In this document: positions 1-64,000 of the stretch, piece by piece
Numbering within the stretch: the stretch's first letter is position 1
Layout: each line of letters opens with the position of its first letter
Assembly (NCBI GenBank): GCA_910585035.1
Contig: CAJUEF010000007.1
Coordinates: forward strand, 1,039 to 65,038
From: an uncultured Christensenellaceae bacterium
GTDB lineage: Bacteria; Bacillota; Clostridia; Christensenellales; MGBC116941
Direction: 5' to 3'
Length of the DNA: 64,000 nt
Translations under genes and position numbers: made by a program
Notes under the pieces: generated by a model
The model's input: the letters and a program-made list of their open reading frames with translations, nothing else
What the model was told of the DNA's origin: nothing
Database searches by the model: none

Positions 1-69
1 ATAGAGGTTCTGATGCACTGGTAATGCAATGGAAAAACAATATAGCTGCGCATAATAAATAATTTATTA

Positions 70-921
70 TCATGTTCTCTCCTTACTTTTCAGCACAAAT
101 ATACACATAATTATAGATATAATTAATGGGAATAATAAAGGAACACAAGCTTCAGCAGCAGTAGTGTTAAAGTAACCGTTTATCGAAACCGTAAACGCCG
201 GCGCCAGCTTTTCACCAATTATTCTTATTCCCGGAGCATAAAACAAAAAATTTCCTCCAATAAAATAAACAACAGGAACTACAATGGGCAAATATATTTT
301 TTTCGTTATCAGCGCAACACTGCACGAAAAAAGATTATACACAAAGCTGAAAGCAAAAACCTGAACTAATCCCACAAGACAATAATATAGCGGTAAATTT
401 TTATTGCCAAACCCTTTTCCAAACAAAAAATCCAATGCTTCATGAATATTGTCCGATTGCATTTTTAAAAAAGGAATTCCCATAATACAATATATTAAAT
501 AAGCTAAATATAAAGCAAGCGCCGTTATTGCCGCATTTGCCAGCATAGCGGACAATACTACCCTTATTCTTTTCTTTCCTCTGGTAAACTTATAAATAAA
601 AACCCCATTTTTTTCTTTTATAAAAACTACTACTGTAACACAACATAAAACAGGTAATAAAAAATTAAATATCATAGACGGCAATTCAGCATACAAGTCG
701 TAATCCACTAAATTTGATATGGTTCTTTTTCTAAATTCTGCTTTTTCTTCTTTGCTCATTCCTAACGTTTCTTCATGATAGTACTTTTCAAACTGAGAAG
801 GAATAACTTGATATATTCCGCTTTCAACAAACATTTCAATAAATAATCCTAATAATAGAATTAAAAACACAAACATAATATACTTATTAAACAGCCTGTA
901 TTTTGTCATAATATTAAACAT
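70..921 (-). CDS. Multi-pass integral membrane protein, ABC-2-permease-like topology; function unknown
   Basis: 283-aa ORF. TM1 (IMFVFLILLLGLFIEMFV) is followed by a ~50-aa loop and at least 5 further hydrophobic segments. Co-oriented directly downstream of the secreted protein at 984-1397. Confidence 0.6.
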   Translation of the reverse strand: MFNIMTKYRLFNKYIMFVFLILLLGLFIEMFVESGIYQVIPSQFEKYYHEETLGMSKEEKAEFRKRTISNLVDYDLYAELPSMIFNFLLPVLCCVTVVVFIKEKNGVFIYKFTRGKKRIRVVLSAMLANAAITALALYLAYLIYCIMGIPFLKMQSDNIHEALDFLFGKGFGNKNLPLYYCLVGLVQVFAFSFVYNLFSCSVALITKKIYLPIVVPVVYFIGGNFLFYAPGIRIIGEKLAPAFTVSINGYFNTTAAEACVPLLFPLIISIIMCIFVLKSKERT

Positions 922-983
922 TTTTAGCCTCCAAGTGACATTTAAAATAAGTATAAGCGGCTATAGCCGCTTATACTTATCGT

Positions 984-1397
984 TTACAATCCTCTGTCAG
1001 CTGACCAATTTCCCCAAACTTTAGTTCCGCCATCCCAAAAGTTTTGTCTAACCCCATATAAATGCACTTTATTTCCAGGCATTCCGTTATTATTTTTACT
1101 ATATCTGTAAGTAACAGGTACGGTTTGATGTCCAAGCTTAGTAGAGCCTCTCCTTAACTCCGTTTTCAGTTTCATAGTTTTGCTTCCTGCACTATTTCCT
1201 TGAAAGAAGACAGAATATCGTCCGTTATATGTAGCTCCATTGTGAGACTTAGTCATATCCCATGTTGTAAATCCTTGTTTGCCGCTAATAAAGTTACTAA
1301 AATTATAAGTTGGAGAAGCTAGAGCTGAATTAACAACTATTGAAATCATAGAAAATGCCATTAAACCTACCATCAACAATCTTTTTTTGTTTTTCAT
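984..1397 (-). CDS. Small secreted protein of unknown function (signal peptide plus ~110-aa Gly/Asn/Trp-rich mature part)
   Basis: N-terminus MKNKKRLLMVGLMAFSMISIVVNSALA is a typical Sec signal. GGAGGG lies 7 nt upstream of the ATG at 1397; the ORF-track start at 1412 overlaps this RBS. No family recognised. Confidence 0.6.
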   Translation of the reverse strand: MKNKKRLLMVGLMAFSMISIVVNSALASPTYNFSNFISGKQGFTTWDMTKSHNGATYNGRYSVFFQGNSAGSKTMKLKTELRRGSTKLGHQTVPVTYRYSKNNNGMPGNKVHLYGVRQNFWDGGTKVWGNWSADRGL

Positions 1398-1755
1398 TTT
1401 AATTCCCTCCATAATTCATAAATTCTTATTCTCCATTTTCACAACAAACTTAATGTTATTATCATTCCAACAAAAACATTACCACTTTTTCCCTATCTTT
1501 TAATTTAATTTCCTTGGACAAAGAATATCATAGAAAAACGCAAAGAAACAAAATTTTTCACAAGTGGTCATAATTTAACAATAAAAAGGATTTTTATATA
1601 TTAATTAAATAATTTTTTATTAAATTAGATAATTTCGACATTTTTAAAAATGTCCTCATGGCAATAAAAAAATACCATTTATACAAATGGTATTTATAAA
1701 ATATTATATTGCGTAATATAAAATCATATCTAAATGTTATGTAATGCTAAATAAG

Positions 1756-2259
1756 TTATTTTTGGTCTTTTGGCCAATTTATTTTCCATTCAAAATAATC
1801 TTCTTTGGTAATGCTTCCTGACTTAAGCTCTTCCTTTTTGAGAAGCCATTCTTTCATAACGCTATTTAAGTTTTCATTGTTAAACCAAAGCCCTATCATT
1901 GGATATTCCGGCAATTTATTAGCATCTTTATATCCATCTAAGGTGTCTTTGTTTTTCATTACATCGGATTTATCCATTTTAAAGAGCTTAATATTTCCCG
2001 GAAGCACTTCTTCAAGCCAAAAAAGCATTTCTATTATTTCATAATGTTCTTCATCAAAAGAATTATAGAGCGCCGCTGAATTAACATTTAAAGCTTTAGC
2101 TATTTCTTTTAGAAAATCTTTTTTAGGCACTCTGTAATTTGTTTCATACTGTGCAATCCGGTTATCCCCATTTTCTCCAAGACCAAGCAATTTGCTTAAT
2201 TCTTTTTGTGTTAATTTTCTAAATGTGCGTATTCGTTTAATTTTTTCTCCTATTTGCAT
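1756..2259 (-). CDS. XRE-family helix-turn-helix transcriptional regulator with C-terminal extension
   Basis: MQIGEKIKRIRTFRKLTQKELSKLLGL..RIAQYE is a classic Cro/C1-type HTH. Start moved to the internal ATG at 2259, which has a GAAAGG RBS. Divergent from the 2671-4044 cassette. Confidence 0.8.
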   Translation of the reverse strand: MQIGEKIKRIRTFRKLTQKELSKLLGLGENGDNRIAQYETNYRVPKKDFLKEIAKALNVNSAALYNSFDEEHYEIIEMLFWLEEVLPGNIKLFKMDKSDVMKNKDTLDGYKDANKLPEYPMIGLWFNNENLNSVMKEWLLKKEELKSGSITKEDYFEWKINWPKDQK

Positions 2260-2369
2260 TTTTTTCGCCTTTCTAATATGTTTATATTTAAATGATGCGT
2301 CGAAAATCGACAAAAGTAAATATATAAGTATACTTTAATTTGTGCAAGTTTTGTCAAAAAAAGTATATA

Positions 2370-2398
2370 TTGACAGTATTATACATAGGTGTTATAAT
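2370..2398 (+). promoter_or_regulatory. Sigma-A type promoter, TTGACA-17 nt-TATAAT
   Basis: TTGACA at 2370-2375 and TATAAT at 2393-2398 with an exact 17-nt spacer. It faces the 2671-4044 cassette. Confidence 0.6.
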
Positions 2399-2400
2399 TC

Positions 2401-2420
2401 CATTAACAAATTTGTTAATG
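2401..2420. promoter_or_regulatory. Perfect 20-bp palindrome CATTAACAAATTTGTTAATG; candidate operator for the adjacent XRE regulator
   Basis: Perfect inverted repeat beginning 3 nt after the -10 box, so it sits over the predicted transcription start. Confidence 0.5.
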
Positions 2421-2670
2421 AACCTTTACAATTGAATGAGCTTCCTGTCTGATCAATAAATATATTTACGCCATGACACTAAAAAAAAGCGAGCGAAATA
2501 TTAATAAAAAAATTCTTAAAATAAGGCCGAATAAATTTTTATTTACGGCAAAACAAAAAACAAGAAATATTAACAAAATCATAAAATCAGATTAGGGTGA
2601 AAAGCCGCTAACTCATATTTTCTTTAAAGAGAAATACTTATATGTGGTAAATTATAAAGGGGGAAAAAAT

Positions 2671-3471
2671 ATGATCGATTTGCATAAAGCATTTGAAGAC
2701 GCCAAAGCGTGGGAACTTGAGCGTCATGCAATGCGTGATGCCACAGGAGATGAAGAGTGGAGAGAAGCCAAAACTAAATTTGAAAAAGATAAAACTGATA
2801 TTTTAATGGATTATGACCAAAATAAAAACCCTGAATTTGTAACCACTGAAAAAGAAACTCAGCTGCGCTTTGTAATGCAGGTTGTCCAACAGCAAGCAAC
2901 AAATACCTTTGTAAATCTTGGACAGGATTTTACAAAAGACCCTGAACTATGGATTCAGTTTTTTGCCAGATATCCGCTATTATTTAACTTCAGGGAAAGA
3001 GAAGGAAAACATTTTGAAAAAAAAGACTTTTCTCTCAGCGCAAACGCAGAACTAATTGAAGAATGTCTTGGCGCCAACACCCCGAAAAATATTGCAGATT
3101 CTTTTATACACGCTCTCCAAAAATCCTCCGGAAAGGTTCTTGAAATCAGCAGTGAAAATGAACATCTACAATATTTAACGGTTATACGTACTTATGATAA
3201 AGCAAGCACCTTAACTATTTATCGCGCCGAGCTAAAGCTTGAGGTCTCAAAAGTAAAAACTGTGTGTGCAGGAACTCAAAAACAAAATTTAGTTATTGAT
3301 TACGACAGAACTGTTTTTGAAATAAACGATATACTTGCTTATGCTCTTTATCCTTCTCTTATGGAAACAGCCAAATCTGAGCTTGTGGCAAGACTTACTG
3401 AATTTTTCCTGCAAATGGCCAGAGAGCAGTTTAAAAAATTCGACGACTGGCTCAAAAATCCGGTAAAATAA
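2671..3471 (+). CDS. Hypothetical cytoplasmic protein (266 aa), no recognised family
   Basis: Long ORF. AAAGGGGGA RBS lies 8 nt before the ATG at 2671. No TM segment or signal peptide. First gene of a two-gene cassette. Confidence 0.65.
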   Translation: MIDLHKAFEDAKAWELERHAMRDATGDEEWREAKTKFEKDKTDILMDYDQNKNPEFVTTEKETQLRFVMQVVQQQATNTFVNLGQDFTKDPELWIQFFARYPLLFNFREREGKHFEKKDFSLSANAELIEECLGANTPKNIADSFIHALQKSSGKVLEISSENEHLQYLTVIRTYDKASTLTIYRAELKLEVSKVKTVCAGTQKQNLVIDYDRTVFEINDILAYALYPSLMETAKSELVARLTEFFLQMAREQFKKFDDWLKNPVK

Positions 3472-3495
3472 TTTTCTAAAGGAGTAAGCAACCTA

Positions 3496-4044
3496 ATGTT
3501 TTTTAGAAAAGTTAATAAAGGTCAGCCTTGTAATCCCCTTAATATTCCTGATTTGTTTGCATCTATGCAAGCCTTTGAAGAACAAATGAATTTTGCAGCA
3601 ATAACAGGTATATACGGTACAAATGTGCCAACAATTTGTGCCGGCAGCGATATAACCGCCGGAAAATCTTATGTGATGCTTGCTGAAACTCCGGGCACAT
3701 ATCCTGTTTATTCTATAATAGGTCCAAACGAGTACTGTTATATGTCTCCGCACCTCACCTCATGCGCAGCGGTAATATTTTTCTGCGATGAATGTGTGTA
3801 CGCATATCACGCTTCCGGAGGCTTTATTGACCAGAGTATAGTAGAACCTGTTATACAAAATAATGACTTTGAATATGTCATTTATGCCACCCCAACAATC
3901 ACTTTGACGCCGGGGAACGACTATCAAAAATCGGTGGACTACCTCACTGGCCACCCTAAAATCGGCGCAAATAAAGTTGGAATGATAGATGGATTTATCA
4001 AAAACGTTTTTGCAGACGGTATGGGCAACATTCAGTTCATATAG
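3496..4044 (+). CDS. Hypothetical protein (182 aa) with a conserved-looking Cys/His core (HLTSCAAVIFFCDECVYAYHASGG)
   Basis: ORF 24 nt downstream of the preceding gene, with AAGGAG upstream. Followed by a strong terminator. No family recognised with confidence. Confidence 0.65.
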   Translation: MFFRKVNKGQPCNPLNIPDLFASMQAFEEQMNFAAITGIYGTNVPTICAGSDITAGKSYVMLAETPGTYPVYSIIGPNEYCYMSPHLTSCAAVIFFCDECVYAYHASGGFIDQSIVEPVIQNNDFEYVIYATPTITLTPGNDYQKSVDYLTGHPKIGANKVGMIDGFIKNVFADGMGNIQFI

Positions 4045-4056
4045 TCTGCCATTATT

Positions 4057-4098
4057 AAAACTCCCTTACGGACGCCTTTCCCGTGAGGGAGTTTTTTT
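4057..4098. terminator. Bidirectional intrinsic terminator shared by the convergent 3496-4044 gene and aroE
   Basis: AAAACTCCCTTACGG / CCGTGAGGGAGTTTT stem with one G.T pair, an A-run before and a T-run after. Confidence 0.7.
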
Positions 4099-4922
4099 TA
4101 AAGCATATTTAAAAGCTCGTCTCTTTCTTCCTTATCCGGCATTATACCGGAAAAAATCTCAAAGGCATAAAACGCCTGACATATAAGCATATCCAGCCCA
4201 TTACAGCACTTAATATTATTTTTTTCCGCTTCTTTTAGCAGCCTTGTCTTTCTTGGTTCATAAATAATATCGTATACAAAAGAATTTTTTTTGAGCAGAT
4301 TTATAAAAGATAAATCCTCAAAGTCTTTTCCTTTCATACCTATGCTTGTGCAGTTAATCAGCAAATCACAATCTTGCATATATTCATCCATCTTAGACAG
4401 ATCATCTGTTTTTATTGCCCCTCCCACTATATCTGCGAGTTCCTTTGCTTTTAAAAGAGTTCTGTTTAATATAGTAAGAGAGTTTACCTTTGCCCTTGCT
4501 ATCTCATAGCATATACTTTTTGCCGCTCCTCCCGCTCCAATTACAACCACATTTTTACCAGTTATATCAAACCCCCGGTAGTTAAGAGATAAAAGCAATC
4601 CCTTGCCGTCGGTAGTATAGCCGGTGCCTGTTGTAAGATCAAGAGTATTTACAGTTTTAAGCAGCTCTGAAAGAGAGTCCAGCCTGCGGGACAGCGTTGC
4701 CGCCTTTTCCTTTAAAGGCATTGTTACGTTTACGCCTTTTAAATTCATTCCCTTTGCAAATTCTTTTAAAAACTGCTCTATGTTTTCCTCGTTGAGCTCT
4801 ATTGCAATATAAGTTCCGTCAATATTATATTTTTTAAAAAGGTAATTATATATATCCGGTGACTTGCTGTGACTTACAGGATTTCCAATTACTGCAAAAA
4901 TTTTTTTTTGCAACTTTTTCAC
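4098..4922 (-). CDS. aroE: Shikimate dehydrogenase
   Basis: Motifs GNPVSHSKSP, NVTMPLK and GAGGAAKS (Rossmann). The GTG start at 4922 is uncertain because the RBS lies very close; a TTG 9 nt downstream is possible. Confidence 0.85.
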   Translation of the reverse strand: MKKLQKKIFAVIGNPVSHSKSPDIYNYLFKKYNIDGTYIAIELNEENIEQFLKEFAKGMNLKGVNVTMPLKEKAATLSRRLDSLSELLKTVNTLDLTTGTGYTTDGKGLLLSLNYRGFDITGKNVVVIGAGGAAKSICYEIARAKVNSLTILNRTLLKAKELADIVGGAIKTDDLSKMDEYMQDCDLLINCTSIGMKGKDFEDLSFINLLKKNSFVYDIIYEPRKTRLLKEAEKNNIKCCNGLDMLICQAFYAFEIFSGIMPDKEERDELLNML

Positions 4923-4999
4923 CTCTCCTTTTTCCTTTGCTTACTTACATATTGTAATAAATTCTCTGAAAAAAATAAAGAAAATACTTAATTCGCCTC

Positions 5000-5029
5000 T
5001 TGACTAATTTCCGTGTCAGCACTATAATG
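5000..5029 (+). promoter_or_regulatory. Sigma-A type promoter for nrdDG, TTGACT-18 nt-TATAAT
   Basis: TTGACT at 5000-5005 and TATAAT at 5024-5029. Confidence 0.55.
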
Positions 5030-5062
5030 ATACTACATTTAGGATATTATAACATTATATAA

Positions 5063-5078
5063 ACACTATATATAGCGT
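5063..5078. promoter_or_regulatory. NrdR-box-like palindrome ACACTATATATAGCGT
   Basis: 16-bp AT-centred imperfect palindrome resembling the NrdR box consensus (acaCwAtATaTwGtgt). It lies between the promoter and nrdD. Confidence 0.5.
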
Positions 5079-5213
5079 TTATTGTTTTTTCAAATGTTTA
5101 TGTACTTGCGGTAAAATTTCGTTATTTATTTGTTTTAAATCATATAACAAAAAACTAAAAAGCAAAAATAATTTGCTTCTCGTGAAAAATTATTTAAAAG
5201 GAGAAACTTATTT

Positions 5214-7526
5214 ATGGAAACGATTCTAAAGAGAGACGGAAGAAAGGTTGAATTCTGCAAACAAAAAATTGACAACGCAATAAAAAAAGCTTTTATTGCC
5301 TGCAACATAATAAAACCTGATTCCGAAATTCAAGCCCTTGGCTGTGAAGTTGTTGAAAGACTTAAAAGTGAGGGTATGACGTCTCCAGGAGTCGAAGATA
5401 TTCAGGACATGGTTGAAGCAGTGCTTGTAGACCATGGCTTTGTCCGTGTTGCCAAGGCTTACATTTTATACCGAGCTGAGCGTACCCGTATACGCCAGGC
5501 AGGTACCCGTCTTATGAAAATATACGAAGATATTACATTTAAGCCTGCGGAGCAAAGCGATATTAAAAGAGAAAACGCAAATGTAGACGGGGACACCGCT
5601 ATGGGTACCATGCTAAAATACGGCAGCGAAGGCGCAAAGCATTTTTATAATATGTTCGTTTTAAACCCTGAGCATGCAAAAGCCCACACCGAAGGGGATA
5701 TACATATTCATGATTTGGATTTTCTCACCCTTACCACCACCTGCACCCAAATAGATTTAATAGGTCTTTTTAACGGCGGTTTTTCAACAGGTCACGGCAC
5801 TTTAAGAGAACCAAACGACATATCCAGCTATGCAGCTCTTGCCTGCATAGCTATTCAGTCCAACCAAAACGACCAGCACGGCGGACAAAGCATAGCAAAC
5901 TTTGACTACGGTCTTGCACCGGGAGTTGCCAAAACCTTTTCCCGCCTTTATAAAGAGAACCTTATTAAAGCCCTTAATCTCCTTGGAAATATAGAAGAAA
6001 CAACAAAAGGGGTAAGCTATGATGGAAAATATATTCGTATGGGCGATTATGTAGACTATCAGGAAAACGAAAAAGAAATTTTAACCTCCCGCGGTTATAG
6101 CGCTGATATAGTAAAAAGCGCCCAAAAGTTCGCATTAAATCGTGCGCTGCTTGAAACTGACAGGGCGACCTATCAGGCAATGGAAGCCCTTATACACAAT
6201 CTAAATACCATGCACAGCAGAGCAGGAGCGCAAACCCCTTTTTCTTCAATAAATTACGGTCTTGATACAAGCCTTGAGGGCAGAATGATTATTAAAAACA
6301 TTCTTCTTGCAACCGAAGCAGGGCTTGGCAGCGGTGAAACAGCTATCTTTCCCATTCATTGCTACCGCATTAAAAACGGCATAAATTATGAAAAGGAAGA
6401 CCCAAATTACGACCTGTTTAAGCTTGCATGCCGTGTCAGCGCAAAACGGTTATTCCCTAACTTCTCTTTTATAGATGCACCTTATAACTTGCAGTATTAT
6501 AAAGAAGGTCACCCTGAAACAGAGGTGGCATACATGGGGTGCCGTACCAGAGTTATGGCTAACGTGGCTGATCCGGAAAGAGAAATAACCTTTGGCAGAG
6601 GTAATCTTAGCTTTACATCCATTAATCTTCCAAGGCTTGCCATTCGCTCCAAAGGAGATATAGAATGGTTTTACGATGAGCTGGATAAAAAAATAGACCT
6701 TTGCATAGACCAGCTTTTAGAGCGTTTTGAAATTCAGGCCTCCAAAAAAGTTTATAATTATCCGTTTCTTATGGGTCAGGGCGTGTGGATCGACAGCGAT
6801 AAACTGGAAAGGGACAGCGAAGTGAGAGAAGTGTTAAAGCATGGCACACTTACAGTTGGCTTTATCGGTCTTGCAGAATGCCTTAAAGCTCTTATTGGCA
6901 GTCACCACGGCGAAAGCGAAGAAGCCCGCAATCTTGGACTTGATATAGTTTCCCACATGCGTGCAAGGATGGATGACGCCGCTAAAAAATACAACCTGAA
7001 TTTCAGTCTTATCGCCACGCCTGCAGAAGGCCTTTCAGGTCGCTTTGTACGCATAGATAAAGAGAAATACGGCATTTTTGAAGGAGTTACCGACAGAGAT
7101 TACTATACAAATAGCTTTCATGTTCCTGTGTATTATAACATCAACGCCTTTGACAAAATAAAAATAGAAGGTCCTTATCACGCTCTTACAAATGCAGGGC
7201 ATATTTCTTATGTGGAACTGGACGGTGACACGGCAAAAAATCCTGAAGCATTTGAAAAAATAGTTCGCTGCATGTATGAAAACGGAATTGGTTACGGCTC
7301 TATTAACCACCCTGTAGATAGAGACCCTATATGTGGATATAATGGCATTATTGATGATGTTTGCCCTAAATGCGGCAGAACGGAACAGGAACATAAATTT
7401 GAACGCATTCGTCGAATTACCGGCTATCTGGTTGGTACGTTAGACAGATTTAATACAGGCAAGCGAGCAGAAGAAAGAGACCGGGTTAAACATAGCGGAT
7501 TGGAGAACTGTAAATGCTCAAAGTAG
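5214..7526 (+). CDS. nrdD: Anaerobic ribonucleoside-triphosphate reductase (class III)
   Basis: 770 aa. N-terminal ATP-cone (ILKRDGRKVEF..), C-terminal Zn site CPKCG and glycyl-radical region RRITGYLVG. Followed by an overlapping nrdG. Confidence 0.93.
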   Translation: METILKRDGRKVEFCKQKIDNAIKKAFIACNIIKPDSEIQALGCEVVERLKSEGMTSPGVEDIQDMVEAVLVDHGFVRVAKAYILYRAERTRIRQAGTRLMKIYEDITFKPAEQSDIKRENANVDGDTAMGTMLKYGSEGAKHFYNMFVLNPEHAKAHTEGDIHIHDLDFLTLTTTCTQIDLIGLFNGGFSTGHGTLREPNDISSYAALACIAIQSNQNDQHGGQSIANFDYGLAPGVAKTFSRLYKENLIKALNLLGNIEETTKGVSYDGKYIRMGDYVDYQENEKEILTSRGYSADIVKSAQKFALNRALLETDRATYQAMEALIHNLNTMHSRAGAQTPFSSINYGLDTSLEGRMIIKNILLATEAGLGSGETAIFPIHCYRIKNGINYEKEDPNYDLFKLACRVSAKRLFPNFSFIDAPYNLQYYKEGHPETEVAYMGCRTRVMANVADPEREITFGRGNLSFTSINLPRLAIRSKGDIEWFYDELDKKIDLCIDQLLERFEIQASKKVYNYPFLMGQGVWIDSDKLERDSEVREVLKHGTLTVGFIGLAECLKALIGSHHGESEEARNLGLDIVSHMRARMDDAAKKYNLNFSLIATPAEGLSGRFVRIDKEKYGIFEGVTDRDYYTNSFHVPVYYNINAFDKIKIEGPYHALTNAGHISYVELDGDTAKNPEAFEKIVRCMYENGIGYGSINHPVDRDPICGYNGIIDDVCPKCGRTEQEHKFERIRRITGYLVGTLDRFNTGKRAEERDRVKHSGLENCKCSK

Positions 7527-8011
7527 CAGGCAGCGAGCCCTCATCCATTGTTGACGGACCGGGCTTTCGATATACAATCTTTTTACAAGGATGCAGCCAC
7601 CACTGTGACGGCTGCCAAAACCCGGCAACATGGGATAAAGAAGGGGGAACCCTAAAAGATACAGCGGCTATTATAGAGGACATAAAAAAGGCATATTATA
7701 TAGACGGAGTAACTATTTCAGGGGGTGAGCCTTTAGACCAGGCAAAGGAGCTTTTAAAGCTTCTTAAGAGCTTAAAAGAGCTTAATTATCACATTATAAT
7801 GTTTACGGGATACACTTATGAAGATGTAATGCAGCATGAGGACATGAAAAAATGCATGGAATACACCGACATACTTATTGACGGTGAATATGTAAAGTCT
7901 AAACGAAGCTTATCTCTTCGTTTTAGAGGATCGTCCAACCAGCGCATTATAGATATTCCTGCTTCTTTACCCTTGGAAAATCCGGTGATTATATATTTAG
8001 ATAATAAGTAA
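7514..8011 (+). CDS. nrdG: Anaerobic ribonucleotide reductase activating protein (radical SAM)
   Basis: VDGPGFRYTIFLQGCSHHCDGCQNP contains a CX3CX2C cluster motif. Overlaps the nrdD stop. Confidence 0.9.
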   Translation: MLKVAGSEPSSIVDGPGFRYTIFLQGCSHHCDGCQNPATWDKEGGTLKDTAAIIEDIKKAYYIDGVTISGGEPLDQAKELLKLLKSLKELNYHIIMFTGYTYEDVMQHEDMKKCMEYTDILIDGEYVKSKRSLSLRFRGSSNQRIIDIPASLPLENPVIIYLDNK

Positions 8012-8079
8012 GTTTACTTTTTCTAACAAATGAGTTATAATACTAAACATGAAAAACCTTTTTATTTGGAAGTGATAAA

Positions 8080-8205
8080 ATGGCAAAAAGCAAAAAAAGG
8101 CATGTGGATAAGCGTAAATTGTTTATTCAGTTTTTTGCAATCACCCTTTGTGCGCTAATGGTTATACTTGCCATAGTTTCTTCATACCACATGATTAAAA
8201 GCTAA
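8080..8205 (+). CDS. Possible 41-aa single-pass membrane peptide (MAKSKKRHVDKRKLFIQFFAITLCALMVILAIVSSYHMIKS)
   Basis: Not in the ORF track (under 60 aa). GGAAGTGA RBS-like sequence upstream. Basic N-terminus plus one hydrophobic helix. Confidence 0.3.
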   Translation: MAKSKKRHVDKRKLFIQFFAITLCALMVILAIVSSYHMIKS

Positions 8206-8296
8206 AACTTTCCTTTGCTGCTTTAAAATAAATTTAGGGAAGAGTCAGAGCATTTGCTTTGACTTAACATATTATTCCCCATATGATTACACCATG

Positions 8297-8346
8297 CACA
8301 AAAACCGGGATATTGACTACCCCAAAGTCAACCCCGGTTTTTGTGC
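8297..8346. terminator. Nested double hairpin, terminator of the C1-like gene
   Basis: 14-bp outer stem GCACAAAAACCGGG / CCCGGTTTTTGTGC encloses an inner TTGACT..AGTCAA hairpin. Lies 10 nt beyond the stop at 8356. Confidence 0.6.
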
Positions 8347-8355
8347 GTCATTAGA

Positions 8356-9666
8356 TTATACTTTTCGTTTTTTATTTTTACCAAACAAGAAATATCCGCC
8401 AAATATAACAGTGACAATTATAATTGCAGCAATAAGCCTGCCATTTCCACCAGGCGTATTTACCTGCCTGGTAAATGCCTTTATTCGCAAATTCATATTA
8501 CCTACAAGGCTGATTTCCTCCCAGCTAATTCCATCCATGCTTATATAGCTCTGTTCTTTATAGGAATTAGCCTCGCAGCTGATTATATCATTTCCATGTG
8601 TCCCCTTAACTGTTCCGTCTGTATCCAGAGGTAAATATACATTTTCGTTGGATTTTAACCGCACAACAATTGCAAACTCATCGTCTTTATTAAGCATAAT
8701 CGGTTCTTTGAACTTTACAGTATAATATCCTGCTTGCGTTGTTGTTCCACTAACCAGCAATCCCTTTTTTTCATTGTTAGCCAAATATCCGCTTGCTGGG
8801 TTTTTTCCCCACGATGGATTTAAGTAAACTCTCACCTCATAATCAACATTTTCATTACTGTTCACAAAAAAGGACGCATATTCCAGTGCTTCCTCCCTGT
8901 TGCTTATAAACATATTGCACATATACCCTGTATGCCCAAAACAGACATCTTTATCATGGGTATAACCGCCGTCAAACTGATATGCTTTGTCATAATCGGG
9001 CAAGCTGCAATCAATAGCGATAGCTGTACTTCCAATTGAGCTATCATAGTAAGATATGTAAGAATAACCGCCATCAAAAATGCTGTCTTTAATTTGCCAT
9101 GCGCCACTTTCATTTGGGGCGATTTCAAAGGAGGATGCGGCATAATCGTCATCCCAGCCGGTTATAACAGCCTGTCTGCTTACAACTGACTTTTTTGCAG
9201 CGCTGTTGCTGTTATCACCTTTTGTATAAGTGCCTTTGTATTCATAGGAAATGAGCACTCCTCCATAATTATTTATTGCCTGCTTAATCTCATCCCTTTT
9301 ACTCATATCTATTCTGTACATCCCTGTCACGGCAACTCCCGTATTTTCCAGACCCGCCATTCCTGCAAGAAAATACTCGGCTGTATAACCTGTTTTATCA
9401 ACCCCGTCTTCTAAAATAGTAATTATTTCTCCTTGCTGACCCCTATCAGCAATATGCTGTTTTAGCATATCCACTGTCATCCCATGCTCCGCCACACCTT
9501 TTTTGGCAAGAGAAAGAGTTACTGCATCATAAATTGCACTGCACATACTGTCATATCCCGGAGTTTCAGATTCAAGTATCGCCGTATATTCTGCAGTCTG
9601 AGCGCTGCTAAAAGTAATCCCAAAAATAAAAAACACACTTAAAACGCATATAAGAAACTTTTTCAT
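8356..9666 (-). CDS. Cell-surface papain-like (C1-like) domain protein with C-terminal membrane anchor; catalytic residues appear substituted
   Basis: Signal peptide present. Motifs AVITGWDDDY and GAWQIKDSIFDGGYSYISYYD resemble bacterial C1 peptidase HAVxIVGWDD and KNSWG..GYxYISY. C-terminal TM plus KNKKRKV. Confidence 0.6.
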   Translation of the reverse strand: MKKFLICVLSVFFIFGITFSSAQTAEYTAILESETPGYDSMCSAIYDAVTLSLAKKGVAEHGMTVDMLKQHIADRGQQGEIITILEDGVDKTGYTAEYFLAGMAGLENTGVAVTGMYRIDMSKRDEIKQAINNYGGVLISYEYKGTYTKGDNSNSAAKKSVVSRQAVITGWDDDYAASSFEIAPNESGAWQIKDSIFDGGYSYISYYDSSIGSTAIAIDCSLPDYDKAYQFDGGYTHDKDVCFGHTGYMCNMFISNREEALEYASFFVNSNENVDYEVRVYLNPSWGKNPASGYLANNEKKGLLVSGTTTQAGYYTVKFKEPIMLNKDDEFAIVVRLKSNENVYLPLDTDGTVKGTHGNDIISCEANSYKEQSYISMDGISWEEISLVGNMNLRIKAFTRQVNTPGGNGRLIAAIIIVTVIFGGYFLFGKNKKRKV

Positions 9667-9759
9667 TTAACGCCACGGTATACAGCTCCTTTGCAAAACG
9701 AAGTAAAACCGCAATGCTCAATAGCTGCATAACCCCTTTCTAAAATTTCTGTTTTTAAT

Positions 9760-10596
9760 TTAGCTTATATTTGCCACTACTATATTCGGGCGGTTAAAAA
9801 GACGCAAAGGAAATCCACTATTCCCAAGCCCTCTGCTCACTATCATATAGGGACAACCGCCATGAAGCCCTTGATAAAACCGTGGATGAATTCCCTGTCC
9901 CGGAGCAAACACACCACCAAAAAAAGGAAGACGAAACTGTCCGCCGTGAGCATGACCACTGAACTGAATATCAAAATCATATTTTTTATACCTATAGCCT
10001 GCACTGCTGTCAAAATTTTCGGGAAAATGAGACAAGACAATTTTTATACCTTTTCTTCCCTTAAGCTCATTAAAATACTCCTCGTTATCAGTGTATACAA
10101 AAGTCCCGCGTCTTCGTTCTTTATAATTCTCTTTGGACGCCTGATTTTCATCCAACCCTAAAAACACTATATGGCTATTTTTAACGTCAATTTCTTTAAA
10201 GCTGTTTTTAAGGACATGTACGCCCCCGTTTTCAAGCTGTTTCCCTATATAATCAAAGTAAGCTGTTCTGTGCTCATGATTTCCATAAATATAAAAAACA
10301 GGACATAGCCTTGCTAAGCCGGCAACAAACGCAGTTGTCTCATCTATCCTTTTTGCGCTGTCATCGATTAAATCTCCGGTAAAAACAATTATATCCGGAT
10401 TAAGCGCCTTTATCTTATTATAAAGCCTGCAATTACCCTCGCCAAACTGTTTGCTGTGCAAATCAGAAAGATGCACAATTTTTAAAGGCTCATTTATTCC
10501 AAGTTTTACATTATAAGAAGTAACCTCTAAATGATTATTGCTGTAATAGCAAAAACAGATTAAAAAAATAAGGATTAAAGCCACATAAATCCACAT
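9760..10596 (-). CDS. Membrane-anchored metallophosphoesterase (YkuE/YaeI-like)
   Basis: Motifs HLSDLH, GDLID, GNHEH and GHAHGG. N-terminal TM helix. Confidence 0.8.
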   Translation of the reverse strand: MWIYVALILIFLICFCYYSNNHLEVTSYNVKLGINEPLKIVHLSDLHSKQFGEGNCRLYNKIKALNPDIIVFTGDLIDDSAKRIDETTAFVAGLARLCPVFYIYGNHEHRTAYFDYIGKQLENGGVHVLKNSFKEIDVKNSHIVFLGLDENQASKENYKERRRGTFVYTDNEEYFNELKGRKGIKIVLSHFPENFDSSAGYRYKKYDFDIQFSGHAHGGQFRLPFFGGVFAPGQGIHPRFYQGLHGGCPYMIVSRGLGNSGFPLRLFNRPNIVVANIS

Positions 10597-11444
10597 TATT
10601 TTTTATCCGCTCCTTCTATAAGCAATTCCAAGGTTTCCTTAATTCCCGGCAAACTTATTTTAAATCCCATATTGTTTTTTGTTTTATCAAAATCATTATG
10701 ATAGTCACCGCCACAGGTAGCAAACAGTTTTAACTTTTTGGAAAGCTCCAAAAATAAATTTACATGTTCAGCATAATGACACGGATAATACACTTCAACG
10801 CCATCCAGCCCCATTGCCTTATACCTGGTTAAAAGATCTGCAAACTCCTCATGATTATATCTGAGCAGTTTTGGATGGGCAAGCACCGCTATTCCTCCAG
10901 CCTTATGTATAATATCAATGCCTTCGCTTACATCCATCTTTTTATAAGGTACATAATATTTACACCCTGTGCCTATATACTTTTTAAACACATCTCTAAC
11001 ACTTTTTCCATAGCCCTTTTCTATTAAAGCTGCCGCAACATGAGGCCTTCCCATAACCTTACCGCAACAATGTTTTTTCACATCATCCATTGTAATTCCA
11101 AAACCGGCTTTGCTTAGCCCGTCTATAATTTTCTTCATTCTGCTCAGGCGGGATTCCTGAAGGCTGTAAAGCATTTGTTTAAGCTCTTCATTATCACTGC
11201 TAATGTTATATCCGAGAATATGGGTATCTTTTTCATCATAACAGCTCAGCTCTATTCCCGGAATAAAAATTATGTTTCGGATTTTCGCTTCATTTTTTGC
11301 CTGCTCCAAGCCATCAATACAATCATGATCCGTAAGCGCCATAACGCTGATATTTCTTTTTTCTGCAACACACACAAGTTCTTTTGGACTTTTATCGCCG
11401 TCAGAAAGGCAGCTGTGCATATGCAGATCTGCATATTCCATCAT
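10596..11444 (-). CDS. PHP-domain phosphoesterase (TrpH/YciV-like)
   Basis: ADLHMHSCLSDG and ALTDHD motifs, typical of the PHP family. Confidence 0.8.
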   Translation of the reverse strand: MMEYADLHMHSCLSDGDKSPKELVCVAEKRNISVMALTDHDCIDGLEQAKNEAKIRNIIFIPGIELSCYDEKDTHILGYNISSDNEELKQMLYSLQESRLSRMKKIIDGLSKAGFGITMDDVKKHCCGKVMGRPHVAAALIEKGYGKSVRDVFKKYIGTGCKYYVPYKKMDVSEGIDIIHKAGGIAVLAHPKLLRYNHEEFADLLTRYKAMGLDGVEVYYPCHYAEHVNLFLELSKKLKLFATCGGDYHNDFDKTKNNMGFKISLPGIKETLELLIEGADKK

Positions 11445-11830
11445 TTAATTTTATCGTTTACTTTCTTTAAAAATCTTTCGTTATCAACAATAAAACGCTC
11501 ATGTATTCCTTTGCCGATAACGCCAAATTCATCATAGGCCTCTACCTTAAAAACAAGTTTTCTTCCCTCAATAGCCGTTAGCTCGCAATCACAATATACC
11601 TTTGCGCCAATAGGTGTTGGGCTGTCATGAGTTACATCCAGCTTTGTGCCAACAGTGCTTTGACCTTTTTCAACCTTATCCCTAACGCAGTAAAAACATG
11701 CTTCTTCCATAAGCAAAATTAAAAACGGCGTTCCAAACACATCCAATGCACCGCTGCCAACAGAAGATGCAAGCTGGTCTTTTGTAACCGTTTTTTCCAT
11801 TCTGTATTTCATACCTGTATTTAATGCCAT
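11441..11830 (-). CDS. Hotdog-fold thioesterase (fluoroacetyl-CoA thioesterase-like family)
   Basis: 129 aa. ..DQLASSVGSGALDVFGTPFLILLMEEA.. is typical of this family. GAGGAG RBS 7 nt upstream. Confidence 0.7.
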   Translation of the reverse strand: MALNTGMKYRMEKTVTKDQLASSVGSGALDVFGTPFLILLMEEACFYCVRDKVEKGQSTVGTKLDVTHDSPTPIGAKVYCDCELTAIEGRKLVFKVEAYDEFGVIGKGIHERFIVDNERFLKKVNDKIK

Positions 11831-11970
11831 TTAATATCTCCTCAATAATTAAAACAAATTTTTAATGTTATTATTATACACTATTTTTCATCGTTTATCA
11901 TTAAAAAATATTTTGTTGAAGAACAAAAAATAATATTAATACAATTACAAGTAAAGACAGACTAAAAATA

Positions 11971-11998
11971 AAAAAGCTGCCTTGCAGCAGCTTTTTTA
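11971..11998 (-). terminator. Intrinsic terminator downstream of tRNA-Ser(UGA)
   Basis: On the minus strand, AAGCUGC..GCAGCUU stem followed by UUUUUUAUUU. Confidence 0.75.
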
Positions 11999-12002
11999 TT
12001 TA

Positions 12003-12091
12003 TGGCGGAGAGTTAGGGATTCGAACCCTAGGTACCTCTCGGTATCACTAGTTTTCAAGACTAGCTCCTTAAACCACTCGGACATCTCTCC
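12003..12091 (-). tRNA. tRNA-Ser (anticodon UGA)
   Basis: Reverse complement is GGAGAGATGTCCGAGTGG..CTAGT-CTTGAAA-ACTAG..long variable arm..GGGTTCGAATCCC..CTCTCCGCCA. The cloverleaf is readable by eye. Confidence 0.9.
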
Positions 12092-12311
12092 AAAGGATGC
12101 TTTAATATTATAGCAAGTTTATATTAATATGTCAATTAATTTTTAGAATAAATTGACATAAAACTATTTTAATGCTAACTTTATAAATAAGGAAAACTTA
12201 TTACAGCAAAAAACTTTCAAACGCTTACACTTTATCTTATGCTAACAAGACATGTAAGTAAGGAAATAATAAAAACATCTTTATTAAAGTAAATTCTCGA
12301 CCGGAGGAATA

Positions 12312-13034
12312 ATGGATATACAGCTAAAAGACGTATCCTTTGGATACGGAAAAGAATGTATTTTAAAAAATATAAATGCAGATATAGAAAAGGGAGATTT
12401 TGTTGCACTCGTAGGCAGCAATGGCACGGGCAAATCCACATTAATAAAACTAATGCTTAAAATAAAAACAGGTTATACCGGTTCAATTAGTCTGTTAGGC
12501 ACTGACATATCAGGTAAATTCGATTACCGTAAAATAGGTTACGTAGCTCAAAAACCTGTTATAAGCCATTTCCCCGCAACTGTTTATGAAGTTATAACCG
12601 GCAGCAAAGGAGATATGAGCAGAGTTAAGGAATTGCTTAAAACAGTAAGTCTTGAGGGATTTGAAAAGGCTCTTATAGGCAACCTTTCAGGCGGTCAGCT
12701 GCAAAAGACCTTTATTGCAAGGGCGCTGTACAACAATCCCTCTTTGCTTATACTGGACGAACCAACGGTTGGCATAGACCATCAAAGTACCCTTTCTATA
12801 TGTAAAATACTTAATGATTTGAATAAAAAACAAGGCATGACAATATTAATGACAACTCATACTTTTCCTTATATAGAGAGTTATATTAACAAGGTGCTGT
12901 TTTTGGATAGCTGCGGTCACGCTGCCCTATACAAATCCTCAGAAATGACGGAGGAGGATATGTGCCGTATTTACGATCATCCCCGTAAGTTCCATAAAGG
13001 CGGCGCAGCTCATAAAAGCTGCGAATGCAGTTAA
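12312..13034 (+). CDS. Metal (Zn/Mn-type) ABC transporter ATP-binding protein, ZnuC-like
   Basis: Walker A GSNGTGKST, signature LSGGQLQK, Walker B LILDEPT. Paired with an ABC-3 permease. Confidence 0.8.
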   Translation: MDIQLKDVSFGYGKECILKNINADIEKGDFVALVGSNGTGKSTLIKLMLKIKTGYTGSISLLGTDISGKFDYRKIGYVAQKPVISHFPATVYEVITGSKGDMSRVKELLKTVSLEGFEKALIGNLSGGQLQKTFIARALYNNPSLLILDEPTVGIDHQSTLSICKILNDLNKKQGMTILMTTHTFPYIESYINKVLFLDSCGHAALYKSSEMTEEDMCRIYDHPRKFHKGGAAHKSCECS

Positions 13035-13052
13035 TTTAAGGAGATATATATT

Positions 13053-13847
13053 ATGGAAATATTCGCATATGAATTTATGCAAAAAGCATTTATAGTGGCT
13101 CTTTGTATAAGCGTAATAACTCCGCTTATAGGCGGAATAATAGTGCTTAAAGGGCTTTCCAACATGGGTGAAGCCCTTTCTCATACTGCCCTTTCAGGCA
13201 TAGCCCTCGGGCTTATACTGGGAATAAATCCACTTATTGGTGCTATTTGTTTTGCCCTTGTTGCAGCGCTGTTAATTGAAGGTATATCCCGCATGTTTTC
13301 GGGCTTTTCCGAAATAGCTACCACTGTTGTTCTCGCCCTTGGAATTGGGCTTGCATCTATTTTATCAGGCTTCATAGGGAATGCCGCCACACTAAACAGC
13401 TATATGTTTGGCAGTATTGTTGCAACTACAGACCTTGAAGTATCTCTCACTGTGATATTAAGCGCTCTCATTATAATCATATACATTATTAATTATAAAA
13501 ACCTGTTTCAAATCGCTTTTGACCAGCAAAACGCAAGACTTAACGGAATTAAAGTAAATACAGTTAATTTTATGTTTATGCTGCTAACGGCAATAACCGT
13601 CGCTTTATCCTGTAAAACCGTTGGAGCGCTTATTGTATCCTCTCTCATGGTTATTCCCGTTGCATGCAGTATGCGAGTTTCAAAAAGCTATTTTTCCGGT
13701 GTTATTATATCCATAGCATTTGCTGCTGCTTTTACCCTTGGCGGACTTATTATTTCTTATTACTGGGATATTAAGCCAGGGGGAACTATAGTTTTAATTG
13801 GTGTAGCTGTTCTTATTTTATTATCTCTTTTTAAAAGAGATAAATAG
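13053..13847 (+). CDS. Metal ABC transporter permease (ABC-3 family, ZnuB-like)
   Basis: 264 aa, about 8 TM segments, with the typical ABC-3 N-terminus (FMQKAFIVALCISVITPLIGGIIVLKGLS). Confidence 0.8.
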   Translation: MEIFAYEFMQKAFIVALCISVITPLIGGIIVLKGLSNMGEALSHTALSGIALGLILGINPLIGAICFALVAALLIEGISRMFSGFSEIATTVVLALGIGLASILSGFIGNAATLNSYMFGSIVATTDLEVSLTVILSALIIIIYIINYKNLFQIAFDQQNARLNGIKVNTVNFMFMLLTAITVALSCKTVGALIVSSLMVIPVACSMRVSKSYFSGVIISIAFAAAFTLGGLIISYYWDIKPGGTIVLIGVAVLILLSLFKRDK

Positions 13848-13855
13848 TTTATGTG

Positions 13856-13890
13856 AAAAAATCCTCATTCAAAAGAATGAGGATTTTTAT
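13856..13890. terminator. Bidirectional intrinsic terminator
   Basis: AATCCTCATTC-aaaa-GAATGAGGATT stem flanked by an A-run and a T-run, between convergent genes. Confidence 0.8.
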
Positions 13891-13904
13891 TTACTAACCT
13901 TTAA

Positions 13905-14306
13905 TTAAGCTCTTGGCTGTTTTTGACCGCAGTAAGGACAAAAGGCAAAGGACTTTTCCAGCTTGTTTTTACACACTGGGCAAACTTCATTAGCATAATT
14001 TACGTTGCTTTTTTCATCTGTACAGGTTTCATTAAAGCCTTGGTTAAAATCTGAATTATTATTAGACATATTCTCGAATTTATGGAGAACAAAGCCGCCG
14101 GATTTCATTTGATTGTATTCGTCCTTTGTAATTTCCATATCTCGTCCATCCTTTGAAATAAAGAAAACTTTTGAGGTATTTATAAGGGGTATAAAGAAAA
14201 GAGAAAAGTAGTTGGCAATATAAAATATAATATACCTTCTGCCATTGTTATCATACACTGTCATTTCTCCGCCTTTTCTTTTACCAAAACCAAAAATTAT
14301 AAACAT
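13905..14306 (-). CDS. Zinc-ribbon domain protein with N-terminal hydrophobic segment
   Basis: C-terminal CPVCKN..CPYCG zinc ribbon. AAGGAG RBS 6 nt upstream. Confidence 0.6.
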   Translation of the reverse strand: MFIIFGFGKRKGGEMTVYDNNGRRYIIFYIANYFSLFFIPLINTSKVFFISKDGRDMEITKDEYNQMKSGGFVLHKFENMSNNNSDFNQGFNETCTDEKSNVNYANEVCPVCKNKLEKSFAFCPYCGQKQPRA

Positions 14307-14385
14307 AGAAAACTCCTTTAAACAGCTTGTTTGTTTTTAAGTATAACACATATAACGCTTTTATTTCAACAGCATATTATATACG

Positions 14386-14400
14386 GGTATACAGTATACC
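14386..14400. promoter_or_regulatory. Perfect 7-1-7 palindrome GGTATACAGTATACC; candidate metal-regulator operator
   Basis: Seen directly, in the intergenic region shared by the divergent 13905-14306 gene and csoR. Confidence 0.4.
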
Positions 14401-14464
14401 TATACTATATTTTAAAATTATAAATTTTAGAAAATTGAATAAATATATTATTAATAATGGGGTA

Positions 14465-14493
14465 TTGACAAATATATTTTATGGTTTTATCAT
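14465..14493 (+). promoter_or_regulatory. Sigma-A type promoter of the csoR-ATPase operon, TTGACA-17 nt-TATCAT
   Basis: TTGACA at 14465-14470 and TATCAT at 14488-14493. Confidence 0.55.
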
Positions 14494-14513
14494 TAAGCCA
14501 TAAATACGGATAT

Positions 14514-14531
14514 GGGGTATAGGTATATACC
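14514..14531. promoter_or_regulatory. GGGGTATAGGTATATACC with palindromic core GGTATATACC; candidate CsoR-type operator
   Basis: Lies between the predicted transcription start and the csoR RBS. It shares the GGTATA/TATACC half-sites with 14386-14400. Confidence 0.45.
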
Positions 14532-14547
14532 GAGTATGGAGGCAGCT

Positions 14548-14826
14548 ATGAAATGTGAAGTTCATAACAATAAAGATGTAATTAAACGACTGAACCGTTT
14601 ACAGGGACAAATTGGCGGTATTAAAACAATGATTGAGGATAACCGCACCTGTGAAGAAGTGCTTGTGCAAATAAGCGCAGTTAATTCAGCGCTGCATAAG
14701 GTGGCGCAAATGGTCCTTGAAGACCATTTGGGGCACTGCGTTGTTCGCGGAATTGAAACAGGCAAAAAAGAAGAATCCATTGAAGAACTTATAAAAAGCG
14801 TTGAACAGTATTCAAGAATAAAGTAG
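14548..14826 (+). CDS. csoR: CsoR/RcnR-family metal-sensing transcriptional repressor
   Basis: ..RLNRLQGQIGGIKTMIEDNRTCEEVLVQISAV..LEDHLGHC.. gives DUF156 family motifs with a C..H-x3-C ligand pattern. GGAGG lies 5 nt before the ATG at 14548. Confidence 0.85.
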   Translation: MKCEVHNNKDVIKRLNRLQGQIGGIKTMIEDNRTCEEVLVQISAVNSALHKVAQMVLEDHLGHCVVRGIETGKKEESIEELIKSVEQYSRIK

Positions 14827-14835
14827 GTGATTAAA

Positions 14836-16812
14836 ATGAAAAAATTAAAGCAGGCAAACTTTCATCAGCCAAGGGATTTTGGCAGCAGCATAGATGATAA
14901 TTATAAAAATGAACATGACCATCACGAGCACGTCCATGATGACTGTGATGAATGTAATGAAGGCGGTGTAAGCTGTTCGTGCTGCAGCAGTTCCGGGGGA
15001 CACGACCACAAGACTGAAAATAAATATATTACTTATGGTGTTTTAGGCGTTTCAGTTATCAGCCTTATACTTGGGTATATGAATATAAACATATTTGGAA
15101 TAAACGTATCCTTGGCGGCCACTGTTCTTTGCGGTGTTCCTATTGCTATTGATGCGGTTAAAAGCCTTATTAATGGCTTTAAGATAACAACTAATTTGCT
15201 CATTACCATTGCTATAATCGCCGCAGTTGCAATAGGTGAGCTGTTTGCAGCGGCTGAAGTTGCGTTTATTATGACTCTTGGTGAAATGCTGGAAGAATAC
15301 ACACTAAAAAAAGCAAATAAAGGGCTTAGTACGCTAATTTCATACGCCCCGAAAATCGCTCACCTTTTAAATGGCAAAGATGTGAATGCTAAGGATTTAA
15401 AGGTTGGCGATGTAGTGCTTATTAAAAACGGAGAATCTGTACCTGTGGATGGTATTATTATTGAGGGAGAAAGCAACATTGATCAAAGCATGGTTACCGG
15501 TGAAAGCGAGCCTGTTCACAAATCTGCCGACGATATGGTATACGAAGGCACTGTAAACGGTGAAGGCGCCCTTACTGTAAAAGCAACCCATTCCGGCAAG
15601 GATTCTACTCTTTCACGGATGATTGCTCTGGTTAAACGCGCGCAAAATGAAAAAGCAAACACCGTTAAAATAACCGATAAAATTGCAGGCTATATTGTTC
15701 CTATATCCGTGCTTACTTCCATAGGCGTTTATATATTTACAGGGGAAGTTGTAAGGGCGGTAACTATTTTGGTTGTATTTTGTCCCTGTTCTTTGGTGCT
15801 GTCTATGCCAACGGCTATAATGGCATGTATAGGCAGAGCAACTAAAATGGGCGTGCTTATAAAATCCGGGCAGGCAATAGAAAACCTTTGGTCGGCAGAC
15901 ACAGTTATTACAGATAAAACAGGCACGCTTACCCACGGCAAAATGAATGTAAGCGCCGTTATAGGCGACATGCAGCAGGTTGTATCTGCTGCAGCAATGG
16001 CTGAGAGCATGTCCTCACACCCTATTGCAAAAGCAGTTATTACCTATGCTAAAGAACAAAATATAAAGCCCCAAAAAGGAGAAAGCTTTAAAAACATAAG
16101 CGGTAAAGGTATAGTTTGCGGTGATGTGGCTGTTGGAAACGACAAGCTTCTTAAAGAACTCAATATCTCTTGTGAAAACAGTTTAATGGAAAAAATTGCA
16201 AACGCTGAAAAGGATGGCAGTAAGGCCCTTTATGTATCAAAAGGTGGAAAGCTTATTGGCGCAGTTACAGTTAAGGATACTATTCGTAATTCTGCTAAGA
16301 CGGCTGTTGCTAAAATGAAAGACATGGGTATTACGGTTGTCATGGCTACAGGTGATAAAAAACATATTGCAGATACAGTTGGTTCAAGCGTTGGTGTGAA
16401 CGAGGTTCGTGCAGACCTGCTCCCTGAAGATAAGGTTTCACTTGTAGACGAGCTGCACAACATGGGCAGAAAAGTAATAATGGTTGGCGATGGCGTTAAT
16501 GATGCTCCTGCCCTTGCAAAGGCTAACGTAGGTATTGCAATGGGAGCTATTGGAAGCGATGTGGCTATTGAAACTGCAGATGTTGCTCTTATGAACGATG
16601 AAATTGCCAATGTTCCAAAAACCGTTGCTCTTGCTAAAAAGACAAAAATAACGGTTTCCGTAAACATTTTTGCGTCTATTGCCCTTAGCCTGTTTGCAGT
16701 TATATTTGCCGGTACCGGTGATATAGGCCCTGTTGCCGGCGCACTTATTCACAATCTTGGCGCTATTGTGGTTGTTCTTAACTCCATTTGGCTGTTTTAC
16801 AAAAAAGTGTAA
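14836..16812 (+). CDS. Heavy-metal translocating P1B-type ATPase
   Basis: Motifs TGES, CPC (VVFCPCSLV), DKTGTLT and GDGVNDAP. His/Cys-rich N-terminus (HDHHEHVHDDCDECNEGGVSCSCCSS) instead of a CxxC HMA domain. Confidence 0.9.
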   Translation: MKKLKQANFHQPRDFGSSIDDNYKNEHDHHEHVHDDCDECNEGGVSCSCCSSSGGHDHKTENKYITYGVLGVSVISLILGYMNINIFGINVSLAATVLCGVPIAIDAVKSLINGFKITTNLLITIAIIAAVAIGELFAAAEVAFIMTLGEMLEEYTLKKANKGLSTLISYAPKIAHLLNGKDVNAKDLKVGDVVLIKNGESVPVDGIIIEGESNIDQSMVTGESEPVHKSADDMVYEGTVNGEGALTVKATHSGKDSTLSRMIALVKRAQNEKANTVKITDKIAGYIVPISVLTSIGVYIFTGEVVRAVTILVVFCPCSLVLSMPTAIMACIGRATKMGVLIKSGQAIENLWSADTVITDKTGTLTHGKMNVSAVIGDMQQVVSAAAMAESMSSHPIAKAVITYAKEQNIKPQKGESFKNISGKGIVCGDVAVGNDKLLKELNISCENSLMEKIANAEKDGSKALYVSKGGKLIGAVTVKDTIRNSAKTAVAKMKDMGITVVMATGDKKHIADTVGSSVGVNEVRADLLPEDKVSLVDELHNMGRKVIMVGDGVNDAPALAKANVGIAMGAIGSDVAIETADVALMNDEIANVPKTVALAKKTKITVSVNIFASIALSLFAVIFAGTGDIGPVAGALIHNLGAIVVVLNSIWLFYKKV

Positions 16813-16814
16813 CT

Positions 16815-16882
16815 TTTGTTTTTTTACTTTTCTTTTTCCTACTTCTCTTTTTAAAAAAAGAGAAGTAGGAAGAGAAAAACTA
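16815..16882. repeat. Hairpin repeat element, copy A (core stem 16838-16869)
   Basis: 15-bp perfect stem CCTACTTCTCTTTTT / AAAAAGAGAAGTAGG with flank AAGAGAAAAACTA. Positions 16832-16882 match 63391-63441 at 50 of 51 nt. Lies between convergent genes. Confidence 0.85.
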
Positions 16883-16911
16883 TATACCTAACCAACTGTG
16901 ATTTTCATTAA

Positions 16912-17061
16912 TTATTTTTCACGCTCATATGTTACAACTATACCATATCCAACTGCCATATTAGGACTGACGGCAATAACACGCCATCCCTCAATTGCAA
17001 GTTTATTCATTTCTACCTCTGCCCCTTTAATCTTGTATGTTTCAACTTTGTACTCGTACAT
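16912..17061 (-). CDS. DUF4177-like small protein (49 aa)
   Basis: Not in the ORF track. MYEYKVETYKIKGAEVEMNKLAIEGWRVIAVSPNMAVGYGIVVTYEREK. AAAGGAGGA RBS 7 nt upstream. Confidence 0.6.
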   Translation of the reverse strand: MYEYKVETYKIKGAEVEMNKLAIEGWRVIAVSPNMAVGYGIVVTYEREK

Positions 17062-17231
17062 AAATTTCCTCCTTTAAATCCTAATTTATATAATTGATTA
17101 TAAAATATTTTACCTGTTTTTAGGCTAATCTTTAATAGGTGTACAATTTGAAAAAAAATATAAAGCTCCCACTTTCATAAATGGGAGTTTTTCTTAAATA
17201 TTTACTATAATACATTATGCCGCAAACTGGT

Positions 17232-17288
17232 TTTCTTTTTGCTTCTTTTTCTTTTTTCTAAAAGAAAAAGAAGAGAAAAAACTTTATC
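17232..17288. repeat. Hairpin repeat element, copy B (core stem 17243-17274)
   Basis: 14-bp perfect stem CTTCTTTTTCTTTT-ttct-AAAAGAAAAAGAAG with flank AGAAAAAACTTTATC. Abuts the tetR stop codon. Confidence 0.8.
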
Positions 17289-17861
17289 TCAATATAAAAC
17301 CTTTACCCCGTAAAGAATCATCTGACCTGCCAGTGCGGACATTTGCTCGGGAGTTTCTTTCATACCTTCCTCCAGCCATTTCATGAAAAGACCGGTGCAG
17401 CCCGAAACTATAAAAGAGTAATAATATTCAAAATTTTGAGCATTCTTTTCGCTGTAATATGACATCCAGTCTCTTAAACATTTTTCTCTTACAAGGTTTT
17501 TAAGCCTGTCCATAAACGCAACATCTCCGTTAGGCCCCAGCAACACCATGCACATTTTAGAGTTATCCTGAAGAAACTTAAACACGTCAATCAAAATTGA
17601 AAGAGGACGGGATTCCTCATCGTCCTGTCTATCGTTTAAAATATGATTAAATTCATCAAACATTTCCTGTTCCAGACTGTCAACCATATCAAAAATATCT
17701 TTATAATGAAGATAAAAAGTACCCCTGTTTATATCAGCCAGTTCTGTAAGCTCTTTAACGGATATATCCCTTATGCCTTTTTCTGCCATAAGCTTGGTTA
17801 AAGCTGTTTTTAACTGGCTTTTCGTTTTTCTTACTCTCCGGTCTAAAGCTTTTTCACTCAT
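17289..17861 (-). CDS. TetR/AcrR-family transcriptional regulator
   Basis: N-terminal HTH (RRVRKTKSQLKTALTKLMAEKGIRDISVKELTELADINRGTFYLHYKD). Confidence 0.85.
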   Translation of the reverse strand: MSEKALDRRVRKTKSQLKTALTKLMAEKGIRDISVKELTELADINRGTFYLHYKDIFDMVDSLEQEMFDEFNHILNDRQDDEESRPLSILIDVFKFLQDNSKMCMVLLGPNGDVAFMDRLKNLVREKCLRDWMSYYSEKNAQNFEYYYSFIVSGCTGLFMKWLEEGMKETPEQMSALAGQMILYGVKVLY

Positions 17862-17995
17862 ATTAAGCCCTCCGCATTTGTATTGTGTACATTATAATAC
17901 ACATTTGTTTATAAAACAACATGAGTTAGCGCAAAATATAACTTTTATTTAAAAATGGCAGCAGTCCTAAAAATTTTATAAAGAAATATAAGCAT

Positions 17996-18796
17996 TTATC
18001 CGTGAAACCTGGATAAAAACGCTTTTGTACGCTCGTTCTTCGGATTTTCTATAACCTGGCTTGGGGGTCCCTCTTCTGCAATAACCCCATCGCTCATAAA
18101 AATAACCTTATCGGCAACTTCCGCTGCAAACTCAATTTCATGAGTAACCACAATCATTGTGCTGTCTGATGATTTTAAACCTTTAATAACCTTGAGAACC
18201 TCTCCTGTAAGTTCCGGGTCAAGGGCTGAGGTTGGCTCGTCAAAGCAAAGTATATCAGGGCTAAGACCAAGGGCTCTTGCAATAGCTACCCTTTGTTTTT
18301 GACCGCCGGACAGTTCACATGGATAAGCCTTCGTTTTTTCAAATAAACCCACATTTTTAAGCAGATCTAAAGATTTATTCTTTATATATTCGTTTGCCTG
18401 TTCCATTGTTTTACATCCATTATATTCTTTGCCCTTTTTAAACGCTTCCTTTGCCAGCAGCTCCTGAGCAATCATAACATTCTTTAAAACATTATACTGG
18501 GGAAAAAGATTAAAGGATTGGAACACAAGCCCAAAGTGCAAACGTTTTTTTCTAATTTCTTCATCACTTATACGTGATTTGTTTTCACTGTTAAAAAGAC
18601 TTTCATCGCCAACTATGATTTCACCGCTTGAAGGTGTTTCTAAAAAATTAAGGCATCTTAAAAGAGTGGTTTTTCCGCTCCCTGAGCTGCCTATTATTGC
18701 AAGCACTTCTCCCTTTTCAAGAGAAAAGCTGATGCCCTTTAGCACCTTTGTTTTTCCAAAATCCTTATGTATATCTTTAATTTGTAAAACAGCCAT
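17996..18796 (-). CDS. Polar amino-acid ABC transporter ATP-binding protein
   Basis: Walker [10 protein letters not shown], signature LSGGQKQR, Walker [12 protein letters not shown]. Confidence 0.9.
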
Positions 18797-18801
18797 GCTT
18801 T

Positions 18802-19452
18802 CTATCCTTTATAATAATCCATTTTCTTTTCTGTGTAACTCAGCAGCAGTGAAAGAATACCGCTGAATACCAAAAAGAATACGCCGGTGTAAAACAGCGG
18901 CCAAATAAGGCCTTCCGAGGTATAAGCTGTAGACACCATAACAACTTCCGCAACAGCGATAACTCTTGCAAGAGACGTATCTTTAACAAGAGTTATTATT
19001 TCGTTGCCAATAGGGGGTATTATTCTTTTTAAAACCTGGAACAAAATAATATGAAAAAATATCTGTGCCCTTGTCATTCCAAGCACTTGACCTGCTTCAT
19101 ACTGACCCTTAGATATGCTTTCAATGCCGCCTCTGTATATTTCAGAAAAGTATGCCGAATAGTTTATGACAAAAGCAATGAGCGCCGCTGTCATTCTCGA
19201 ACGGAAAGGCATATCAAAAACAATGCCCGGCATGTAAAGAACAACAAAAAGCTGGAGCATCAGGGGAGTTCCCCTGATGACCCAGACCAGTGTTTTTGTC
19301 AGCCACTTCAGCGGCTTAAATTTAGACATTGACCCATAGGTAACTACAAGCCCAAGAGGCAGCGCCATTATAAGTGTCATAAAAAATATATAGATGTTAA
19401 ACCAAAAGCCTTTTAAAAGCTCAATGTTTATAACCGCAAAAGATGAACCCAT
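18802..19452 (-). CDS. Polar amino-acid ABC transporter permease
   Basis: 216 aa, 5 TM, with an EAA-like loop (..[24 protein letters not shown]..). Confidence 0.85.
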
Positions 19453-19483
19453 AATTATTTCCGCCTATATCCACAAATTAATA

Positions 19484-20362
19484 TTATTGATTATTTGCTT
19501 TTACCTTAATAAGCTCTTGTAATTTATATTTTTCTGCAATTCTATCAAGGGTGCCGTCATTTGCCAGTTCCTGAATTGCTCCGTTTACCTTTTCAAGAGT
19601 TACAGGGCTGTTCTTTCTAAAAGCAATACCGTATTCCTCATCAGCAAAGCCCTTATCGGCAACAACAGCAAGGTCTGCATAATCTGTTCCTTCACCAATA
19701 GAACCGATAGACATTACATAGTCGATAATTCCAATATCCGCTGTTCCTGATTTAATCTCAAGAAGAACCTTTGACTGAGCGTCTACAGCCGTGTAATTTG
19801 CTTCTTTAAAGAATTCATCCTCTTTTGCAACAGTTTCTCCGGCAGAGCCTTTTTCCGCAACAACAGAAGCGCCTTTCACACCTTCGGCAGAAGCAAATTT
19901 TCCTTCATTGCCTTTTTTCACAACCATAACCTGCTTGTTGGCCATATAAGGCAACGATATATCCATGTTTGTTTTTCTTTCTTCATCAATAGTCATACCG
20001 TTCCAAATACAATCAATATTTTTTGAATTAAGCTCTGTCTCTTTAGCAGACCATTCAATTTCAATAAAATTAGCTTTTACACCAAGCTTTTCACAAACAG
20101 CCTTTGCAAACTCTGTTTCAAAGCCTGTAAGTTCTCCGTTTTCGTCCTTGTAATTCATTGGAGCAAAATATGTAACTCCAATAATCATTTCACCTTTGCC
20201 TTCAATATAACTCCAGTCACTGTTTGCATTTGCTGCCGCACCGCTCTGATTATTTGCGTCATTATTACCTGCATCGTTTTTCTTTGAACAGCCGGCAAAA
20301 ACGCCCATAACCATAAGAGCCGCAAGGGCTGTTCCAAGAATTCTCTTTGTCTTTTGTCCCAT
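19484..20362 (-). CDS. Amino-acid ABC transporter substrate-binding lipoprotein
   Basis: Lipobox VFAGC. Family-3 SBP-like body. Start moved to the ATG at 20362, which has GGAGGG 7 nt upstream. Confidence 0.85.
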   Translation of the reverse strand: MGQKTKRILGTALAALMVMGVFAGCSKKNDAGNNDANNQSGAAANANSDWSYIEGKGEMIIGVTYFAPMNYKDENGELTGFETEFAKAVCEKLGVKANFIEIEWSAKETELNSKNIDCIWNGMTIDEERKTNMDISLPYMANKQVMVVKKGNEGKFASAEGVKGASVVAEKGSAGETVAKEDEFFKEANYTAVDAQSKVLLEIKSGTADIGIIDYVMSIGSIGEGTDYADLAVVADKGFADEEYGIAFRKNSPVTLEKVNGAIQELANDGTLDRIAEKYKLQELIKVKANNQ

Positions 20363-20758
20363 GTGAAATCCCTCCAAAATAATATTGTGATGTTATTATA
20401 ACATAATTAGTCTTTGTGTTAGCAAAGTATGGCGATAGCCATAAAACCGCAAGGTTTTAATTATGTTCCAATGTTCTCCGGAATGCTCAAAATCTTTGAT
20501 TTTGCCAGTAATCCGTAAAGTTATTATACATTATCATTTTACCAAAGTAAAGCGATAAAATAAATTTTATTAAAATGATTTTGCAAATATTGAGGATATT
20601 ATAAGGCTTTATCGGTTAATAGGGTTTATTATGCAAACCTTCGTAGTATCAGTAGACATTTAACTTTGCAGATGTTATTATTTTACTATGCTCAATAAAG
20701 CGCCTGATTTAAAAGCTCTTTTTGAGCATTATAAAAAATAAAAAGGATTTGTGCATTG

Positions 20759-22027
20759 ATGAAAATAGCCGCTCTTACAATATTTATATTGACCTATGCC
20801 GCGCTTCTGTTTTTACCTAAATGGCGGGCGCATGTTGCGCTTATTATGGGTATCGCCATGGTTGTTATCGGTGTGCTTCCATCTGAAAAAGTAATAAGTT
20901 CCATAGATTGGAACGTAATAATGATGATTGCAGGCACAATGGGAATAGTATCTTTATTTATAGAATCTAAAATGCCTGCGCTTATGGCTGACTGGCTTAT
21001 AAATAAAACCCCCAATGTAAAGTGGGCGATTATTTCTCTTTCGCTGTTTGCCGGCTTTATTTCTGCATTTGTAGATAACGTTGCAACAGTTCTTATGGTT
21101 GCTCCCGTTGCCATGACCATTGCAAGCAAGCTGGATATTTCGCCTGTACCTGCCATAATAAGTATTTCCGTATCTTCCAATTTGCAGGGAGCAGCTACCC
21201 TTGTGGGGGACACCACATCAATCCTCCTTGGCGGATATGCAGATTTAGACTTTTTTGACTTTTTTATATTTCAGGGAAAACCGGGGCTGTTTTGGATAGT
21301 TCAAATAAGCGCTTTAACCTCAGCTTTGGTGCTATATTTTGTCTTTCGTAAAGATAACGCTTCCATATCCCAGCAAAGCATGACAAAGGTTACCGATTAT
21401 TTTCCAACAATTCTTCTTCTTGGAATGATAGTGCTGCTTATAATATCATCCTTTTTTCCTGGCAAACCGTCCTTTACTGCAGGGCTTATCTGTTTTAGCC
21501 TTATGATAATCGGAATAATTTATGACATCATAAAAAGCGGCAGCCTGGACGGATTTAAACAAACCTTTTTAGAAATAGATTACATAACTCTTGCTCTTCT
21601 TGCAGGTCTTTTCGTTGTAATTGCCGGCATTACCGAAGCAGGAATAATTGACGATATCAGCAGGCTGTTTTTAAAAGTCGGCGGCGGGAATATATTTATT
21701 TTGTATTCACTGCTTGTATGGGCTTCAGTATTCTTCTCGGCATTTATAGACAACATACCATATGTTGCAACCATGCTCCCTGTAACTGCGTCTATTGCCG
21801 CAAGTATTGGAGTTGAACCTTACCTACTTTATTTCGGTCTCCTTTGCGGAGCCACTCTTGGAGGTAATTTTACACCTATTGGGGCAAGCGCGAACATAAC
21901 TTCTCTCGGTATCCTCCGTAAAGCGGGACATGAGGTTAAAACAAAAGACTTTATGAGTATAAGCGTGCCTTTCACCCTTGCTGCCGTTGTAACAGGATAT
22001 ATACTTGTATGGATTATATACAGATAA
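20759..22027 (+). CDS. ArsB/NhaD-superfamily (citrate-transporter-like) anion permease
   Basis: About 420 aa with 10 or more TM segments. The sequence style (..VDNVATVLMVAPV.. / ..IDNIPYVATMLPV.. duplicated motif) is typical of this superfamily. Confidence 0.7.
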   Translation: MKIAALTIFILTYAALLFLPKWRAHVALIMGIAMVVIGVLPSEKVISSIDWNVIMMIAGTMGIVSLFIESKMPALMADWLINKTPNVKWAIISLSLFAGFISAFVDNVATVLMVAPVAMTIASKLDISPVPAIISISVSSNLQGAATLVGDTTSILLGGYADLDFFDFFIFQGKPGLFWIVQISALTSALVLYFVFRKDNASISQQSMTKVTDYFPTILLLGMIVLLIISSFFPGKPSFTAGLICFSLMIIGIIYDIIKSGSLDGFKQTFLEIDYITLALLAGLFVVIAGITEAGIIDDISRLFLKVGGGNIFILYSLLVWASVFFSAFIDNIPYVATMLPVTASIAASIGVEPYLLYFGLLCGATLGGNFTPIGASANITSLGILRKAGHEVKTKDFMSISVPFTLAAVVTGYILVWIIYR

Positions 22028-22049
22028 AAAAGATGCATAAGCATCTTTT

Positions 22050-22457
22050 TTATTTTAATTCAGATGTACAGTGAGGGCAGCGGGAAGCTTCTATATTAAC
22101 AGTCTCTTTGCAATAAGGACATTGTTTTTCACTTATAAGGGTTTCTTTCCCTGTAATATTGAGCTTATTTATCCCTTTGACGAAAACAAATATGGCGAGA
22201 GCAATAATAAAAAAATTTAATACGGCGGCAATAAAATTACCATAATTTATAACCGAAGCAGTTTCACCTTTACCAACAGCCAGCTTCCACGAAGTAAAAT
22301 CTATTCCAACAGTAAAAACAGATATTACAGGCATAATTACATCATTTACAAGGGCGTTTACTATACTTGTAAAAGCTGTTCCTATAATAACGCCCACAGC
22401 AAGATCAACCACATTACCCTTTGATATAAATTTTTTAAACTCATTTACAATGCTCAT
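22050..22457 (-). CDS. mscL: Large-conductance mechanosensitive channel with C-terminal zinc-ribbon extension
   Basis: FKKFISKGNVVDLAVGVIIGTAF is the MscL signature. The C-terminus carries CPYC..x13..CPHC. Confidence 0.9.
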   Translation of the reverse strand: MSIVNEFKKFISKGNVVDLAVGVIIGTAFTSIVNALVNDVIMPVISVFTVGIDFTSWKLAVGKGETASVINYGNFIAAVLNFFIIALAIFVFVKGINKLNITGKETLISEKQCPYCKETVNIEASRCPHCTSELK

Positions 22458-22567
22458 TTAAACACTTCCTTTTCATTAATTATGTTATAACCAGTTTACC
22501 AGATAATTACTTGGTGTTTTACATAATTTTACTTAAAATAACATGATTGTTAATTTATTCACTATTG

Positions 22568-22596
22568 TTGACAAAGCAAAAATATGATGATATAGT
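22568..22596 (+). promoter_or_regulatory. Sigma-A promoter with extended -10, TTGACA-17 nt-(TGa)TATAGT
   Basis: TTGACA at 22568-22573, TG at 22588-22589 and TATAGT at 22591-22596. Confidence 0.6.
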
Positions 22597-22635
22597 GTTA
22601 GCAATAAAAATATTTTCGTAAAAGGAGAAAGCATT

Positions 22636-22722
22636 ATGAAGAAGTTTAACGCAGCTAAGATGATGATGGAAATGTGCATGCTTTGCCGCGCTGATTTTCC
22701 AATGTGCTTTCTGTCATACTAA
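22636..22722 (+). CDS. 28-codon Met/Cys-rich mini-ORF (MKKFNAAKMMMEMCMLCRADFPMCFLSY); candidate leader peptide of metQNI
   Basis: AAGGAG lies 8 nt upstream. 7 Met and 3 Cys in 28 codons, with 5 Met in codons 9-15. Followed 42 nt later by a strong terminator. Confidence 0.45.
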   Translation: MKKFNAAKMMMEMCMLCRADFPMCFLSY

Positions 22723-22764
22723 CGAATTTTGAATTAAAAAAGCAAAATTATTTTGTATTACCTA

Positions 22765-22797
22765 AGGGAAGCTTTATTGGAAGCTTCCCTCTTTTAT
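22765..22797 (+). terminator. Intrinsic terminator (candidate attenuator) in the metQNI leader
   Basis: 10-bp perfect stem AGGGAAGCTT-tattgg-AAGCTTCCCT followed by CTTTTATTAT. Confidence 0.7.
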
Positions 22798-23003
22798 TAT
22801 GCTTGAAAGGAGTTTATAATGAAAACAACAGCACATATAATCGTTGAAACCAATATAAAAAATAAACGAATGTGAAATGGCAGCTTTAAAAATAAAACAT
22901 TTAAGTTAAACAAAGAAACACTTTTTGTTTCTTAAAACGAAATATTTTTTTAAGATATTTTCGTTATAATAAAAAATAAAAATATTAAGGAGAGTTTTTA
23001 CTT

Positions 23004-23873
23004 ATGAAAAAATTTATTTCTTTTGTTCTTGCGGCAGCGCTCACAGTTGCCGGTATTGTTTCTCTTTCCGCATGCTCAAACTCAAATAAAAAGAGCGGCG
23101 GAGTTACCATCGCCGTTCCAAACGACACAACAAACGAAGCTCGTGCGCTTTTGCTTTTACAGGATAACGGCTACATTAAATTAAAAGACGGCACAGGCAT
23201 AACTGCAACTATTCAGGATATTCAGGACAACCCATATAACATCACCTTCAAAGAAGTCGAGGCTGCCCAAATTCCAAATGTACTTAAAGATGTAGACTTT
23301 GCTGTTATAAATTCCAACTATGCTATTGAAGCAGGAATTAACCCGGCTCAGCAGTCTCTTGCTACCGAGGGTTCCTCATCTGCTTACAGCAACATTGTGG
23401 CTGTAAAAGAAGGTAATGAGGCAAGTGACAAAACAAAGGCCCTTATTGCAGCCCTTAAGAGCGAAAAGGTTGCAACTTATATTAAGACCCAGTATGCCGG
23501 CGATGTGGTAAGCGTTGTTGAAAATCCTGGAAACGGTTTTGACGACACAGTTAATTATGACGCATTATCAGGCTCAACTATTTCCGTTGCAGCTTCTCCA
23601 ACTCCTCATGCTGAAATTCTTAAAATAGCTCAGGAAATTTTAAACGAAAAAAATATTACTCTTAAAATAGTTGAATACACTGATTACGTTCAGCCAAACA
23701 ACGTTGTTGAAAGCGGCGAGCTTGATGCTAACTACTTCCAGCATTTCCCTTATCTTGACGATTTCAACAAAGAAAACAACACTCACTTAGTATCTGCCGG
23801 AGACATTCACGTTGAGCCTCTTGGTATATACGGCGGAAAACAAAATAATCTTGATGCTATTAAAAACCAGTAA
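23004..23873 (+). CDS. metQ: Methionine ABC transporter substrate-binding lipoprotein (NlpA/MetQ family)
   Basis: Lipobox LSAC. NlpA-family body (..NDTTNEARALLLLQ.., ..DANYFQH.PYL..). Confidence 0.9.
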   Translation: MKKFISFVLAAALTVAGIVSLSACSNSNKKSGGVTIAVPNDTTNEARALLLLQDNGYIKLKDGTGITATIQDIQDNPYNITFKEVEAAQIPNVLKDVDFAVINSNYAIEAGINPAQQSLATEGSSSAYSNIVAVKEGNEASDKTKALIAALKSEKVATYIKTQYAGDVVSVVENPGNGFDDTVNYDALSGSTISVAASPTPHAEILKIAQEILNEKNITLKIVEYTDYVQPNNVVESGELDANYFQHFPYLDDFNKENNTHLVSAGDIHVEPLGIYGGKQNNLDAIKNQ

Positions 23874-23891
23874 AATCATTTAGCAATAGAG

Positions 23892-23927
23892 TAATGCGCC
23901 TGCTGTTTTTTTACAGTGGGCGCATTA
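23892..23927 (+). other. Stable stem-loop between metQ and metN with no U-tail
   Basis: TAATGCGCC-tg-CTGT-ttttttt-ACAG-tg-GGCGCATTA: 9+4 bp with a symmetric internal loop. Confidence 0.6.
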
Positions 23928-23948
23928 TCCTGCCTTGGAGGTTTTCTA

Positions 23949-24959
23949 ATGATAGAAATAAAAAATCTTTCCAAATCTTTTAACACATCTGACGGAAAGG
24001 TTGAAGCCTTAAGAGATGTTTCTCTTACAATACCTGATGGAGATATTTTTGGTATTATCGGTATGAGCGGTGCAGGAAAAAGCACTCTTGTACGGTGCAT
24101 TAACATGCTTGAGCGTCCAACGTCCGGCACTGTGGCTATAGACGGACGCAATATTGGCAGCCTTCCTGAAGCTGAGCTCAGAAAAGTTCGCAGAAACATA
24201 ACGATGATATTTCAAGGGTTTAATCTGCTTATGCAGCGGACCTGCCTTAAAAATGTCTGCTTTCCTCTGGAGCTTGCGGGAATAAAAAAAGCAGACGCAG
24301 AAAAAAAAGCAATGGAGCTTTTGGAAACCGTGGGTCTGCCGGATAAAGCAAATTCATACCCTGCTCAGCTCTCAGGAGGACAGCAGCAAAGAATAGCCAT
24401 TGCCAGAGCCCTTGCAACTAATCCAAACGTGCTGCTTTGTGATGAAGCAACCAGCGCTCTTGACCCTAAAACCACCCATTCCATATTAGAGCTTATTCGC
24501 TCAATTAACCAAAAGCTTGGAATTACAGTTATAATCATTACCCACCAAATGAGCGTTGTTGAGGAAATCTGTAATCACGTAGCTATTCTTGACAAGGGTA
24601 AAGTGGTTGAACAGGGTGAGGTTGGTTCTATATTTTCCTGCCCAAAATCAGAGGCGGCAAAGCGGCTGGTATTCCCTGACGGTGCAGATGATGTACTCGC
24701 AGGCAACCCGGATGAGTGCCCTATACGAATTGTGTTTAACGGAGCCCATACCACTAAAACACCAATCATAGCCCAAATGGCAATAGAGCATAATATTGCC
24801 GCAAATATCCTGTATGCTTCTACCAGGAGCATAGGAGATAAGGTTTATGGGAATATGCTTCTTGGCATTCCGGAAAAAGATGATCAGGTTCAAAGAGCCG
24901 TTAAATATTTAAATGGCATTAACAATTTAATCGTTGAGGAGGTGAAGGAAAATGTATGA
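23949..24959 (+). CDS. metN: Methionine ABC transporter ATP-binding protein with C-terminal NIL domain
   Basis: Walker A GMSGAGKST, LSGGQQQR, LLCDEATSALD. Start moved to the ATG at 23949, which has GGAGG 8 nt upstream. Confidence 0.9.
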   Translation: MIEIKNLSKSFNTSDGKVEALRDVSLTIPDGDIFGIIGMSGAGKSTLVRCINMLERPTSGTVAIDGRNIGSLPEAELRKVRRNITMIFQGFNLLMQRTCLKNVCFPLELAGIKKADAEKKAMELLETVGLPDKANSYPAQLSGGQQQRIAIARALATNPNVLLCDEATSALDPKTTHSILELIRSINQKLGITVIIITHQMSVVEEICNHVAILDKGKVVEQGEVGSIFSCPKSEAAKRLVFPDGADDVLAGNPDECPIRIVFNGAHTTKTPIIAQMAIEHNIAANILYASTRSIGDKVYGNMLLGIPEKDDQVQRAVKYLNGINNLIVEEVKENV

Positions 24960-25656
24960 TAAAGTATTTTCGTCCCAGGCTTTTGCAGAAGCAATGACTG
25001 TAATGCAAAACGAGTTTTTGTTTGCTCTTTGGGAGACCATATATGTAACTGTAGTTGCAACAGCTTTTGCTATAGTAATAGGTCTGCCCCTTGGTATTTT
25101 ACTGGTAGCAGGAGAAAAGGACGGCGTTTTGCCTTTGCCTAAAAGCCTTATGGGTATTCTTAACATAATAATAAATTTACTTCGGTCAATACCTTTTCTC
25201 ATCCTTATGATAATGGCCTTTCCTCTGGCAAGACTGATTGTTGGAACGGCGGTTGGCACAACCGCTTCGATTATTCCCCTTGTTATTGCGGCTTTCCCTT
25301 TTGTTGCACGGCTTGTTGAAAGCAGCCTTAGAGAAGTAAACCCAAATATAATTGAAGCAGCACAAAGCATGGGGGCTTCACCTTTTCAGATTATTACAAA
25401 GGTTTTAATTCCCGAGAGTATTCCTTCCCTTATTTCCAACTTTACCATTGCTATAACCACCATACTTGGTTATTCTGCAATGAGCGGAATTATCGGCGGC
25501 GGCGGACTTGGTAAAATAGCTATTAATTACGGTTATTACCGTTATAAATACCTTATAATGCTGTTTGCGGTTATTTTGCTTATTATATTGGTGCAGGTTT
25601 TCCAAAGCGTGGGTACCTACGCTGCAACAAAATCTGATAAACGCTTAAAACGCTAA
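24952..25656 (+). CDS. metI: Methionine ABC transporter permease
   Basis: Overlaps the metN stop. 5 TM with the typical MetI EAA loop (..IEAAQSMGASPFQII..). Confidence 0.9.
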   Translation: MYDKVFSSQAFAEAMTVMQNEFLFALWETIYVTVVATAFAIVIGLPLGILLVAGEKDGVLPLPKSLMGILNIIINLLRSIPFLILMIMAFPLARLIVGTAVGTTASIIPLVIAAFPFVARLVESSLREVNPNIIEAAQSMGASPFQIITKVLIPESIPSLISNFTIAITTILGYSAMSGIIGGGGLGKIAINYGYYRYKYLIMLFAVILLIILVQVFQSVGTYAATKSDKRLKR

Positions 25657-25700
25657 GTAGAAAAATAATTATAAAATAATATATTTTGTATAACACAAAC

Positions 25701-25732
25701 AAAAACCCCATTTATAAAAATGGGGTTTTTAT
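25701..25732 (+). terminator. Intrinsic terminator of metQNI
   Basis: AAAACCCCA-loop-TGGGGTTTT followed by a T-rich tail. Confidence 0.8.
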
Positions 25733-25765
25733 ATTACTTTTACAATACTATCTTATATCGTATAT

Positions 25766-25820
25766 GGTTTTTCTCTTGTTATTTCTCTTTTTTTAAAAAG
25801 AGAAGTAAGAAAAGCAAAAA
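25766..25820. repeat. Hairpin repeat element, copy C (core stem 25779-25808)
   Basis: TTATTTCTCTTTTT / AAAAAGAGAAGTAA, 14 bp with one G.T. Outer arms GGTTTTTCTCTTG / GAAAAGCAAAAAATC. Lies between convergent genes. Confidence 0.75.
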
Positions 25821-25821
25821 A

Positions 25822-26115
25822 TCACATTCCGTAATATGTTCTGCAGGTTTTGCCACCCTTTTCAACCTTTACTTTGCCTGCCTTACAGCTAAAATGAATG
25901 TTGAAAACGCAGTTTTCTGCAGAGCAAGAAATAGACGTGTCAAAATCCTGCCCAAATTCAACATCGCCTTTTAAAGACATTTTATAATCAGGCAGACCAT
26001 CATACGAATTACACCGGGCTCCTCCTGCCTTTGCCGACATCCTTAAATTTGAACAGCAGCATTGGCATTTTTTATTATGCACGCAGTCCAGCGCTAAACA
26101 TTCCAGTTGATGCAT
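25822..26115 (-). CDS. DUF1540 (Cys-rich) domain protein, two repeats
   Basis: LDCVHNKKCQCCCSNLRM.. and SCSAENCVFNIHFSCKAGKVKV.. match the C-x2-C-x-(H/F)N..C pattern of DUF1540. Confidence 0.7.
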   Translation of the reverse strand: MHQLECLALDCVHNKKCQCCCSNLRMSAKAGGARCNSYDGLPDYKMSLKGDVEFGQDFDTSISCSAENCVFNIHFSCKAGKVKVEKGGKTCRTYYGM

Positions 26116-26120
26116 ATTTT

Positions 26121-26285
26121 TTACTGAATGTTTGGATCTTCTTTAAAGCTAAGGCATCTTGTTCTGTGCTCTTTAACATCCTTTTGGCAGTAGCTAACCT
26201 CGATTTGTGGAAGTTGGCATCTGTTGCCTGCATGATGTGTGCACTCTGTAACTGTACATTGAATAAGCTGTGTTCCAATACCCAT
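26121..26285 (-). CDS. DUF1540 small protein (54 aa), absent from the ORF track
   Basis: MGIGTQLIQCTVTECTHHAGNRCQLPQIEVSYCQKDVKEHRTRCLSFKEDPNIQ. AGGAGG RBS 10 nt upstream. Stops 5 nt before the next DUF1540 gene. Confidence 0.65.
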   Translation of the reverse strand: MGIGTQLIQCTVTECTHHAGNRCQLPQIEVSYCQKDVKEHRTRCLSFKEDPNIQ

Positions 26286-26354
26286 AATTTGATTACCTCC
26301 TGTTTTTTATTCAAAATTAGTTTAACCAAATTACATATTTATAACCGCAAATTT

Positions 26355-29300
26355 TTAAAGCTCAATTTCTTTTCCTGTCTTTAAATGATAAATAATTTTT
26401 TCTTTAACTTGTTTGCCTGTAATCCTGTTTATGGCAAGAGCGTAAAGCTCTAACTGCTTTTGATATTTTTGCTTTAAAATTTCTTTTGCATTTTTAACAA
26501 TGTTATCCGTCTTATAATCCACCAGCACAAAAGATCCATCCTCTTCAAAAACGCAGTCAATAATTCCCTGCACCATAACAGGCTCGTCACAGTATCCGTT
26601 TTGTGGGCCCAGTTCGAGTATAAACGGCTTTTCCCTGTAAACCTTTTGTGATTTACATATACGCTTATAAAGCCCGCTTGATTTAAACTGCTCTATCATA
26701 TCCCTGTCAATTAAAGTAAGCTCTTTTTCACTGAAATATTCTCCCTGCTTCATTCTTTCAATGAGCATATCAAAGCTTTCACTTTGGCGCAGATGATATA
26801 AAAGAGCATGAGTGACAGTGCCTGCGAGTGCGCCGTCCTTGCTTTTTTTTCTCCCCATTGACTGATAAGGAACAAAAGCATTCTCATCCTTAGTAAGCCC
26901 GGTAACCGAAGCTTTTCTTGGCACAGTGACTGTGGAGGTATCCCATGCTTCATTTAGCAGGTCAGTAACTTTTTGACTGTGCTCAGGCACCACAACGGTT
27001 TTTTTTATTTCCTCGTCCTTATCCTCTATATGTACTCTGTTAATACTATATTTTCCTTTTCCTCCTGCCCTGCTTGCATACACCGCAGATAAAAGAGCCT
27101 TTAAAAAGGTTGTGTTTCCCGATGTCAAATCCTCCATATTAACGGTTTTGGTTTCACTTAGCTTGTCTATGTCATCATCGCTTATAACTCCGGTAATGTA
27201 CATACGCTCTTTTGCCCGCGTCATTGCAACATAAAGCATACGCATTTGCTCTTCTAAAGTATTTATGGTATTTTGCTCTTTAATAAGTGCCATCATAGGC
27301 GTTTGAATTTTAGCCCGTCTTTGTGTATCAATATGGCTTAAACCTATTCCCAGCCTGTTGTTAAAAACATAATAGCCCGTCTGGGTATTGTGATAAAGCC
27401 TTTTATTAGTATCTCCAATAATAACAACAGGAAACTCCAGCCCCTTGCTCTTATGCATGGTCATAATACTCACTGCATTGCTTCCCTGCACAAAGCCTTC
27501 CATATCCGGCGCCTTTTTAAGCTCCTTTAAAGCTTCAAAATATTCCAGAAAACCTGATATGCCATAGTAACCCATGTCTTCAAATTCTTTTGCACTTTTC
27601 ATTAAGTGATAAATCTGGCTTATTTTCGCTTTGCTGTCCTTATGCTTTTCCACATGCTTTAAATATCCTGTGTGCATAAGAACAGCCGCCATCAGCTCGT
27701 CAACGGACATATCCCGTCCCCTTATGGCAAAATCATCCAACATGCTCAGGAACTCATTTATTCTGGTTTTAAGGTCCTCATTACCGTTATAGCTTTTGAG
27801 ACATGAATAAAAACTATCCCTTTTGCCTTTTTTTATTTCAATTAAATCGTCAACTGTAAAGCCGCCTATATCCGAAAACATAACGCTAATTAACGGTATA
27901 TCATTGTCCGTATTATCTATTATGCTGATTAAATCTATAAATACCCGCGTTTCCATATAAAGGTTGTCCTCACTTTTGGACATATCAGCAGGAATGCCCT
28001 CCTGCTTTAAAAGACTGTGAAGTTCGCCGGCTACAGACCCTTTAACTGAACGAAACAGCACTGCAATATCCCTATATTCATATCCCTTTGCCACACATTC
28101 CTTAATGCGCTGTGCAATATGTTTTGCTTCTGCGCCCTCGCTGCTTTCCTTATCTATTAAATCTATTTCCACAGGGGTATCGTCACAGTTCACGTCAGTT
28201 ACAAGAAAAGCCCCTTTAGGGTAATAATTTTCGTTTAAATTCAGCAAAAGGGAGAACACGTCGTTTACGCAATTAAGAATATTTTTCGAGCTGCGGTAAT
28301 TGCGGAACAAATCAATTTTCAAGTTTTCACCCTCAATCCCATATTCCTGATAAACCTTGTGGAACATGGAAGGGTCCGCATTCCTAAAGCCGTAAATACT
28401 CTGCTTTATATCCCCGACCATAAACATATTCCTTTCGCCTTTTAGACTGTCTAAAATGGCTTGCTGAAGCCTGCTGGTATCCTGATATTCATCTACAAAG
28501 ATATATTTATACCGCTTTTTATATTCAAGTGCCGCTTTACTGTTTTGCAGTATTTCATAAGCATAGCGTTCCAAATCATTAAAGGTTAAATATCCTTTTT
28601 CCTTTTTAATTGCGCTGTATTCATCTTCAAGAGTGGCTATTCCCTTTAACAGCATTTGCAAATCCTCGCCTGCGTCCTCCATAATTTCATCACAGTTAAG
28701 AATGGCTCTGTAGCCTAGTATATCCTTTACAAGCGCCTTTGCTTCCTTTCGCACCTGATTTATTTCCTCTTTATGGGCAGCTCCCCTTGGCATGGTGGCA
28801 AACTTTATTTCGCCTAAATCAAGACTGCCTTTTTGCATATTTTCCATAATCCCATTTAACAAAGCCCTGTCTCCAAGAACGAGATTGAGCTCTTTTTCTT
28901 CGAGCAGTGTTTCCTCCATCAGCCGGTCATAAGCTGTCAGGACGTTTTTTAAAGCATAGCTTTTAATACGGCAGTATTCCCTTTCTATGACAGAGTAATC
29001 CTTACTTTTATACATATCCGCCTGATGTTGAAGAAAGCCTTTGTAATTTGGAATGTCTCTGCAAAATTTATATGCAAATAGCAGCAGCTCTTTTATGCGC
29101 ACATCGTCAGCAGGAGCAAACTTCATTGCAAAAGCGGTAAACATTTCGTCCTCAAAAAGACTGTTCAGCGCCCTTACCATTGCCTGCTCAATCATAACGG
29201 CTTCGTTGCTTAAAACCGTAAACTTTGGAGGCAAACCGATTACGTCAAAGTTATCCATAATTATCTTTTTACAAAGGGAGTGTATCGTAGAAATGTCAGA

Positions 29301-29561
29301 CATGTACACAAGGTCCGCCTGCTCTTGCATTCCCTTTTCCAGCAGCTTTTCACGAATGCGGTTTTTCATCTCCAAAGTGGCGTCCTCAGTGAAGGTGCAG
29401 ATGGCGAAATCTAAAATACTGTTTCCCTCCTCAATAAGGCTCACTATACGCTCGGTTAAAACCGCCGTCTTTCCGCTGCCTGCGCCGGCGCTGACAAGTA
29501 TATTGCAGTTTCTCTCTTCAATGGCGCGAAGCTGCTCCTTATTCCACTTTACCGTTTTCAC
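26355..29561 (-). CDS. addA: ATP-dependent helicase/nuclease subunit A
   Basis: UvrD-type Walker A GAGSGKT, DEYQDTS, and C-terminal RecB-nuclease motif GIIDCVFEEDGSFVLVDYKTD. Confidence 0.9.
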   Translation of the reverse strand: MKTVKWNKEQLRAIEERNCNILVSAGAGSGKTAVLTERIVSLIEEGNSILDFAICTFTEDATLEMKNRIREKLLEKGMQEQADLVYMSDISTIHSLCKKIIMDNFDVIGLPPKFTVLSNEAVMIEQAMVRALNSLFEDEMFTAFAMKFAPADDVRIKELLLFAYKFCRDIPNYKGFLQHQADMYKSKDYSVIEREYCRIKSYALKNVLTAYDRLMEETLLEEKELNLVLGDRALLNGIMENMQKGSLDLGEIKFATMPRGAAHKEEINQVRKEAKALVKDILGYRAILNCDEIMEDAGEDLQMLLKGIATLEDEYSAIKKEKGYLTFNDLERYAYEILQNSKAALEYKKRYKYIFVDEYQDTSRLQQAILDSLKGERNMFMVGDIKQSIYGFRNADPSMFHKVYQEYGIEGENLKIDLFRNYRSSKNILNCVNDVFSLLLNLNENYYPKGAFLVTDVNCDDTPVEIDLIDKESSEGAEAKHIAQRIKECVAKGYEYRDIAVLFRSVKGSVAGELHSLLKQEGIPADMSKSEDNLYMETRVFIDLISIIDNTDNDIPLISVMFSDIGGFTVDDLIEIKKGKRDSFYSCLKSYNGNEDLKTRINEFLSMLDDFAIRGRDMSVDELMAAVLMHTGYLKHVEKHKDSKAKISQIYHLMKSAKEFEDMGYYGISGFLEYFEALKELKKAPDMEGFVQGSNAVSIMTMHKSKGLEFPVVIIGDTNKRLYHNTQTGYYVFNNRLGIGLSHIDTQRRAKIQTPMMALIKEQNTINTLEEQMRMLYVAMTRAKERMYITGVISDDDIDKLSETKTVNMEDLTSGNTTFLKALLSAVYASRAGGKGKYSINRVHIEDKDEEIKKTVVVPEHSQKVTDLLNEAWDTSTVTVPRKASVTGLTKDENAFVPYQSMGRKKSKDGALAGTVTHALLYHLRQSESFDMLIERMKQGEYFSEKELTLIDRDMIEQFKSSGLYKRICKSQKVYREKPFILELGPQNGYCDEPVMVQGIIDCVFEEDGSFVLVDYKTDNIVKNAKEILKQKYQKQLELYALAINRITGKQVKEKIIYHLKTGKEIEL

Positions 29562-32500
29562 CGATTATATCCTCCAGCTCTGCTTTTTTAAAAACCCGCT
29601 TGTTTGACATATCCCCGTTTTTACAGATATCCTTAAAATCACAATAGGCGCATCCATTTTCATTTTCGCTTCCTGCAATTGCGTATGGACTTATGGCAAT
29701 GTCTCCTTCATATATCCGCCTTGCTGCCCTTTTTGCCATAGCCATGCCAAACCCCATAAGACGGGACATATCCTCTCTTGCCACAGTACCCCTTTTTTCT
29801 TCTCCCGCTTTTAAGGACGATGCCCCTGTCCCCGGCTGAGCCTTTAAAAACTTATCCACTTCATTTATGTTTTTGTATTCGGGAGTGATTTTATAATATT
29901 CCAGCTCTAATGGCAGCAGCTCTTTATTCTCCTTAGCTTTGTAATGCTCAATAACCGCTTCCATATATAAGAACAGCTGTAATTTCACCCCTGCATAAAC
30001 GCTGGTAAAATCAAGGGATTTGCCACCTTGCTTATAGTCCACAATGCGGATACCGTCTCCGCTCACGTCTACTCTGTCTATGCGTCCGTCCAGCTCCATG
30101 TTTTCCAGCTTATATGAGCCCAGTCTGCGCAAATCCTGCTCGCTGCACACCATAACAAAATCGCTGTTTCTAAGCTCGTCTATAACCCCCATAAGAGCGC
30201 TCTTTCCCATAGACGTTATACGCTTTGCCATAACCTTGCCAATGTTGTCTCCCGAATAAACGGAAAGCTCGTCCTCCTCCAGACGCTTTTTAACTATCTC
30301 CTCAATCATGCCCCCACTTGCTACCTTGTTTTTCAGTTCTGCATAAAGGCTTTCCATACTGTCTCCCCTTTTCTGACACCGCCTTGTTTCCTCAATTATA
30401 TATCTTGAAAACTCGTCAATAATGCTGTGAAGCAGCTTGCCTGTATCCAGTCTGTTTATTTTATAAAGCTCCCGCTTTTTAGGGTGCAGACCGTATTTCA
30501 CAAACTGCATAAATGCGCACTTATAGTAGCTTTCAATTCTGGTGGCGCTGATTGCCGTCTTTCCGTATATATCCCTAGCCTGATTTTCCGTTATGGAAAG
30601 GTCGTAGGTTTTTGGTTTAAAAAGATCTTTACCCTTTCCCTGCTCTTTAAAATAGTAATAAACGCCTTTGGTAATGTAATTGTCATTTCCTGCATAAACG
30701 TCCGCAATTAGATTTTTAAAAGCAATGCTCTTGCTCCTAAGCAGCCTTAAGCTCATTTCCTCGTTAAAAGGCACGTCCATATTTACGACAAGGCCGCCAA
30801 GCAGCCGCTGCACCTTTGGAAACAGCATTTTATTTTCCCGCTCATTGCCGTAAACACCCCTGTCACTATGGCTTAAATAGAGATAGTCCGTTGGCTTGCT
30901 AAACATCTTATAGGTTAAAAGCTGCTCTAAGTTATTTAAGTCAAAGGAATCCCTGCCTATTTTAATTTCTATCGCCGCTGAATCGTAATCGGAAAGCAGC
31001 CCTGTTTTCTGAGTTATCTTTGGCACTGTTCCATCGCTGATGCCCAGCACCAAAAGGCATTTTGCCTTTTGTATTTTCGTGCGTGAAATATCCCCTATAA
31101 CAACGCAGTCCCGCTTATCGGGGATAACGCCCAAGGTAACGGATAACAGCCCCGTTTCCAAAACAGACGTAAAAAGCCCTGCTTCCATCTCGGTATCTTC
31201 AAAGATGTGCTCCATGCGCTCCAGTATTTCTATTACCTTTTTAAAGCTGCGCTCGTCCACCTCGCTTTCAAAAGTAATTTCAAAGGAATAAAGATAGTTT
31301 GCAGCCGCCCTTGCCATTTCCCGTGCGGTCTTCGCCTTTTGCATTTCTTTTTTAAAGCCGGCGGCAGTAACCCTTTTTCGCAGCTCCTCCATATGCTCGT
31401 TATCTTTAATAGGGACCATCATACGGCGCATTCTGTGCTTTAGCACAAAATTTTCAATCTCCTGAATGTCCTCTTTGTTTTCCAGCATAATTCCCTGCTT
31501 TATCATGCCAATAAAACATCCCTGCTCAAAGGTCAGACAGTTTTTTAAGCTGTAAATAAGAAACTTGGCTATACGTCTTGACATTAAAGGGATTTTTCGG
31601 TCAAGAAAATAAGGTATGCCGCAATCAAGCATACACTGTTCTATAAGCCTGCCGTATTCTTCAATATCACCGACCATAAGGCTTATATCCTTATAAAGGT
31701 AACCGCTGTTTTTCAGCTCTATAATTTTGGCAATGGCATGGTCAACTTCAGATAAGGCTGTGGCAAAGGAAAAAAGCTCCACGCTGCTGTCGCTTACGTC
31801 TTTTATTTCTTCTTTGCCGTCAAAGAGGTTTTTTTCAAGATGAGTGATAGAGTTAATGTTCTCCCGCTCCTTTAAGCTGATAACCTCCACATCAGGTACT
31901 TTTTCCCTAAGCTTTTCCACTGTCTGCGTGGTAAGAGAAAAAAGCCCCTTTTTGCTGCCGTCAGTACAAAGACAAACGCATAATAAACTGCACACCTTCG
32001 CCATCTCTTCAATGGTGTTAAAGCCCTGAAAGGTAAACACGTCAAAGTGGTCTATATATATTCTCGCTCCTTTAAGCAGACGGGAATTTTTAATGCGTCC
32101 GTTTATTATATTTATAATGTCCTCGTTATCTTTAAACTTGTCTTTAAACTCGCTGTAAGCCCTGTATATCTCTGTAATGTCCTTTAGCTTTTCCTTAGTC
32201 TTGCCCCTTGTTTCCAGCCTTTGCAAATCCTGTGCGGAGGCGCCGAACTGCTTACACTCGGTAATGGTTTTCGCCATGTCAAAGCTAAACCCCGGAACCT
32301 TATAAGCTCCTTTATAAACCTTTAGCTCGTTATCGTAATCATAAAGCAGCTTATTCACAAACATAGCTTTGTTGACTTCGTCCAGCAGATAGCAGCCGTT
32401 TGTACCCAGCTCGTCTCTAAGAACGCTGATAAGACGGCGAAAGCTCAAAACCCGTATTTCAAAAAGACCTGCCCCCGTTTCCCTTATAAGCTCCCGCTCT

Positions 32501-32643
32501 GTTTCAAAGGTAAACTGGTCAGGCACTATGACAATAATGTTGTCATACCCCGCCTTTAAATCCTCTTTTATTCTTTCCGTAATATAAGCGGTTTTGCCGT
32601 ATCCGCTTCTTCCTATAACGATTTGCTTCAAAGCTTCCTCCAT
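29539..32643 (-). CDS. addB: ATP-dependent helicase/nuclease subunit B
   Basis: N-terminal GRSGYGKT. C-terminal nuclease plus Fe-S cysteines (..YYKCAFMQF.. / CAYCDFKDIC). Overlaps the addA start by 23 nt. Confidence 0.9.
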   Translation of the reverse strand: MEEALKQIVIGRSGYGKTAYITERIKEDLKAGYDNIIVIVPDQFTFETERELIRETGAGLFEIRVLSFRRLISVLRDELGTNGCYLLDEVNKAMFVNKLLYDYDNELKVYKGAYKVPGFSFDMAKTITECKQFGASAQDLQRLETRGKTKEKLKDITEIYRAYSEFKDKFKDNEDIINIINGRIKNSRLLKGARIYIDHFDVFTFQGFNTIEEMAKVCSLLCVCLCTDGSKKGLFSLTTQTVEKLREKVPDVEVISLKERENINSITHLEKNLFDGKEEIKDVSDSSVELFSFATALSEVDHAIAKIIELKNSGYLYKDISLMVGDIEEYGRLIEQCMLDCGIPYFLDRKIPLMSRRIAKFLIYSLKNCLTFEQGCFIGMIKQGIMLENKEDIQEIENFVLKHRMRRMMVPIKDNEHMEELRKRVTAAGFKKEMQKAKTAREMARAAANYLYSFEITFESEVDERSFKKVIEILERMEHIFEDTEMEAGLFTSVLETGLLSVTLGVIPDKRDCVVIGDISRTKIQKAKCLLVLGISDGTVPKITQKTGLLSDYDSAAIEIKIGRDSFDLNNLEQLLTYKMFSKPTDYLYLSHSDRGVYGNERENKMLFPKVQRLLGGLVVNMDVPFNEEMSLRLLRSKSIAFKNLIADVYAGNDNYITKGVYYYFKEQGKGKDLFKPKTYDLSITENQARDIYGKTAISATRIESYYKCAFMQFVKYGLHPKKRELYKINRLDTGKLLHSIIDEFSRYIIEETRRCQKRGDSMESLYAELKNKVASGGMIEEIVKKRLEEDELSVYSGDNIGKVMAKRITSMGKSALMGVIDELRNSDFVMVCSEQDLRRLGSYKLENMELDGRIDRVDVSGDGIRIVDYKQGGKSLDFTSVYAGVKLQLFLYMEAVIEHYKAKENKELLPLELEYYKITPEYKNINEVDKFLKAQPGTGASSLKAGEEKRGTVAREDMSRLMGFGMAMAKRAARRIYEGDIAISPYAIAGSENENGCAYCDFKDICKNGDMSNKRVFKKAELEDIIGENGKVE

Positions 32644-32728
32644 GGTAAAATTGATATATACAGTATAGCATGTATACTTTTTTTCGTAAAATATCGGCGT
32701 ATAAATAAATATACTCTGCGGTTTTTCA

Positions 32729-32757
32729 TTGACAAAGTTATAAGCCTATATTATAAT
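32729..32757 (+). promoter_or_regulatory. Sigma-A promoter of tRNA-Thr, TTGACA-17 nt-TATAAT
   Basis: TTGACA at 32729-32734 and TATAAT at 32752-32757. Confidence 0.65.
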
Positions 32758-32775
32758 GAATAATGCTTTACGAAT

Positions 32776-32851
32776 GCTGATGTAACTCAGGCGGTAGAGT
32801 ACCACCTTGGTAAGGTGGAAGTCACGAGTTCGAGTCTCGTCATCAGCTCCA
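32776..32851 (+). tRNA. tRNA-Thr (anticodon GGU)
   Basis: GCTGATGTAACTCAGGCGGTAGAGT-ACCACC-TTGGTAA-GGTGG..GTTCGAGTC..CATCAGCTCCA. 76 nt with an encoded CCA. Confidence 0.92.
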
Positions 32852-32853
32852 GC

Positions 32854-32892
32854 GTCGTCGCAAACTACGCTTAGTTTGCGACGACTTTTTTT
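32854..32892 (+). terminator. Strong intrinsic terminator after tRNA-Thr
   Basis: 14-bp perfect stem GTCGTCGCAAACTA-cgct-TAGTTTGCGACGAC followed by T7. Confidence 0.85.
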
Positions 32893-32963
32893 ATAAAAAA
32901 GTCATCTCTCACCCGCTTCGTTGCTCCTCCTTATTCGAGAAAAACCAATCGGTTTTTCTCGAG
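32893..32963 (+). repeat. tRNA-3'-flank module T1: AT hairpin, then TTGCTCCTCCTT, then hairpin
   Basis: GACTTTTTT-tat-AAAAAAGTC, then ATCTCTCAC..TTGCTCCTCCTT, then CTCGAGAAAAACC-aatc-GGTTTTTCTCGAG. Paralogous to 47200-47305 on the minus strand. Confidence 0.55.
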
Positions 32964-33022
32964 ATGTTTGGGTATTCCTTTTTGGTATTTACGTATCAAC
33001 AAATTTTTAAAGCCTACAATAA

Positions 33023-33295
33023 TTAATCATGTAAATAGCTTGCTTCCGCCATCATCTTCACTCCCACGGAAAAGCCCTTTGCAAAGGCCTCCGCCATTCC
33101 TGCCGACGTTAAATCGTAATATTCCGACAAAAAATCATTAAAATCTCCTATTAATTCCTTATCAAGCTTTCTGACAAACCTTGACTCGTACATATTTGCT
33201 TCCTTCAGCTTTTTCCTGTATTCCTTTAAAATCGGCTCGGTTTCTTCCCTCGGGCATATCTCACCATCATATAACTTCATTAATAAGCTTTTCAT
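33023..33295 (-). CDS. Hypothetical small protein (90 aa)
   Basis: ORF with an AAGGAG RBS. No motif recognised. Confidence 0.5.
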   Translation of the reverse strand: MKSLLMKLYDGEICPREETEPILKEYRKKLKEANMYESRFVRKLDKELIGDFNDFLSEYYDLTSAGMAEAFAKGFSVGVKMMAEASYLHD

Positions 33296-33425
33296 ATTAT
33301 CTGTACTCCTTATTATAGTATGAAAATATTATAATAAGATAATCTTATAATGTCAATATTATGATTTATCTTTGTGTTGACTAGGTGATGAACATATGAT
33401 AGTATGAACCTAGGAGATGAAAACA

Positions 33426-33602
33426 ATGAAAACTGAAAAGCAAAAATTTACAATTACATGTGATGAAGAGCTTTTAAATAAAATAGATGATTTTTGGTTT
33501 GAAAACAGGTTTCGCAACAGAACCCAGGCAACCTTGGAATTAATTCGCCTTGGTCTTAATGCCGCAGAGAAAGAAAAAGAAAACGCAAAAAAACCCCGTT
33601 AG
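33426..33602 (+). CDS. Ribbon-helix-helix (CopG/Arc-like) small DNA-binding protein
   Basis: ..KFTITCDEELLNKIDDFWFENRFRNRTQATLELIRLGL.. reads as a beta-strand then two helices, the RHH pattern. Start moved to the ATG 9 nt after GGAG. Confidence 0.55.
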   Translation: MKTEKQKFTITCDEELLNKIDDFWFENRFRNRTQATLELIRLGLNAAEKEKENAKKPR

Positions 33603-33620
33603 CAAGCGGGGTCTTTCTTT
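33591..33620 (+). terminator. Intrinsic terminator overlapping the stop of the RHH gene
   Basis: CCCCG-ttagcaag-CGGGG followed by TCTTTCTTT. Confidence 0.55.
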
Positions 33621-33640
33621 ACCTTTTGTTACCTTTTTTC

Positions 33641-34040
33641 TTTACCTTTCTTTTAGAAAAAAGAAAGGTAAAACCAAAGAAAACCTAATTACCGATAAAC
33701 ATATCTTTTGGTAAAAAGCCGTTTTTAACTTCAAAATGGGTATATAGGTTTTTCTTTTTAGCTCTTTTTCTTTCTTTTAGAAAAAAGAAGGGTAAAACCA
33801 AAGAAAACATGATTACCGATAAATATATTTTTTTGTATAAATCCGTCTTTAAATCTAAAACAAATATATAAGTTTTCTTTTTCAAAAAAGAAAAAGTAGA
33901 TAAATTATGATATAATAGCTTTATCCACATTTATTTTTTACCGATAAATATATTTTTTAAGGCTAAAACAAATGCAGGGTTTTCTTTTTGTTACTTTTTC
34001 TTTTTTCTAAAAGAAAAAGTAAAAGAAAAACTAAAAAAAC
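33641..34040. repeat. Tandem array of about three ~124-bp units of the hairpin element (hairpins at 33641-33672, ~33771-33789, ~33873-33894 and 33991-34022)
   Basis: TTACCGATAAA recurs at 33689, 33813 and 33938 (period 124-125 bp). ACCAAAGAAAAC..ATTACCGATAAA is shared by units 1 and 2. Each unit ends in a CTTTT/AAAAG hairpin. Confidence 0.8.
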
Positions 34041-34053
34041 AAAGGAAAAAATT

Positions 34054-35481
34054 GTGACTGATTGTAAGCTGTCTCAGGAGATGAGAATAAACGGGGCTAC
34101 CCCTGTAGAAAATTTATTTATATCAGAGTTTATGTTAAGCGCACCGGGCGACTTTGTAAAGGTCTATATTTACGCTCTTATGCAGTGCTATATGGGCATG
34201 GAATGTAACCTTGGCTCCATTGCTCACGACCTTAGCATGGATGACGAAAAGGTGGAAAGCGCATTTATGTACTGGACGAGAAAAGGGCTTTTAAAAAAGG
34301 CGGGCGGCCGTTATTCCTTTGAATCACCCAAGTCCGTGGTATATTGCGGCGCAGTATCAAAGGGAGACGCCCTTTCAGCTTACAAGGATTTTAACGCAGC
34401 CCTCTATGAAATAATGGCGGGAAGAACCTTAACCCCGGCAGACTTTGAAATGTCGTACGACTGGATTGAAATATACGGCATGAGCCGCGAATGCGTTCTG
34501 GAAATGGTGAATTATGCCGTTACGCAAAAATATAAAGCAGGAACTCGGGTCAGCTTTAACACCCTTAATAAAATGGCTATATCCTGGGTAGATATGGGAA
34601 TTACCACAGCGGATGCGGCGAGAAGCTATATAGACAGCCAGACAATCATTACCTCAGACGCAAAAGTAATTTTAAATCACTTAGGGCAGTTCCGCAATCC
34701 AACTGTGGATGAATACAAGCTGCTGGAAAAATGGGAAAAGGAATACGGCTTTAATGCCGATGCGCTTATTGCCTGCTGTTCACAAATGGTATACAGTAAA
34801 AGCCCAAGCTTTGCCCTCCTTGATAACATTGTGGAAAAATACCACGCCATAGGCGTAAACACTGCTGAGGCAATAAAGCAGGAGCGGATGCGCGGCGATG
34901 AAATGTTTAACGTCTATAAAGAGATAATCAAGAGGTGCGGCGGCTACGGCAGCGCAACAAAAGCCCAAAGAGAGCTGATAGACGGGCTTATTAAAGACGG
35001 CTTTAATAAACAGGCTTTGCTCTATGTGTGCGACCATCTTGTATCAATGGATAAAAAAGGTCTCTCCCACACAATACAGCTTGCGAAAGAGCTTAAAAGC
35101 ATGGGAATAACCGAGGAAAACGCCGTTTGTGAAGAGCTGGAAAGGCGCTCCGCTCTTAGGGAGCAGGTTAAGGAATTCCTTGAAACAGCGGGCTTTTCCC
35201 GTATTCCGAGCAAAAAGGATATGGATATGTACAGCGGCTATTTTGCTGTGTTTAACAGCCATGAAATAATGCTGAGAGCGGCGCAGCTTGCAGCACAGGC
35301 AAAGAACAAAACCCAGCATTTAAACCGTCTTTTGGAGGAATGGAAAGCAAAGGGCGTTACAGATGTGAGCCAGGCGCAGGACATTGCGCCGGAGGTTCAA
35401 AAGAAAGATGCAGAGAAAAAGGAATATATAAAGGGCGATAGAACCTATACAGACGAAGATCTTTTTGATATATTTGAATAG
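34054..35481 (+). CDS. dnaB: Replication initiation and membrane attachment protein (Bacillus-type DnaB, DnaD-like domains)
   Basis: About 475 aa, followed 9 nt later by dnaI, as in Firmicute dnaB-dnaI operons. Start uncertain: GTG at 34054 or ATG at 34081. The track start at 33988 translates the repeat element. Confidence 0.7.
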   Translation: MTDCKLSQEMRINGATPVENLFISEFMLSAPGDFVKVYIYALMQCYMGMECNLGSIAHDLSMDDEKVESAFMYWTRKGLLKKAGGRYSFESPKSVVYCGAVSKGDALSAYKDFNAALYEIMAGRTLTPADFEMSYDWIEIYGMSRECVLEMVNYAVTQKYKAGTRVSFNTLNKMAISWVDMGITTADAARSYIDSQTIITSDAKVILNHLGQFRNPTVDEYKLLEKWEKEYGFNADALIACCSQMVYSKSPSFALLDNIVEKYHAIGVNTAEAIKQERMRGDEMFNVYKEIIKRCGGYGSATKAQRELIDGLIKDGFNKQALLYVCDHLVSMDKKGLSHTIQLAKELKSMGITEENAVCEELERRSALREQVKEFLETAGFSRIPSKKDMDMYSGYFAVFNSHEIMLRAAQLAAQAKNKTQHLNRLLEEWKAKGVTDVSQAQDIAPEVQKKDAEKKEYIKGDRTYTDEDLFDIFE

Positions 35482-35490
35482 GGGTAATTT

Positions 35491-36396
35491 ATGGATAAAT
35501 ATGCCAGAATAAGAGATAATAATTTAAAAGAACAAACAAGACGCTTCGGTCAGGTAACTAATGAATTTGCCGATATAAGAGAGCTGATAACCACAAGAAA
35601 AGAGCTGCAAAGCGGCTTTGACCTTGTTTTAAGCAGCGACGAGGATTTCACAGCATACACTAAAAAAATCCGCAGTATAAACGCCGATATAAGAAAAGCC
35701 CTTGAAAAGCACGGGCTGCCTGCAAATTATTTGGAGCCTATATTCAACTGCACTATATGCGAGGATAAAGGCTATTATTATGAAAACGGTGTTACTCCAA
35801 AGCGGTGCAAATGCAATACCGACCTTGGCTTTGGCTGCTCCTTTGATGATTTTAATAAAGAGCTGTTTTCAAAGGAAAAACCGGAGGGACGAAAAACATC
35901 CCCACATGAGCATATAAGCGCCACTCTTGCCTTTGCAAAGGAATACTGTGCGAGGTTTCCAGACAACATAAAACCAAACATCTTGTTTTACGGCTCCAGC
36001 GGTCTTGGCAAAAGCTTTCTTGCATCATGTATATGCAGCGAGCTGAAAAATCGGGGATTTTTCCCCGTTAAAGTCAACGCCTTTAAGCTTATAGAGGACT
36101 TTCGGGATAAACACGTTAAAGATATTCCGTATCCTGCCGATTATTATGGATGTGACTTTCTTGTAATTGATGATATTGGCACCGAGCCTTTGTATAACAA
36201 CATCACCGTTGAATATCTCTTTGCCCTTATTAACGAACGCATTGAAAATAAAAGGGCAACTCTTTTCGTCACAAACCAGTCCTTTGAAAACTGCTGCAAA
36301 CGCTATGACGAGCGGCTGGCATCAAGAATGTTTGACAGCATGATGACAGAGCGGATTGCATTCTTTGGCGAAAATCTTAGGCTTAAGAAGAAATAA
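35491..36396 (+). CDS. dnaI: Primosomal helicase-loader ATPase DnaI (DnaC/IstB-like AAA+)
   Basis: N-terminal Cys cluster CTICEDKG..KRCKC, Walker A GSSGLGKSF, Walker B FLVIDDIG. Confidence 0.85.
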   Translation: MDKYARIRDNNLKEQTRRFGQVTNEFADIRELITTRKELQSGFDLVLSSDEDFTAYTKKIRSINADIRKALEKHGLPANYLEPIFNCTICEDKGYYYENGVTPKRCKCNTDLGFGCSFDDFNKELFSKEKPEGRKTSPHEHISATLAFAKEYCARFPDNIKPNILFYGSSGLGKSFLASCICSELKNRGFFPVKVNAFKLIEDFRDKHVKDIPYPADYYGCDFLVIDDIGTEPLYNNITVEYLFALINERIENKRATLFVTNQSFENCCKRYDERLASRMFDSMMTERIAFFGENLRLKKK

Positions 36397-36465
36397 ACAT
36401 ATGTTTTTATTCTATTGCAAATAATCAAAATCCGTGTATAATTGCTTTATAAAGGAGGCGATATT

Positions 36466-36579
36466 ATGTATAAATGGGTTTGCCTTGTCTGTGGATACGT
36501 CCACGAGGGTGACGAGCCCCCTGAGGTTTGTCCTGTCTGCAAGGTTCCTTCGGACCAGTTTAAAAAAGCTGACGAGTAA
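36466..36579 (+). CDS. Mini-rubredoxin-type protein (37 aa), absent from the ORF track
   Basis: MYKWVCLVCGYVHEGDEPPEVCPVCKVPSDQFKKADE has two CxxC knuckles. AAAGGAGG RBS 7 nt upstream. Confidence 0.7.
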   Translation: MYKWVCLVCGYVHEGDEPPEVCPVCKVPSDQFKKADE

Positions 36580-36662
36580 GAAAGCTTTATTTTAAAACAG
36601 AAAGCACAACATATTCCCCCTTTTTGCGACATATTATTAAGGTAGCAAAAGGGGGTTTTTTT

Positions 36663-37238
36663 ATGTCAAAGCATTTTTGGGTCATACTTATTTTATTTGG
36701 CATCGCCGTTTCCCTGTTTTCCGGAACCACGGAAGAAACGGCAATGGCGGGAGTTGAAGCGGGAAAAACCGCGGTAAATTTGGTTATAGGCGTTGTAGGC
36801 GGCTTTGCCTTTTGGATGGGGCTTATGAACATTGCGAAAAAAAGCGGCCTTGTGGGGATTCTGGCAAGGGCACTAAAGCCTGTGATTTTATTTCTTTATC
36901 CCGAAACAAAAAACAATAAAGAAGCGATGGAAAATCTTTGCCTGAATATGAGCTGTAATATGCTTGGTCTTGGCAACGGCGCCACTCCCGCAGGTCTTAA
37001 AGCCATGAAATCCTTACAGGAAAAGAACAAGGAAAAGCAAATCGCAACCAATGCCATGTGTATGTTGCTGGTTGTAAACGCTTCCTCCGTTCAGCTCCTG
37101 CCAACCTCTATAATCACTTTAAGAAGCACTATGGGCAGCCCTGACCCTGCATGCGTTGTGCCTGCCATTCTCATTGCAACCGCTGTATCAACTATATGCG
37201 GTATTATAGCTGTAAAGCTGTGTGAACGTCTATGGTAA
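36663..37238 (+). CDS. spmA: Spore maturation protein A (nucleoside-recognition membrane protein)
   Basis: Typical SpmA N-terminus (..FGIAVSLFSGTTEETAMAGVEAGKTAVNLVIGVVGGFAFWMGLMNIA..). Overlaps spmB. Confidence 0.85.
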   Translation: MSKHFWVILILFGIAVSLFSGTTEETAMAGVEAGKTAVNLVIGVVGGFAFWMGLMNIAKKSGLVGILARALKPVILFLYPETKNNKEAMENLCLNMSCNMLGLGNGATPAGLKAMKSLQEKNKEKQIATNAMCMLLVVNASSVQLLPTSIITLRSTMGSPDPACVVPAILIATAVSTICGIIAVKLCERLW

Positions 37239-37741
37239 ACAACATCATTTTATTTATGATTGCCGGAATTATCATATACGGCATATATACGGGTATAGAC
37301 GTTTACGGCGCCTTTGTGGACGGCGCAAAAGAGGGTCTGCAAACAACTGTGCGGATATTCCCTTATATGATTGCCCTTATGGTAGGAGTTACCATTTTCA
37401 GAACGTCGGGAGCCATTGAGCTTTTAAGCAAAGTATTCGCACCCTTGTTCACCCTTTTAAGACTGCCTAAGGAAACCCTTCCCCTTGCCATCTTAAAGCC
37501 GTTTTCCGGCGGCGCATCCATAGGTATACTTGCGGATATTTACGCCGCCTACGGTACAGACAGTTATATAGGGCTTATAGCTTCTGTAATGATGGGCTCT
37601 TCCGAAACAATTTTTTACACCGTTGCACTGTACTTTGGCTATGTCGGCATTAAAAACACCCGTTATACCGTTATGTGCGCTTTTATTGCCCAATTTGCAG
37701 GAATGATGGGCGCCCTTATCGCTGTAAACCTGCTTTTTTAG
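37232..37741 (+). CDS. spmB: Spore maturation protein B
   Basis: 169-aa membrane protein (..VYGAFVDGAKEGLQTTVRIFPYMIALMVGV..), immediately after spmA. Confidence 0.85.
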   Translation: MVNNIILFMIAGIIIYGIYTGIDVYGAFVDGAKEGLQTTVRIFPYMIALMVGVTIFRTSGAIELLSKVFAPLFTLLRLPKETLPLAILKPFSGGASIGILADIYAAYGTDSYIGLIASVMMGSSETIFYTVALYFGYVGIKNTRYTVMCAFIAQFAGMMGALIAVNLLF

Positions 37742-37791
37742 TCTTGTATAATGCATGAAAAATATGGTATTATAATTAAATAGAATTTATT

Positions 37792-37824
37792 CGCATATAA
37801 GGACCTCATCTGTCCTTATATGCG
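37792..37824 (+). other. Perfect 13-bp stem-loop between spmB and metG
   Basis: CGCATATAAGGAC-ctcatct-GTCCTTATATGCG with no clear U-tail. Lies 34 nt upstream of the metG start. Confidence 0.6.
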
Positions 37825-37857
37825 CCTTTAATATAAGCGAGTAAAGGAGAAACCAGC

Positions 37858-39804
37858 ATGAGTGAAAAATTTTATATTACAACGCCGATTTACTATCCAA
37901 GCGACAAACTTCATATAGGACATGCCTATGCAACTGTAAATACAGATGCTATCGCACGCTTTAACAGGCTGCTTGGCAAAGACGTTTGGTTTTTAACCGG
38001 AGCGGATGAACACGGGCAGAAAATACAGCGCAAGGCAGAGGAAAAGGGCGTGACTCCTCAGGAGTATGTAGATGAAGTGGTTGCAGGCATTCAGGAGCTT
38101 TGGAAGCTAATGAATATCAGTAATGACGATTTTATCCGCACTACACAAAAGCGTCACAGCGATGCTGTTATGAAAATATTTAAGCAACTCTATGATAAAG
38201 GTGACATATACAAAGATGAATACGAAGGGCTTTACTGCACCCCTTGCGAATCCTTCTGGCTGGAACGCCAGCTTAAGGACGGCTGCTGCCCTGACTGTGG
38301 ACGAAAGGTGGAAAAGGCAAAGGAAGAAAGCTATTTCCTGCGCACCAGCAAATATGCAGACAGGCTCATAAAATATATTGAAGAACATCCTGACTTTATT
38401 GAGCCCGCTTCAAGGGCAAAGGAAATGATGACAAATTTCTTAAAACCGGGGCTTGAGGACCTTTGTATTTCCAGAACGTCCTTTTACTGGGGAATTCCTG
38501 TGGATTTTGACCCTAATCACGTTATATATGTATGGCTGGACGCTCTTTCAAACTACATTACTGCTCTTGGCTATGGCAGCGATGATGATTCCATGTACCA
38601 AAAACTGTGGCCGGCAGACCTCCATGTCGTAGGAAAAGAGATAATCCGTTTTCATACTATCTACTGGCCTATAATTCTTATGGCGCTGGATTTGCCTATG
38701 CCTAAAAAGATTTTCGGTCACGGCTGGCTCACTATTGACGGGGGTAAAATGTCTAAAAGCAAGGGAAATGTGGTTGACCCTAAACTGCTGGTAGACCGAT
38801 ACGGTGTAGACGCTATCCGTTACTTCCTGCTTCGTGAAGTGCAGTTTGGCGGTGACGGCGAATTTACAAACGAAGCCCTGCTTAATAGGATTAATTTTGA
38901 CCTTGCCAACGACCTTGGCAATCTAGTATCCAGAACCGCATCTATGATAGAAAAATATTTTGACGGTATTATTCCATCTATGGGTGAAAAAACAGATTTT
39001 GACCAGGAGCTGGAGGAGAGCTTTTCCCAATTAAAGGTGGATGTTACCAAACTTATGGATAAATACAAAATAAATGAAGCCTTAACTGAGATATTCAGGG
39101 TTATAAGCGTTTGTAATAAATATATTGACCTTACAGAGCCTTGGGTGCTGGCAAAGGACAAAAGCAAGAAAAATATCCTTGGCAACGTCATGTATCACCT
39201 TGCTGAATCCCTTAGAATTATCAGCATTTATTTAACTCCGTTTTTACCTGACACAGCAGTTGAAATTCGCCGTCAGCTAGGTATTGGCGAGGAAATGAAC
39301 ATGTTTGCGGACGTTGACTTTGGTAAAGAAATCATGGGGGCTAAAGTGACTAAAGGCGAAGCCCTTTTCCCAAGAATTGATATACCAAAAGAACTGGAAG
39401 ATCTGGAAAAACTTAAGCCTGCAAGTGCACAAAAGAAGGAAGAAGAACCGAAAACAGTAAACAGGGAAAGCAAGCCGGAAATTACAATTGATGATTTCGC
39501 AAAGCTGGATTTACGCCTTGGAAAAGTGCTGGAATGCGTACCTGTTGAAAAGAGCGATAAGCTTTACAAGCTTCAGGTAAAAATAGGCAGCGAAACAAGA
39601 CAGGTGGTATCAGGCATAAAGAAGTTCCTTTCTCCTGATGACATAATAGGAAAAACTGTTGTTGTTGTATACAATTTAAAGCCGGTAAAACTACGGGGCG
39701 AAATGTCCTGCGGTATGATACTTGCAGCAAGCAACGATGATGACACTTCTCTTTCCCTTATAACTACAGACAGGGAAATGGAAGACGGCCTTGGTGTGCG
39801 CTAA
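37858..39804 (+). CDS. metG: Methionyl-tRNA synthetase with C-terminal tRNA-binding domain
   Basis: HIGH (HIGHAY), KMSKS, and Zn knuckles CTPCE..CPDCG. C-terminal EMAPII-like domain (..DLRLGKVLECVPVEKSDKLYKLQV..). Confidence 0.95.
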   Translation: MSEKFYITTPIYYPSDKLHIGHAYATVNTDAIARFNRLLGKDVWFLTGADEHGQKIQRKAEEKGVTPQEYVDEVVAGIQELWKLMNISNDDFIRTTQKRHSDAVMKIFKQLYDKGDIYKDEYEGLYCTPCESFWLERQLKDGCCPDCGRKVEKAKEESYFLRTSKYADRLIKYIEEHPDFIEPASRAKEMMTNFLKPGLEDLCISRTSFYWGIPVDFDPNHVIYVWLDALSNYITALGYGSDDDSMYQKLWPADLHVVGKEIIRFHTIYWPIILMALDLPMPKKIFGHGWLTIDGGKMSKSKGNVVDPKLLVDRYGVDAIRYFLLREVQFGGDGEFTNEALLNRINFDLANDLGNLVSRTASMIEKYFDGIIPSMGEKTDFDQELEESFSQLKVDVTKLMDKYKINEALTEIFRVISVCNKYIDLTEPWVLAKDKSKKNILGNVMYHLAESLRIISIYLTPFLPDTAVEIRRQLGIGEEMNMFADVDFGKEIMGAKVTKGEALFPRIDIPKELEDLEKLKPASAQKKEEEPKTVNRESKPEITIDDFAKLDLRLGKVLECVPVEKSDKLYKLQVKIGSETRQVVSGIKKFLSPDDIIGKTVVVVYNLKPVKLRGEMSCGMILAASNDDDTSLSLITTDREMEDGLGVR

Positions 39805-40574
39805 TGTGGTTTGATACTCATACCCATCTTTCCGACGAGTGCTTTAACGAAGTCCGCGAAAATATTATTGCATCTTTTGAAAAGGATGAAATTTGCGGCG
39901 TTATTGATGCAGGCACCAATTTTGAGGACAGCAAAAGAGCTATTGAAAATGCAAAAGCCCATCCTGCCGTATACGCTGCCGTGGGCATCCATCCCGATTT
40001 TATAGGTAAACTGGAAAAAGGCTATCAGGATGAGCTTTTAAGGCTTGCCCGCTCCTCAAAAAAAGTGGTTGCCATTGGTGAAATCGGTCTTGATTATCAC
40101 TATGATGTTGACCCACGAGAATACCAACAGAAAAAAATGATTGAAATGGCAGAGGTTGCAAAAGAAGCAAACCTCCCTATTATAATTCATGACAGGGACG
40201 CCCATAACGACGTAATGAATATAATAAAAAATAACTGTAAAGGTGTTTGCGGCGTGCTCCACTGCTTTTCAGGCAGCTATGAGATGGCAATGGAAGCAAT
40301 AAAGCAGGACTTTTATATATCCATCGGCGGACCTATAACCTTTAAAAACGAAAAGAAGCTTAAAGAAATGGCGCCAAAGCTGCCTCTTGACCGTTTGCTT
40401 GTGGAAACTGACTGTCCGTGTCTTGCTCCTGTGCCCGTGCGCGGCACAATGAACGTGCCGGCAAATATTAAATATACGGGACAGGTTCTTGCAGACTGTA
40501 TTGGTATGAGTGCAGACAAGGTGGCAGAAATAACCACAGCAAACGCAAAACGACTTTTTAAACTGGAGGACTAA
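39804..40574 (+). CDS. tatD: TatD-family metal-dependent hydrolase/DNase
   Basis: WFDTHTHL, GEIGLDYHY, IIHDRDAH, HCFSG and ETDCP motifs. Confidence 0.9.
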   Translation: MWFDTHTHLSDECFNEVRENIIASFEKDEICGVIDAGTNFEDSKRAIENAKAHPAVYAAVGIHPDFIGKLEKGYQDELLRLARSSKKVVAIGEIGLDYHYDVDPREYQQKKMIEMAEVAKEANLPIIIHDRDAHNDVMNIIKNNCKGVCGVLHCFSGSYEMAMEAIKQDFYISIGGPITFKNEKKLKEMAPKLPLDRLLVETDCPCLAPVPVRGTMNVPANIKYTGQVLADCIGMSADKVAEITTANAKRLFKLED

Positions 40575-41173
40575 TGAATACTTACATCTATGAATACGGA
40601 GATAACCTATATATAAATTTATCCAACACCTGTACTAATGACTGCGTCTTTTGCGTCCGCAGGCAGCAAAGTATTATGGGCGGACTTAACCTTTGGCTAA
40701 GTGAAGACGCACTTGCAAAGGATGTTATTGCTGATTTGGAGCAAAAAGACCTTTCAAAATATGCAATGGTTGTTTTTTGCGGATACGGAGAGCCAACCTC
40801 AAACATAGATGCGCTTGTTGAAGTAGGTAAATACCTTAGAACTAAAGGAGTTACCGTAAAGCTCAACACCAATGGTCAGGGCAGCCTCTATCATGGTCGG
40901 GACATTATTCCGGAAATTGCCCCATACATAGATATTGTTTCAATCAGCTTAAACGAATGCAGTGCAGAGAGCTATAACAAGGTTAGCTGCAGTGAATACG
41001 GCGAGCAAGCCTTTGATGCTGTAATTGCTTTTATAAAGGGCTGCGTAAAGGCTATTCCAAAAGTTGTTGTAACTGTGGTGGATATAATACCGGAGGAACA
41101 TATTGAGCAGTGCAAGACTCTTGCAAATGAGCTGGGTGCAGAGCTGCGTGTCCGCAATTATACCAAATACTAA
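40574..41173 (+). CDS. Radical SAM protein, TatD-associated family
   Basis: CTNDCVFC cluster motif. The start overlaps the tatD stop (TAATG). Confidence 0.7.
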   Translation: MNTYIYEYGDNLYINLSNTCTNDCVFCVRRQQSIMGGLNLWLSEDALAKDVIADLEQKDLSKYAMVVFCGYGEPTSNIDALVEVGKYLRTKGVTVKLNTNGQGSLYHGRDIIPEIAPYIDIVSISLNECSAESYNKVSCSEYGEQAFDAVIAFIKGCVKAIPKVVVTVVDIIPEEHIEQCKTLANELGAELRVRNYTKY

Positions 41174-41178
41174 GACTT

Positions 41179-41889
41179 ATGGAGCGGATAGACGATTTGC
41201 AAATAAAGGGTCTGCATATAATTCAGGATACAGACCTTTTCATGTTTGGAACGGACAGCGTACTTCTTGCTGATTTTGCCCGGGTAAAAAAAAATACCGA
41301 TGTGCTAGATATTGGCACAGGCACAGGTGTTATTTGCTTTTTGCTTTACGGCAGATGCAGCAGCGCAAAATATACAGGTATAGACATCCAGCCACGGGCT
41401 ATTGAGCTGGCAAAAAGAAGCAAGGCTTTAAACGGCATTGACGAGGGCATTGAATTTATCTGTACAGACTTAAAAGACTTTACCAGAAAAAACAGTTACG
41501 ATTTAGTCTGTACCAATCCTCCGTACGAAAAACTGGGAACCGGATTTACAGGCGGGAATGAACACGTTATGAAAAGCCGCTATGAAACAGCTTCAACCCT
41601 TTTTGATATAATATCCTGCGCTGCCCGCAATTTAAAGCCTAAAGGCAGGCTTTGCATGGTATACAAGGCGGAGCGCATAGCCGAGCTTACTCTCGCCCTT
41701 AGCGCTCACGGGCTGGAACTAAAGGCACTACGGACTATTCAAAAAAACGCTGCAAATCCGCCAAGACTCATTCTCGTTGAAGCAATAAAGGGAGGCAATT
41801 GCGGCGTTAAGTGGCATGCGCCTCTTATAATGTATGATAACGGCGGTAAACTTACAGATGAAATGAGGAGAATATATAATGGTGGGTAA
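41179..41889 (+). CDS. SAM-dependent N6-adenine methyltransferase (tRNA m6A37 TrmN6/YfiC-like)
   Basis: SAM motif LDIGTGTG and catalytic NPPY (CTNPPYE). Confidence 0.75.
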   Translation: MERIDDLQIKGLHIIQDTDLFMFGTDSVLLADFARVKKNTDVLDIGTGTGVICFLLYGRCSSAKYTGIDIQPRAIELAKRSKALNGIDEGIEFICTDLKDFTRKNSYDLVCTNPPYEKLGTGFTGGNEHVMKSRYETASTLFDIISCAARNLKPKGRLCMVYKAERIAELTLALSAHGLELKALRTIQKNAANPPRLILVEAIKGGNCGVKWHAPLIMYDNGGKLTDEMRRIYNGG

Positions 41890-42700
41890 GCTGTATCTTG
41901 TATCAACTCCCATAGGAAATATGGGTGATATTACGTTGCGCGCTATAGAAACTCTTAAAAATGTGGATATTGTTCTTGCCGAAGATACAAGAGTAACCGG
42001 CAAACTCCTATTTAATCTGGATATAAAAAAGCCTCTTATAAGCTACCATGAACACAGCAGCGGCAAACGCCATACAGACATCCTTGAGCGAATAAAGAGC
42101 GGCGAAAACGCCGCTCTTTGCAGTGATGCAGGTATGCCCTGTATATCCGACCCGGGGCAACAGCTTGTAAAGGATGCCATTGAAGAAGGAATAACCATCA
42201 TTCCAATTCCCGGAGCAAACGCCATGCTTACAGGGCTTATTGCAAGCGGAATTTCCACAAACTGTTTCACCTTTATGGGCTTTTTCCCCCGCAAAAAGAG
42301 AGAAGAAGAAATGCGCCGTGTGTCCTCATCTTTGTCCACTCTTGTGTATTACGAAAGCCCTATGCGGATTGTTGACGCAGTAACTGCTATTGCTCAGATT
42401 ATGCCGGAAAGGGAAATAGTTATTGCCCGTGAACTTACCAAGCTCCATGAAGAGTTTATCCGCGGAACCACAAAAGATGTACTGGAAAACTTAAAGAATA
42501 GAGACAGCATAAAGGGAGAAATGGTTATTATCATTGCTCCGTCAAATCCCGAAACCAAAGAAATTACCGACAAGGAAATTGAAGATCATTTAAAAACCAT
42601 GTTAAGTAACGGCGAAAGCCTGAAATCTGCCGTTAAAACCGTGTGCGAGCTTTACGGCTTAAATAAAAACCACGTTTATGATTTAGGCAAAAAATTGTGA
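41879..42700 (+). CDS. rsmI: 16S rRNA (cytidine1402-2'-O)-methyltransferase
   Basis: GKLYLVSTPIGNMGDITLRAIETLKNVDIVLAEDTR is the RsmI signature. Confidence 0.9.
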   Translation: MVGKLYLVSTPIGNMGDITLRAIETLKNVDIVLAEDTRVTGKLLFNLDIKKPLISYHEHSSGKRHTDILERIKSGENAALCSDAGMPCISDPGQQLVKDAIEEGITIIPIPGANAMLTGLIASGISTNCFTFMGFFPRKKREEEMRRVSSSLSTLVYYESPMRIVDAVTAIAQIMPEREIVIARELTKLHEEFIRGTTKDVLENLKNRDSIKGEMVIIIAPSNPETKEITDKEIEDHLKTMLSNGESLKSAVKTVCELYGLNKNHVYDLGKKL

Positions 42701-42711
42701 AAGAAGCTAAA

Positions 42712-43269
42712 ATGAATAACAATCTGCAATTTGAAGAAATAACAAAATCATACAAAGGTCTTAAAGAAATAAAAGAACTTTATTTTGCCTCTTTTCCAAA
42801 AGAGGAACGTATGCCCTTTTGGTATATAGTAAGAAAGACAGCTTTTGACATGGTGGATTTCCTCGCAGTATGTGACGGCGATGATATAGTAGGTATGTCT
42901 TATATAATGAAAAAGGATGACCTTGTATATATACAGTATCTTGCCATAAACGGTAAACACCACTCAAAGGGCTATGGCAGCCGCACTCTTGACGGTTTAA
43001 AAGAGCGTTACTCCGGCTGTCGTATTATTCTTGAAATTGAAGAAATGAATTCCTTGTCAGAAAACTTTGACCAGCGCCTTCGCAGAAAAGCATTTTATGA
43101 AAAGAACGGATTTAAAGAAGCTGGCATTATACTTGACGAGTTTGGAAATAAATATGAATTTTTTAACTTTAACGGTGAATTTACCATTAAAGAATACCAT
43201 GAACTGGTTAAAAAATTCCGCGGCGCTTTTATTTATTTTTTTACAAAGCCAAAGGTATATTTTAAATAA
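42712..43269 (+). CDS. GNAT-family N-acetyltransferase
   Basis: ..YLAINGKHHSKGYGSRTL.. is an acetyl-CoA-binding motif-A-like segment. Start is ATG at 42712, or GTG at 42697 overlapping the rsmI stop. Confidence 0.65.
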   Translation: MNNNLQFEEITKSYKGLKEIKELYFASFPKEERMPFWYIVRKTAFDMVDFLAVCDGDDIVGMSYIMKKDDLVYIQYLAINGKHHSKGYGSRTLDGLKERYSGCRIILEIEEMNSLSENFDQRLRRKAFYEKNGFKEAGIILDEFGNKYEFFNFNGEFTIKEYHELVKKFRGAFIYFFTKPKVYFK

Positions 43270-43325
43270 CCTCATTAATTTTTCTTTTACTTTACGATGG
43301 GGTTAATTAGTGATAAAATTTAAGT

Positions 43326-44372
43326 ATGTATATTACCAGCTTGCACATAAAAGGCTTTAGAAACTTAAAGCCGGAAATATTTGCGCCATCCAAAGGCTGC
43401 AATGTCATCCTTGGTCATAATGCTCAGGGAAAGACTAACCTTTTGGAAGCAATATATTACTGTGCCTTTGGCAAAAGCCACCGTCAAAAAACTGACGAGG
43501 GGCTTATTTCTTTCGATTCCCAGTTTGCCTCCCTTAAATGCTATTATTTAAGAGACGAGCTTCATCATAACATAAACGTGCAGCTTAACCATGGTCAGAA
43601 AAAAATAGCCGTAGATGGCTCTGCAATAAAAAAGCGCAGCGAATTAATTGGAAAGCTTCCTGTTATTATGTTCTGTCCCGAGGATTTAAACATCGTTAAA
43701 GGCAGCCCCGGTGAACGCAGAAAGTACATGGATAGAGGGCTTTCCCAATTATATCCCCGTTATTTTGAATCACTTAGTAAATATTACGCAGCTCTGAAAA
43801 ACCGCAATGCAGATTTAAAGACCGGTGGAAAATCCCTGGAAGCATGGAACGAACAGCTAAGTAAATACGGAACGGTTATAAATAAATTTCGTCAAAAATA
43901 TATTGAGGATATATGTGCAAAGGCAGCAGGTATTCACAGATATATGGTAATAAAAGAAAAAATATCCCTTGCACTTAACATTGACACTCGGCTATTAGAA
44001 GAACAAAGCTATATTAGAGCCCTTGAACAAAGCCGTGAAAAAGATTTAAAGCTTGGCATAACCACCATTGGTCCCCATAAAGATGACGTGGAAATAACTA
44101 TTATGGGCAAAGAAGCAAAACTCTTTGGGTCTCAAGGGCAACAGCGCACCATTGCTCTTTCCATGAAGCTTGCCGAACTCAAATACATTGAAGCCCACAT
44201 CGGAGAAAGTCCGGTGCTGCTTTTAGATGATGTTATGTCTGAACTTGACAAGGCAAGGCAAAGCCGTCTTATGTCTCAAATTGATGGCATACAATCCTTT
44301 ATTACCACAACTCATATGGAGCTGGCTCATACGGGAGATATATATACAATGCGTAAAGGCAGTATCACTTAG
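43326..44372 (+). CDS. recF: DNA replication and repair protein RecF
   Basis: Walker A GHNAQGKTNLLEAIYY, signature FGSQGQQRT, Walker B LLLDDVMSELD. Confidence 0.9.
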   Translation: MYITSLHIKGFRNLKPEIFAPSKGCNVILGHNAQGKTNLLEAIYYCAFGKSHRQKTDEGLISFDSQFASLKCYYLRDELHHNINVQLNHGQKKIAVDGSAIKKRSELIGKLPVIMFCPEDLNIVKGSPGERRKYMDRGLSQLYPRYFESLSKYYAALKNRNADLKTGGKSLEAWNEQLSKYGTVINKFRQKYIEDICAKAAGIHRYMVIKEKISLALNIDTRLLEEQSYIRALEQSREKDLKLGITTIGPHKDDVEITIMGKEAKLFGSQGQQRTIALSMKLAELKYIEAHIGESPVLLLDDVMSELDKARQSRLMSQIDGIQSFITTTHMELAHTGDIYTMRKGSIT

Positions 44373-44400
44373 CCATATGGCTAAGTGATACTATTTTTAA
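44361..44400 (+). terminator. Terminator formed by a perfect 32-bp palindrome overlapping the recF stop
   Basis: AGTATCACTTAGCCAT|ATGGCTAAGTGATACT at 44361-44392, followed by ATTTTTAA. Confidence 0.75.
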
Positions 44401-44454
44401 AGCTTAATATACAATTGAAAAACAACAAATACCCATGATATTTAAAATATTTCT

Positions 44455-45408
44455 TTATTCCTCACTCTTTTGAGGACGGCTAAAAAGCTTGCTTAAAACC
44501 TCTTCACCCTTGGCATTTTCGAATAAAATAGAATACACACTATGGCATATTGGCAGCTCAACATCATATTTTTTTGATAACACCTCAAGAGCTTTTGCAG
44601 TATAAACCCCCTCTGCCAACAGTCCATAGTCCTCCCCCTTTATAACTCGTTCTCCATATGCCCTGTTGTGGCTGAATTCGGAAAACACCGTTGCGCCGTA
44701 ATCTCCAAGATGGGAAAGCCCATAAGCACACATGCCGTCTCCGCCCATAGCTGTTATCAGCCTGTTTATCTCCCTTGTTCCCCTTGATATAAGCACGCCC
44801 TTTAAAGAACCAACGCCCAGCCCGTCCAGCATGCCTGAGGCAATGCCAATAACATTTTTGGTTGCTGCACCTATTTCATTTCCAATCATATCACTGCCGT
44901 AATAAAAGCGTATAAGATCACTGGAAAACAAATTAATAAGCCTGTTTTTTACATCATTGTCAAAGCTGTCAATAACCATGCAGTTAGGGCGTCCTTTTGT
45001 AAAGTCCTGCACATGCCCGGGGCCTACCCATATTGCCAGCTTGCATTTTGAATATTCTCCCACAATTTCACTAAGACGTTTACCGCTGCTCTCCTCAAGT
45101 CCTTTCATACACAGTACCAGAGTTTTGTCCTCAATTCCCTTTTCGGTAAGCTCCTTCATAAGTCCACGCAGCCCTTGGGCGTTTATTGATATAACTATAA
45201 TGTCAGAATTGGCAATCGTCCTTTCAATATCACTGCACATAGTTACATTATCATTTAAAGTTAAAAGCCTGTTTTTACGGGTGTCTTTAAGTTCGTTAAA
45301 ATCCTTTGAAGTTTCTCTGCCGTAAAGCAGCATGCTGTGTCCTATTTTGCCAAGATACCACGCAATAAACGTGCCCCATCTTCCGCAGCCTATAACTGAT
45401 ATATTCAA
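44455..45408 (-). CDS. gpsA: NAD(P)H-dependent glycerol-3-phosphate dehydrogenase
   Basis: ISVIGCGRWGT Rossmann motif plus a GpsA-like body. TTG start with AAGGAG 8 nt upstream. Confidence 0.85.
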   Translation of the reverse strand: MNISVIGCGRWGTFIAWYLGKIGHSMLLYGRETSKDFNELKDTRKNRLLTLNDNVTMCSDIERTIANSDIIVISINAQGLRGLMKELTEKGIEDKTLVLCMKGLEESSGKRLSEIVGEYSKCKLAIWVGPGHVQDFTKGRPNCMVIDSFDNDVKNRLINLFSSDLIRFYYGSDMIGNEIGAATKNVIGIASGMLDGLGVGSLKGVLISRGTREINRLITAMGGDGMCAYGLSHLGDYGATVFSEFSHNRAYGERVIKGEDYGLLAEGVYTAKALEVLSKKYDVELPICHSVYSILFENAKGEEVLSKLFSRPQKSEE

Positions 45409-45550
45409 AACTATCTCTCCTTAAACTTATTAACATTTATTTTATGAATAGTATACCCAACTAAATATCATAATTCAATAAAATAATTGAATTATGTCTA
45501 TTGACTATCTTTTTAACAAGTATTATAATTAAAACATTGAAAATAAATAG

Positions 45551-45571
45551 TAACAATTATTAATATTGTTG
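45551..45571. promoter_or_regulatory. Fur/PerR-box-like inverted repeat TAACAATTATTAATATTGTTG
   Basis: AACAAT-7 nt-ATTGTT, AT-rich, lying 16 nt upstream of the perR start. Confidence 0.45.
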
Positions 45572-45586
45572 ATGTGGTGGTATATT

Positions 45587-45970
45587 ATGAAATATTCAAA
45601 GCAAAGGGAGCTTATATATAATGCTTTGGCTGAAAACAAAATTCATCCCTCGGCAGATGAGATTTACAATATTTTAAAAAATGATCATCCGGCTCTTAGC
45701 CTTGCAACTGTATACAGAAATTTAAATCAGCTTGCAGAAAACCATGAAGTGCTTAAAGTGCAGATCCCCGGTCAAAAAGACAGGTTTGATTGCGATGTTC
45801 ATGAGCATTACCATTTTGTTTGTGAAAAATGCGGTAAAATCTTTGATATAAAAAAAGAATGTCTGCCAATGCCTAAAGGCTGCATTGTTGAAGGTCACAG
45901 AATATCCTCTTTGGACTTATCTATAAATGGTATTTGCAAAGAATGCGCTTCTTCTGAAAAAGATTACTAA
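45587..45970 (+). CDS. perR: Fur-family peroxide-responsive repressor (PerR-like)
   Basis: ..SLATVYRNL.. wHTH, HEHYHFVCEKCG and CKEC metal sites. Immediately upstream of rubrerythrin. Confidence 0.8.
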   Translation: MKYSKQRELIYNALAENKIHPSADEIYNILKNDHPALSLATVYRNLNQLAENHEVLKVQIPGQKDRFDCDVHEHYHFVCEKCGKIFDIKKECLPMPKGCIVEGHRISSLDLSINGICKECASSEKDY

Positions 45971-46003
45971 AAAATTATATATTATATTTAAGGAGTGATA
46001 TTA

Positions 46004-46546
46004 ATGGAATTAAAGGGTTCCAAGACAGAACAAAATTTGATGACAGCATTTGCAGGTGAGTCCCAAGCAAGAACTAAATACACCTACTATGCAGCAAAAG
46101 CTAAAAAAGAAGGATATGTGCACATTTCTAACATATTTATGGAAACTGCTGAAAATGAAAAAGAACATGCAAAACTTTGGTTTAAAGCCCTTCATAACGG
46201 TGAAGTGCCTGATACCATTACAAATCTTAAAGACGCTGCCGCAGGTGAAAATTATGAGTGGACTGACATGTATGCTGATTTCGCTAAAACAGCAAGAGAA
46301 GAAGGTTTTAACGCAATAGCCGCTCAAATGGACGGCGTTGCTGCAGTGGAAAAAGAACATGAAGAGAGATATCGCAGCCTTCTTAAGTCCATTGAAGACG
46401 GTACAGTATTTAAGAAAGAAAAGGAAATCGCTTGGAAGTGCCTTAACTGTGGTCATATCCACTTTGGCGCTCAGGCTCCTACTGCTTGCCCTGTTTGCGC
46501 TCATCCTCAGGCTTATTTTGAAGCTCTTCCTTGCAAAAGTAAATAA
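46004..46546 (+). CDS. rbr: Rubrerythrin
   Basis: N-terminal di-iron four-helix domain ([34 protein letters not shown]) and C-terminal rubredoxin CLNCG..CPVCAH. Confidence 0.92.
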
Positions 46547-46602
46547 CAACTAGGTTAAATAAACATTTTAAATTTATATTTTTCGAGTTTAACGATTAAA
46601 TA

Positions 46603-46633
46603 AAAATCTCCCATGAATTTCATGGGAGATTTT
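46603..46633. terminator. Bidirectional terminator (perfect 15-bp stem)
   Basis: AAAATCTCCCATGAA-t-TTCATGGGAGATTTT between the convergent rbr and XRE genes. Confidence 0.8.
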
Positions 46634-46635
46634 TA

Positions 46636-46878
46636 TTATTGTATTTCCTGATCCAAACCATTGAATTCTTCTGAACTAAAAAATTCTGCCAGGGTTATTC
46701 CAAGTCCATCGCAGATAATTTTAATCGTTAAAATCTTTGGGTTTAAACTTTTGCCGTATACAATGTTTTTAATTGACGAAGCCGGCAAGCCGCAAAGAAT
46801 AGATAATCTATGTATAGTAATATCTTTCTTTCCGCAGAGTTCTAAAATCCTGTTCCTAATCGCAAGTGAAGTACTCAT
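46636..46878 (-). CDS. Small XRE-family HTH protein (80 aa)
   Basis: ..ITIHRLSILCGLPASSIKNIVYGKS.. HTH. AAGGAG RBS. Confidence 0.7.
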   Translation of the reverse strand: MSTSLAIRNRILELCGKKDITIHRLSILCGLPASSIKNIVYGKSLNPKILTIKIICDGLGITLAEFFSSEEFNGLDQEIQ

Positions 46879-47199
46879 ACTTATTCTCCTTATATTTTAT
46901 ATCTATAATAATAAACAATAATACATAATATTATGGGCTATGCGTAATACTATCGTTTATCTATAGCCTATAACTTCACCTTTATTAAAGCTTTTACAAT
47001 TTCTTTTAATTTTTGCTTTAACTGAAATAAGAAATTTATAATTTACAATATTAAAGTTATAGAATTCCCCAATGCTGACAGAATTTTAGTATTAAATAAT
47101 AAGAATAAACATGTAAAAAATAAAAAAGGAATTATTTACAATTATAATATTAAACACTCCAAATATCTATTAATTAACAAGTAGTTTATATAAAAGGGT

Positions 47200-47305
47200 G
47201 CTCACAAAAGCAAACGCTTTTGTAGGTAAAGGAGGAGCAAGAAAACGTGCGAATGCTTTTCTTTTTAAAATGAAAAGCGGAGCTAAGTTATCTTGCTCCG
47301 ACGCA
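47200..47305 (-). repeat. tRNA-3'-flank module T2, paralogue of 32852-32963
   Basis: Minus strand reads GCGTCGGAGC..GCTCCGC hairpin, GCTTTTC-N10-GAAAAGC hairpin, ATTCGCAC..TTGCTCCTCCTT, then ACAAAAGC-gttt-GCTTTTGT hairpin and CCCTTTTAT. Confidence 0.5.
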
Positions 47306-47321
47306 GCGGAGAAGGAGGGAT
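47306..47321 (-). repeat. 16-bp direct duplicate of the tRNA-Ser(GGA) 3' end (GCGGAGAAGGAGGGAT on the plus strand)
   Basis: Identical to 47432-47447 inside the tRNA, in the same orientation and 126 bp away. Confidence 0.7.
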
Positions 47322-47393
47322 AGTTCACACTTCGCCTCTCGTCTCGTGTATCACTAGAACCCTCTACGGCTTCGAATCCCCTACATCTGCATA

Positions 47394-47426
47394 AATAAAA
47401 AAGCTGCCTTATGGCAACTTTTTTAT
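47394..47426 (-). terminator. Intrinsic terminator downstream of tRNA-Ser(GGA)
   Basis: Minus strand AAGUUGCC-auaa-GGCAGCUU followed by UUUUUUAUUU. Closely resembles the terminator after tRNA-Ser(UGA). Confidence 0.75.
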
Positions 47427-47429
47427 TTA

Positions 47430-47521
47430 TGGCGGAGAAGGAGGGATTCGAACCCTCGAATCGCTCATCACGATTACACGATTTCCAATCGTGCGCGCTC
47501 GACCAACTACGCGACTTCTCC
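47430..47521 (-). tRNA. tRNA-Ser (anticodon GGA)
   Basis: Reverse complement is GGAGAAGTCGCGTAGTTGGTCGAGCGCG-CACGA-TTGGAAA-TCGTG-long variable arm-GAGGGTTCGAATCCCTC-CTTCTCCGCCA. Confidence 0.9.
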
Positions 47522-47606
47522 ACAAGTAAATTGGTAAATTATATTTTGGTATTAAATTTTGCTTTAAAGCATTACTAAATTATTATACATATTTAATTAA
47601 ATATTT

Positions 47607-48341
47607 TCAAGAGTTTTCCTCTATAAATTTATTAATTTTATTTATATATTGGCTTAAACCCTCTACAATGCATTCATGATGATCACCGGTTATTTCCACT
47701 TTTTCTTTAATTCCACTTCTTATTCCATTGTATATTATATCTGCACTTTCCGGTCTCACTGTATGGTCGTCTCTGGAAAATATAATCATTGCAGGAACAG
47801 TTACTTTATACAGGCTTTTTTTAACCATTTTTACGGCGCAAAGCAAATCTCCAACAGATTTACCATCCGCCTTGTAATAACGAAACATGTTTTCCTTACC
47901 ATCTGGTTTATTCATAGGGTAAAACATTTTTTTGCCAAACACGGAAAATATCTTTACTCGCCCATAATGATAAATTTTTATAGGAGCTGCAACAGTTATA
48001 ACCCCATCAGCTCTGCCCTGTTCTGCAGCCTGCAAAGACATTATTCCTCCTAAAGAATGACCCATGGCAAACACCTTTTTTATTCCCTTTTCTTTAAGCC
48101 TGTTTATTCCGTCTGTAACTGACATATACCACCCCTCTGGGCTGCCGTTTCTTAAACAGTCTTCAGAAATACCATGACCGGATAAAAGAGGTGCAAACAC
48201 GCTGTAACCATAATCATTAAGCTCTTTTGCTGCGCTGTGCATGTAACTTGGGGACGATGTAAAGCCATGGGTAATCACAACGCCAACGTCCCTTCTGCCT
48301 TCTAACATATATTCTTTTGCTCTTTCGTCTATATTTACCAT
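47607..48341 (-). CDS. Alpha/beta hydrolase (carboxylesterase/lysophospholipase-like)
   Basis: Nucleophile elbow GHSLGG and an HG oxyanion motif (VVITHGFTS). Confidence 0.75.
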   Translation of the reverse strand: MVNIDERAKEYMLEGRRDVGVVITHGFTSSPSYMHSAAKELNDYGYSVFAPLLSGHGISEDCLRNGSPEGWYMSVTDGINRLKEKGIKKVFAMGHSLGGIMSLQAAEQGRADGVITVAAPIKIYHYGRVKIFSVFGKKMFYPMNKPDGKENMFRYYKADGKSVGDLLCAVKMVKKSLYKVTVPAMIIFSRDDHTVRPESADIIYNGIRSGIKEKVEITGDHHECIVEGLSQYINKINKFIEENS

Positions 48342-48359
48342 AAACTAAAAAACCTTTTG

Positions 48360-48998
48360 TTAAATTTTATCTATTGCAATGTTTTTACCGATAATGCAGA
48401 GAATATCCCCTTCATTAATTGAAAAATCCGCCTGAGGAGACACAATAAACTCTTCATTTCTTCGAACACCAATAATATTAATTCCGTACTTGGTTCTGAA
48501 ATTTACGCCGCTTATGGTCTTATTTACCCATTCAGGCTTTGCCTCTATCTCTACCATCTGATGGTCGCTGGATAAAGCAATATAATCCACAATATTATTG
48601 TTGGCAATATGATGGGCAATTCTAACGCCCATTTCCTTCTCAACCAATACAACTCTGTCAACGCCAATTTTACGAAGAGCTTTTGCATGCAGCTCCGAGC
48701 TTGCCTTAGCCCACAAGCTTGATACATTGCAATCTTTACATATAATAGCACACATTATGCTGCTTTGAATGTCATTTCCTATTCCAATAATTACGCCGTC
48801 AAACTCTTCTATACCAAGCTCACGCACAGCGTCTTCATCAACAACGTCCGCAATGGCAACATGGGTCACATAATCTTGAATTGGAACAAGATGCTCCTCA
48901 TTAATATCTACAGCAAGCACCTCATTGCCCATATTTGCCAGTTCCACTGCTAAATTCTGGCCAAACCTTCCAAGTCCAAGTACTGCATATTTTTTCAT
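48360..48998 (-). CDS. ktrA: K+ uptake system NAD-binding subunit (KtrA/TrkA)
   Basis: VLGLGRFG Rossmann motif plus a C-terminal RCK_C domain. Start at the ATG 8 nt after AAGGAG. Confidence 0.85.
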   Translation of the reverse strand: MKKYAVLGLGRFGQNLAVELANMGNEVLAVDINEEHLVPIQDYVTHVAIADVVDEDAVRELGIEEFDGVIIGIGNDIQSSIMCAIICKDCNVSSLWAKASSELHAKALRKIGVDRVVLVEKEMGVRIAHHIANNNIVDYIALSSDHQMVEIEAKPEWVNKTISGVNFRTKYGINIIGVRRNEEFIVSPQADFSINEGDILCIIGKNIAIDKI

Positions 48999-49010
48999 TT
49001 TATTCACTCC

Positions 49011-50387
49011 TTAACCAATCATCATACTTGCTTCAACATTTTTAACAAGACGTTTTTTCTGCCTTGTACCCGCAAGAGCCATTGTTAAAGTTAGAGGACC
49101 GACTCGTCCTGCAAACATAGTTATTATAAGTATTATACGGCTAGCTACCGAAAGCCCCGGGGTTATTCCAACTGAAAGCCCTACTGTTCCAAAGGCAGAA
49201 AAGGCTTCAAACAAAATTGCATCAAAGGTTAATCCCTGTTCAAATATCATAATCATACTGCTGCATAAAAGCACAAACATGAAACTTATTGTGCATATTA
49301 CAAATGCCTTTATCGCCAGCACAACTGAAATTCTTCTGTATTTAAACTGAATATTCTCACCGCTTCCCTTTATTATAGAAGCACATGCCATAAGCATTAT
49401 ACAAAATGTTGTAGTCTTTATACCGCCGCCGGTGGATGCCGGTGAAGCTCCCACAAACATCAGCACCATAGAAAGCAGCTTGGAAGGCAATGTCATCGCA
49501 CCTTGGTCTATAGTATTAAAGCCTGCCGTTCTCGTTGTTACTGACTGGAACAAGGCAGCTAAAACCTTGGTTCCCATGCTCATATTTGGATCTCCAATAG
49601 TCTTTGAATTATTTGCTTCAAAAGCAAAAAAGCCGACTGTTCCCGCAACTATTAAAAAGAGCGTCATGCCTACTACAACTCTTGCCTGAAGGCTCAGCTT
49701 TTTATTTTTCTTGAAAGTCTTAATCTCATGAATAACTGCAAAACCTGTACCGCCAAGTATAATAAGTCCGGATATTGTAAGCACTATCAGAGGATCTCCT
49801 ACAAACTCTGTAATTGAAGAAAAGTTTCCGCTGTTAATATCAAATCCTGCGTTACAAAATGCAGACACCGCATGAAATATGCTAAAGAATCCTCCCTTTA
49901 ATGCACCGTACATAGGTATAAATCTAAATGACAAAAGCAGAGCGCCGGCACATTCAATTATAACAGTCATCTTAATTATATTTGCAACTGTGTTTGACAG
50001 ATAAGACATACTATCCTGATTTAAAGCCTCACGCATTAACAGCATATTTGATATAGACATTTTTCTTCGCAAAAACACATATATAACCGAAGCAAAAGTC
50101 ATTATTCCAAGACCGCCAAATTGTATCAGCATCATAATAACTATTTTCCCAAAAAGCGTAAATGTAGTTCCCGTGTCTACCACCACCAGTCCGGTAACGC
50201 ACACAGCAGACGTAGACGTAAAAAATGCGTTTACCAGCCCCAGGCTGCCTTCTTCCACAGTTGCTGCAGGCAGTGCCAAAAGAAGTCCTCCCGCTGTTAT
50301 AAGCAGGAAGAAAAATATCACCAGCACCTGTGAAGGTGTAAGCCTATTCTTTTTTCTAATATCTTTTTTAATAATTGCAGGCTCCAT
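49011..50387 (-). CDS. ktrB: K+ uptake system membrane subunit (KtrB/TrkH)
   Basis: Multi-TM protein with repeated selectivity-filter-like segments (..CVTGL.., ..FQSVTTRTAGFN.., ..GTVGLS..). Start moved to the ATG 5 nt after GAAGGGA. Confidence 0.85.
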   Translation of the reverse strand: MEPAIIKKDIRKKNRLTPSQVLVIFFFLLITAGGLLLALPAATVEEGSLGLVNAFFTSTSAVCVTGLVVVDTGTTFTLFGKIVIMMLIQFGGLGIMTFASVIYVFLRRKMSISNMLLMREALNQDSMSYLSNTVANIIKMTVIIECAGALLLSFRFIPMYGALKGGFFSIFHAVSAFCNAGFDINSGNFSSITEFVGDPLIVLTISGLIILGGTGFAVIHEIKTFKKNKKLSLQARVVVGMTLFLIVAGTVGFFAFEANNSKTIGDPNMSMGTKVLAALFQSVTTRTAGFNTIDQGAMTLPSKLLSMVLMFVGASPASTGGGIKTTTFCIMLMACASIIKGSGENIQFKYRRISVVLAIKAFVICTISFMFVLLCSSMIMIFEQGLTFDAILFEAFSAFGTVGLSVGITPGLSVASRIILIITMFAGRVGPLTLTMALAGTRQKKRLVKNVEASMMIG

Positions 50388-50420
50388 TTCGTTCCCTTCT
50401 AACAAATAAAATGATATATT

Positions 50421-50449
50421 AAAAGCACCTTAAAAGGTGCTTAATTTTT
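50421..50449 (-). terminator. Hairpin between SRP RNA and ktrB
   Basis: AAGCACCTT-aa-AAGGTGCTT followed on the minus strand by UUUAAUAU. Confidence 0.55.
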
Positions 50450-50453
50450 CAAA

Positions 50454-50730
50454 TGTCGTGCACCCGAAAATCGATAATAACAGCCGCTAAATAAAACAAA
50501 GGTTTAAAACTACTACTCGGTTGACCTGCGGCACACTTCCAAATCCGCTTAATGCTGCTTCCGTCAAGACCTGACATGGTTCACGGCAGGAAGTCGCACA
50601 GGGCCGAGTCATCAAACGCCTTAAATTAATCCTCGCTTAAAAACAGCTGCTAAACCTTAAATCGGGAATTAAACCCTGCTATAGCGGATTGCAGGTACAA
50701 GGAGCCGCTAATTCCCCGTCTAGCACGACA
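50454..50730 (-). ncRNA. ffs: Signal recognition particle RNA, large Bacillus-type (with Alu domain)
   Basis: Minus strand carries GCGGCTCCTTGTACCTGCAATCCGCTATAGCAGGG (Alu domain) and GTGAACCATGTCAGGTCTTGACGGAAGCAGCATTAAGCGG (domain IV). Both are near-matches to B. subtilis scRNA as I recall it. The termini pair as TGTCGTGC/GCACGACA. Confidence 0.85.
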
Positions 50731-50784
50731 AACTTTTATTCAGTATTAAATTTTACACTTGGTAATCGCATATTCATCACTTTA

Positions 50785-52074
<1,290 letters not shown>

Positions 52075-52180
52075 TTACACTCCAAAACTTAATTATGTTT
52101 CAATGTTTTGTAAAACCAAAAAGCTTTCTTTCCATTCCGGTTTTGCAAAACAATTACTACTTAAATACCAATATATCGTA

Positions 52181-53002
52181 TCACTTTCCATCTTCCAAGT
52201 CAATATTTTTTAAAATTTCATTGCACCATTTTTTACTATTGTTGAGTAATTCACTTTGTATACTGTTTATTATATTCAAATAAGCTCTATTATGAGAATT
52301 TGTGATAAGGCAAATTCCCTGAAACTGAAGTCTTGTTTTCCTTGCCATATTTTTGCCCACCAAATCCGCAATACCTGTCATATCCCCCTCAAGCACCTTT
52401 TGCTTGTTAAATTGAGGATAGGTCTTTATAACCCTCTTGCCGCAGTTATTAGGACAAACTTTTTGACAAATATCACAGCCAAGAAGAGTAGTTATTTTAT
52501 CTCTTCCTTCCGTGTCGTCTATAATATCCATTCTATGCCTGAGGCATCTGCATTTATCAACGCCTTTGCCAAGAGCATTCATGGGGCAAAGCATTTCACA
52601 TTTTCTGCAATTAATACATTTCTTGCCCTTTATTGCTTTATCTTCAATGGGTGCATCTGTTTCAATAACATGAACACAGAAAAGCGAGCCGCTTTCTTCA
52701 GTAAAAAATAAGTTATTGCGTCCTCTTAAAGCGCCACATTTTTCAAGTAGATTATCATATACAATTTTGTTCCTCACCTCTGCCGCATATCCAAGAGAGC
52801 ATATATATTCCCTAAGCTCCTTTGTGGCAAAATAAGCTTTATTGGAAGCAAAATAATAAGGAGACACTGAAAAGTTGTCCTCATCTTTTTCCGTATAATA
52901 TCCATAAGACATAAAAACAAGTAAATAAGCTTTGCTGTGTTCATGACACACGGCATATTCAGAAAAGCCCAGTTCTTTTATTTTATCTGCAATCTTTTTC
53001 AT
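52181..53002 (-). CDS. 4Fe-4S dicluster protein, short QueG-like (putative epoxyqueuosine reductase family)
   Basis: CINCRKCEMLCP and CDICQKVCP ferredoxin motifs. The N-terminal part resembles the QueG DUF1730 region. At 273 aa it is shorter than canonical QueG. Confidence 0.5.
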   Translation of the reverse strand: MKKIADKIKELGFSEYAVCHEHSKAYLLVFMSYGYYTEKDEDNFSVSPYYFASNKAYFATKELREYICSLGYAAEVRNKIVYDNLLEKCGALRGRNNLFFTEESGSLFCVHVIETDAPIEDKAIKGKKCINCRKCEMLCPMNALGKGVDKCRCLRHRMDIIDDTEGRDKITTLLGCDICQKVCPNNCGKRVIKTYPQFNKQKVLEGDMTGIADLVGKNMARKTRLQFQGICLITNSHNRAYLNIINSIQSELLNNSKKWCNEILKNIDLEDGK

Positions 53003-53057
53003 ACACTCATATTATACAGTATACATACAATAAAATAAATGAAAGGAGCTATTTATT

Positions 53058-53399
53058 ATGATAAATTACTGTAAAAGATGCGGTCATAATCCATGTATCT
53101 GTTTACATTCAAATATAGAAGCTAATTCATGTAATTCAAATTCAGCACGTGAACGCAGACAATCCAAGAACAATATAAAATCACAGTGTCAAAAGCCACC
53201 GTGTCCTGTAAGACCGTGCCCCACTCCTCCAATGAGCTGCGCAGAATCTGTAAAGCGCCTGCTGCTATACTATGTTTATTCTGATTTCCAATGCACGGTA
53301 TTTCCAAATACCTGCTGTAACTGGTATAAGCCTTATTATGGTGAAAGCCCGGCATTTCCCGTGCGCTATATTCTAAATCAAATGTGCAGGCGGCGATAA
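53058..53399 (+). CDS. Cys/Pro-rich hypothetical protein (113 aa)
   Basis: 15 Cys, including CKRCGHNPCIC and CQKPPCPVRPCPTPPMSC. No signal peptide seen. Confidence 0.5.
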   Translation: MINYCKRCGHNPCICLHSNIEANSCNSNSARERRQSKNNIKSQCQKPPCPVRPCPTPPMSCAESVKRLLLYYVYSDFQCTVFPNTCCNWYKPYYGESPAFPVRYILNQMCRRR

Positions 53400-53418
53400 T
53401 TTAATTACTTTAATTTCT

Positions 53419-53447
53419 GCTGTTTTTCTTTTAAAAAGAAAAACAGC
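53419..53447. repeat. Hairpin repeat element, copy E
   Basis: 14-bp perfect stem GCTGTTTTTCTTTT / AAAAGAAAAACAGC with flank ACAAAAACTTTACATACC. Lies 20 nt after the stop of the preceding gene. Confidence 0.75.
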
Positions 53448-53583
53448 ACAAAAACTTTACATACCATAAAAGCCGCCTTATTTTAAACGTTATATACCGC
53501 AGATTAATAAAAAAATTTTTAAAATTCCACACCTGTTTTACAGTTATATATTATAATTACAAGGAAATGTCTATTGAAAGAAG

Positions 53584-54348
53584 ATGATTACGTTTAAAAA
53601 TACACTGAAAATTATAGCTGCCATAAGTGTTTTTTCCCTTGTCTCCTGTAGTAAGCCTGACATGCCTAAAACGGAAAATTCTCTATCCATCGAAACCAAC
53701 TTACAGGAGCAAACAACTCAGCAAGAGCACACAGCAAAAGAGGATATACCTGATAAGGAGCGTACATATATTGCAGATGGTTTCTCGTTTGGACCTTTAA
53801 ATGAAACTATGATTAAACGGATAACAGGAGTGTCTTACCCAAAAACAGGCGCAAAAATATCCTTAGATAATTTAAGTTATATCCGGCTTTTGCACTATGA
53901 TTTTGAAGGCAACATTAGACAGGGAGAACTTATAATTAATAAAGCTCTGGCAAAGGAAGTCACCGAGATATTTTATAAGCTGTTTTTGGAAAAATATCCT
54001 CTTGCTTCCGTAAGGCTTATTGATGATTTTGATGCTGATGATGAGGCTTCCATGAACGCAAATAACACTTCAGCATTTAATTACCGTTTAATATCAGGCA
54101 GTAATAAACTGTCTAAACATGGCAGCGGCACAGCCATAGATATTAATCCCCTTTATAATCCATGCATTAACAAAAGTGGAAATGTTGAGCCGGCATCTGG
54201 AAAACCTTATACTGACAGAAGCAAAACCTTTGCAGGCAAAATAGATAAAAATGACCTTGCATATAAGCTTTTTAAAGAAGCAGGCTGGACATGGGGAGGA
54301 AACTGGTCCAGCCTTAAAGATTACCAGCATTTTGAAAAAGACATTTAG
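53584..54348 (+). CDS. M15-family zinc D-Ala-D-Ala carboxypeptidase-like lipoprotein
   Basis: Lipobox LVSC. SKHGSGTAIDINP and WGGNW..DYQHFE motifs (H-x6-D ... H). Confidence 0.75.
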   Translation: MITFKNTLKIIAAISVFSLVSCSKPDMPKTENSLSIETNLQEQTTQQEHTAKEDIPDKERTYIADGFSFGPLNETMIKRITGVSYPKTGAKISLDNLSYIRLLHYDFEGNIRQGELIINKALAKEVTEIFYKLFLEKYPLASVRLIDDFDADDEASMNANNTSAFNYRLISGSNKLSKHGSGTAIDINPLYNPCINKSGNVEPASGKPYTDRSKTFAGKIDKNDLAYKLFKEAGWTWGGNWSSLKDYQHFEKDI

Positions 54349-54382
54349 TACAGTGTAGCATTGCCCTTTTTATTGCTCTCTC

Positions 54383-54413
54383 TTACTTTTTCTTTTGAAA
54401 AAAGAAAAAGTAA
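54383..54413. repeat. Hairpin repeat element, copy F1
   Basis: 14-bp perfect stem TTACTTTTTCTTTT-gaa-AAAAGAAAAAGTAA with right flank CAAAAAGAAAACCTTG. Confidence 0.8.
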
Positions 54414-54478
54414 CAAAAAGAAAACCTTGTATATTATTTAAGGATTAATATCTTGCTTTGTAATTAAGTTTCTTTGGC

Positions 54479-54508
54479 GTTACCTTTCTTTTCTTAAAGA
54501 AAGGTAAC
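54479..54508. repeat. Hairpin repeat element, copy F2 (flank in inverted orientation)
   Basis: 13-bp perfect stem GTTACCTTTCTTT-tctt-AAAGAAAGGTAAC. The flank on the minus strand, AAAGAAACTTAATTACAAAGCAAGATATTAATCC, matches the flank of copy I. Confidence 0.8.
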
Positions 54509-54595
54509 AAAAAATTATTTTCTTTCCCATGTAGATTTTTTAATTAAATGGTGTATAATATAATATACTTGGATAAACTACACGGAGGCGATGGT

Positions 54596-54781
54596 ATGTA
54601 TAAACACATACTTGTAGAAGGAATTTTAAATGATGATAATAAAAGCGTTAAACATGTAAATCAAAAAGGCGTTTGTCAAAAATGCGGCCATTATACTTTT
54701 TTGTCTATGGGAAAGTTTGGAGTTAGAGTTTGCAGCAAATGCAATAATCAGTTTGAAGAAAAAAACAGATATGGTTTTTAA
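54596..54781 (+). CDS. Small zinc-ribbon protein (61 aa)
   Basis: CQKCGH..x17..CSKCNN. GGAGG lies 7 nt before the ATG at 54596. Confidence 0.55.
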   Translation: MYKHILVEGILNDDNKSVKHVNQKGVCQKCGHYTFLSMGKFGVRVCSKCNNQFEEKNRYGF

Positions 54782-55376
54782 ATTTTAACAGATTTATTTT
54801 CTTAAAAATTTTTTAAAATAATCTATTCCTTTTTAGCAAAACAAATTATTTATAATTATATGATAATTTATTTTAAGCTCTGTTGATAAAATCAATAGAG
54901 CCTTTTAATTCTTTATTTTTATGTAGAGTAATATAATCATTGTAAAAGAAAACAAGAGAGCAACGGGCCCTCTTGTTTTCTTTGGTAGGAATTATATATG
55001 ATGATTATTGGGTCTGCAGTCCGTACAGTTGGGTTTCTGCAACAGCCTGCAAGTAGGGTTAGGACAAAAATGATGGGAAGCGTTAATAGGTATATGGGGA
55101 GAACCTATTAACTCACCTTTGCCCTGTATATATATAATAACATAAAACTTTTAAAATGTCTCTATAAATTTTAAAAAAAAATAAAAAAATTTAAAAAAAT
55201 ATATAAATTATCTGCAAAAACATGGATAAAACATATTACAAATCCATAATTTAAACAATAAAAGATAACTTTATATACCAAATTAACCTTTTAACAAAAA
55301 TTTTATCCATTAATTTAGTCAAACGGTTCACTTTATCCTATTATTATTTTTCTTTTTTAATTGTTATAAAATAAAA

Positions 55377-55405
55377 AAAGGAAGAACCATATTGGTTCTT
55401 CCTTT
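55377..55405 (-). terminator. Intrinsic terminator of the PFOR gene
   Basis: Minus strand AAAGGAAGAACC-aauau-GGUUCUUCCUUU followed by a U-run. Confidence 0.85.
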
Positions 55406-55417
55406 AACTTTGTTATT

Positions 55418-58951
<3,534 letters not shown>

Positions 58952-59145
58952 CTATAATTTTATATAATTTATTTGTTTTTTAATTGATGCTTTTTCATTA
59001 TAATATGGATGAAAATATTGTGTCAAATAAAAGTCGTATATTTTAGCAGAATTCAGCTGGATTATATGATTATTGTAAAAATTTATACACAAAATCCATC
59101 ACTGTCCATACTTTAAAATCTATGTAAGCTTTGTATTTGATAAAA

Positions 59146-59200
59146 CCTTTTCCGCTTTTCTTTCCACCTTTTTTTAAAAAGAAAAAGTAAAAGAAATAGC
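59146..59200. repeat. Degenerate hairpin repeat element, copy G
   Basis: CTTTTCCGCTTTTCTTTCCACCTTTTTTT / AAAAAGAAAAAGTAAAAGAAA. The arms are imperfect and only the central ~6-8 bp pair. Confidence 0.4.
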
Positions 59201-59248
59201 GCTTGTTATCGCAAAAACTGGTTATAATAACCTCAATAAATTTTTAAA

Positions 59249-60175
59249 TTAAATTTCAAGGCTGGCGCTGTCCAAATCATATGGCGTAGTCTGATAAACG
59301 TAATAATTAAGCCAGTTGGAAAACAGCAGACTTGCATGAGCGCGCCAAGTCATCATAGGCGTTTTGGATGGGTCGTCGCCAGGAAAGTAGTTACATGGAA
59401 CATCCGGCTCCAGCCCCTTTGCCACATCTCTTTGATATTCTTTCTTCAGCGTATCCACGTCATATTCCGAGTGACCGGTTACAAACACGTGCTTGCCGTT
59501 TTTGCTGGTTATAATATGGCATCCTGCTTCCTTGGAAAATGTAAGCAGCTCCAGCTTTTCACAGGATAGCACAGCCTCTTTGTCTATTCCCGTGTACCTG
59601 CTGTGAGGTGCATAAAAAAAATCGTCAAAGCCTCTTACCAGCGGCGCTTGGGGATTTAACACACTGTGTTTATAAACTCCTGACAGCTTCTTTTCAAGCT
59701 CGTGCTTTTCAACGCCGTAATGATAATAAAGCCCCGCCTGAGCCGCCCAGCAAATATACATAGTGGAAAAAACGTGATGCTTAGCCCATTTCATTATGGT
59801 TTCCAGCTCATCCCAGTAGCGGACTTCTTCAAAATCCATCTTTTCCACAGGTGCGCCTGTAATTATCATTCCGTCATATTTAATATCCTTTATTTCGTCA
59901 AAGGTGTGATAAAATTCGTCCATATGCTCTTTGCTTACGTGCCGCGGCGTGTGACTTGCGGTTATAAGCAGTGTCGGCTCGATTTGCAGCGGAGTGTTGC
60001 CTATAACCCGCAAAAGCTGAGTTTCTGTCACAATTTTTGTTGGCATAAGGTTTAAAATGAGTATACGCAGCGGACGTATATCCTGGCTGCTCGCCCTTGT
60101 TTCATCCATTACAAAAATATTTTCAGATTGAAGAACAGAGGAAGCAGGCAGGTTTTTAGGTATTTTTACAGGCAT
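59249..60175 (-). CDS. metA: Homoserine O-acyltransferase (MetA family)
   Basis: [23 protein letters not shown] and an active-site region ..YICWAAQ... Start moved to the internal ATG that matches the usual MetA N-terminus. Confidence 0.9.
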
Positions 60176-60352
60176 TATTTTTTCCCTTTCGACTTTTTTC
60201 AAAATTGTTATACGGATATTATACTACTAAGCAATGTAAATGCAATAGATTATAAATCAAAGCCGCAAATAAAATTGTTTTTTTCTGGGTAAAATATCCT
60301 TGATATTTTTGTATAAAACTGCTTACAATTTGAAAGGGGATAAGTTAAATTA

Positions 60353-61597
60353 ATGAAGCTTTTAATAGATAAGAGCAGAGATTTACAGGGTAAAATAACA
60401 ATTCACGGCTGCAAAAATTCCATACTTCCCATAATGGCGGCAAGCCTTCTGACAAAAAAAGAAGTTGTTTTGCTGGACATACCCCATATATCCGATGTGG
60501 AAGTAATGATTAAAATAATGACAGCCCTTGGCTCAAAGATAAAAAGAGAAGGCCGGGTGCTGATAATTAATAATGAAAACATAAACCCGGGGAAAATCGC
60601 CTCGGCGGATATGAGCAAAATCCGTGGCTCTTCTCTAATTTTAGGACCGCTCCTTGCAAGAGTAAAATTTGCAAAAATGGTTTTTCCCGGTGGCTGCAAA
60701 ATAGGCAAGCGCCCTATAGACCTGCATCTGGACGGCGTGCGTAAGCTCGGCGCAAAGGTTGATATAGAAGGAGAGCTTATAACCGTAAAGGGAAATTTAA
60801 AGCCCTGCACCCTGCGGCTGGATTTCCCCAGCGTTGGCGCAACTGAAAATCTTATGATGGCGGCGGTATTTACGGCGGGATATACCAAAATCGAAAACGC
60901 AGCCAGAGAGCCGGAAATATACGACCTTGGCAAATTCCTGAACCAAACGGGCGCAAGAGTGTTCGGTCACGGCACGGATACTATTATAATAGAAGGAGTT
61001 AAAACGGTTTACGGCGGAGTATACACTCCAATGCCCGACAGGATTGAGGCGGGAACATATATGATAGGCGTTGCAGGCTGCGGCGGCGACGTGCTTTTTG
61101 AAAACGTAAATCCAAGACACCTTAATCCCCTCACTTTTAAACTAAGGCAGATGGGAATAAATGTCACGCCTTATTATAACGCTGTTAGAATAAAATCCAA
61201 AGGCAGTTTTTCAGGCTCAAACATTATATGTATGCCCCATCCCGGCTTTCCCACAGACCTCCAAGCGCCTATGTGTTCTCTTTTTGCCATTGCAGGGGGT
61301 GAAAGCCTGGTGACGGATAAAGTGTTTTCCAGCCGCTTTGTTCACACTAAGGAACTTAACAAAATGGGAGCAAACATAAAGCTATCGGGAAACACCGCCA
61401 GAATAAAGGGCGTTGAGGAGCTTACAGGCGGTGAAGTTGAAGCCGCCGACCTGCGCGGCGGCGGCGCTCTTATGCTTGCAGGCATGTTCGCCTCTGGACA
61501 TACGGTGATAAGCGGTGTAAAGTATATAAATAGAGGCTACGGAGATTATGTGGAAAAATTAAGAGGCGTGGGGGTTAAAATAAAGGCGGCATATTAA
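60353..61597 (+). CDS. murA: UDP-N-acetylglucosamine 1-carboxyvinyltransferase
   Basis: HGCKNSILPIMAASLL and the catalytic loop PGGCKIGKRPIDLH. Confidence 0.93.
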   Translation: MKLLIDKSRDLQGKITIHGCKNSILPIMAASLLTKKEVVLLDIPHISDVEVMIKIMTALGSKIKREGRVLIINNENINPGKIASADMSKIRGSSLILGPLLARVKFAKMVFPGGCKIGKRPIDLHLDGVRKLGAKVDIEGELITVKGNLKPCTLRLDFPSVGATENLMMAAVFTAGYTKIENAAREPEIYDLGKFLNQTGARVFGHGTDTIIIEGVKTVYGGVYTPMPDRIEAGTYMIGVAGCGGDVLFENVNPRHLNPLTFKLRQMGINVTPYYNAVRIKSKGSFSGSNIICMPHPGFPTDLQAPMCSLFAIAGGESLVTDKVFSSRFVHTKELNKMGANIKLSGNTARIKGVEELTGGEVEAADLRGGGALMLAGMFASGHTVISGVKYINRGYGDYVEKLRGVGVKIKAAY

Positions 61598-61623
61598 AGC
61601 CGCCCCTTTAATATCAATGTAAT

Positions 61624-62541
61624 ATGGATAGAGATATTTTTTTAAAAAGAGTGCTGCCGACAATATGCTTTGTTGCGATTATAATATTTTCTATGTATAT
61701 GTATAATCCGCAAAAAAATTATATTAGAATGGAAGTGCTTCCACAAGTGGATAAGACGGATACAAGGTCAATAAAAGTGCTGGTGGATGATAAAATACAG
61801 GAAATGGGGCTGGAGGAATACTTAGTGCATGTGGTTGCCGGCGAAATGTATCCCGATTACCACATAGAGGCCCTTAAAGCCCAGGCGGTTACCGCCCGTA
61901 CATATACATATAAAAAGCTGCAGTCCGGCGGCTGCGGCAATAAAGGCGCACAAATATGCGACGATATAAATCACTGTCAGGCTTATGCCGCAAGCATACC
62001 TGCTGAACATAAAGAGAGAATGGAATATGCGGTTTATTCCACCAAAGACGAAATTATTACTTATGAAGGAAAACCCATTACCGCACTTTTTCACAGCACC
62101 TCAGGTGGGATGACCGAGGATAACATTAACGTCTTTGGCGAAAATCTTCCTTATTTAAAAAGTGTTATAAGCCAGGGCGAAGAAGGCACCCCAAGATACC
62201 GCCAGCGTGAATCCTTTTCCATTGAGGAGATAAAGGAAAAGGCAAAAGCCGAAGGTAATACAATAAAAGTTATTGAAAGGCTGCCAACCGGCAGGGTGCG
62301 CAGTGTTGACGTTTTCGGAAAGACCATGAGCGGCAAAGAACTCAGGGAACTTTTAGGTCTGTCCTCTGCCAATTTTGAAATAAGCGTTAGCGGTGATAAC
62401 GTGGTATTTACCACAACGGGTTACGGTCACGGCGTTGGTCTTAGCCAGGTGGGCGCTAATTACATGGCAAAGCAGGGCAGTACATACGATGAAATAATTA
62501 AACACTATTATACAGGGGTTGAATTATCTAAAATCCAATAA
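61624..62541 (+). CDS. spoIID: Stage II sporulation protein D (lytic transglycosylase)
   Basis: EEYL..VVAGEM, AQAVTARTY, ALFHSTSGGMTE and GHGVGLSQ motifs. Confidence 0.88.
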   Translation: MDRDIFLKRVLPTICFVAIIIFSMYMYNPQKNYIRMEVLPQVDKTDTRSIKVLVDDKIQEMGLEEYLVHVVAGEMYPDYHIEALKAQAVTARTYTYKKLQSGGCGNKGAQICDDINHCQAYAASIPAEHKERMEYAVYSTKDEIITYEGKPITALFHSTSGGMTEDNINVFGENLPYLKSVISQGEEGTPRYRQRESFSIEEIKEKAKAEGNTIKVIERLPTGRVRSVDVFGKTMSGKELRELLGLSSANFEISVSGDNVVFTTTGYGHGVGLSQVGANYMAKQGSTYDEIIKHYYTGVELSKIQ

Positions 62542-62554
62542 GCAGGTATTAATT

Positions 62555-62582
62555 CCAAAGGTATTGGCAAAAATACCTTTGG
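62555..62582 (+). other. Stem-loop overlapping the RBS of the following M23 gene
   Basis: CCAAAGGTATT-ggcaaa-AATACCTTTGG. The 3' arm runs into GGAGGTG, the RBS for the ATG at 62594. Confidence 0.55.
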
Positions 62583-62593
62583 AGGTGTAAAAC

Positions 62594-63292
62594 ATGAACG
62601 CTAAGCAAAGGATAATGAGCTTTTTGGATAAGCAGGGCTTTTATATCGTGCTTGCTCTTTGTTTAGTGGTTATTTCCGTAACTGCCATATTATCTCTGAC
62701 TAATGATAAAAGCGCCGACGATCAGGCGCAAACCCCGCCTGAAAGCCAGGTGCAGGAAGAGGATCAGGGTCAGCAGGCAAACTATGCCGGTGAAAATATG
62801 GTTATGGAGGACGTGACCACAAGCGAGCAAACAAAGGAAGCAACCGAGAAAAAGGCAGAGCCTAAGCTTTCCCTTGCAAGACCTGTTCAGGGCGATGTTA
62901 TTATGGAATTTGCAAACGACAAGCTGCTCTATAACAGCACGTTAAAGCAATGGACCACTCATGACGGAATTGATATTGCCGCCGCAGAGGGAACCCCTGT
63001 TAAAGCCGCTCTTGGCGGCACTGTGGAATCAGTTTCGCAGGACGCTCTTATGGGACAAACCATAGTGCTTTCCCATGAAAACGGATATAAAACCATTTAT
63101 TCCAATCTCGCAAAGGAATTAAGCGTGGCTCAGGGTGATAAAGTTTCTAAAGACCAGGAAATAGGCAAGGTTGGCAAAACCGCCATAAGCGAGTTCGACC
63201 AAGAAGCCCACATTCATTTCGGGCTTGTTTCCGGTGACCGCAAATTGAACCCAATGGAGTTTATGAGCGGTATTAAAGTAAAATCAAAATAA
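62594..63292 (+). CDS. Membrane-anchored M23/LytM-domain protein, SpoIIQ-like by position
   Basis: N-terminal TM segment. LytM motifs HDGIDIAA and HIHFGL. The gene order murA-spoIID-M23 matches that around clostridial spoIIQ. Confidence 0.7.
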   Translation: MNAKQRIMSFLDKQGFYIVLALCLVVISVTAILSLTNDKSADDQAQTPPESQVQEEDQGQQANYAGENMVMEDVTTSEQTKEATEKKAEPKLSLARPVQGDVIMEFANDKLLYNSTLKQWTTHDGIDIAAAEGTPVKAALGGTVESVSQDALMGQTIVLSHENGYKTIYSNLAKELSVAQGDKVSKDQEIGKVGKTAISEFDQEAHIHFGLVSGDRKLNPMEFMSGIKVKSK

Positions 63293-63339
63293 CAGGTATA
63301 CTTAAAAGGGCTGCACATCCCTGGAATTTCAGTCATTTT

Positions 63340-63376
63340 AAACAGGCGCATAAAACATGCGTCTGTTTTATTTTTT
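63340..63376 (+). terminator. Intrinsic terminator
   Basis: AAACAGGCGCAT-aaaac-ATGCGTCTGTTT followed by TATTTTTTT. Confidence 0.8.
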
Positions 63377-63390
63377 TGCTTTCTCTTTTA

Positions 63391-63441
63391 CTTTTTCCTA
63401 CTTCTCTTTTTAAAAAAAGAGAAGTAGCAAGAGAAAAACTA
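63391..63441. repeat. Hairpin repeat element, copy H (core stem 63398-63427)
   Basis: CTACTTCTCTTTTT / AAAAAGAGAAGTAG with flank CAAGAGAAAAACTAATTACTAAACAAGATATT. Matches copy A at 50 of 51 nt. Confidence 0.85.
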
Positions 63442-63587
63442 ATTACTAAACAAGATATTTTTACTGCATTTTACGATTAAGGAGAAATGACAAAATGAAT
63501 AAAAGCCTGCAAAATCACAGGCTTTCATTCATTCCGACAAGACAGGTGATAGCCATGTCAGAAAGCTACATATTATTACTTTTACCA

Positions 63588-63650
63588 TTACTTTTCTTTT
63601 TTAAAAAAAAGAAAAGTAACAAAAGAAAAAACTAATTACAAAATAAGATA
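63588..63650. repeat. Hairpin repeat element, copy I (core stem 63588-63619)
   Basis: TTACTTTTCTTTT / AAAAGAAAAGTAA with flank CAAAAGAAAAAACTAATTACAAAATAAGATATTTAAACC. Confidence 0.8.
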
Positions 63651-63677
63651 TTTAAACCGGTAAACAATTTATTGTTT

Positions 63678-63923
63678 TTAATCCAATAAATCCTCGTATT
63701 TAACGCCTAAAGTTTTTGCAATAACTTTAAGTTCTATATCTGTTACAAACCTTTTTCCGCTTTCTATCCTTTGAACAGCATTTTTATCAACTTCAATTCC
63801 ATTTACTTGTAACATTTCAGCAAATTTACTTTGAGACACATGGGATCCAAGATTTTTTCTAAACATTTCAACCTTTTTGCCGCTAATATTGTTTCTGCCA
63901 TCTTCAGCTTTGTTTTTATACAT
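63678..63923 (-). CDS. Small XRE-family HTH protein
   Basis: ..SQSKFAEMLQVNGIEVDKNAVQRIESGKRFVTDIELKVIAKTLGV.. Start at the ATG 6 nt after GGAGA. Confidence 0.7.
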   Translation of the reverse strand: MYKNKAEDGRNNISGKKVEMFRKNLGSHVSQSKFAEMLQVNGIEVDKNAVQRIESGKRFVTDIELKVIAKTLGVKYEDLLD

Positions 63924-64000
63924 ATCAATTCTCCAAATTTTAACATTCACTGCTTGTCATATTTAACATTATATGATAAACTAATGTTAATTTGACATTT

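What the first reader, a model, noticed from the sequence alone, without database searches (positions are those of the whole stretch)
16815..63650. Dispersed family of homopyrimidine/homopurine hairpin elements with compensatory stem changes and a conserved flank
At least 13 intergenic copies of an AT-rich hairpin occur in this window. The 5' arm is pyrimidine-only and the 3' arm purine-only, with core CTTTT(T)CTTTT / AAAAG(A)AAAAG. Stems of 13-15 bp, perfect except for one G.T pair in the 25779-25808 copy, lie at:
- 16838-16869 (CCTACTTCTCTTTTT)
- 17243-17274 (CTTCTTTTTCTTTT)
- 25779-25808
- 33641-33672 (TTTACCTTTCTTTT)
- 33991-34022 (TTACTTTTTCTTTT)
- 53419-53447 (GCTGTTTTTCTTTT)
- 54383-54413
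- 54479-54508 (GTTACCTTTCTTT)
- 63398-63427
- 63588-63619
Degenerate copies lie near 33771, 33873 and 59146. The distal stem base pairs differ between copies but stay complementary, so the structure is conserved rather than the sequence. Most copies also share a one-sided flank, GAAAA(A)C-TAATTAC-..AAGATATT. Positions 16832-16882 and 63391-63441 are identical at 50 of 51 nt despite being 46 kb apart, which argues for recent copying. No copy lies in a confident CDS. Several sit between convergent genes or abut stop codons, so they may act as bidirectional terminators. However, the stems have very few G:C pairs, and the flank conservation looks more like a REP/MITE-type element or a small-RNA family. 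I do not recognise it as a described element.
Basis: seen in the sequence. Interest (0 to 1): 0.72.

Follow-up and report, generated by a model that had tools for sequence, protein, structure and literature searches.

The report
Triplex-prone AT-rich hairpin repeat family
An uncultured gut Clostridia genome is peppered, about once every 6 kb, with a small non-coding repeat made of a pyrimidine/purine hairpin followed by a mirror-image copy of its purine arm, and this three-part layout, which could fold into a DNA triple helix, is kept across copies whose sequences differ.

Summary
The window holds 10 full and about 5 partial copies of an AT-rich hairpin. Its 5' arm is pyrimidine and its 3' arm purine. 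All copies lie in the 12.8% of the window that is intergenic, far above chance (9 vs 0.10 in intergenic-only shuffles). Stem covariation is confirmed: 9 of 14 pairs change on both sides.

It is an exact mirror repeat (R1) of the paired purine run, set about 5 nt after the stem and ended by a C. R1 tracks the stem in 13 of 14 copies across six sequence variants (permuted partners P<=1e-5). Only 2 of 13 copies have a Watson-Crick partner for R1.

Y arm, R arm and mirror R is the layout of a class II potential intrastrand triplex motif, like E. coli BoxC/TMECO. This family is A/T-rich, sequence-variable, far denser and carries a further conserved 3' flank (TAATTAC..AAGATATTT).

The copies are not terminators, since canonical terminators sit beside them. 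They match no Rfam family and are absent from most sampled relatives. They break short-read assemblies, and one variant has overwritten older copies at two loci.

Verdict: a new variant of a known kind, REP-like in behaviour. Triplex formation is inferred, not shown.

The parts
16838..16887 (+). Full copy, variant v1. Y arm 16838-16852, loop AA, R arm 16855-16869, mirror segment R1 AAGAGAAAAA + C 16870-16880, flank TATATAC 16881-16887. It starts 25 nt after the P-type ATPase stop (16812) and lies between convergent genes. It is preceded by a remnant Y arm (TTACTTTTCTTTTT) of an older copy.
   Evidence: ortholog in L033
17207..17273 (-). Full copy on the minus strand. Hairpin 17243-17272; complement of R1 (GGTTTTCTTTTTGC) 17229-17242; diverged flank 17207-17230. 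It starts 15 nt after the TetR-family gene stop (17289). A canonical terminator follows at 17187-17166(-).
25748..25808 (-). Full copy, v1-type, with one G.T pair. Hairpin 25779-25808; complement of R1 25766-25778; flank (CATATAC..AAGATAG) 25748-25767. It lies 13 nt after the stop of an uncalled DUF1540 paralog ORF (25822-26115, -). A terminator follows at 25732-25699.
33641..33705 (+). Full copy. Hairpin 33641-33672; R1 block ACC-AAAGAAAA-CC 33673-33685 (9-nt turn); flank TAATTACCGATAAACATATC 33686-33705. First unit of a 124-bp tandem array, just after terminator 33593-33612.
33765..33828 (+). Second array unit. The stem has decayed (TTTTTCTTTCTTTT / AAAAGAAGGGTAAA), while R1 (33797-33809) and flank TGATTACCGATAAATATAT are kept.
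33873..33899 (+). Partial copy: hairpin TTTTCTTTTT-CA-AAAAAGAAAA with no mirror segment. An extended -10 promoter-like TGATATAAT follows at 33908-33916.
33977..34022 (-). Full copy on the minus strand. It lies in the presumed 5' leader of the dnaD-like gene (start 34054). Hairpin 33991-34022; complement of R1 (GGGTTTTCTTTTTG) 33977-33990. Five short-read contigs break here.
54383..54426 (+). Full copy. Hairpin 54383-54413; R1 block C-AAAAAGAAAA-CC 54414-54426. It lies 34 nt after the M15 peptidase stop (54348). There is no upstream T-rich partner for R1. Two short-read contigs end here.
54447..54508 (-). Full copy on the minus strand, convergent with the 54383 copy. Hairpin 54479-54508; complement of R1 54468-54478; flank (TTAATTACAAAGCAAGATATT) 54447-54467.
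63398..63460 (+). Full copy, v1, 50/51 identical to the 16838 copy. Hairpin 63398-63427; R1 block C-AAGAGAAAAA-C 63428-63439; flank TAATTACTAAACAAGATATTT 63440-63460. It sits after the terminator of the M23/SpoIIQ-like gene. Two ~98-99% identical contigs, L020 and L022, carry a different variant at this site (A5GA5 with matching R1 in L020; L022 ends inside the copy).
63588..63653 (+). Full copy. Hairpin 63588-63619; R1 block C-AAAAGAAAAAA-C 63620-63632; flank TAATTACAAAATAAGATATTT 63633-63653. It encodes the C-terminal half of small ORF 63555-63635. It is absent from the related strain L020.
59156..59199 (-). Degenerate copy between metA and the PFOR gene. On the minus strand the Y arm TTACTTTTTCTTTTT is intact and the R arm is broken. 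It is absent from the same spacer in sister species L032 and L033.
53418..53448 (.). Doubtful member. A 15-bp Y/R hairpin with a GCTG/CAGC base, no mirror segment and no flank.
13821..13843 (.). Doubtful member. An 11-bp Y/R hairpin overlapping the stop codon of the ABC-3 permease gene, with no mirror segment. A canonical terminator follows at 13857-13888.

Best explanation
This is a lineage-specific, dispersed, non-coding repeat with a core of about 45 nt, or about 65 nt with its flank.

Shown from sequence:
- The layout is TTAC/CTAC + 7-11 nt pyrimidine run (Y), a 2-4 nt purine loop, the complementary purine run + GTAA/GTAG (R), a roughly 5-nt turn, an exact mirror copy of the paired purine run (R1), a C, and then often TAATTAC-N6-AAGATATTT.
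- Y-R-mirror R is the layout of a class II (purine-motif) potential intrastrand triplex. The complementary strand has the pyrimidine-motif layout (Hoogsteen-Y-R).

Inferred mechanism:
- When the DNA is single-stranded, during replication, transcription or repair, Y and R form the A.T-rich hairpin and R1 folds back into its major groove. The triplets would be A*A.T and G*G.C, or T*A.T and C+*G.C on the other strand.
- This fold, rather than the sequence, is what is preserved.
- The fold is proposed to stall polymerases and promote template switching or gene conversion between copies. That would spread and homogenise the family, overwrite older copies and destabilise neighbouring DNA.

In genomic behaviour it works like REP or BoxC/TMECO elements. 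It is tolerated mainly in the short space after stop codons, co-oriented with the upstream gene. It is not a terminator. No protein partner is known.
For: 1. Family and structure are real: Y-first hairpins 11 vs 0.13 expected and purine-first 0. In intergenic-only shuffles the count is 9 vs 0.10. Stem covariation shows 9 of 14 pairs changed on both sides, with 0 of 500 shuffles as high.
2. Mirror segment: homopurine/homopyrimidine mirror repeats number 14 vs 0.27 expected, and 12 of them abut the hairpins. Hairpins with an anchored mirror number 6 vs 0 (maximum 0 in 300 shuffles).
3. Three-way covariation: in 13 of 14 oriented copies R1 reversed equals the paired purine run, starting exactly at the loop-proximal pair and ending at a C. 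This holds across six variants (A5GAGA2, A6GA4, A4GA5, A4GA3, A3GA3, A5GA5). Permuting partners gives P<=1e-5. The mirror match beats the best direct-repeat match in every discriminating variant.
4. R1 is not explained by Watson-Crick pairing. Only 2 of 13 copies have a perfect upstream complement, and copies 63588, 54383 and 54479 have none.
5. At orthologous sites other genomes carry other variants, and where the mirror segment lies inside the contig it matches. L020 at the 63398 site has A5GA5 with matching R1. L031 upstream of dnaD has T4CT6 with T6CT4. L033 after the ATPase stop has an A6GA4 stem, but the contig ends inside the copy so its R1 is not seen.
6. Turnover and instability. The v1 core (50/51 identical) sits at two loci inside remnants of older copies. 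At least 11 short-read contigs end in copies, and one scaffold has an N-gap in a copy. The ATPase and M23-PFOR blocks are contiguous in L032 and L033 but 46 kb apart here, and each is followed by a v1 copy.
7. Position. All full copies are intergenic. Four or five of 10 start within 40 nt after a co-oriented stop, against 10.5% expected (P=0.015).
8. Precedent. Class II triplex repeats (BoxC/TMECO) are intergenic, form triplexes in vitro and are associated with local instability (PMC4666352).
Against: - No experiment or energy model for triplexes was available, so triplex formation is inferred from sequence symmetry alone.
- A*A.T purine-motif triplets are weaker than G*G.C. For TMECO itself, stable triplex formation in vivo was not detected.
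- The 4 bp at the stem base (TTAC:GTAA) must open to provide the 5-nt turn, and two copies need a 9-nt turn.
- The arms are low-complexity, with 1-2 informative G per arm.
- The copies form subfamilies related by descent, so the permutation test shows association, not independent events.
- The conserved TAATTAC..AAGATATTT flank has no role in a triplex model and hints at a protein or RNA function.
- The orientation bias (9 of 12 co-oriented with the upstream gene) is more easily explained by an RNA-level or insertion-level effect.
- The mode of spread is unknown.
Confidence: 0.5

Rival explanations
1. It is a REP/MITE-like mobile hairpin mobilised by an unseen HUH/Y1-type (RAYT or IS200/IS605-like) enzyme. 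The hairpin is the protein's handle and the R1 + TAATTAC stretch is its guide or cleavage region. The mirror symmetry is a by-product.
For: - Copies are dispersed and nearly identical (50/51).
- Both orientations occur, with clusters and convergent pairs like BIMEs.
- There is a conserved one-sided flank containing TTAC about 19 nt from the hairpin foot, and TTAC/CTAC at the stem base.
- Distribution among sister species is patchy.
- From memory, not tested: IS608 uses TTAC as its target and cleavage site.
Against: - No transposase lies in the ~74 kb examined.
- No target-site duplication or terminal inverted repeats were seen.
- A protein site should be sequence-conserved, yet R1 varies and tracks the stem in register.
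- Mirror symmetry has no known role in HUH recognition.
Confidence: 0.2
2. It is an RNA-level element. As part of 3' UTRs the A-U hairpin and A-rich tail modulate mRNA decay or processing, as REP stabilisers do. In the antisense orientation, in 5' leaders such as dnaD, the U-rich/U-rich/A-rich order could form a U.A-U RNA triple helix near the ribosome-binding site.
For: - Nine of 12 copies are co-oriented with the upstream gene. They lie 11-40 nt after its stop and often before its terminator, so they are transcribed.
- The three antisense copies all sit just upstream of a gene start. The dnaD-leader copy recurs in a species with 68% DnaD identity.
- RNA hairpins are predicted at -12 to -27 kcal/mol, z -2.4 to -6.9.
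Against: - Purine-motif triplexes do not form in RNA (PMC4666352 introduction). In the majority orientation the mirror segment would therefore have no structural role.
- No expression data are available.
- There is no Rfam match.
- Copies also lie outside transcripts, after terminators (33641, 63398).
Confidence: 0.15
3. They are unconventional (bidirectional) transcription terminators.
For: Several copies lie between convergent genes or just after stop codons. The ATPase/DUF4177 convergent pair has no other hairpin between the two genes. In L032 the same position holds a canonical terminator instead.
Against: - None is called by the terminator scan.
- Stems have 1-3 G.C pairs and are followed by purines, not a T-tract, on both strands.
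- Canonical terminators lie immediately downstream of copies 17243 and 25779 and L017:12363, and upstream of 33641 and 63398.
- Copies also occur in 5' leaders.
Confidence: 0.05
4. They are binding sites of a DNA-binding regulator or nucleoid protein, or a chance product of AT-rich low-complexity intergenic DNA.
For: The TAATTAC..AAGATATTT flank is conserved, and the intergenic DNA is AT-rich.
Against: - Flanking genes have unrelated functions.
- The core varies in sequence but not in symmetry.
- Shuffles of intergenic DNA give 0.10 hairpins and no hairpin-plus-mirror element.
Confidence: 0.05

Closest known systems
BoxC / PIT element / TMECO of E. coli and other Proteobacteria (class II intrastrand triplex motif; Holder et al. 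2015, PMC4666352; Hoyne et al. 2000 as cited there)
   Same: - Three consecutive blocks on one strand: pyrimidine, purine, then a second purine block able to lie antiparallel on the first.
- Always intergenic, present on both strands, sometimes as convergent pairs.
- Not linked to transposons.
- No promoter or terminator character.
- Associated with local genomic variability.
   Different: - A/T-rich (1-2 G per arm) rather than G/C-rich, with no sequence similarity to CCCTCNCCC...GGGNGAGGG.
- About 12 copies in 74 kb, against 23 in 4.6 Mb.
- TMECO copies are nearly identical in sequence, whereas this family has at least 6 variants that keep the three blocks in register.
- The stem extends 4 bp beyond the triplex-capable part.
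- It carries an extra conserved 3' flank.
- It is biased to the first 40 nt after stop codons, whereas TMECO lies more often upstream of ORFs.
- It occurs in a Clostridia lineage.
REP / BIME elements (repetitive extragenic palindromes)
   Same: - A short extragenic palindrome in many copies, mostly in 3' untranslated or convergent intergenic space.
- Co-transcribed with the upstream gene.
- Occurs singly or in mixed-orientation clusters.
- Lineage-specific expansion.
   Different: - No RAYT was seen.
- Stems are strictly pyrimidine-then-purine and A/T-rich.
- The mirror segment is not a feature of REPs.
H-DNA-forming homopurine/homopyrimidine mirror repeats
   Same: R, a 5-nt spacer and R1 form a perfect homopurine mirror repeat (7-11 nt arms).
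   Different: The arms are short for supercoil-driven H-DNA. The Watson-Crick partner is supplied on the same strand by the Y arm, so the fold needs single-stranded DNA rather than supercoiled duplex.
Intrinsic (rho-independent) terminators
   Same: A hairpin shortly after a stop codon.
   Different: The polarity is reversed: T-rich before the stem and A-rich after it. The stem is not G+C-rich, there is no T-tract, and the copies coexist with true terminators.

Membership tests
Class II potential intrastrand triplex motif (ITxF definition, PMC4666352) | Three consecutive blocks 5'-pyrimidine / purine / reverse-Hoogsteen purine-3', with the third block a mirror of the second | tested here: met
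   13 of 14 copies have an exact anchored mirror over 7-11 nt.
Class II potential intrastrand triplex motif (ITxF definition, PMC4666352) | Stem of 6-15 nt with at most one mismatch, and loops of 1-6 nt | tested here: inconclusive
   Stems are 7-11 nt, the first loop is 2-4 nt and the second loop is 5 nt in most copies, provided the GTAA:TTAC base pairs open. In copies 33641, 33765 and 54479 the second loop is 9-10 nt, outside the definition.
Class II potential intrastrand triplex motif (ITxF definition, PMC4666352) | Triplex formation shown physically (CD, NMR, melting) | not testable with these tools
   ViennaRNA models only Watson-Crick structure.
TMECO / BoxC | Consensus CCCTCNCCC-N3-6-GGGNGAGGG-N3-GGGNGAGGG | tested here: not met
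   The arms are T/A-rich with 1-2 C/G, and no such sequence is present (definition).
REP / BIME | Short imperfect palindrome, extragenic, many copies, in clusters of alternating orientation | tested here: met
   All full copies are intergenic. There is a cluster at 33641-34022 (+,+,+,-) and a convergent pair at 54383/54479.
REP / BIME | A cognate RAYT (TnpA_REP) gene in the genome and a conserved tetranucleotide at the palindrome foot | not testable with these tools
   Only about 74 kb of the genome was reachable, and it holds no transposase. TTAC/CTAC at the stem base is conserved, but its role is unknown.
MITE | Terminal inverted repeats derived from an IS, target-site duplication, usually 100-400 bp | tested here: not met
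   The unit is about 45-65 nt. No direct repeat flanks the v1 copies, and the left flanks are unrelated.
Intrinsic terminator | G+C-rich stem followed by a T-tract | tested here: not met
   No element appears among the terminator-like sites, and purines follow the stem on both strands.
Any Rfam family | Score at or above the family gathering threshold | tested here: not met
   Only SRP RNA and three tRNAs pass. At E<=1 there is only sub-threshold hairpin noise.

The most novel reading that the evidence does not exclude
The three-way register (pyrimidine arm, purine arm, mirror purine segment) is maintained by selection because a nucleic-acid triple helix actually forms and matters in vivo. It could form in single-stranded DNA, or as a U.A-U RNA triplex in leaders such as dnaD. 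That would make this family the first case where comparative covariation, rather than in-vitro biophysics, supports a functional triple helix in a bacterial repeat. It would also provide a natural set of variants for testing it.
Probability: 0.25. Interest if true: 0.8.

Novelty: new variant of a known kind. Interest (0 to 1): 0.6.

Why it matters
Whether triplex-capable repeats in bacteria are functional, or are merely sequences that can fold in a test tube, has been open since BoxC/PIT elements were described. Their near-identical copies offer no comparative test.

This family provides at least six natural sequence variants in which three segments stay in register. That is the kind of evidence that established RNA secondary structures.

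If the fold is real, the family gives a tractable system of short oligos and swap-R1 controls. It could be used to ask how such structures spread, stall polymerases and reshape genomes.

There is also a practical consequence. These elements fragment short-read assemblies of this gut lineage. At least 11 short-read contigs examined end inside a copy.

Tried and rejected
1. Public-collection scans with a strict hairpin+flank pattern (4 true hits in the window, 0 expected):
- GTDB species representatives gave 1 hit and JGI metagenomes gave 5. All lack the pyrimidine arm and are chance matches.
- IMG/VR gave 0 hits for two patterns.
- The family is therefore not found outside this lineage at that stringency.

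2. Covariance model: not built. The MAFFT alignment of oriented copies (A2) is not structurally consistent, because the C/G position shifts between variants. Explicit hairpin and mirror scans with shuffles were used instead.

3. Terminator hypothesis: rejected.

4. Long imperfect hairpin (R1 pairing with an upstream T-rich run): suggested by the MFE folds, but rejected as the reason for R1 conservation. Only 2 of 13 copies have the partner.

5. Direct-repeat reading of R/R1: rejected. The mirror match is longer in all discriminating variants.

6. Promoter, sigma-factor or operator readings of TAATTAC..AAGATATTT: inspection found no convincing match, and the question is left open.

7. Strain-level presence/absence at the 16838/17243 and 54383/54479 loci: all same-species assemblies carry the copies.

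8. The apparent 113-bp difference in L013 is a scaffold N-gap.

Full report
CONTEXT. The window is chromosomal DNA of an uncultured Clostridia-class bacterium with about 38% G+C.
- It encodes a large SRP RNA and three tRNAs, AddAB, DnaD/DnaI-like proteins, PFOR, and SpoIID and SpoIIQ-like proteins.
- It is all but identical to contig CASRTS010000001.1 of MAG GCA_949438445.1: 100% over 10.9 kb at the left end and 99.94% over 11.4 kb at the right end. The same species is present in two further MAGs and several ENA and Logan assemblies.
- Named relatives are distant. The best named DnaD hit is a Christensenellales protein at 34% identity. PFOR identity falls from 84-90% in four unnamed sister contigs to 69% or less in everything else.

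OBSERVATION.
- Hairpins with a perfect stem of >=9 bp and a >=85% pyrimidine 5' arm number 11 in the window. Dinucleotide shuffles give 0.13, and none has the opposite polarity.
- When only the 8.2 kb of intergenic DNA is shuffled, the count is 9 against 0.10.
- All ten full copies lie in the 12.8% of the window that is intergenic.
- On a loop-anchored alignment of nine copies, 96% of cells pair and 9 of 14 pairs change on both sides. No shuffle out of 500 reaches the observed score, and sliding the partners by 1-3 columns drops pairing to 65-74%. The stem covariation is therefore real.
- The 50/51 identity of 16832-16882 and 63391-63441 is confirmed.

THE KEY FINDING: A MIRROR SEGMENT. Once oriented, each full copy reads as follows:
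- TTAC or CTAC plus a pyrimidine run (Y);
- a 2-4 nt purine loop;
- the complementary purine run plus GTAA or GTAG (R);
- a short turn, usually GTAAC or GTAGC when the last four stem bases are counted;
- a second purine run, R1;
- a C.

It is the exact reverse, not the complement, of the paired purine run. It starts in register at the loop-proximal base pair and ends at a pyrimidine.

| Example copies | R | R1 |
|---|---|---|
| 63398, 16838, 25779 (-) | AAAAAGAGAA | AAGAGAAAAA |
| 63588 | AAAAAAGAAAA | AAAAGAAAAAA |
| 54383, 17243 (-), 33991 (-) | AAAAGAAAAA | AAAAAGAAAA |
| 33641 | AAAAGAAA | AAAGAAAA |
| 54479 (-) | AAAGAAA | AAAGAAA |

- A general mirror-repeat scan finds 14 homopurine or homopyrimidine mirror repeats against 0.27 expected. 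Twelve of them abut the hairpins.
- Across 14 copies (10 from the window, 4 from related DNA), 13 show a complete anchored mirror. Permuting R1 among the 11 distinct R/R1 combinations reaches the observed full-match count in 1 of 100,000 trials and never reaches the observed summed score. The mirror match is longer than the best direct-repeat match in every variant where the two can be told apart.
- All 14 R1 segments are followed by C.
- MFE folds sometimes pair R1 with T-rich sequence upstream of the hairpin. However, only 2 of 13 copies have a perfect complement there, and copies 63588, 54383 and 54479 have none.
- R1 is therefore constrained relative to the purine arm on its own strand. 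Mirror symmetry of a homopurine run is the hallmark of triplex-forming DNA.
- Y-R-mirror R is the class II (purine-motif) intrastrand triplex layout. The complementary strand has the pyrimidine-motif layout (PMC4666352).
- Caveats: triplex formation itself was not and could not be tested here. The arms are low-complexity, and the variants are subfamilies related by descent.

REMAINING FLANK. After R1 and its C, most copies continue with TAATTAC (or TATATAC, CATATAC, TGATTAC), about six bases, and AAGATATTT or AATATATTT. This roughly 22-nt stretch is sequence-conserved. The triplex reading does not explain it, and I found no convincing promoter or operator match. The total unit is about 65 nt.

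POSITION AND ORIENTATION. Taking R1 as the 3' side, window copies 16838, 33641, 33765, 54383, 63398 and 63588 are on the plus strand. Copies 17243, 25779, 33991 and 54479 are on the minus strand. There is no strand bias.
- With the two extra copies found in the right-hand extension of the contig (L017 11664- and 12363-), 9 of 12 are co-oriented with the gene upstream of them.
- Copies typically start 11-38 nt after that gene's stop codon. The genes concerned are the ATPase, TetR, a DUF1540 paralog, an RHH-like gene, the M15 peptidase and rhodanese.
- In the window, 4 of 10 start within 40 nt after a co-oriented stop, or 5 of 10 if the uncalled DUF1540 ORF 25822-26115 is counted. The expectation is 10.5% (P=0.015).
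- The three exceptions (33991-, 54479-, L017 11664-) all lie just upstream of a gene start. In two cases the purine arm abuts the Shine-Dalgarno sequence.

NOT TERMINATORS. No element is picked up by the terminator scan. Both strands show purines, not a T-tract, after the stem.
- Canonical G+C-rich terminators lie 45-55 nt downstream of copies 17243, 25779 and L017 12363.
- They lie just upstream of copies 33641 and 63398.
- Rfam has no match at gathering thresholds. At E<=1 only sub-threshold generic-hairpin hits appear.

DISTRIBUTION AND DYNAMICS. A strict hairpin+flank pattern (4 window hits, 0 expected) found only chance matches lacking the Y arm in GTDB representatives and JGI metagenomes, and nothing in IMG/VR.

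Among sister-species contigs:

| Contig | Relationship | Length or flanks searched | Elements found |
|---|---|---|---|
| L032 | PFOR 88% | 21.7 kb | none |
| L029 | DnaD 75% | 10.2 kb | none |
| L030 | DnaD 64% | 8.6 kb | none |
| L034 | PFOR 90% | short flanks | none |
| L035 | PFOR 84% | short flanks | none |
| L031 | DnaD 68% | 4.5 kb | contig begins in a copy upstream of dnaD; same place and orientation as 33991, variant T4CT6 with matching T6CT4 |
| L033 | PFOR 85% | 11 kb | contig begins in a copy 11 nt after the ATPase stop; same place as 16838, A6GA4 stem, contig ends inside the copy so R1 is not seen |

The family is thus older than the species but has expanded here to about 12 full copies in 74 kb.
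- In two ~98-99% identical contigs (L020 and L022, two independent assemblies) the 63398 site carries a different variant. In L020 it is A5GA5 with matching R1; L022 ends inside the copy. Copy 63588 is absent from L020.
- In the window both v1 copies, 16838 and 63398, are preceded by the left part of the older resident copy's Y arm (TTACTTTTCTTTTT and TTACTTTTT). The v1 core has therefore overwritten earlier copies, as expected for copy-to-copy conversion.
- At least eleven short-read contigs end inside copies, and one scaffold has an N-gap in one.
- In L032 and L033 the ATPase-CsoR-Zn-ribbon block adjoins the M23-SpoIID-HTS-PFOR block. In the window the two blocks are 46 kb apart, and each is followed by a v1 copy. 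This is suggestive of repeat-associated rearrangement but is not proven.
- No transposase is encoded in the reachable 74 kb.

INTERPRETATION. The best-supported description is an A/T-rich, sequence-variable, high-density relative of the BoxC/PIT/TMECO type of class II intrastrand-triplex repeat. Its genomic behaviour is REP-like.
- Shown: the family, its polarity, the stem covariation, the mirror covariation, the non-terminator character, the intergenic post-stop bias, the lineage restriction, and turnover at orthologous sites.
- Inferred: that a triple helix forms in single-stranded DNA, that this fold is what is preserved, and that stalling and template switching spread and homogenise the copies.
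- Rivals that keep real weight are a hairpin recognised by an unseen HUH-type enzyme, and an RNA-level role in 3' UTRs and 5' leaders. The conserved TAATTAC flank argues for the first and the orientation bias for the second.

NOVELTY. The class is described (Holder et al. 2015 and the work cited there). A/T-rich motifs were counted in that survey, but no such family was characterised. I found no description of this one. The new elements are the three-way covariation, the density, the extra flank and the host lineage.

Noticed in passing
window 63555-63635 (+); L020 1880-1951: A small SD-preceded ORF encodes MSESYILLLLPLLFFFKKKKSNKRKN. Its C-terminal half is encoded by copy 63588: the Y arm gives LLFFF and the R arm plus R1 give KKKKSNKRKN. 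The related strain L020 has an element-free version, MSELYILMLITMFLIILVKELKK, followed by a G+C-rich terminator. The hydrophobic-then-basic character is kept. It looks like a small membrane peptide or type I toxin-like gene.
   Followed up: partly
window 33639-33882 and 33908-33916: A 124-bp tandem repeat (2 units, 83% identity) carries two element copies plus TTACCGATAAAYATAT. A third partial unit and an extended -10-like TGATATAAT follow. The dnaD-like operon therefore appears to have a ~140-nt leader containing copy 33991. Sister species L029 and L030 have a plain TGCTATAAT promoter and no elements there.
   Followed up: partly
window 13905-16812 versus 55418-63292; L032 and L033: In two sister species the ATPase-CsoR-Zn-ribbon genes are directly adjacent to M23-SpoIID-(EPSP)-HTS-PFOR. 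In the window the two blocks are 46 kb apart, and each is followed by the 50/51-identical v1 copy. This may be a repeat-associated rearrangement.
   Followed up: partly
window 25822-26115 (-): A 97-aa ORF with a DUF1540 domain (E=9.8e-5, above the Pfam cut-off) was not called in the public gene calls, which list only the neighbouring 54-aa DUF1540 gene at 26121-26285. Its stop lies 13 nt before copy 25779.
   Followed up: partly
L002-L006, L019, L022, L031, L033, L038, L039, L024: Short-read contigs of this species and its relatives repeatedly start or end inside element copies, and one MAG scaffold has an N-gap in copy 17243. The family limits assembly contiguity, so copies will be under-counted in fragmented assemblies.
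   Followed up: yes
window 33585-33699 (-), 33586-33682 (-): There are weak sub-threshold Rfam hits to Phe_leader and Trp_leader (28.9 and 23.7 bits, against gathering scores of 55 and 41). They are most likely generic hairpin or composition noise, with the terminator at 33593-33612 and copy 33641 falling inside the matched span. They are not leader peptides.
   Followed up: no
L020 1590-1790: Relative to the window, the related strain has an extra ~230 nt between the element and the small ORFs. It includes a G+C-rich terminator, a promoter-like ATATAAT, and the hairpins GGAGCAAAGTTCGTTTTGCTCC and GTTTTTCTTTA/TAAAGAAAAAC. Its function is unknown.
   Followed up: no
window 50456-50728 (-), 32776-32848 (+), 47433-47521 (-), 12006-12091 (-): Large (Bacillus-type) SRP RNA (153.5 bits) and three tRNA genes. 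These are ordinary and useful only for placing the organism among the Firmicutes.
   Followed up: no

Follow-up and report, generated by a model that had tools for sequence, protein, structure and literature searches.

A decaying tandem array of a dispersed hairpin repeat upstream of the dnaD-dnaI genes of an uncultured Clostridia bacterium

The intergenic region upstream of the dnaD-dnaI replication genes in an uncultured Clostridia genome holds three tandem units of a dispersed hairpin repeat; the array is real but decaying, an ordinary and rather old member of its repeat family. It probably represents the local tandem amplification of a non-coding composite hairpin repeat and not a replication element. 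The original prediction had described the repeats as iteron-like and had weighed a regulatory or origin-like role against a simple insertion hotspot; the last of these is the alternative that gains support. Unless a contig is named, coordinates refer to the window, which is the whole stretch of 64,000 nucleotides that was analysed. The genome (labelled G000, with contigs C1, C2 and so on) is an uncultured Clostridia MAG of 1.66 Mb and 37.6% G+C that is 88.6% complete, and the best matches of its MetRS, at 76% identity or less, come from Clostridia and Christensenellaceae MAGs.

Recognition of the array as a dispersed repeat removes a tempting mis-annotation, namely that of iterons or an origin beside dnaD/dnaI, and illustrates how a repeat's own sequence can yield a "perfect DnaA box". 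The family also offers a clean example of how promoters in small Clostridia genomes become surrounded by composites and tandem arrays of an A/T-rich triplex-type repeat. Such arrays break metagenome assemblies, and many public contigs stop inside one of the two end hairpins of the array described here (H1 or H4).

Architecture of the array and its flanking genes

The region from the small gene upstream of the array to the helicase loader gene comprises the following features:

33426-33602, plus strand: small upstream gene, 58 aa in the public calls of three assemblies (61 aa from the ATG at 33417 in the ORF list)
33587-33620: G+C-rich terminator hairpin of the small gene, AAAAAAACCCCGTTAGCAAGCGGGGTCTTTCTTT (two-strand terminator scan)
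33614-33649, plus strand: pyrimidine-arm sequence TTTCTTTACCTTT (13 nt) in three direct copies (self-comparison)
33641-33684, plus strand: H1, a complete element (DNA fold -14 kcal/mol, z -3.5; nhmmer family member), with pyrimidine arm 33641-33654, loop AGAA, purine arm 33659-33672, a turn and the mirrored purine tail AAAGAAAA at 33676-33683
33685-33747, plus strand: core 1, with TTACCGATAAA at 33689
33748-33808, plus strand: junction hairpin H2, with a degenerate stem (DNA fold z -0.9)
33809-33871, plus strand: core 2, with TTACCGATAAA at 33813
33872-33899, plus strand: H3 stump, a tail-less 9-bp stem (DNA fold -5.7 kcal/mol, z -3.0)
33902-33936, plus strand: promoter module (homology to modules at other loci)
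33938-33978, plus strand: core 3, partial, sharing 21/21 and 16/18 nt with core 2, with 17 nt deleted
33979-34031, minus strand: H4, a complete element with a 13-bp stem (DNA fold -16.4 kcal/mol, z -3.7; nhmmer, minus strand)
34041-34046, plus strand: ribosome-binding site AAAGGA, before the start codon GTG at 34054-34056
34054-35481, plus strand: DnaD/DnaB_2-domain replication initiation protein, 475 aa (Pfam PF07261 in 3 stretches, E 4.6e-29)
35491-36396, plus strand: DnaC/DnaI-type AAA+ helicase loader, 301 aa (Pfam IstB_IS21 and Bac_DnaA ATPase)

The period of 124-125 bp claimed for the array was confirmed: TRF reports a period of 124 over 33639-33882 (2.0 copies, 83% matches, score 346), and the 21-mer TTACCGATAAATATATTTTTT, which is the same in units 2 and 3, recurs at an offset of +125. 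Exact copies of the marker TTACCGATAAA lie at 33689, 33813 and 33938, as predicted (at up to one mismatch the window holds 8 matches against 2.2 expected), and the motif coordinates given earlier for TGATATAAT (33908-33916) and TTATCCACA (33921-33929) are likewise all correct. Other parts of that description needed amendment. Of the three head-to-tail units, units 1 and 2 stand (83% between 33639-33758 and 33763-33882 in a self-alignment of the array units), but unit 3 is rearranged and is not a clean copy: it keeps the two core segments listed above but is 17 nt short in the core, and a 35-nt promoter module stands where the purine side of its hairpin should be. The hairpins said to close each unit exist, but they number four (H1-H4) and not three, with H2 degenerate and H3 a 9-bp stump that the family profile (nhmmer) misses. 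The left-hand tail of H2 is of pyrimidines, as in minus-type ends, and the right-hand one of purines; the right side is 26/28 identical to that of H1, and the left half matches H4 at 26/32 and H1 at 25/32, although these half-by-half comparisons, like pairwise identities within the family, are weakened by low-complexity sequence. H4, read on the minus strand, continues into the turn TAAC and a 10-nt mirrored tail, AAAAAGAAAA.

In 40 relatives, alignments of DnaD-like orthologues begin at residue 2-5 of the 475-aa form, and the public gene calls give 475 aa from GTG 34054 with nothing on the 81-aa minus-strand frame. These starts and calls identify both the Lys-rich N-terminus and the 81-aa ORF as translations of the repeat, as had been suspected; to judge from the alignments, the true start of the DnaD-like gene is GTG 34054, and two spurious ORFs are dropped from the annotation. 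The helicase loader is 38% identical to the gene that follows the DnaD-like gene in a related genus (G001). The small gene at 33426-33602 matches no Pfam family and looks ribbon-helix-helix-like by eye only. It diverges from a minus-strand DUF6809 gene in the stretch 33023-33425, which has a perfect TTGACA-17-TATAAT promoter at 33356-33328; both genes are kept in all strains seen. Downstream, between the DnaI-like and spmA-like genes, the public annotation places a 37-aa rubredoxin-type gene (PF21349) at about 36466-36579, below the ORF cut-off used in our analysis.

A genome-wide family of hairpin elements

A BLAST comparison of two array units with their own genome returned 135 matches, and iterated nhmmer searches of the whole genome resolved about 139 hairpin sites at 90 loci, 34 of which have at least two hairpins. 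By crude ORF calls, on which all of these context statistics rest, 88 of the 90 loci are intergenic, and convergent gaps, which make up 11.6% of all gaps, hold 23 of the 71 loci with genes on both sides. Contig ends account for 17 of the loci, and an assembly gap interrupts one array. The array region itself matches no Rfam family.

The elements share a fixed order: a pyrimidine arm, a 4-nt loop (AGAA), a purine arm, a turn of 3-7 nt, and a purine tail ending in C. The first loop is 4 nt long at 92 of the 139 sites and stems are mostly 13-14 bp; the second loop is 4 nt (taac or tagc) in most classes and in H4, and 7 nt, a borderline length, in H1. At two-hairpin loci the tails point inward in 14 cases and outward in none, which identifies the common larger form as a composite of hairpin-tail, core and tail-hairpin. 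Inverted similarity between the ends reaches about 5-8 nt past the tail, and family-wide conservation ends there. The sequence TTACCGATAAA is the core marker of one subfamily, other copies of which lie at C15:1276-1354 (97%) and C5:24338-24416 (90%). Even the stuttering of arms at 33614-33649 has counterparts at unrelated loci (C3:647 and C11:7422).

Amplification of composites into arrays

The array upstream of dnaD-dnaI had been described as the only place in the window where the element is arrayed. By TRF this holds, but it does not extend to the genome, where at least nine arrays with periods of 103-146 bp are built on the hairpin. Among these family arrays, that at dnaD-dnaI is the least well matched (83%). 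The arrays adjoin unrelated genes, among them V-ATPase D, Sua5, a sugar transferase, and TPM-domain, laccase-domain and MazE/AbrB-like genes. In six arrays the stem-match score is 13-16 for the end hairpins and 7-10 for the junction hairpins.

These features suggest how the arrays may have formed. The basic element is a 13-14-bp A/T-rich hairpin with a 4-nt loop; to one side of it, after a short turn, comes another block of purines, the mirror image of the purine arm. Two such elements facing each other, tails inward, flank a core of 60-200 bp to form the composite. Unequal exchange (a step that we infer, the left-half comparison of H2 being weak) or slippage between the end hairpins would then duplicate the interior of the composite, leaving perfect hairpins at the ends (H1 and H4) and hybrid, decaying ones at the junctions (H2 and H3). 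At the locus studied here, units 1 and 2 probably do no more than separate the promoter from the terminator upstream, as inert spacer.

The largest array of the family, at C9:37861-38524, is interrupted by a run of N and has at least six units of about 110 bp; the assembly probably under-counts arrays.

The promoter module and the operon leader

The third unit had been described as carrying an insertion with an extended -10 box and a DnaA 9-mer. Both motifs are present at their coordinates, but the "insertion" proves to be a recurrent promoter module, found at about six other loci in all. The module at 33902-33936, AAATTATGATATAATAGCTTTATCCACATTTATTT, is identical at 29/35 positions to C15:6966, at 27/35 to C16:32812 and at 23/35 to C8:23268, and further copies lie at C4:50288 and C2:18737 (minus strand). 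Copies elsewhere consist of TGnTATAAT, a gap of 6-8 nt and then ATCCACCTTTCTTT, the pyrimidine arm of a CCACC/GGTGG-class hairpin. In the dnaD-dnaI module the extended -10 TGATATAAT (33908-33916) is followed by an orphan, mutated pyrimidine arm, ATCCACATTTATTT, at 33923-33936, and the partner arm is gone. The first bases of this arm form the DnaA 9-mer at 33921-33929, and because the module arm is homologous and mutated, TTATCCACA can be read as TTATCCACC with one change. The DnaA 9-mer thus differs by a single base from the pyrimidine arm of the module itself, which explains the box without DnaA.

The role of the extended -10 box as the operon promoter is supported by the orthologous genes in three related genera (G001, G002 and G003), where the 220-250 bp before dnaD-dnaI include such a box 30-40 nt before the start codon. 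Here the box lies 138 nt before the GTG, and the additional ~100 nt compared with the relatives correspond to core 3 plus H4. The promoter match points to TGATATAAT as the most likely start of the dnaD-dnaI operon, which would then be transcribed with H4 in a leader of ~130 nt. H4 is the dominant structure in the predicted fold of the leader RNA, for which the whole-leader z is -1.0 against shuffles, and in the centroid fold the ribosome-binding site is free and not clearly sequestered. On these predictions the array may have a regulatory side effect on the operon, through the hairpin in the 5' leader and the single DnaA box over the start site.

Mirror tails and the triplex design

The purine tail of the element mirrors its purine arm. 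In H1, the purine arm AAAAGAAA is mirrored over 8 nt by the tail AAAGAAAA, and on the minus strand of H4 AAAAGAAAAAG is followed by the turn taac and the mirrored AAAAAGAAAA. In an exact-run test 71 of 168 tails were fully mirrored, whereas 500 swaps of tails among sites gave 42 on average and 58 at most, a count that is not a probability since family copies are related by descent; the H1 class, with its 7-nt turn, falls outside this count, and its mirror was read off separately. A cruder score gave 6.26 vs 5.97, because A-rich sequence matches anything. At least six distinct stem classes each carry a matching tail, among them AAAAGAGAAG-tagc-AAGAGAAAA (9 copies), AAAAAGAAAAG-taac-AAAAGAAAAA (8 copies) and AAAAGAAAAAG-taac-AAAAAGAAAA (8 copies).

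A mirror repeat is meaningless for Watson-Crick pairing. It is, however, the design of the purine-motif intrastrand triplexes (PIT/BoxC/TMECO; Holder et al. 2015, PMC4666352), for which the ITxF search rules specify stems of 8-15 nt and loops of 1-6 nt (PMC4666352). The family falls within these stem and loop limits, with the second loop of H1 borderline, and shows the same three-block order, in which the third block mirrors the second in the purine motif. By layout, then, the repeats follow a PIT/BoxC-type intrastrand-triplex rule in an A/T-rich form. TMECO itself was tried as a candidate and rejected: the element is A/T-rich (TACCTTTCTTTT/AAAAGAAAGGTA) and lacks the consensus CCCTCNCCC-N3-6-GGGNGAGGG-N3-GGGNGAGGG.

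A more far-reaching proposal, which we regard as very doubtful, is that the hairpin and its mirror tail fold into a DNA triplex when single-stranded, that this makes the element recombinogenic so that arrays grow without a transposase, and that, through the array and the DnaA 9-mer, expression of the helicase-loading operon responds to the state of replication or supercoiling. If this were true, triplex elements could act on neighbouring genes, and the placement of the element 2 nt past tRNA genes in the sister genus (see below) would indicate a targeted or functional role and not junk.

Alternative explanations

We give next to no credence to an iteron array or secondary origin in which the 124-bp units or the 13-nt arms would bind the DnaD-like or DnaI-like proteins and nucleate replication or restart, despite the direct repeats adjoining replication-initiation genes, the three 13-nt direct copies at 33614-33649 and a divergence of gene orientation near 33.3 kb. 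Iterons are repeats of about 17-22 bp specific to their own rep locus, whereas the units here are 124 bp long and they, the arm stutters and the arrays recur at dozens of unrelated loci. Origins combine clustered DnaA boxes with dnaA/dnaN and a skew switch; the array region holds one of the genome's 52 perfect boxes (about 20 expected) and no cluster, while clusters of at least four boxes occur on C6, C19 and C20, and the canonical rnpA-dnaA-dnaN region is on C14 (dnaA at C14:3159-4508, boxes at 3046, 3066 and 4583). Within the window GC skew follows the strand of the genes, and its cumulative value is still falling past the array, with no global minimum there. The gene pair is kept in G001, G002 and G003 without the array, and one of the 13-nt copies is deleted in other strains. 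The same observations leave the iteron- and origin-like readings offered by the original prediction without support. It is quite unlikely, too, that the operon promoter is controlled by DnaA, with the box over the predicted start allowing DnaA to repress or tune dnaD-dnaI and the C-to-A change having been selected. The box is perfect, lies 5 nt past the -10 box and overlaps the predicted start site of the operon, its chance occurrence in 450 bp is about 1.4% at a density of 52 per 1.66 Mb, and replication genes are under DnaA regulation in several bacteria (review PMC8203912). It is nevertheless a lone box; the homologous arms, TTATCCACC in C15:6966, TATCCACC in C16 and CATCCACC in C8, account for it, and it is absent before the orthologous genes in G001, G002 and G003.

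Control through the leader RNA, with H4 (and the cores) stabilising the transcript or switching its translation or attenuation, would be compatible with local amplification of a dispersed repeat but is itself rather unlikely. H4 does dominate the predicted leader structure, several copies of the family have a TGnTATAAT box before them and a ribosome-binding site after them, and of the hairpin sides situated 60 nt or less from a gene boundary, 51 are pyrimidine-arm sides and 8 are tail sides. Yet the leader as a whole folds no better than shuffles and leaves its ribosome-binding site free, the array region has no Rfam match, and the hairpins are equally common past gene ends and in convergent gaps; the mirror tail, moreover, fits a role in DNA and not in RNA, since purine-motif triplexes are not formed in RNA (PMC4666352). 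Highly improbable is an array of small-RNA genes or extra promoters, in which the TATATAG/TATATAAG box of each unit would fire a short transcript through the next hairpin: -10-like boxes do close cores 1 and 2, as at many family copies, but usable -35 or TG elements are absent and a promoter scan finds none in 33641-34031, no terminator follows the hairpins, the Rfam search is negative, and the junction hairpins are decaying.

Apart from the C14 region, C20:30036-30165, just upstream of a 503-aa gene, packs eight DnaA boxes (at up to one mismatch; four are perfect) into 130 bp; this cluster could titrate DnaA or form part of a split origin.

Comparison with known repeat systems

The closest design is that of the PIT/BoxC/TMECO elements of E. 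coli and other bacteria (PMC4666352), with which the family shares the succession of pyrimidine arm, purine arm and mirroring purine block, a multi-copy and intergenic distribution, occasional inverted pairs, the lack of a known transposase and rearrangement-prone loci. The family here differs in being A/T-rich, with A.A-T triads and one or two G.G-C in place of CCCTCNCCC/GGGNGAGGG, in its 12-14-bp stems, and in its 110-270-bp composites with a core, amplified to 103-146-bp arrays. In the literature, as far as found, only the G/C-rich relatives (BoxC/TMECO) have been studied.

Like the REP/BIME elements of Enterobacteria and Pseudomonas, the family comprises on the order of 100 short extragenic palindromes, enriched at gene 3' ends and in convergent gaps, with mosaic arrays and assembly breaks; unlike them, it has a mirror tail, no RAYT (Y1) was found here, and its arrays are head-to-tail, whereas BIMEs alternate REP orientations with set linkers. 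Correia elements (CREE, Neisseria) and promoter MITEs are likewise intergenic composites of ~100-160 bp with long terminal inverted repeats, often situated at promoters and with -10-like boxes at their ends, and terminal inverted repeats around a short non-coding core are also what the 14 inward and 0 outward pairs display. In the family here, however, neither a TA duplication nor a partner transposase was found in the incomplete assembly, the terminal repeats are palindromic with a mirror tail, and tandem amplification is common. The BOX elements of Streptococcus pneumoniae resemble it as modular non-coding Gram-positive repeats near genes with a variable tandem inner module, and BOX copies can alter gene expression; their sequence is unrelated, and their 45-59-bp modules lack the pyrimidine/purine/mirror design. 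With iterons and DnaA-box clusters the array has in common only direct repeats by replication-initiation genes and one perfect DnaA 9-mer, and it differs from them in its 124-bp units, its lack of locus specificity and the absence of clustered boxes.

Relatives, strains and mobility

The bacterial family includes only two other genera, and identity of the DnaD-like protein to relatives is 34-38%; a DnaD-like protein search for related loci gave no close relative, and the dnaD 5' end, sought as an exact pattern in JGI metagenomes, had no match. A comparison of the region in related genomes, for copy-number variation, had been proposed as a check; the array-less gene pairs of the three related genera mentioned above speak against an origin. 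The hairpin is present in G001 (91-95% identity over 40-56 nt, plus a 119-bp array) and only sporadic in three other families of the order. At the copy sites of G001 and G000, most flanking ORFs are unmatched, and where a neighbour is shared (two or three cases) it is on a different side; the comparison leans towards independent insertions.

In G001, 28 hairpin elements were sampled, and 7 of them start at a distance of exactly 2 nt from the 3' end of a tRNA gene, downstream of it (L107:3057-3095, L107:4247-4285, L108:3065-3103, L112:3038-3073, L114:3043-3076, L116:3034-3072 and L117:3010-3049); the pyrimidine arm is always on the tRNA side, and a second G+C hairpin, AATATCGCG...CGCGATATT, comes next. 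In G000, a hairpin lies within 150 nt downstream of only 1 of 36 tRNAs.

A source of mobility was sought in the 88.6%-complete assembly. PF01797 (RAYT, Y1_Tnp) had no match, while control genomes matched; transposases of the Y1, TnpB, DDE_3 and DDE_Tnp_1 types were not found, and a single rve integrase was. The copies yielded no target-site duplication and no pair of filled and empty sites.

Among strains, the ERR2059933 contig and GCA_949432835.1 have the same three units with 1-2 base changes, and no copy-number variation was seen among the three full-length public assemblies. Two more divergent strains (L078/L080) have units 1-2 with an 11-nt deletion that removes one 13-nt arm copy; in the divergent strains unit 2 is about 93.5% identical, vs 97% for the neighbouring gene. 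In one strain (L079, SRR27999959), a different repeat of ~100 nt is inserted in the turn of H2. This second repeat carries the hairpin GGTGCTGTC...GACAGCACC, has no Rfam match, and occurs in the genome studied here at C17:31-119 (L101:31-119) and C12:35488-35578 (L102, about 389-479), sitting in the turn between the pyrimidine tail and the arm of hairpin elements. Also on C12, at 35727-35823 (L102:628-724), there is a THF riboswitch (79 bits, E 6e-18) with a hairpin element directly before it, upstream of a 173-aa membrane protein that resembles an ECF S-component.
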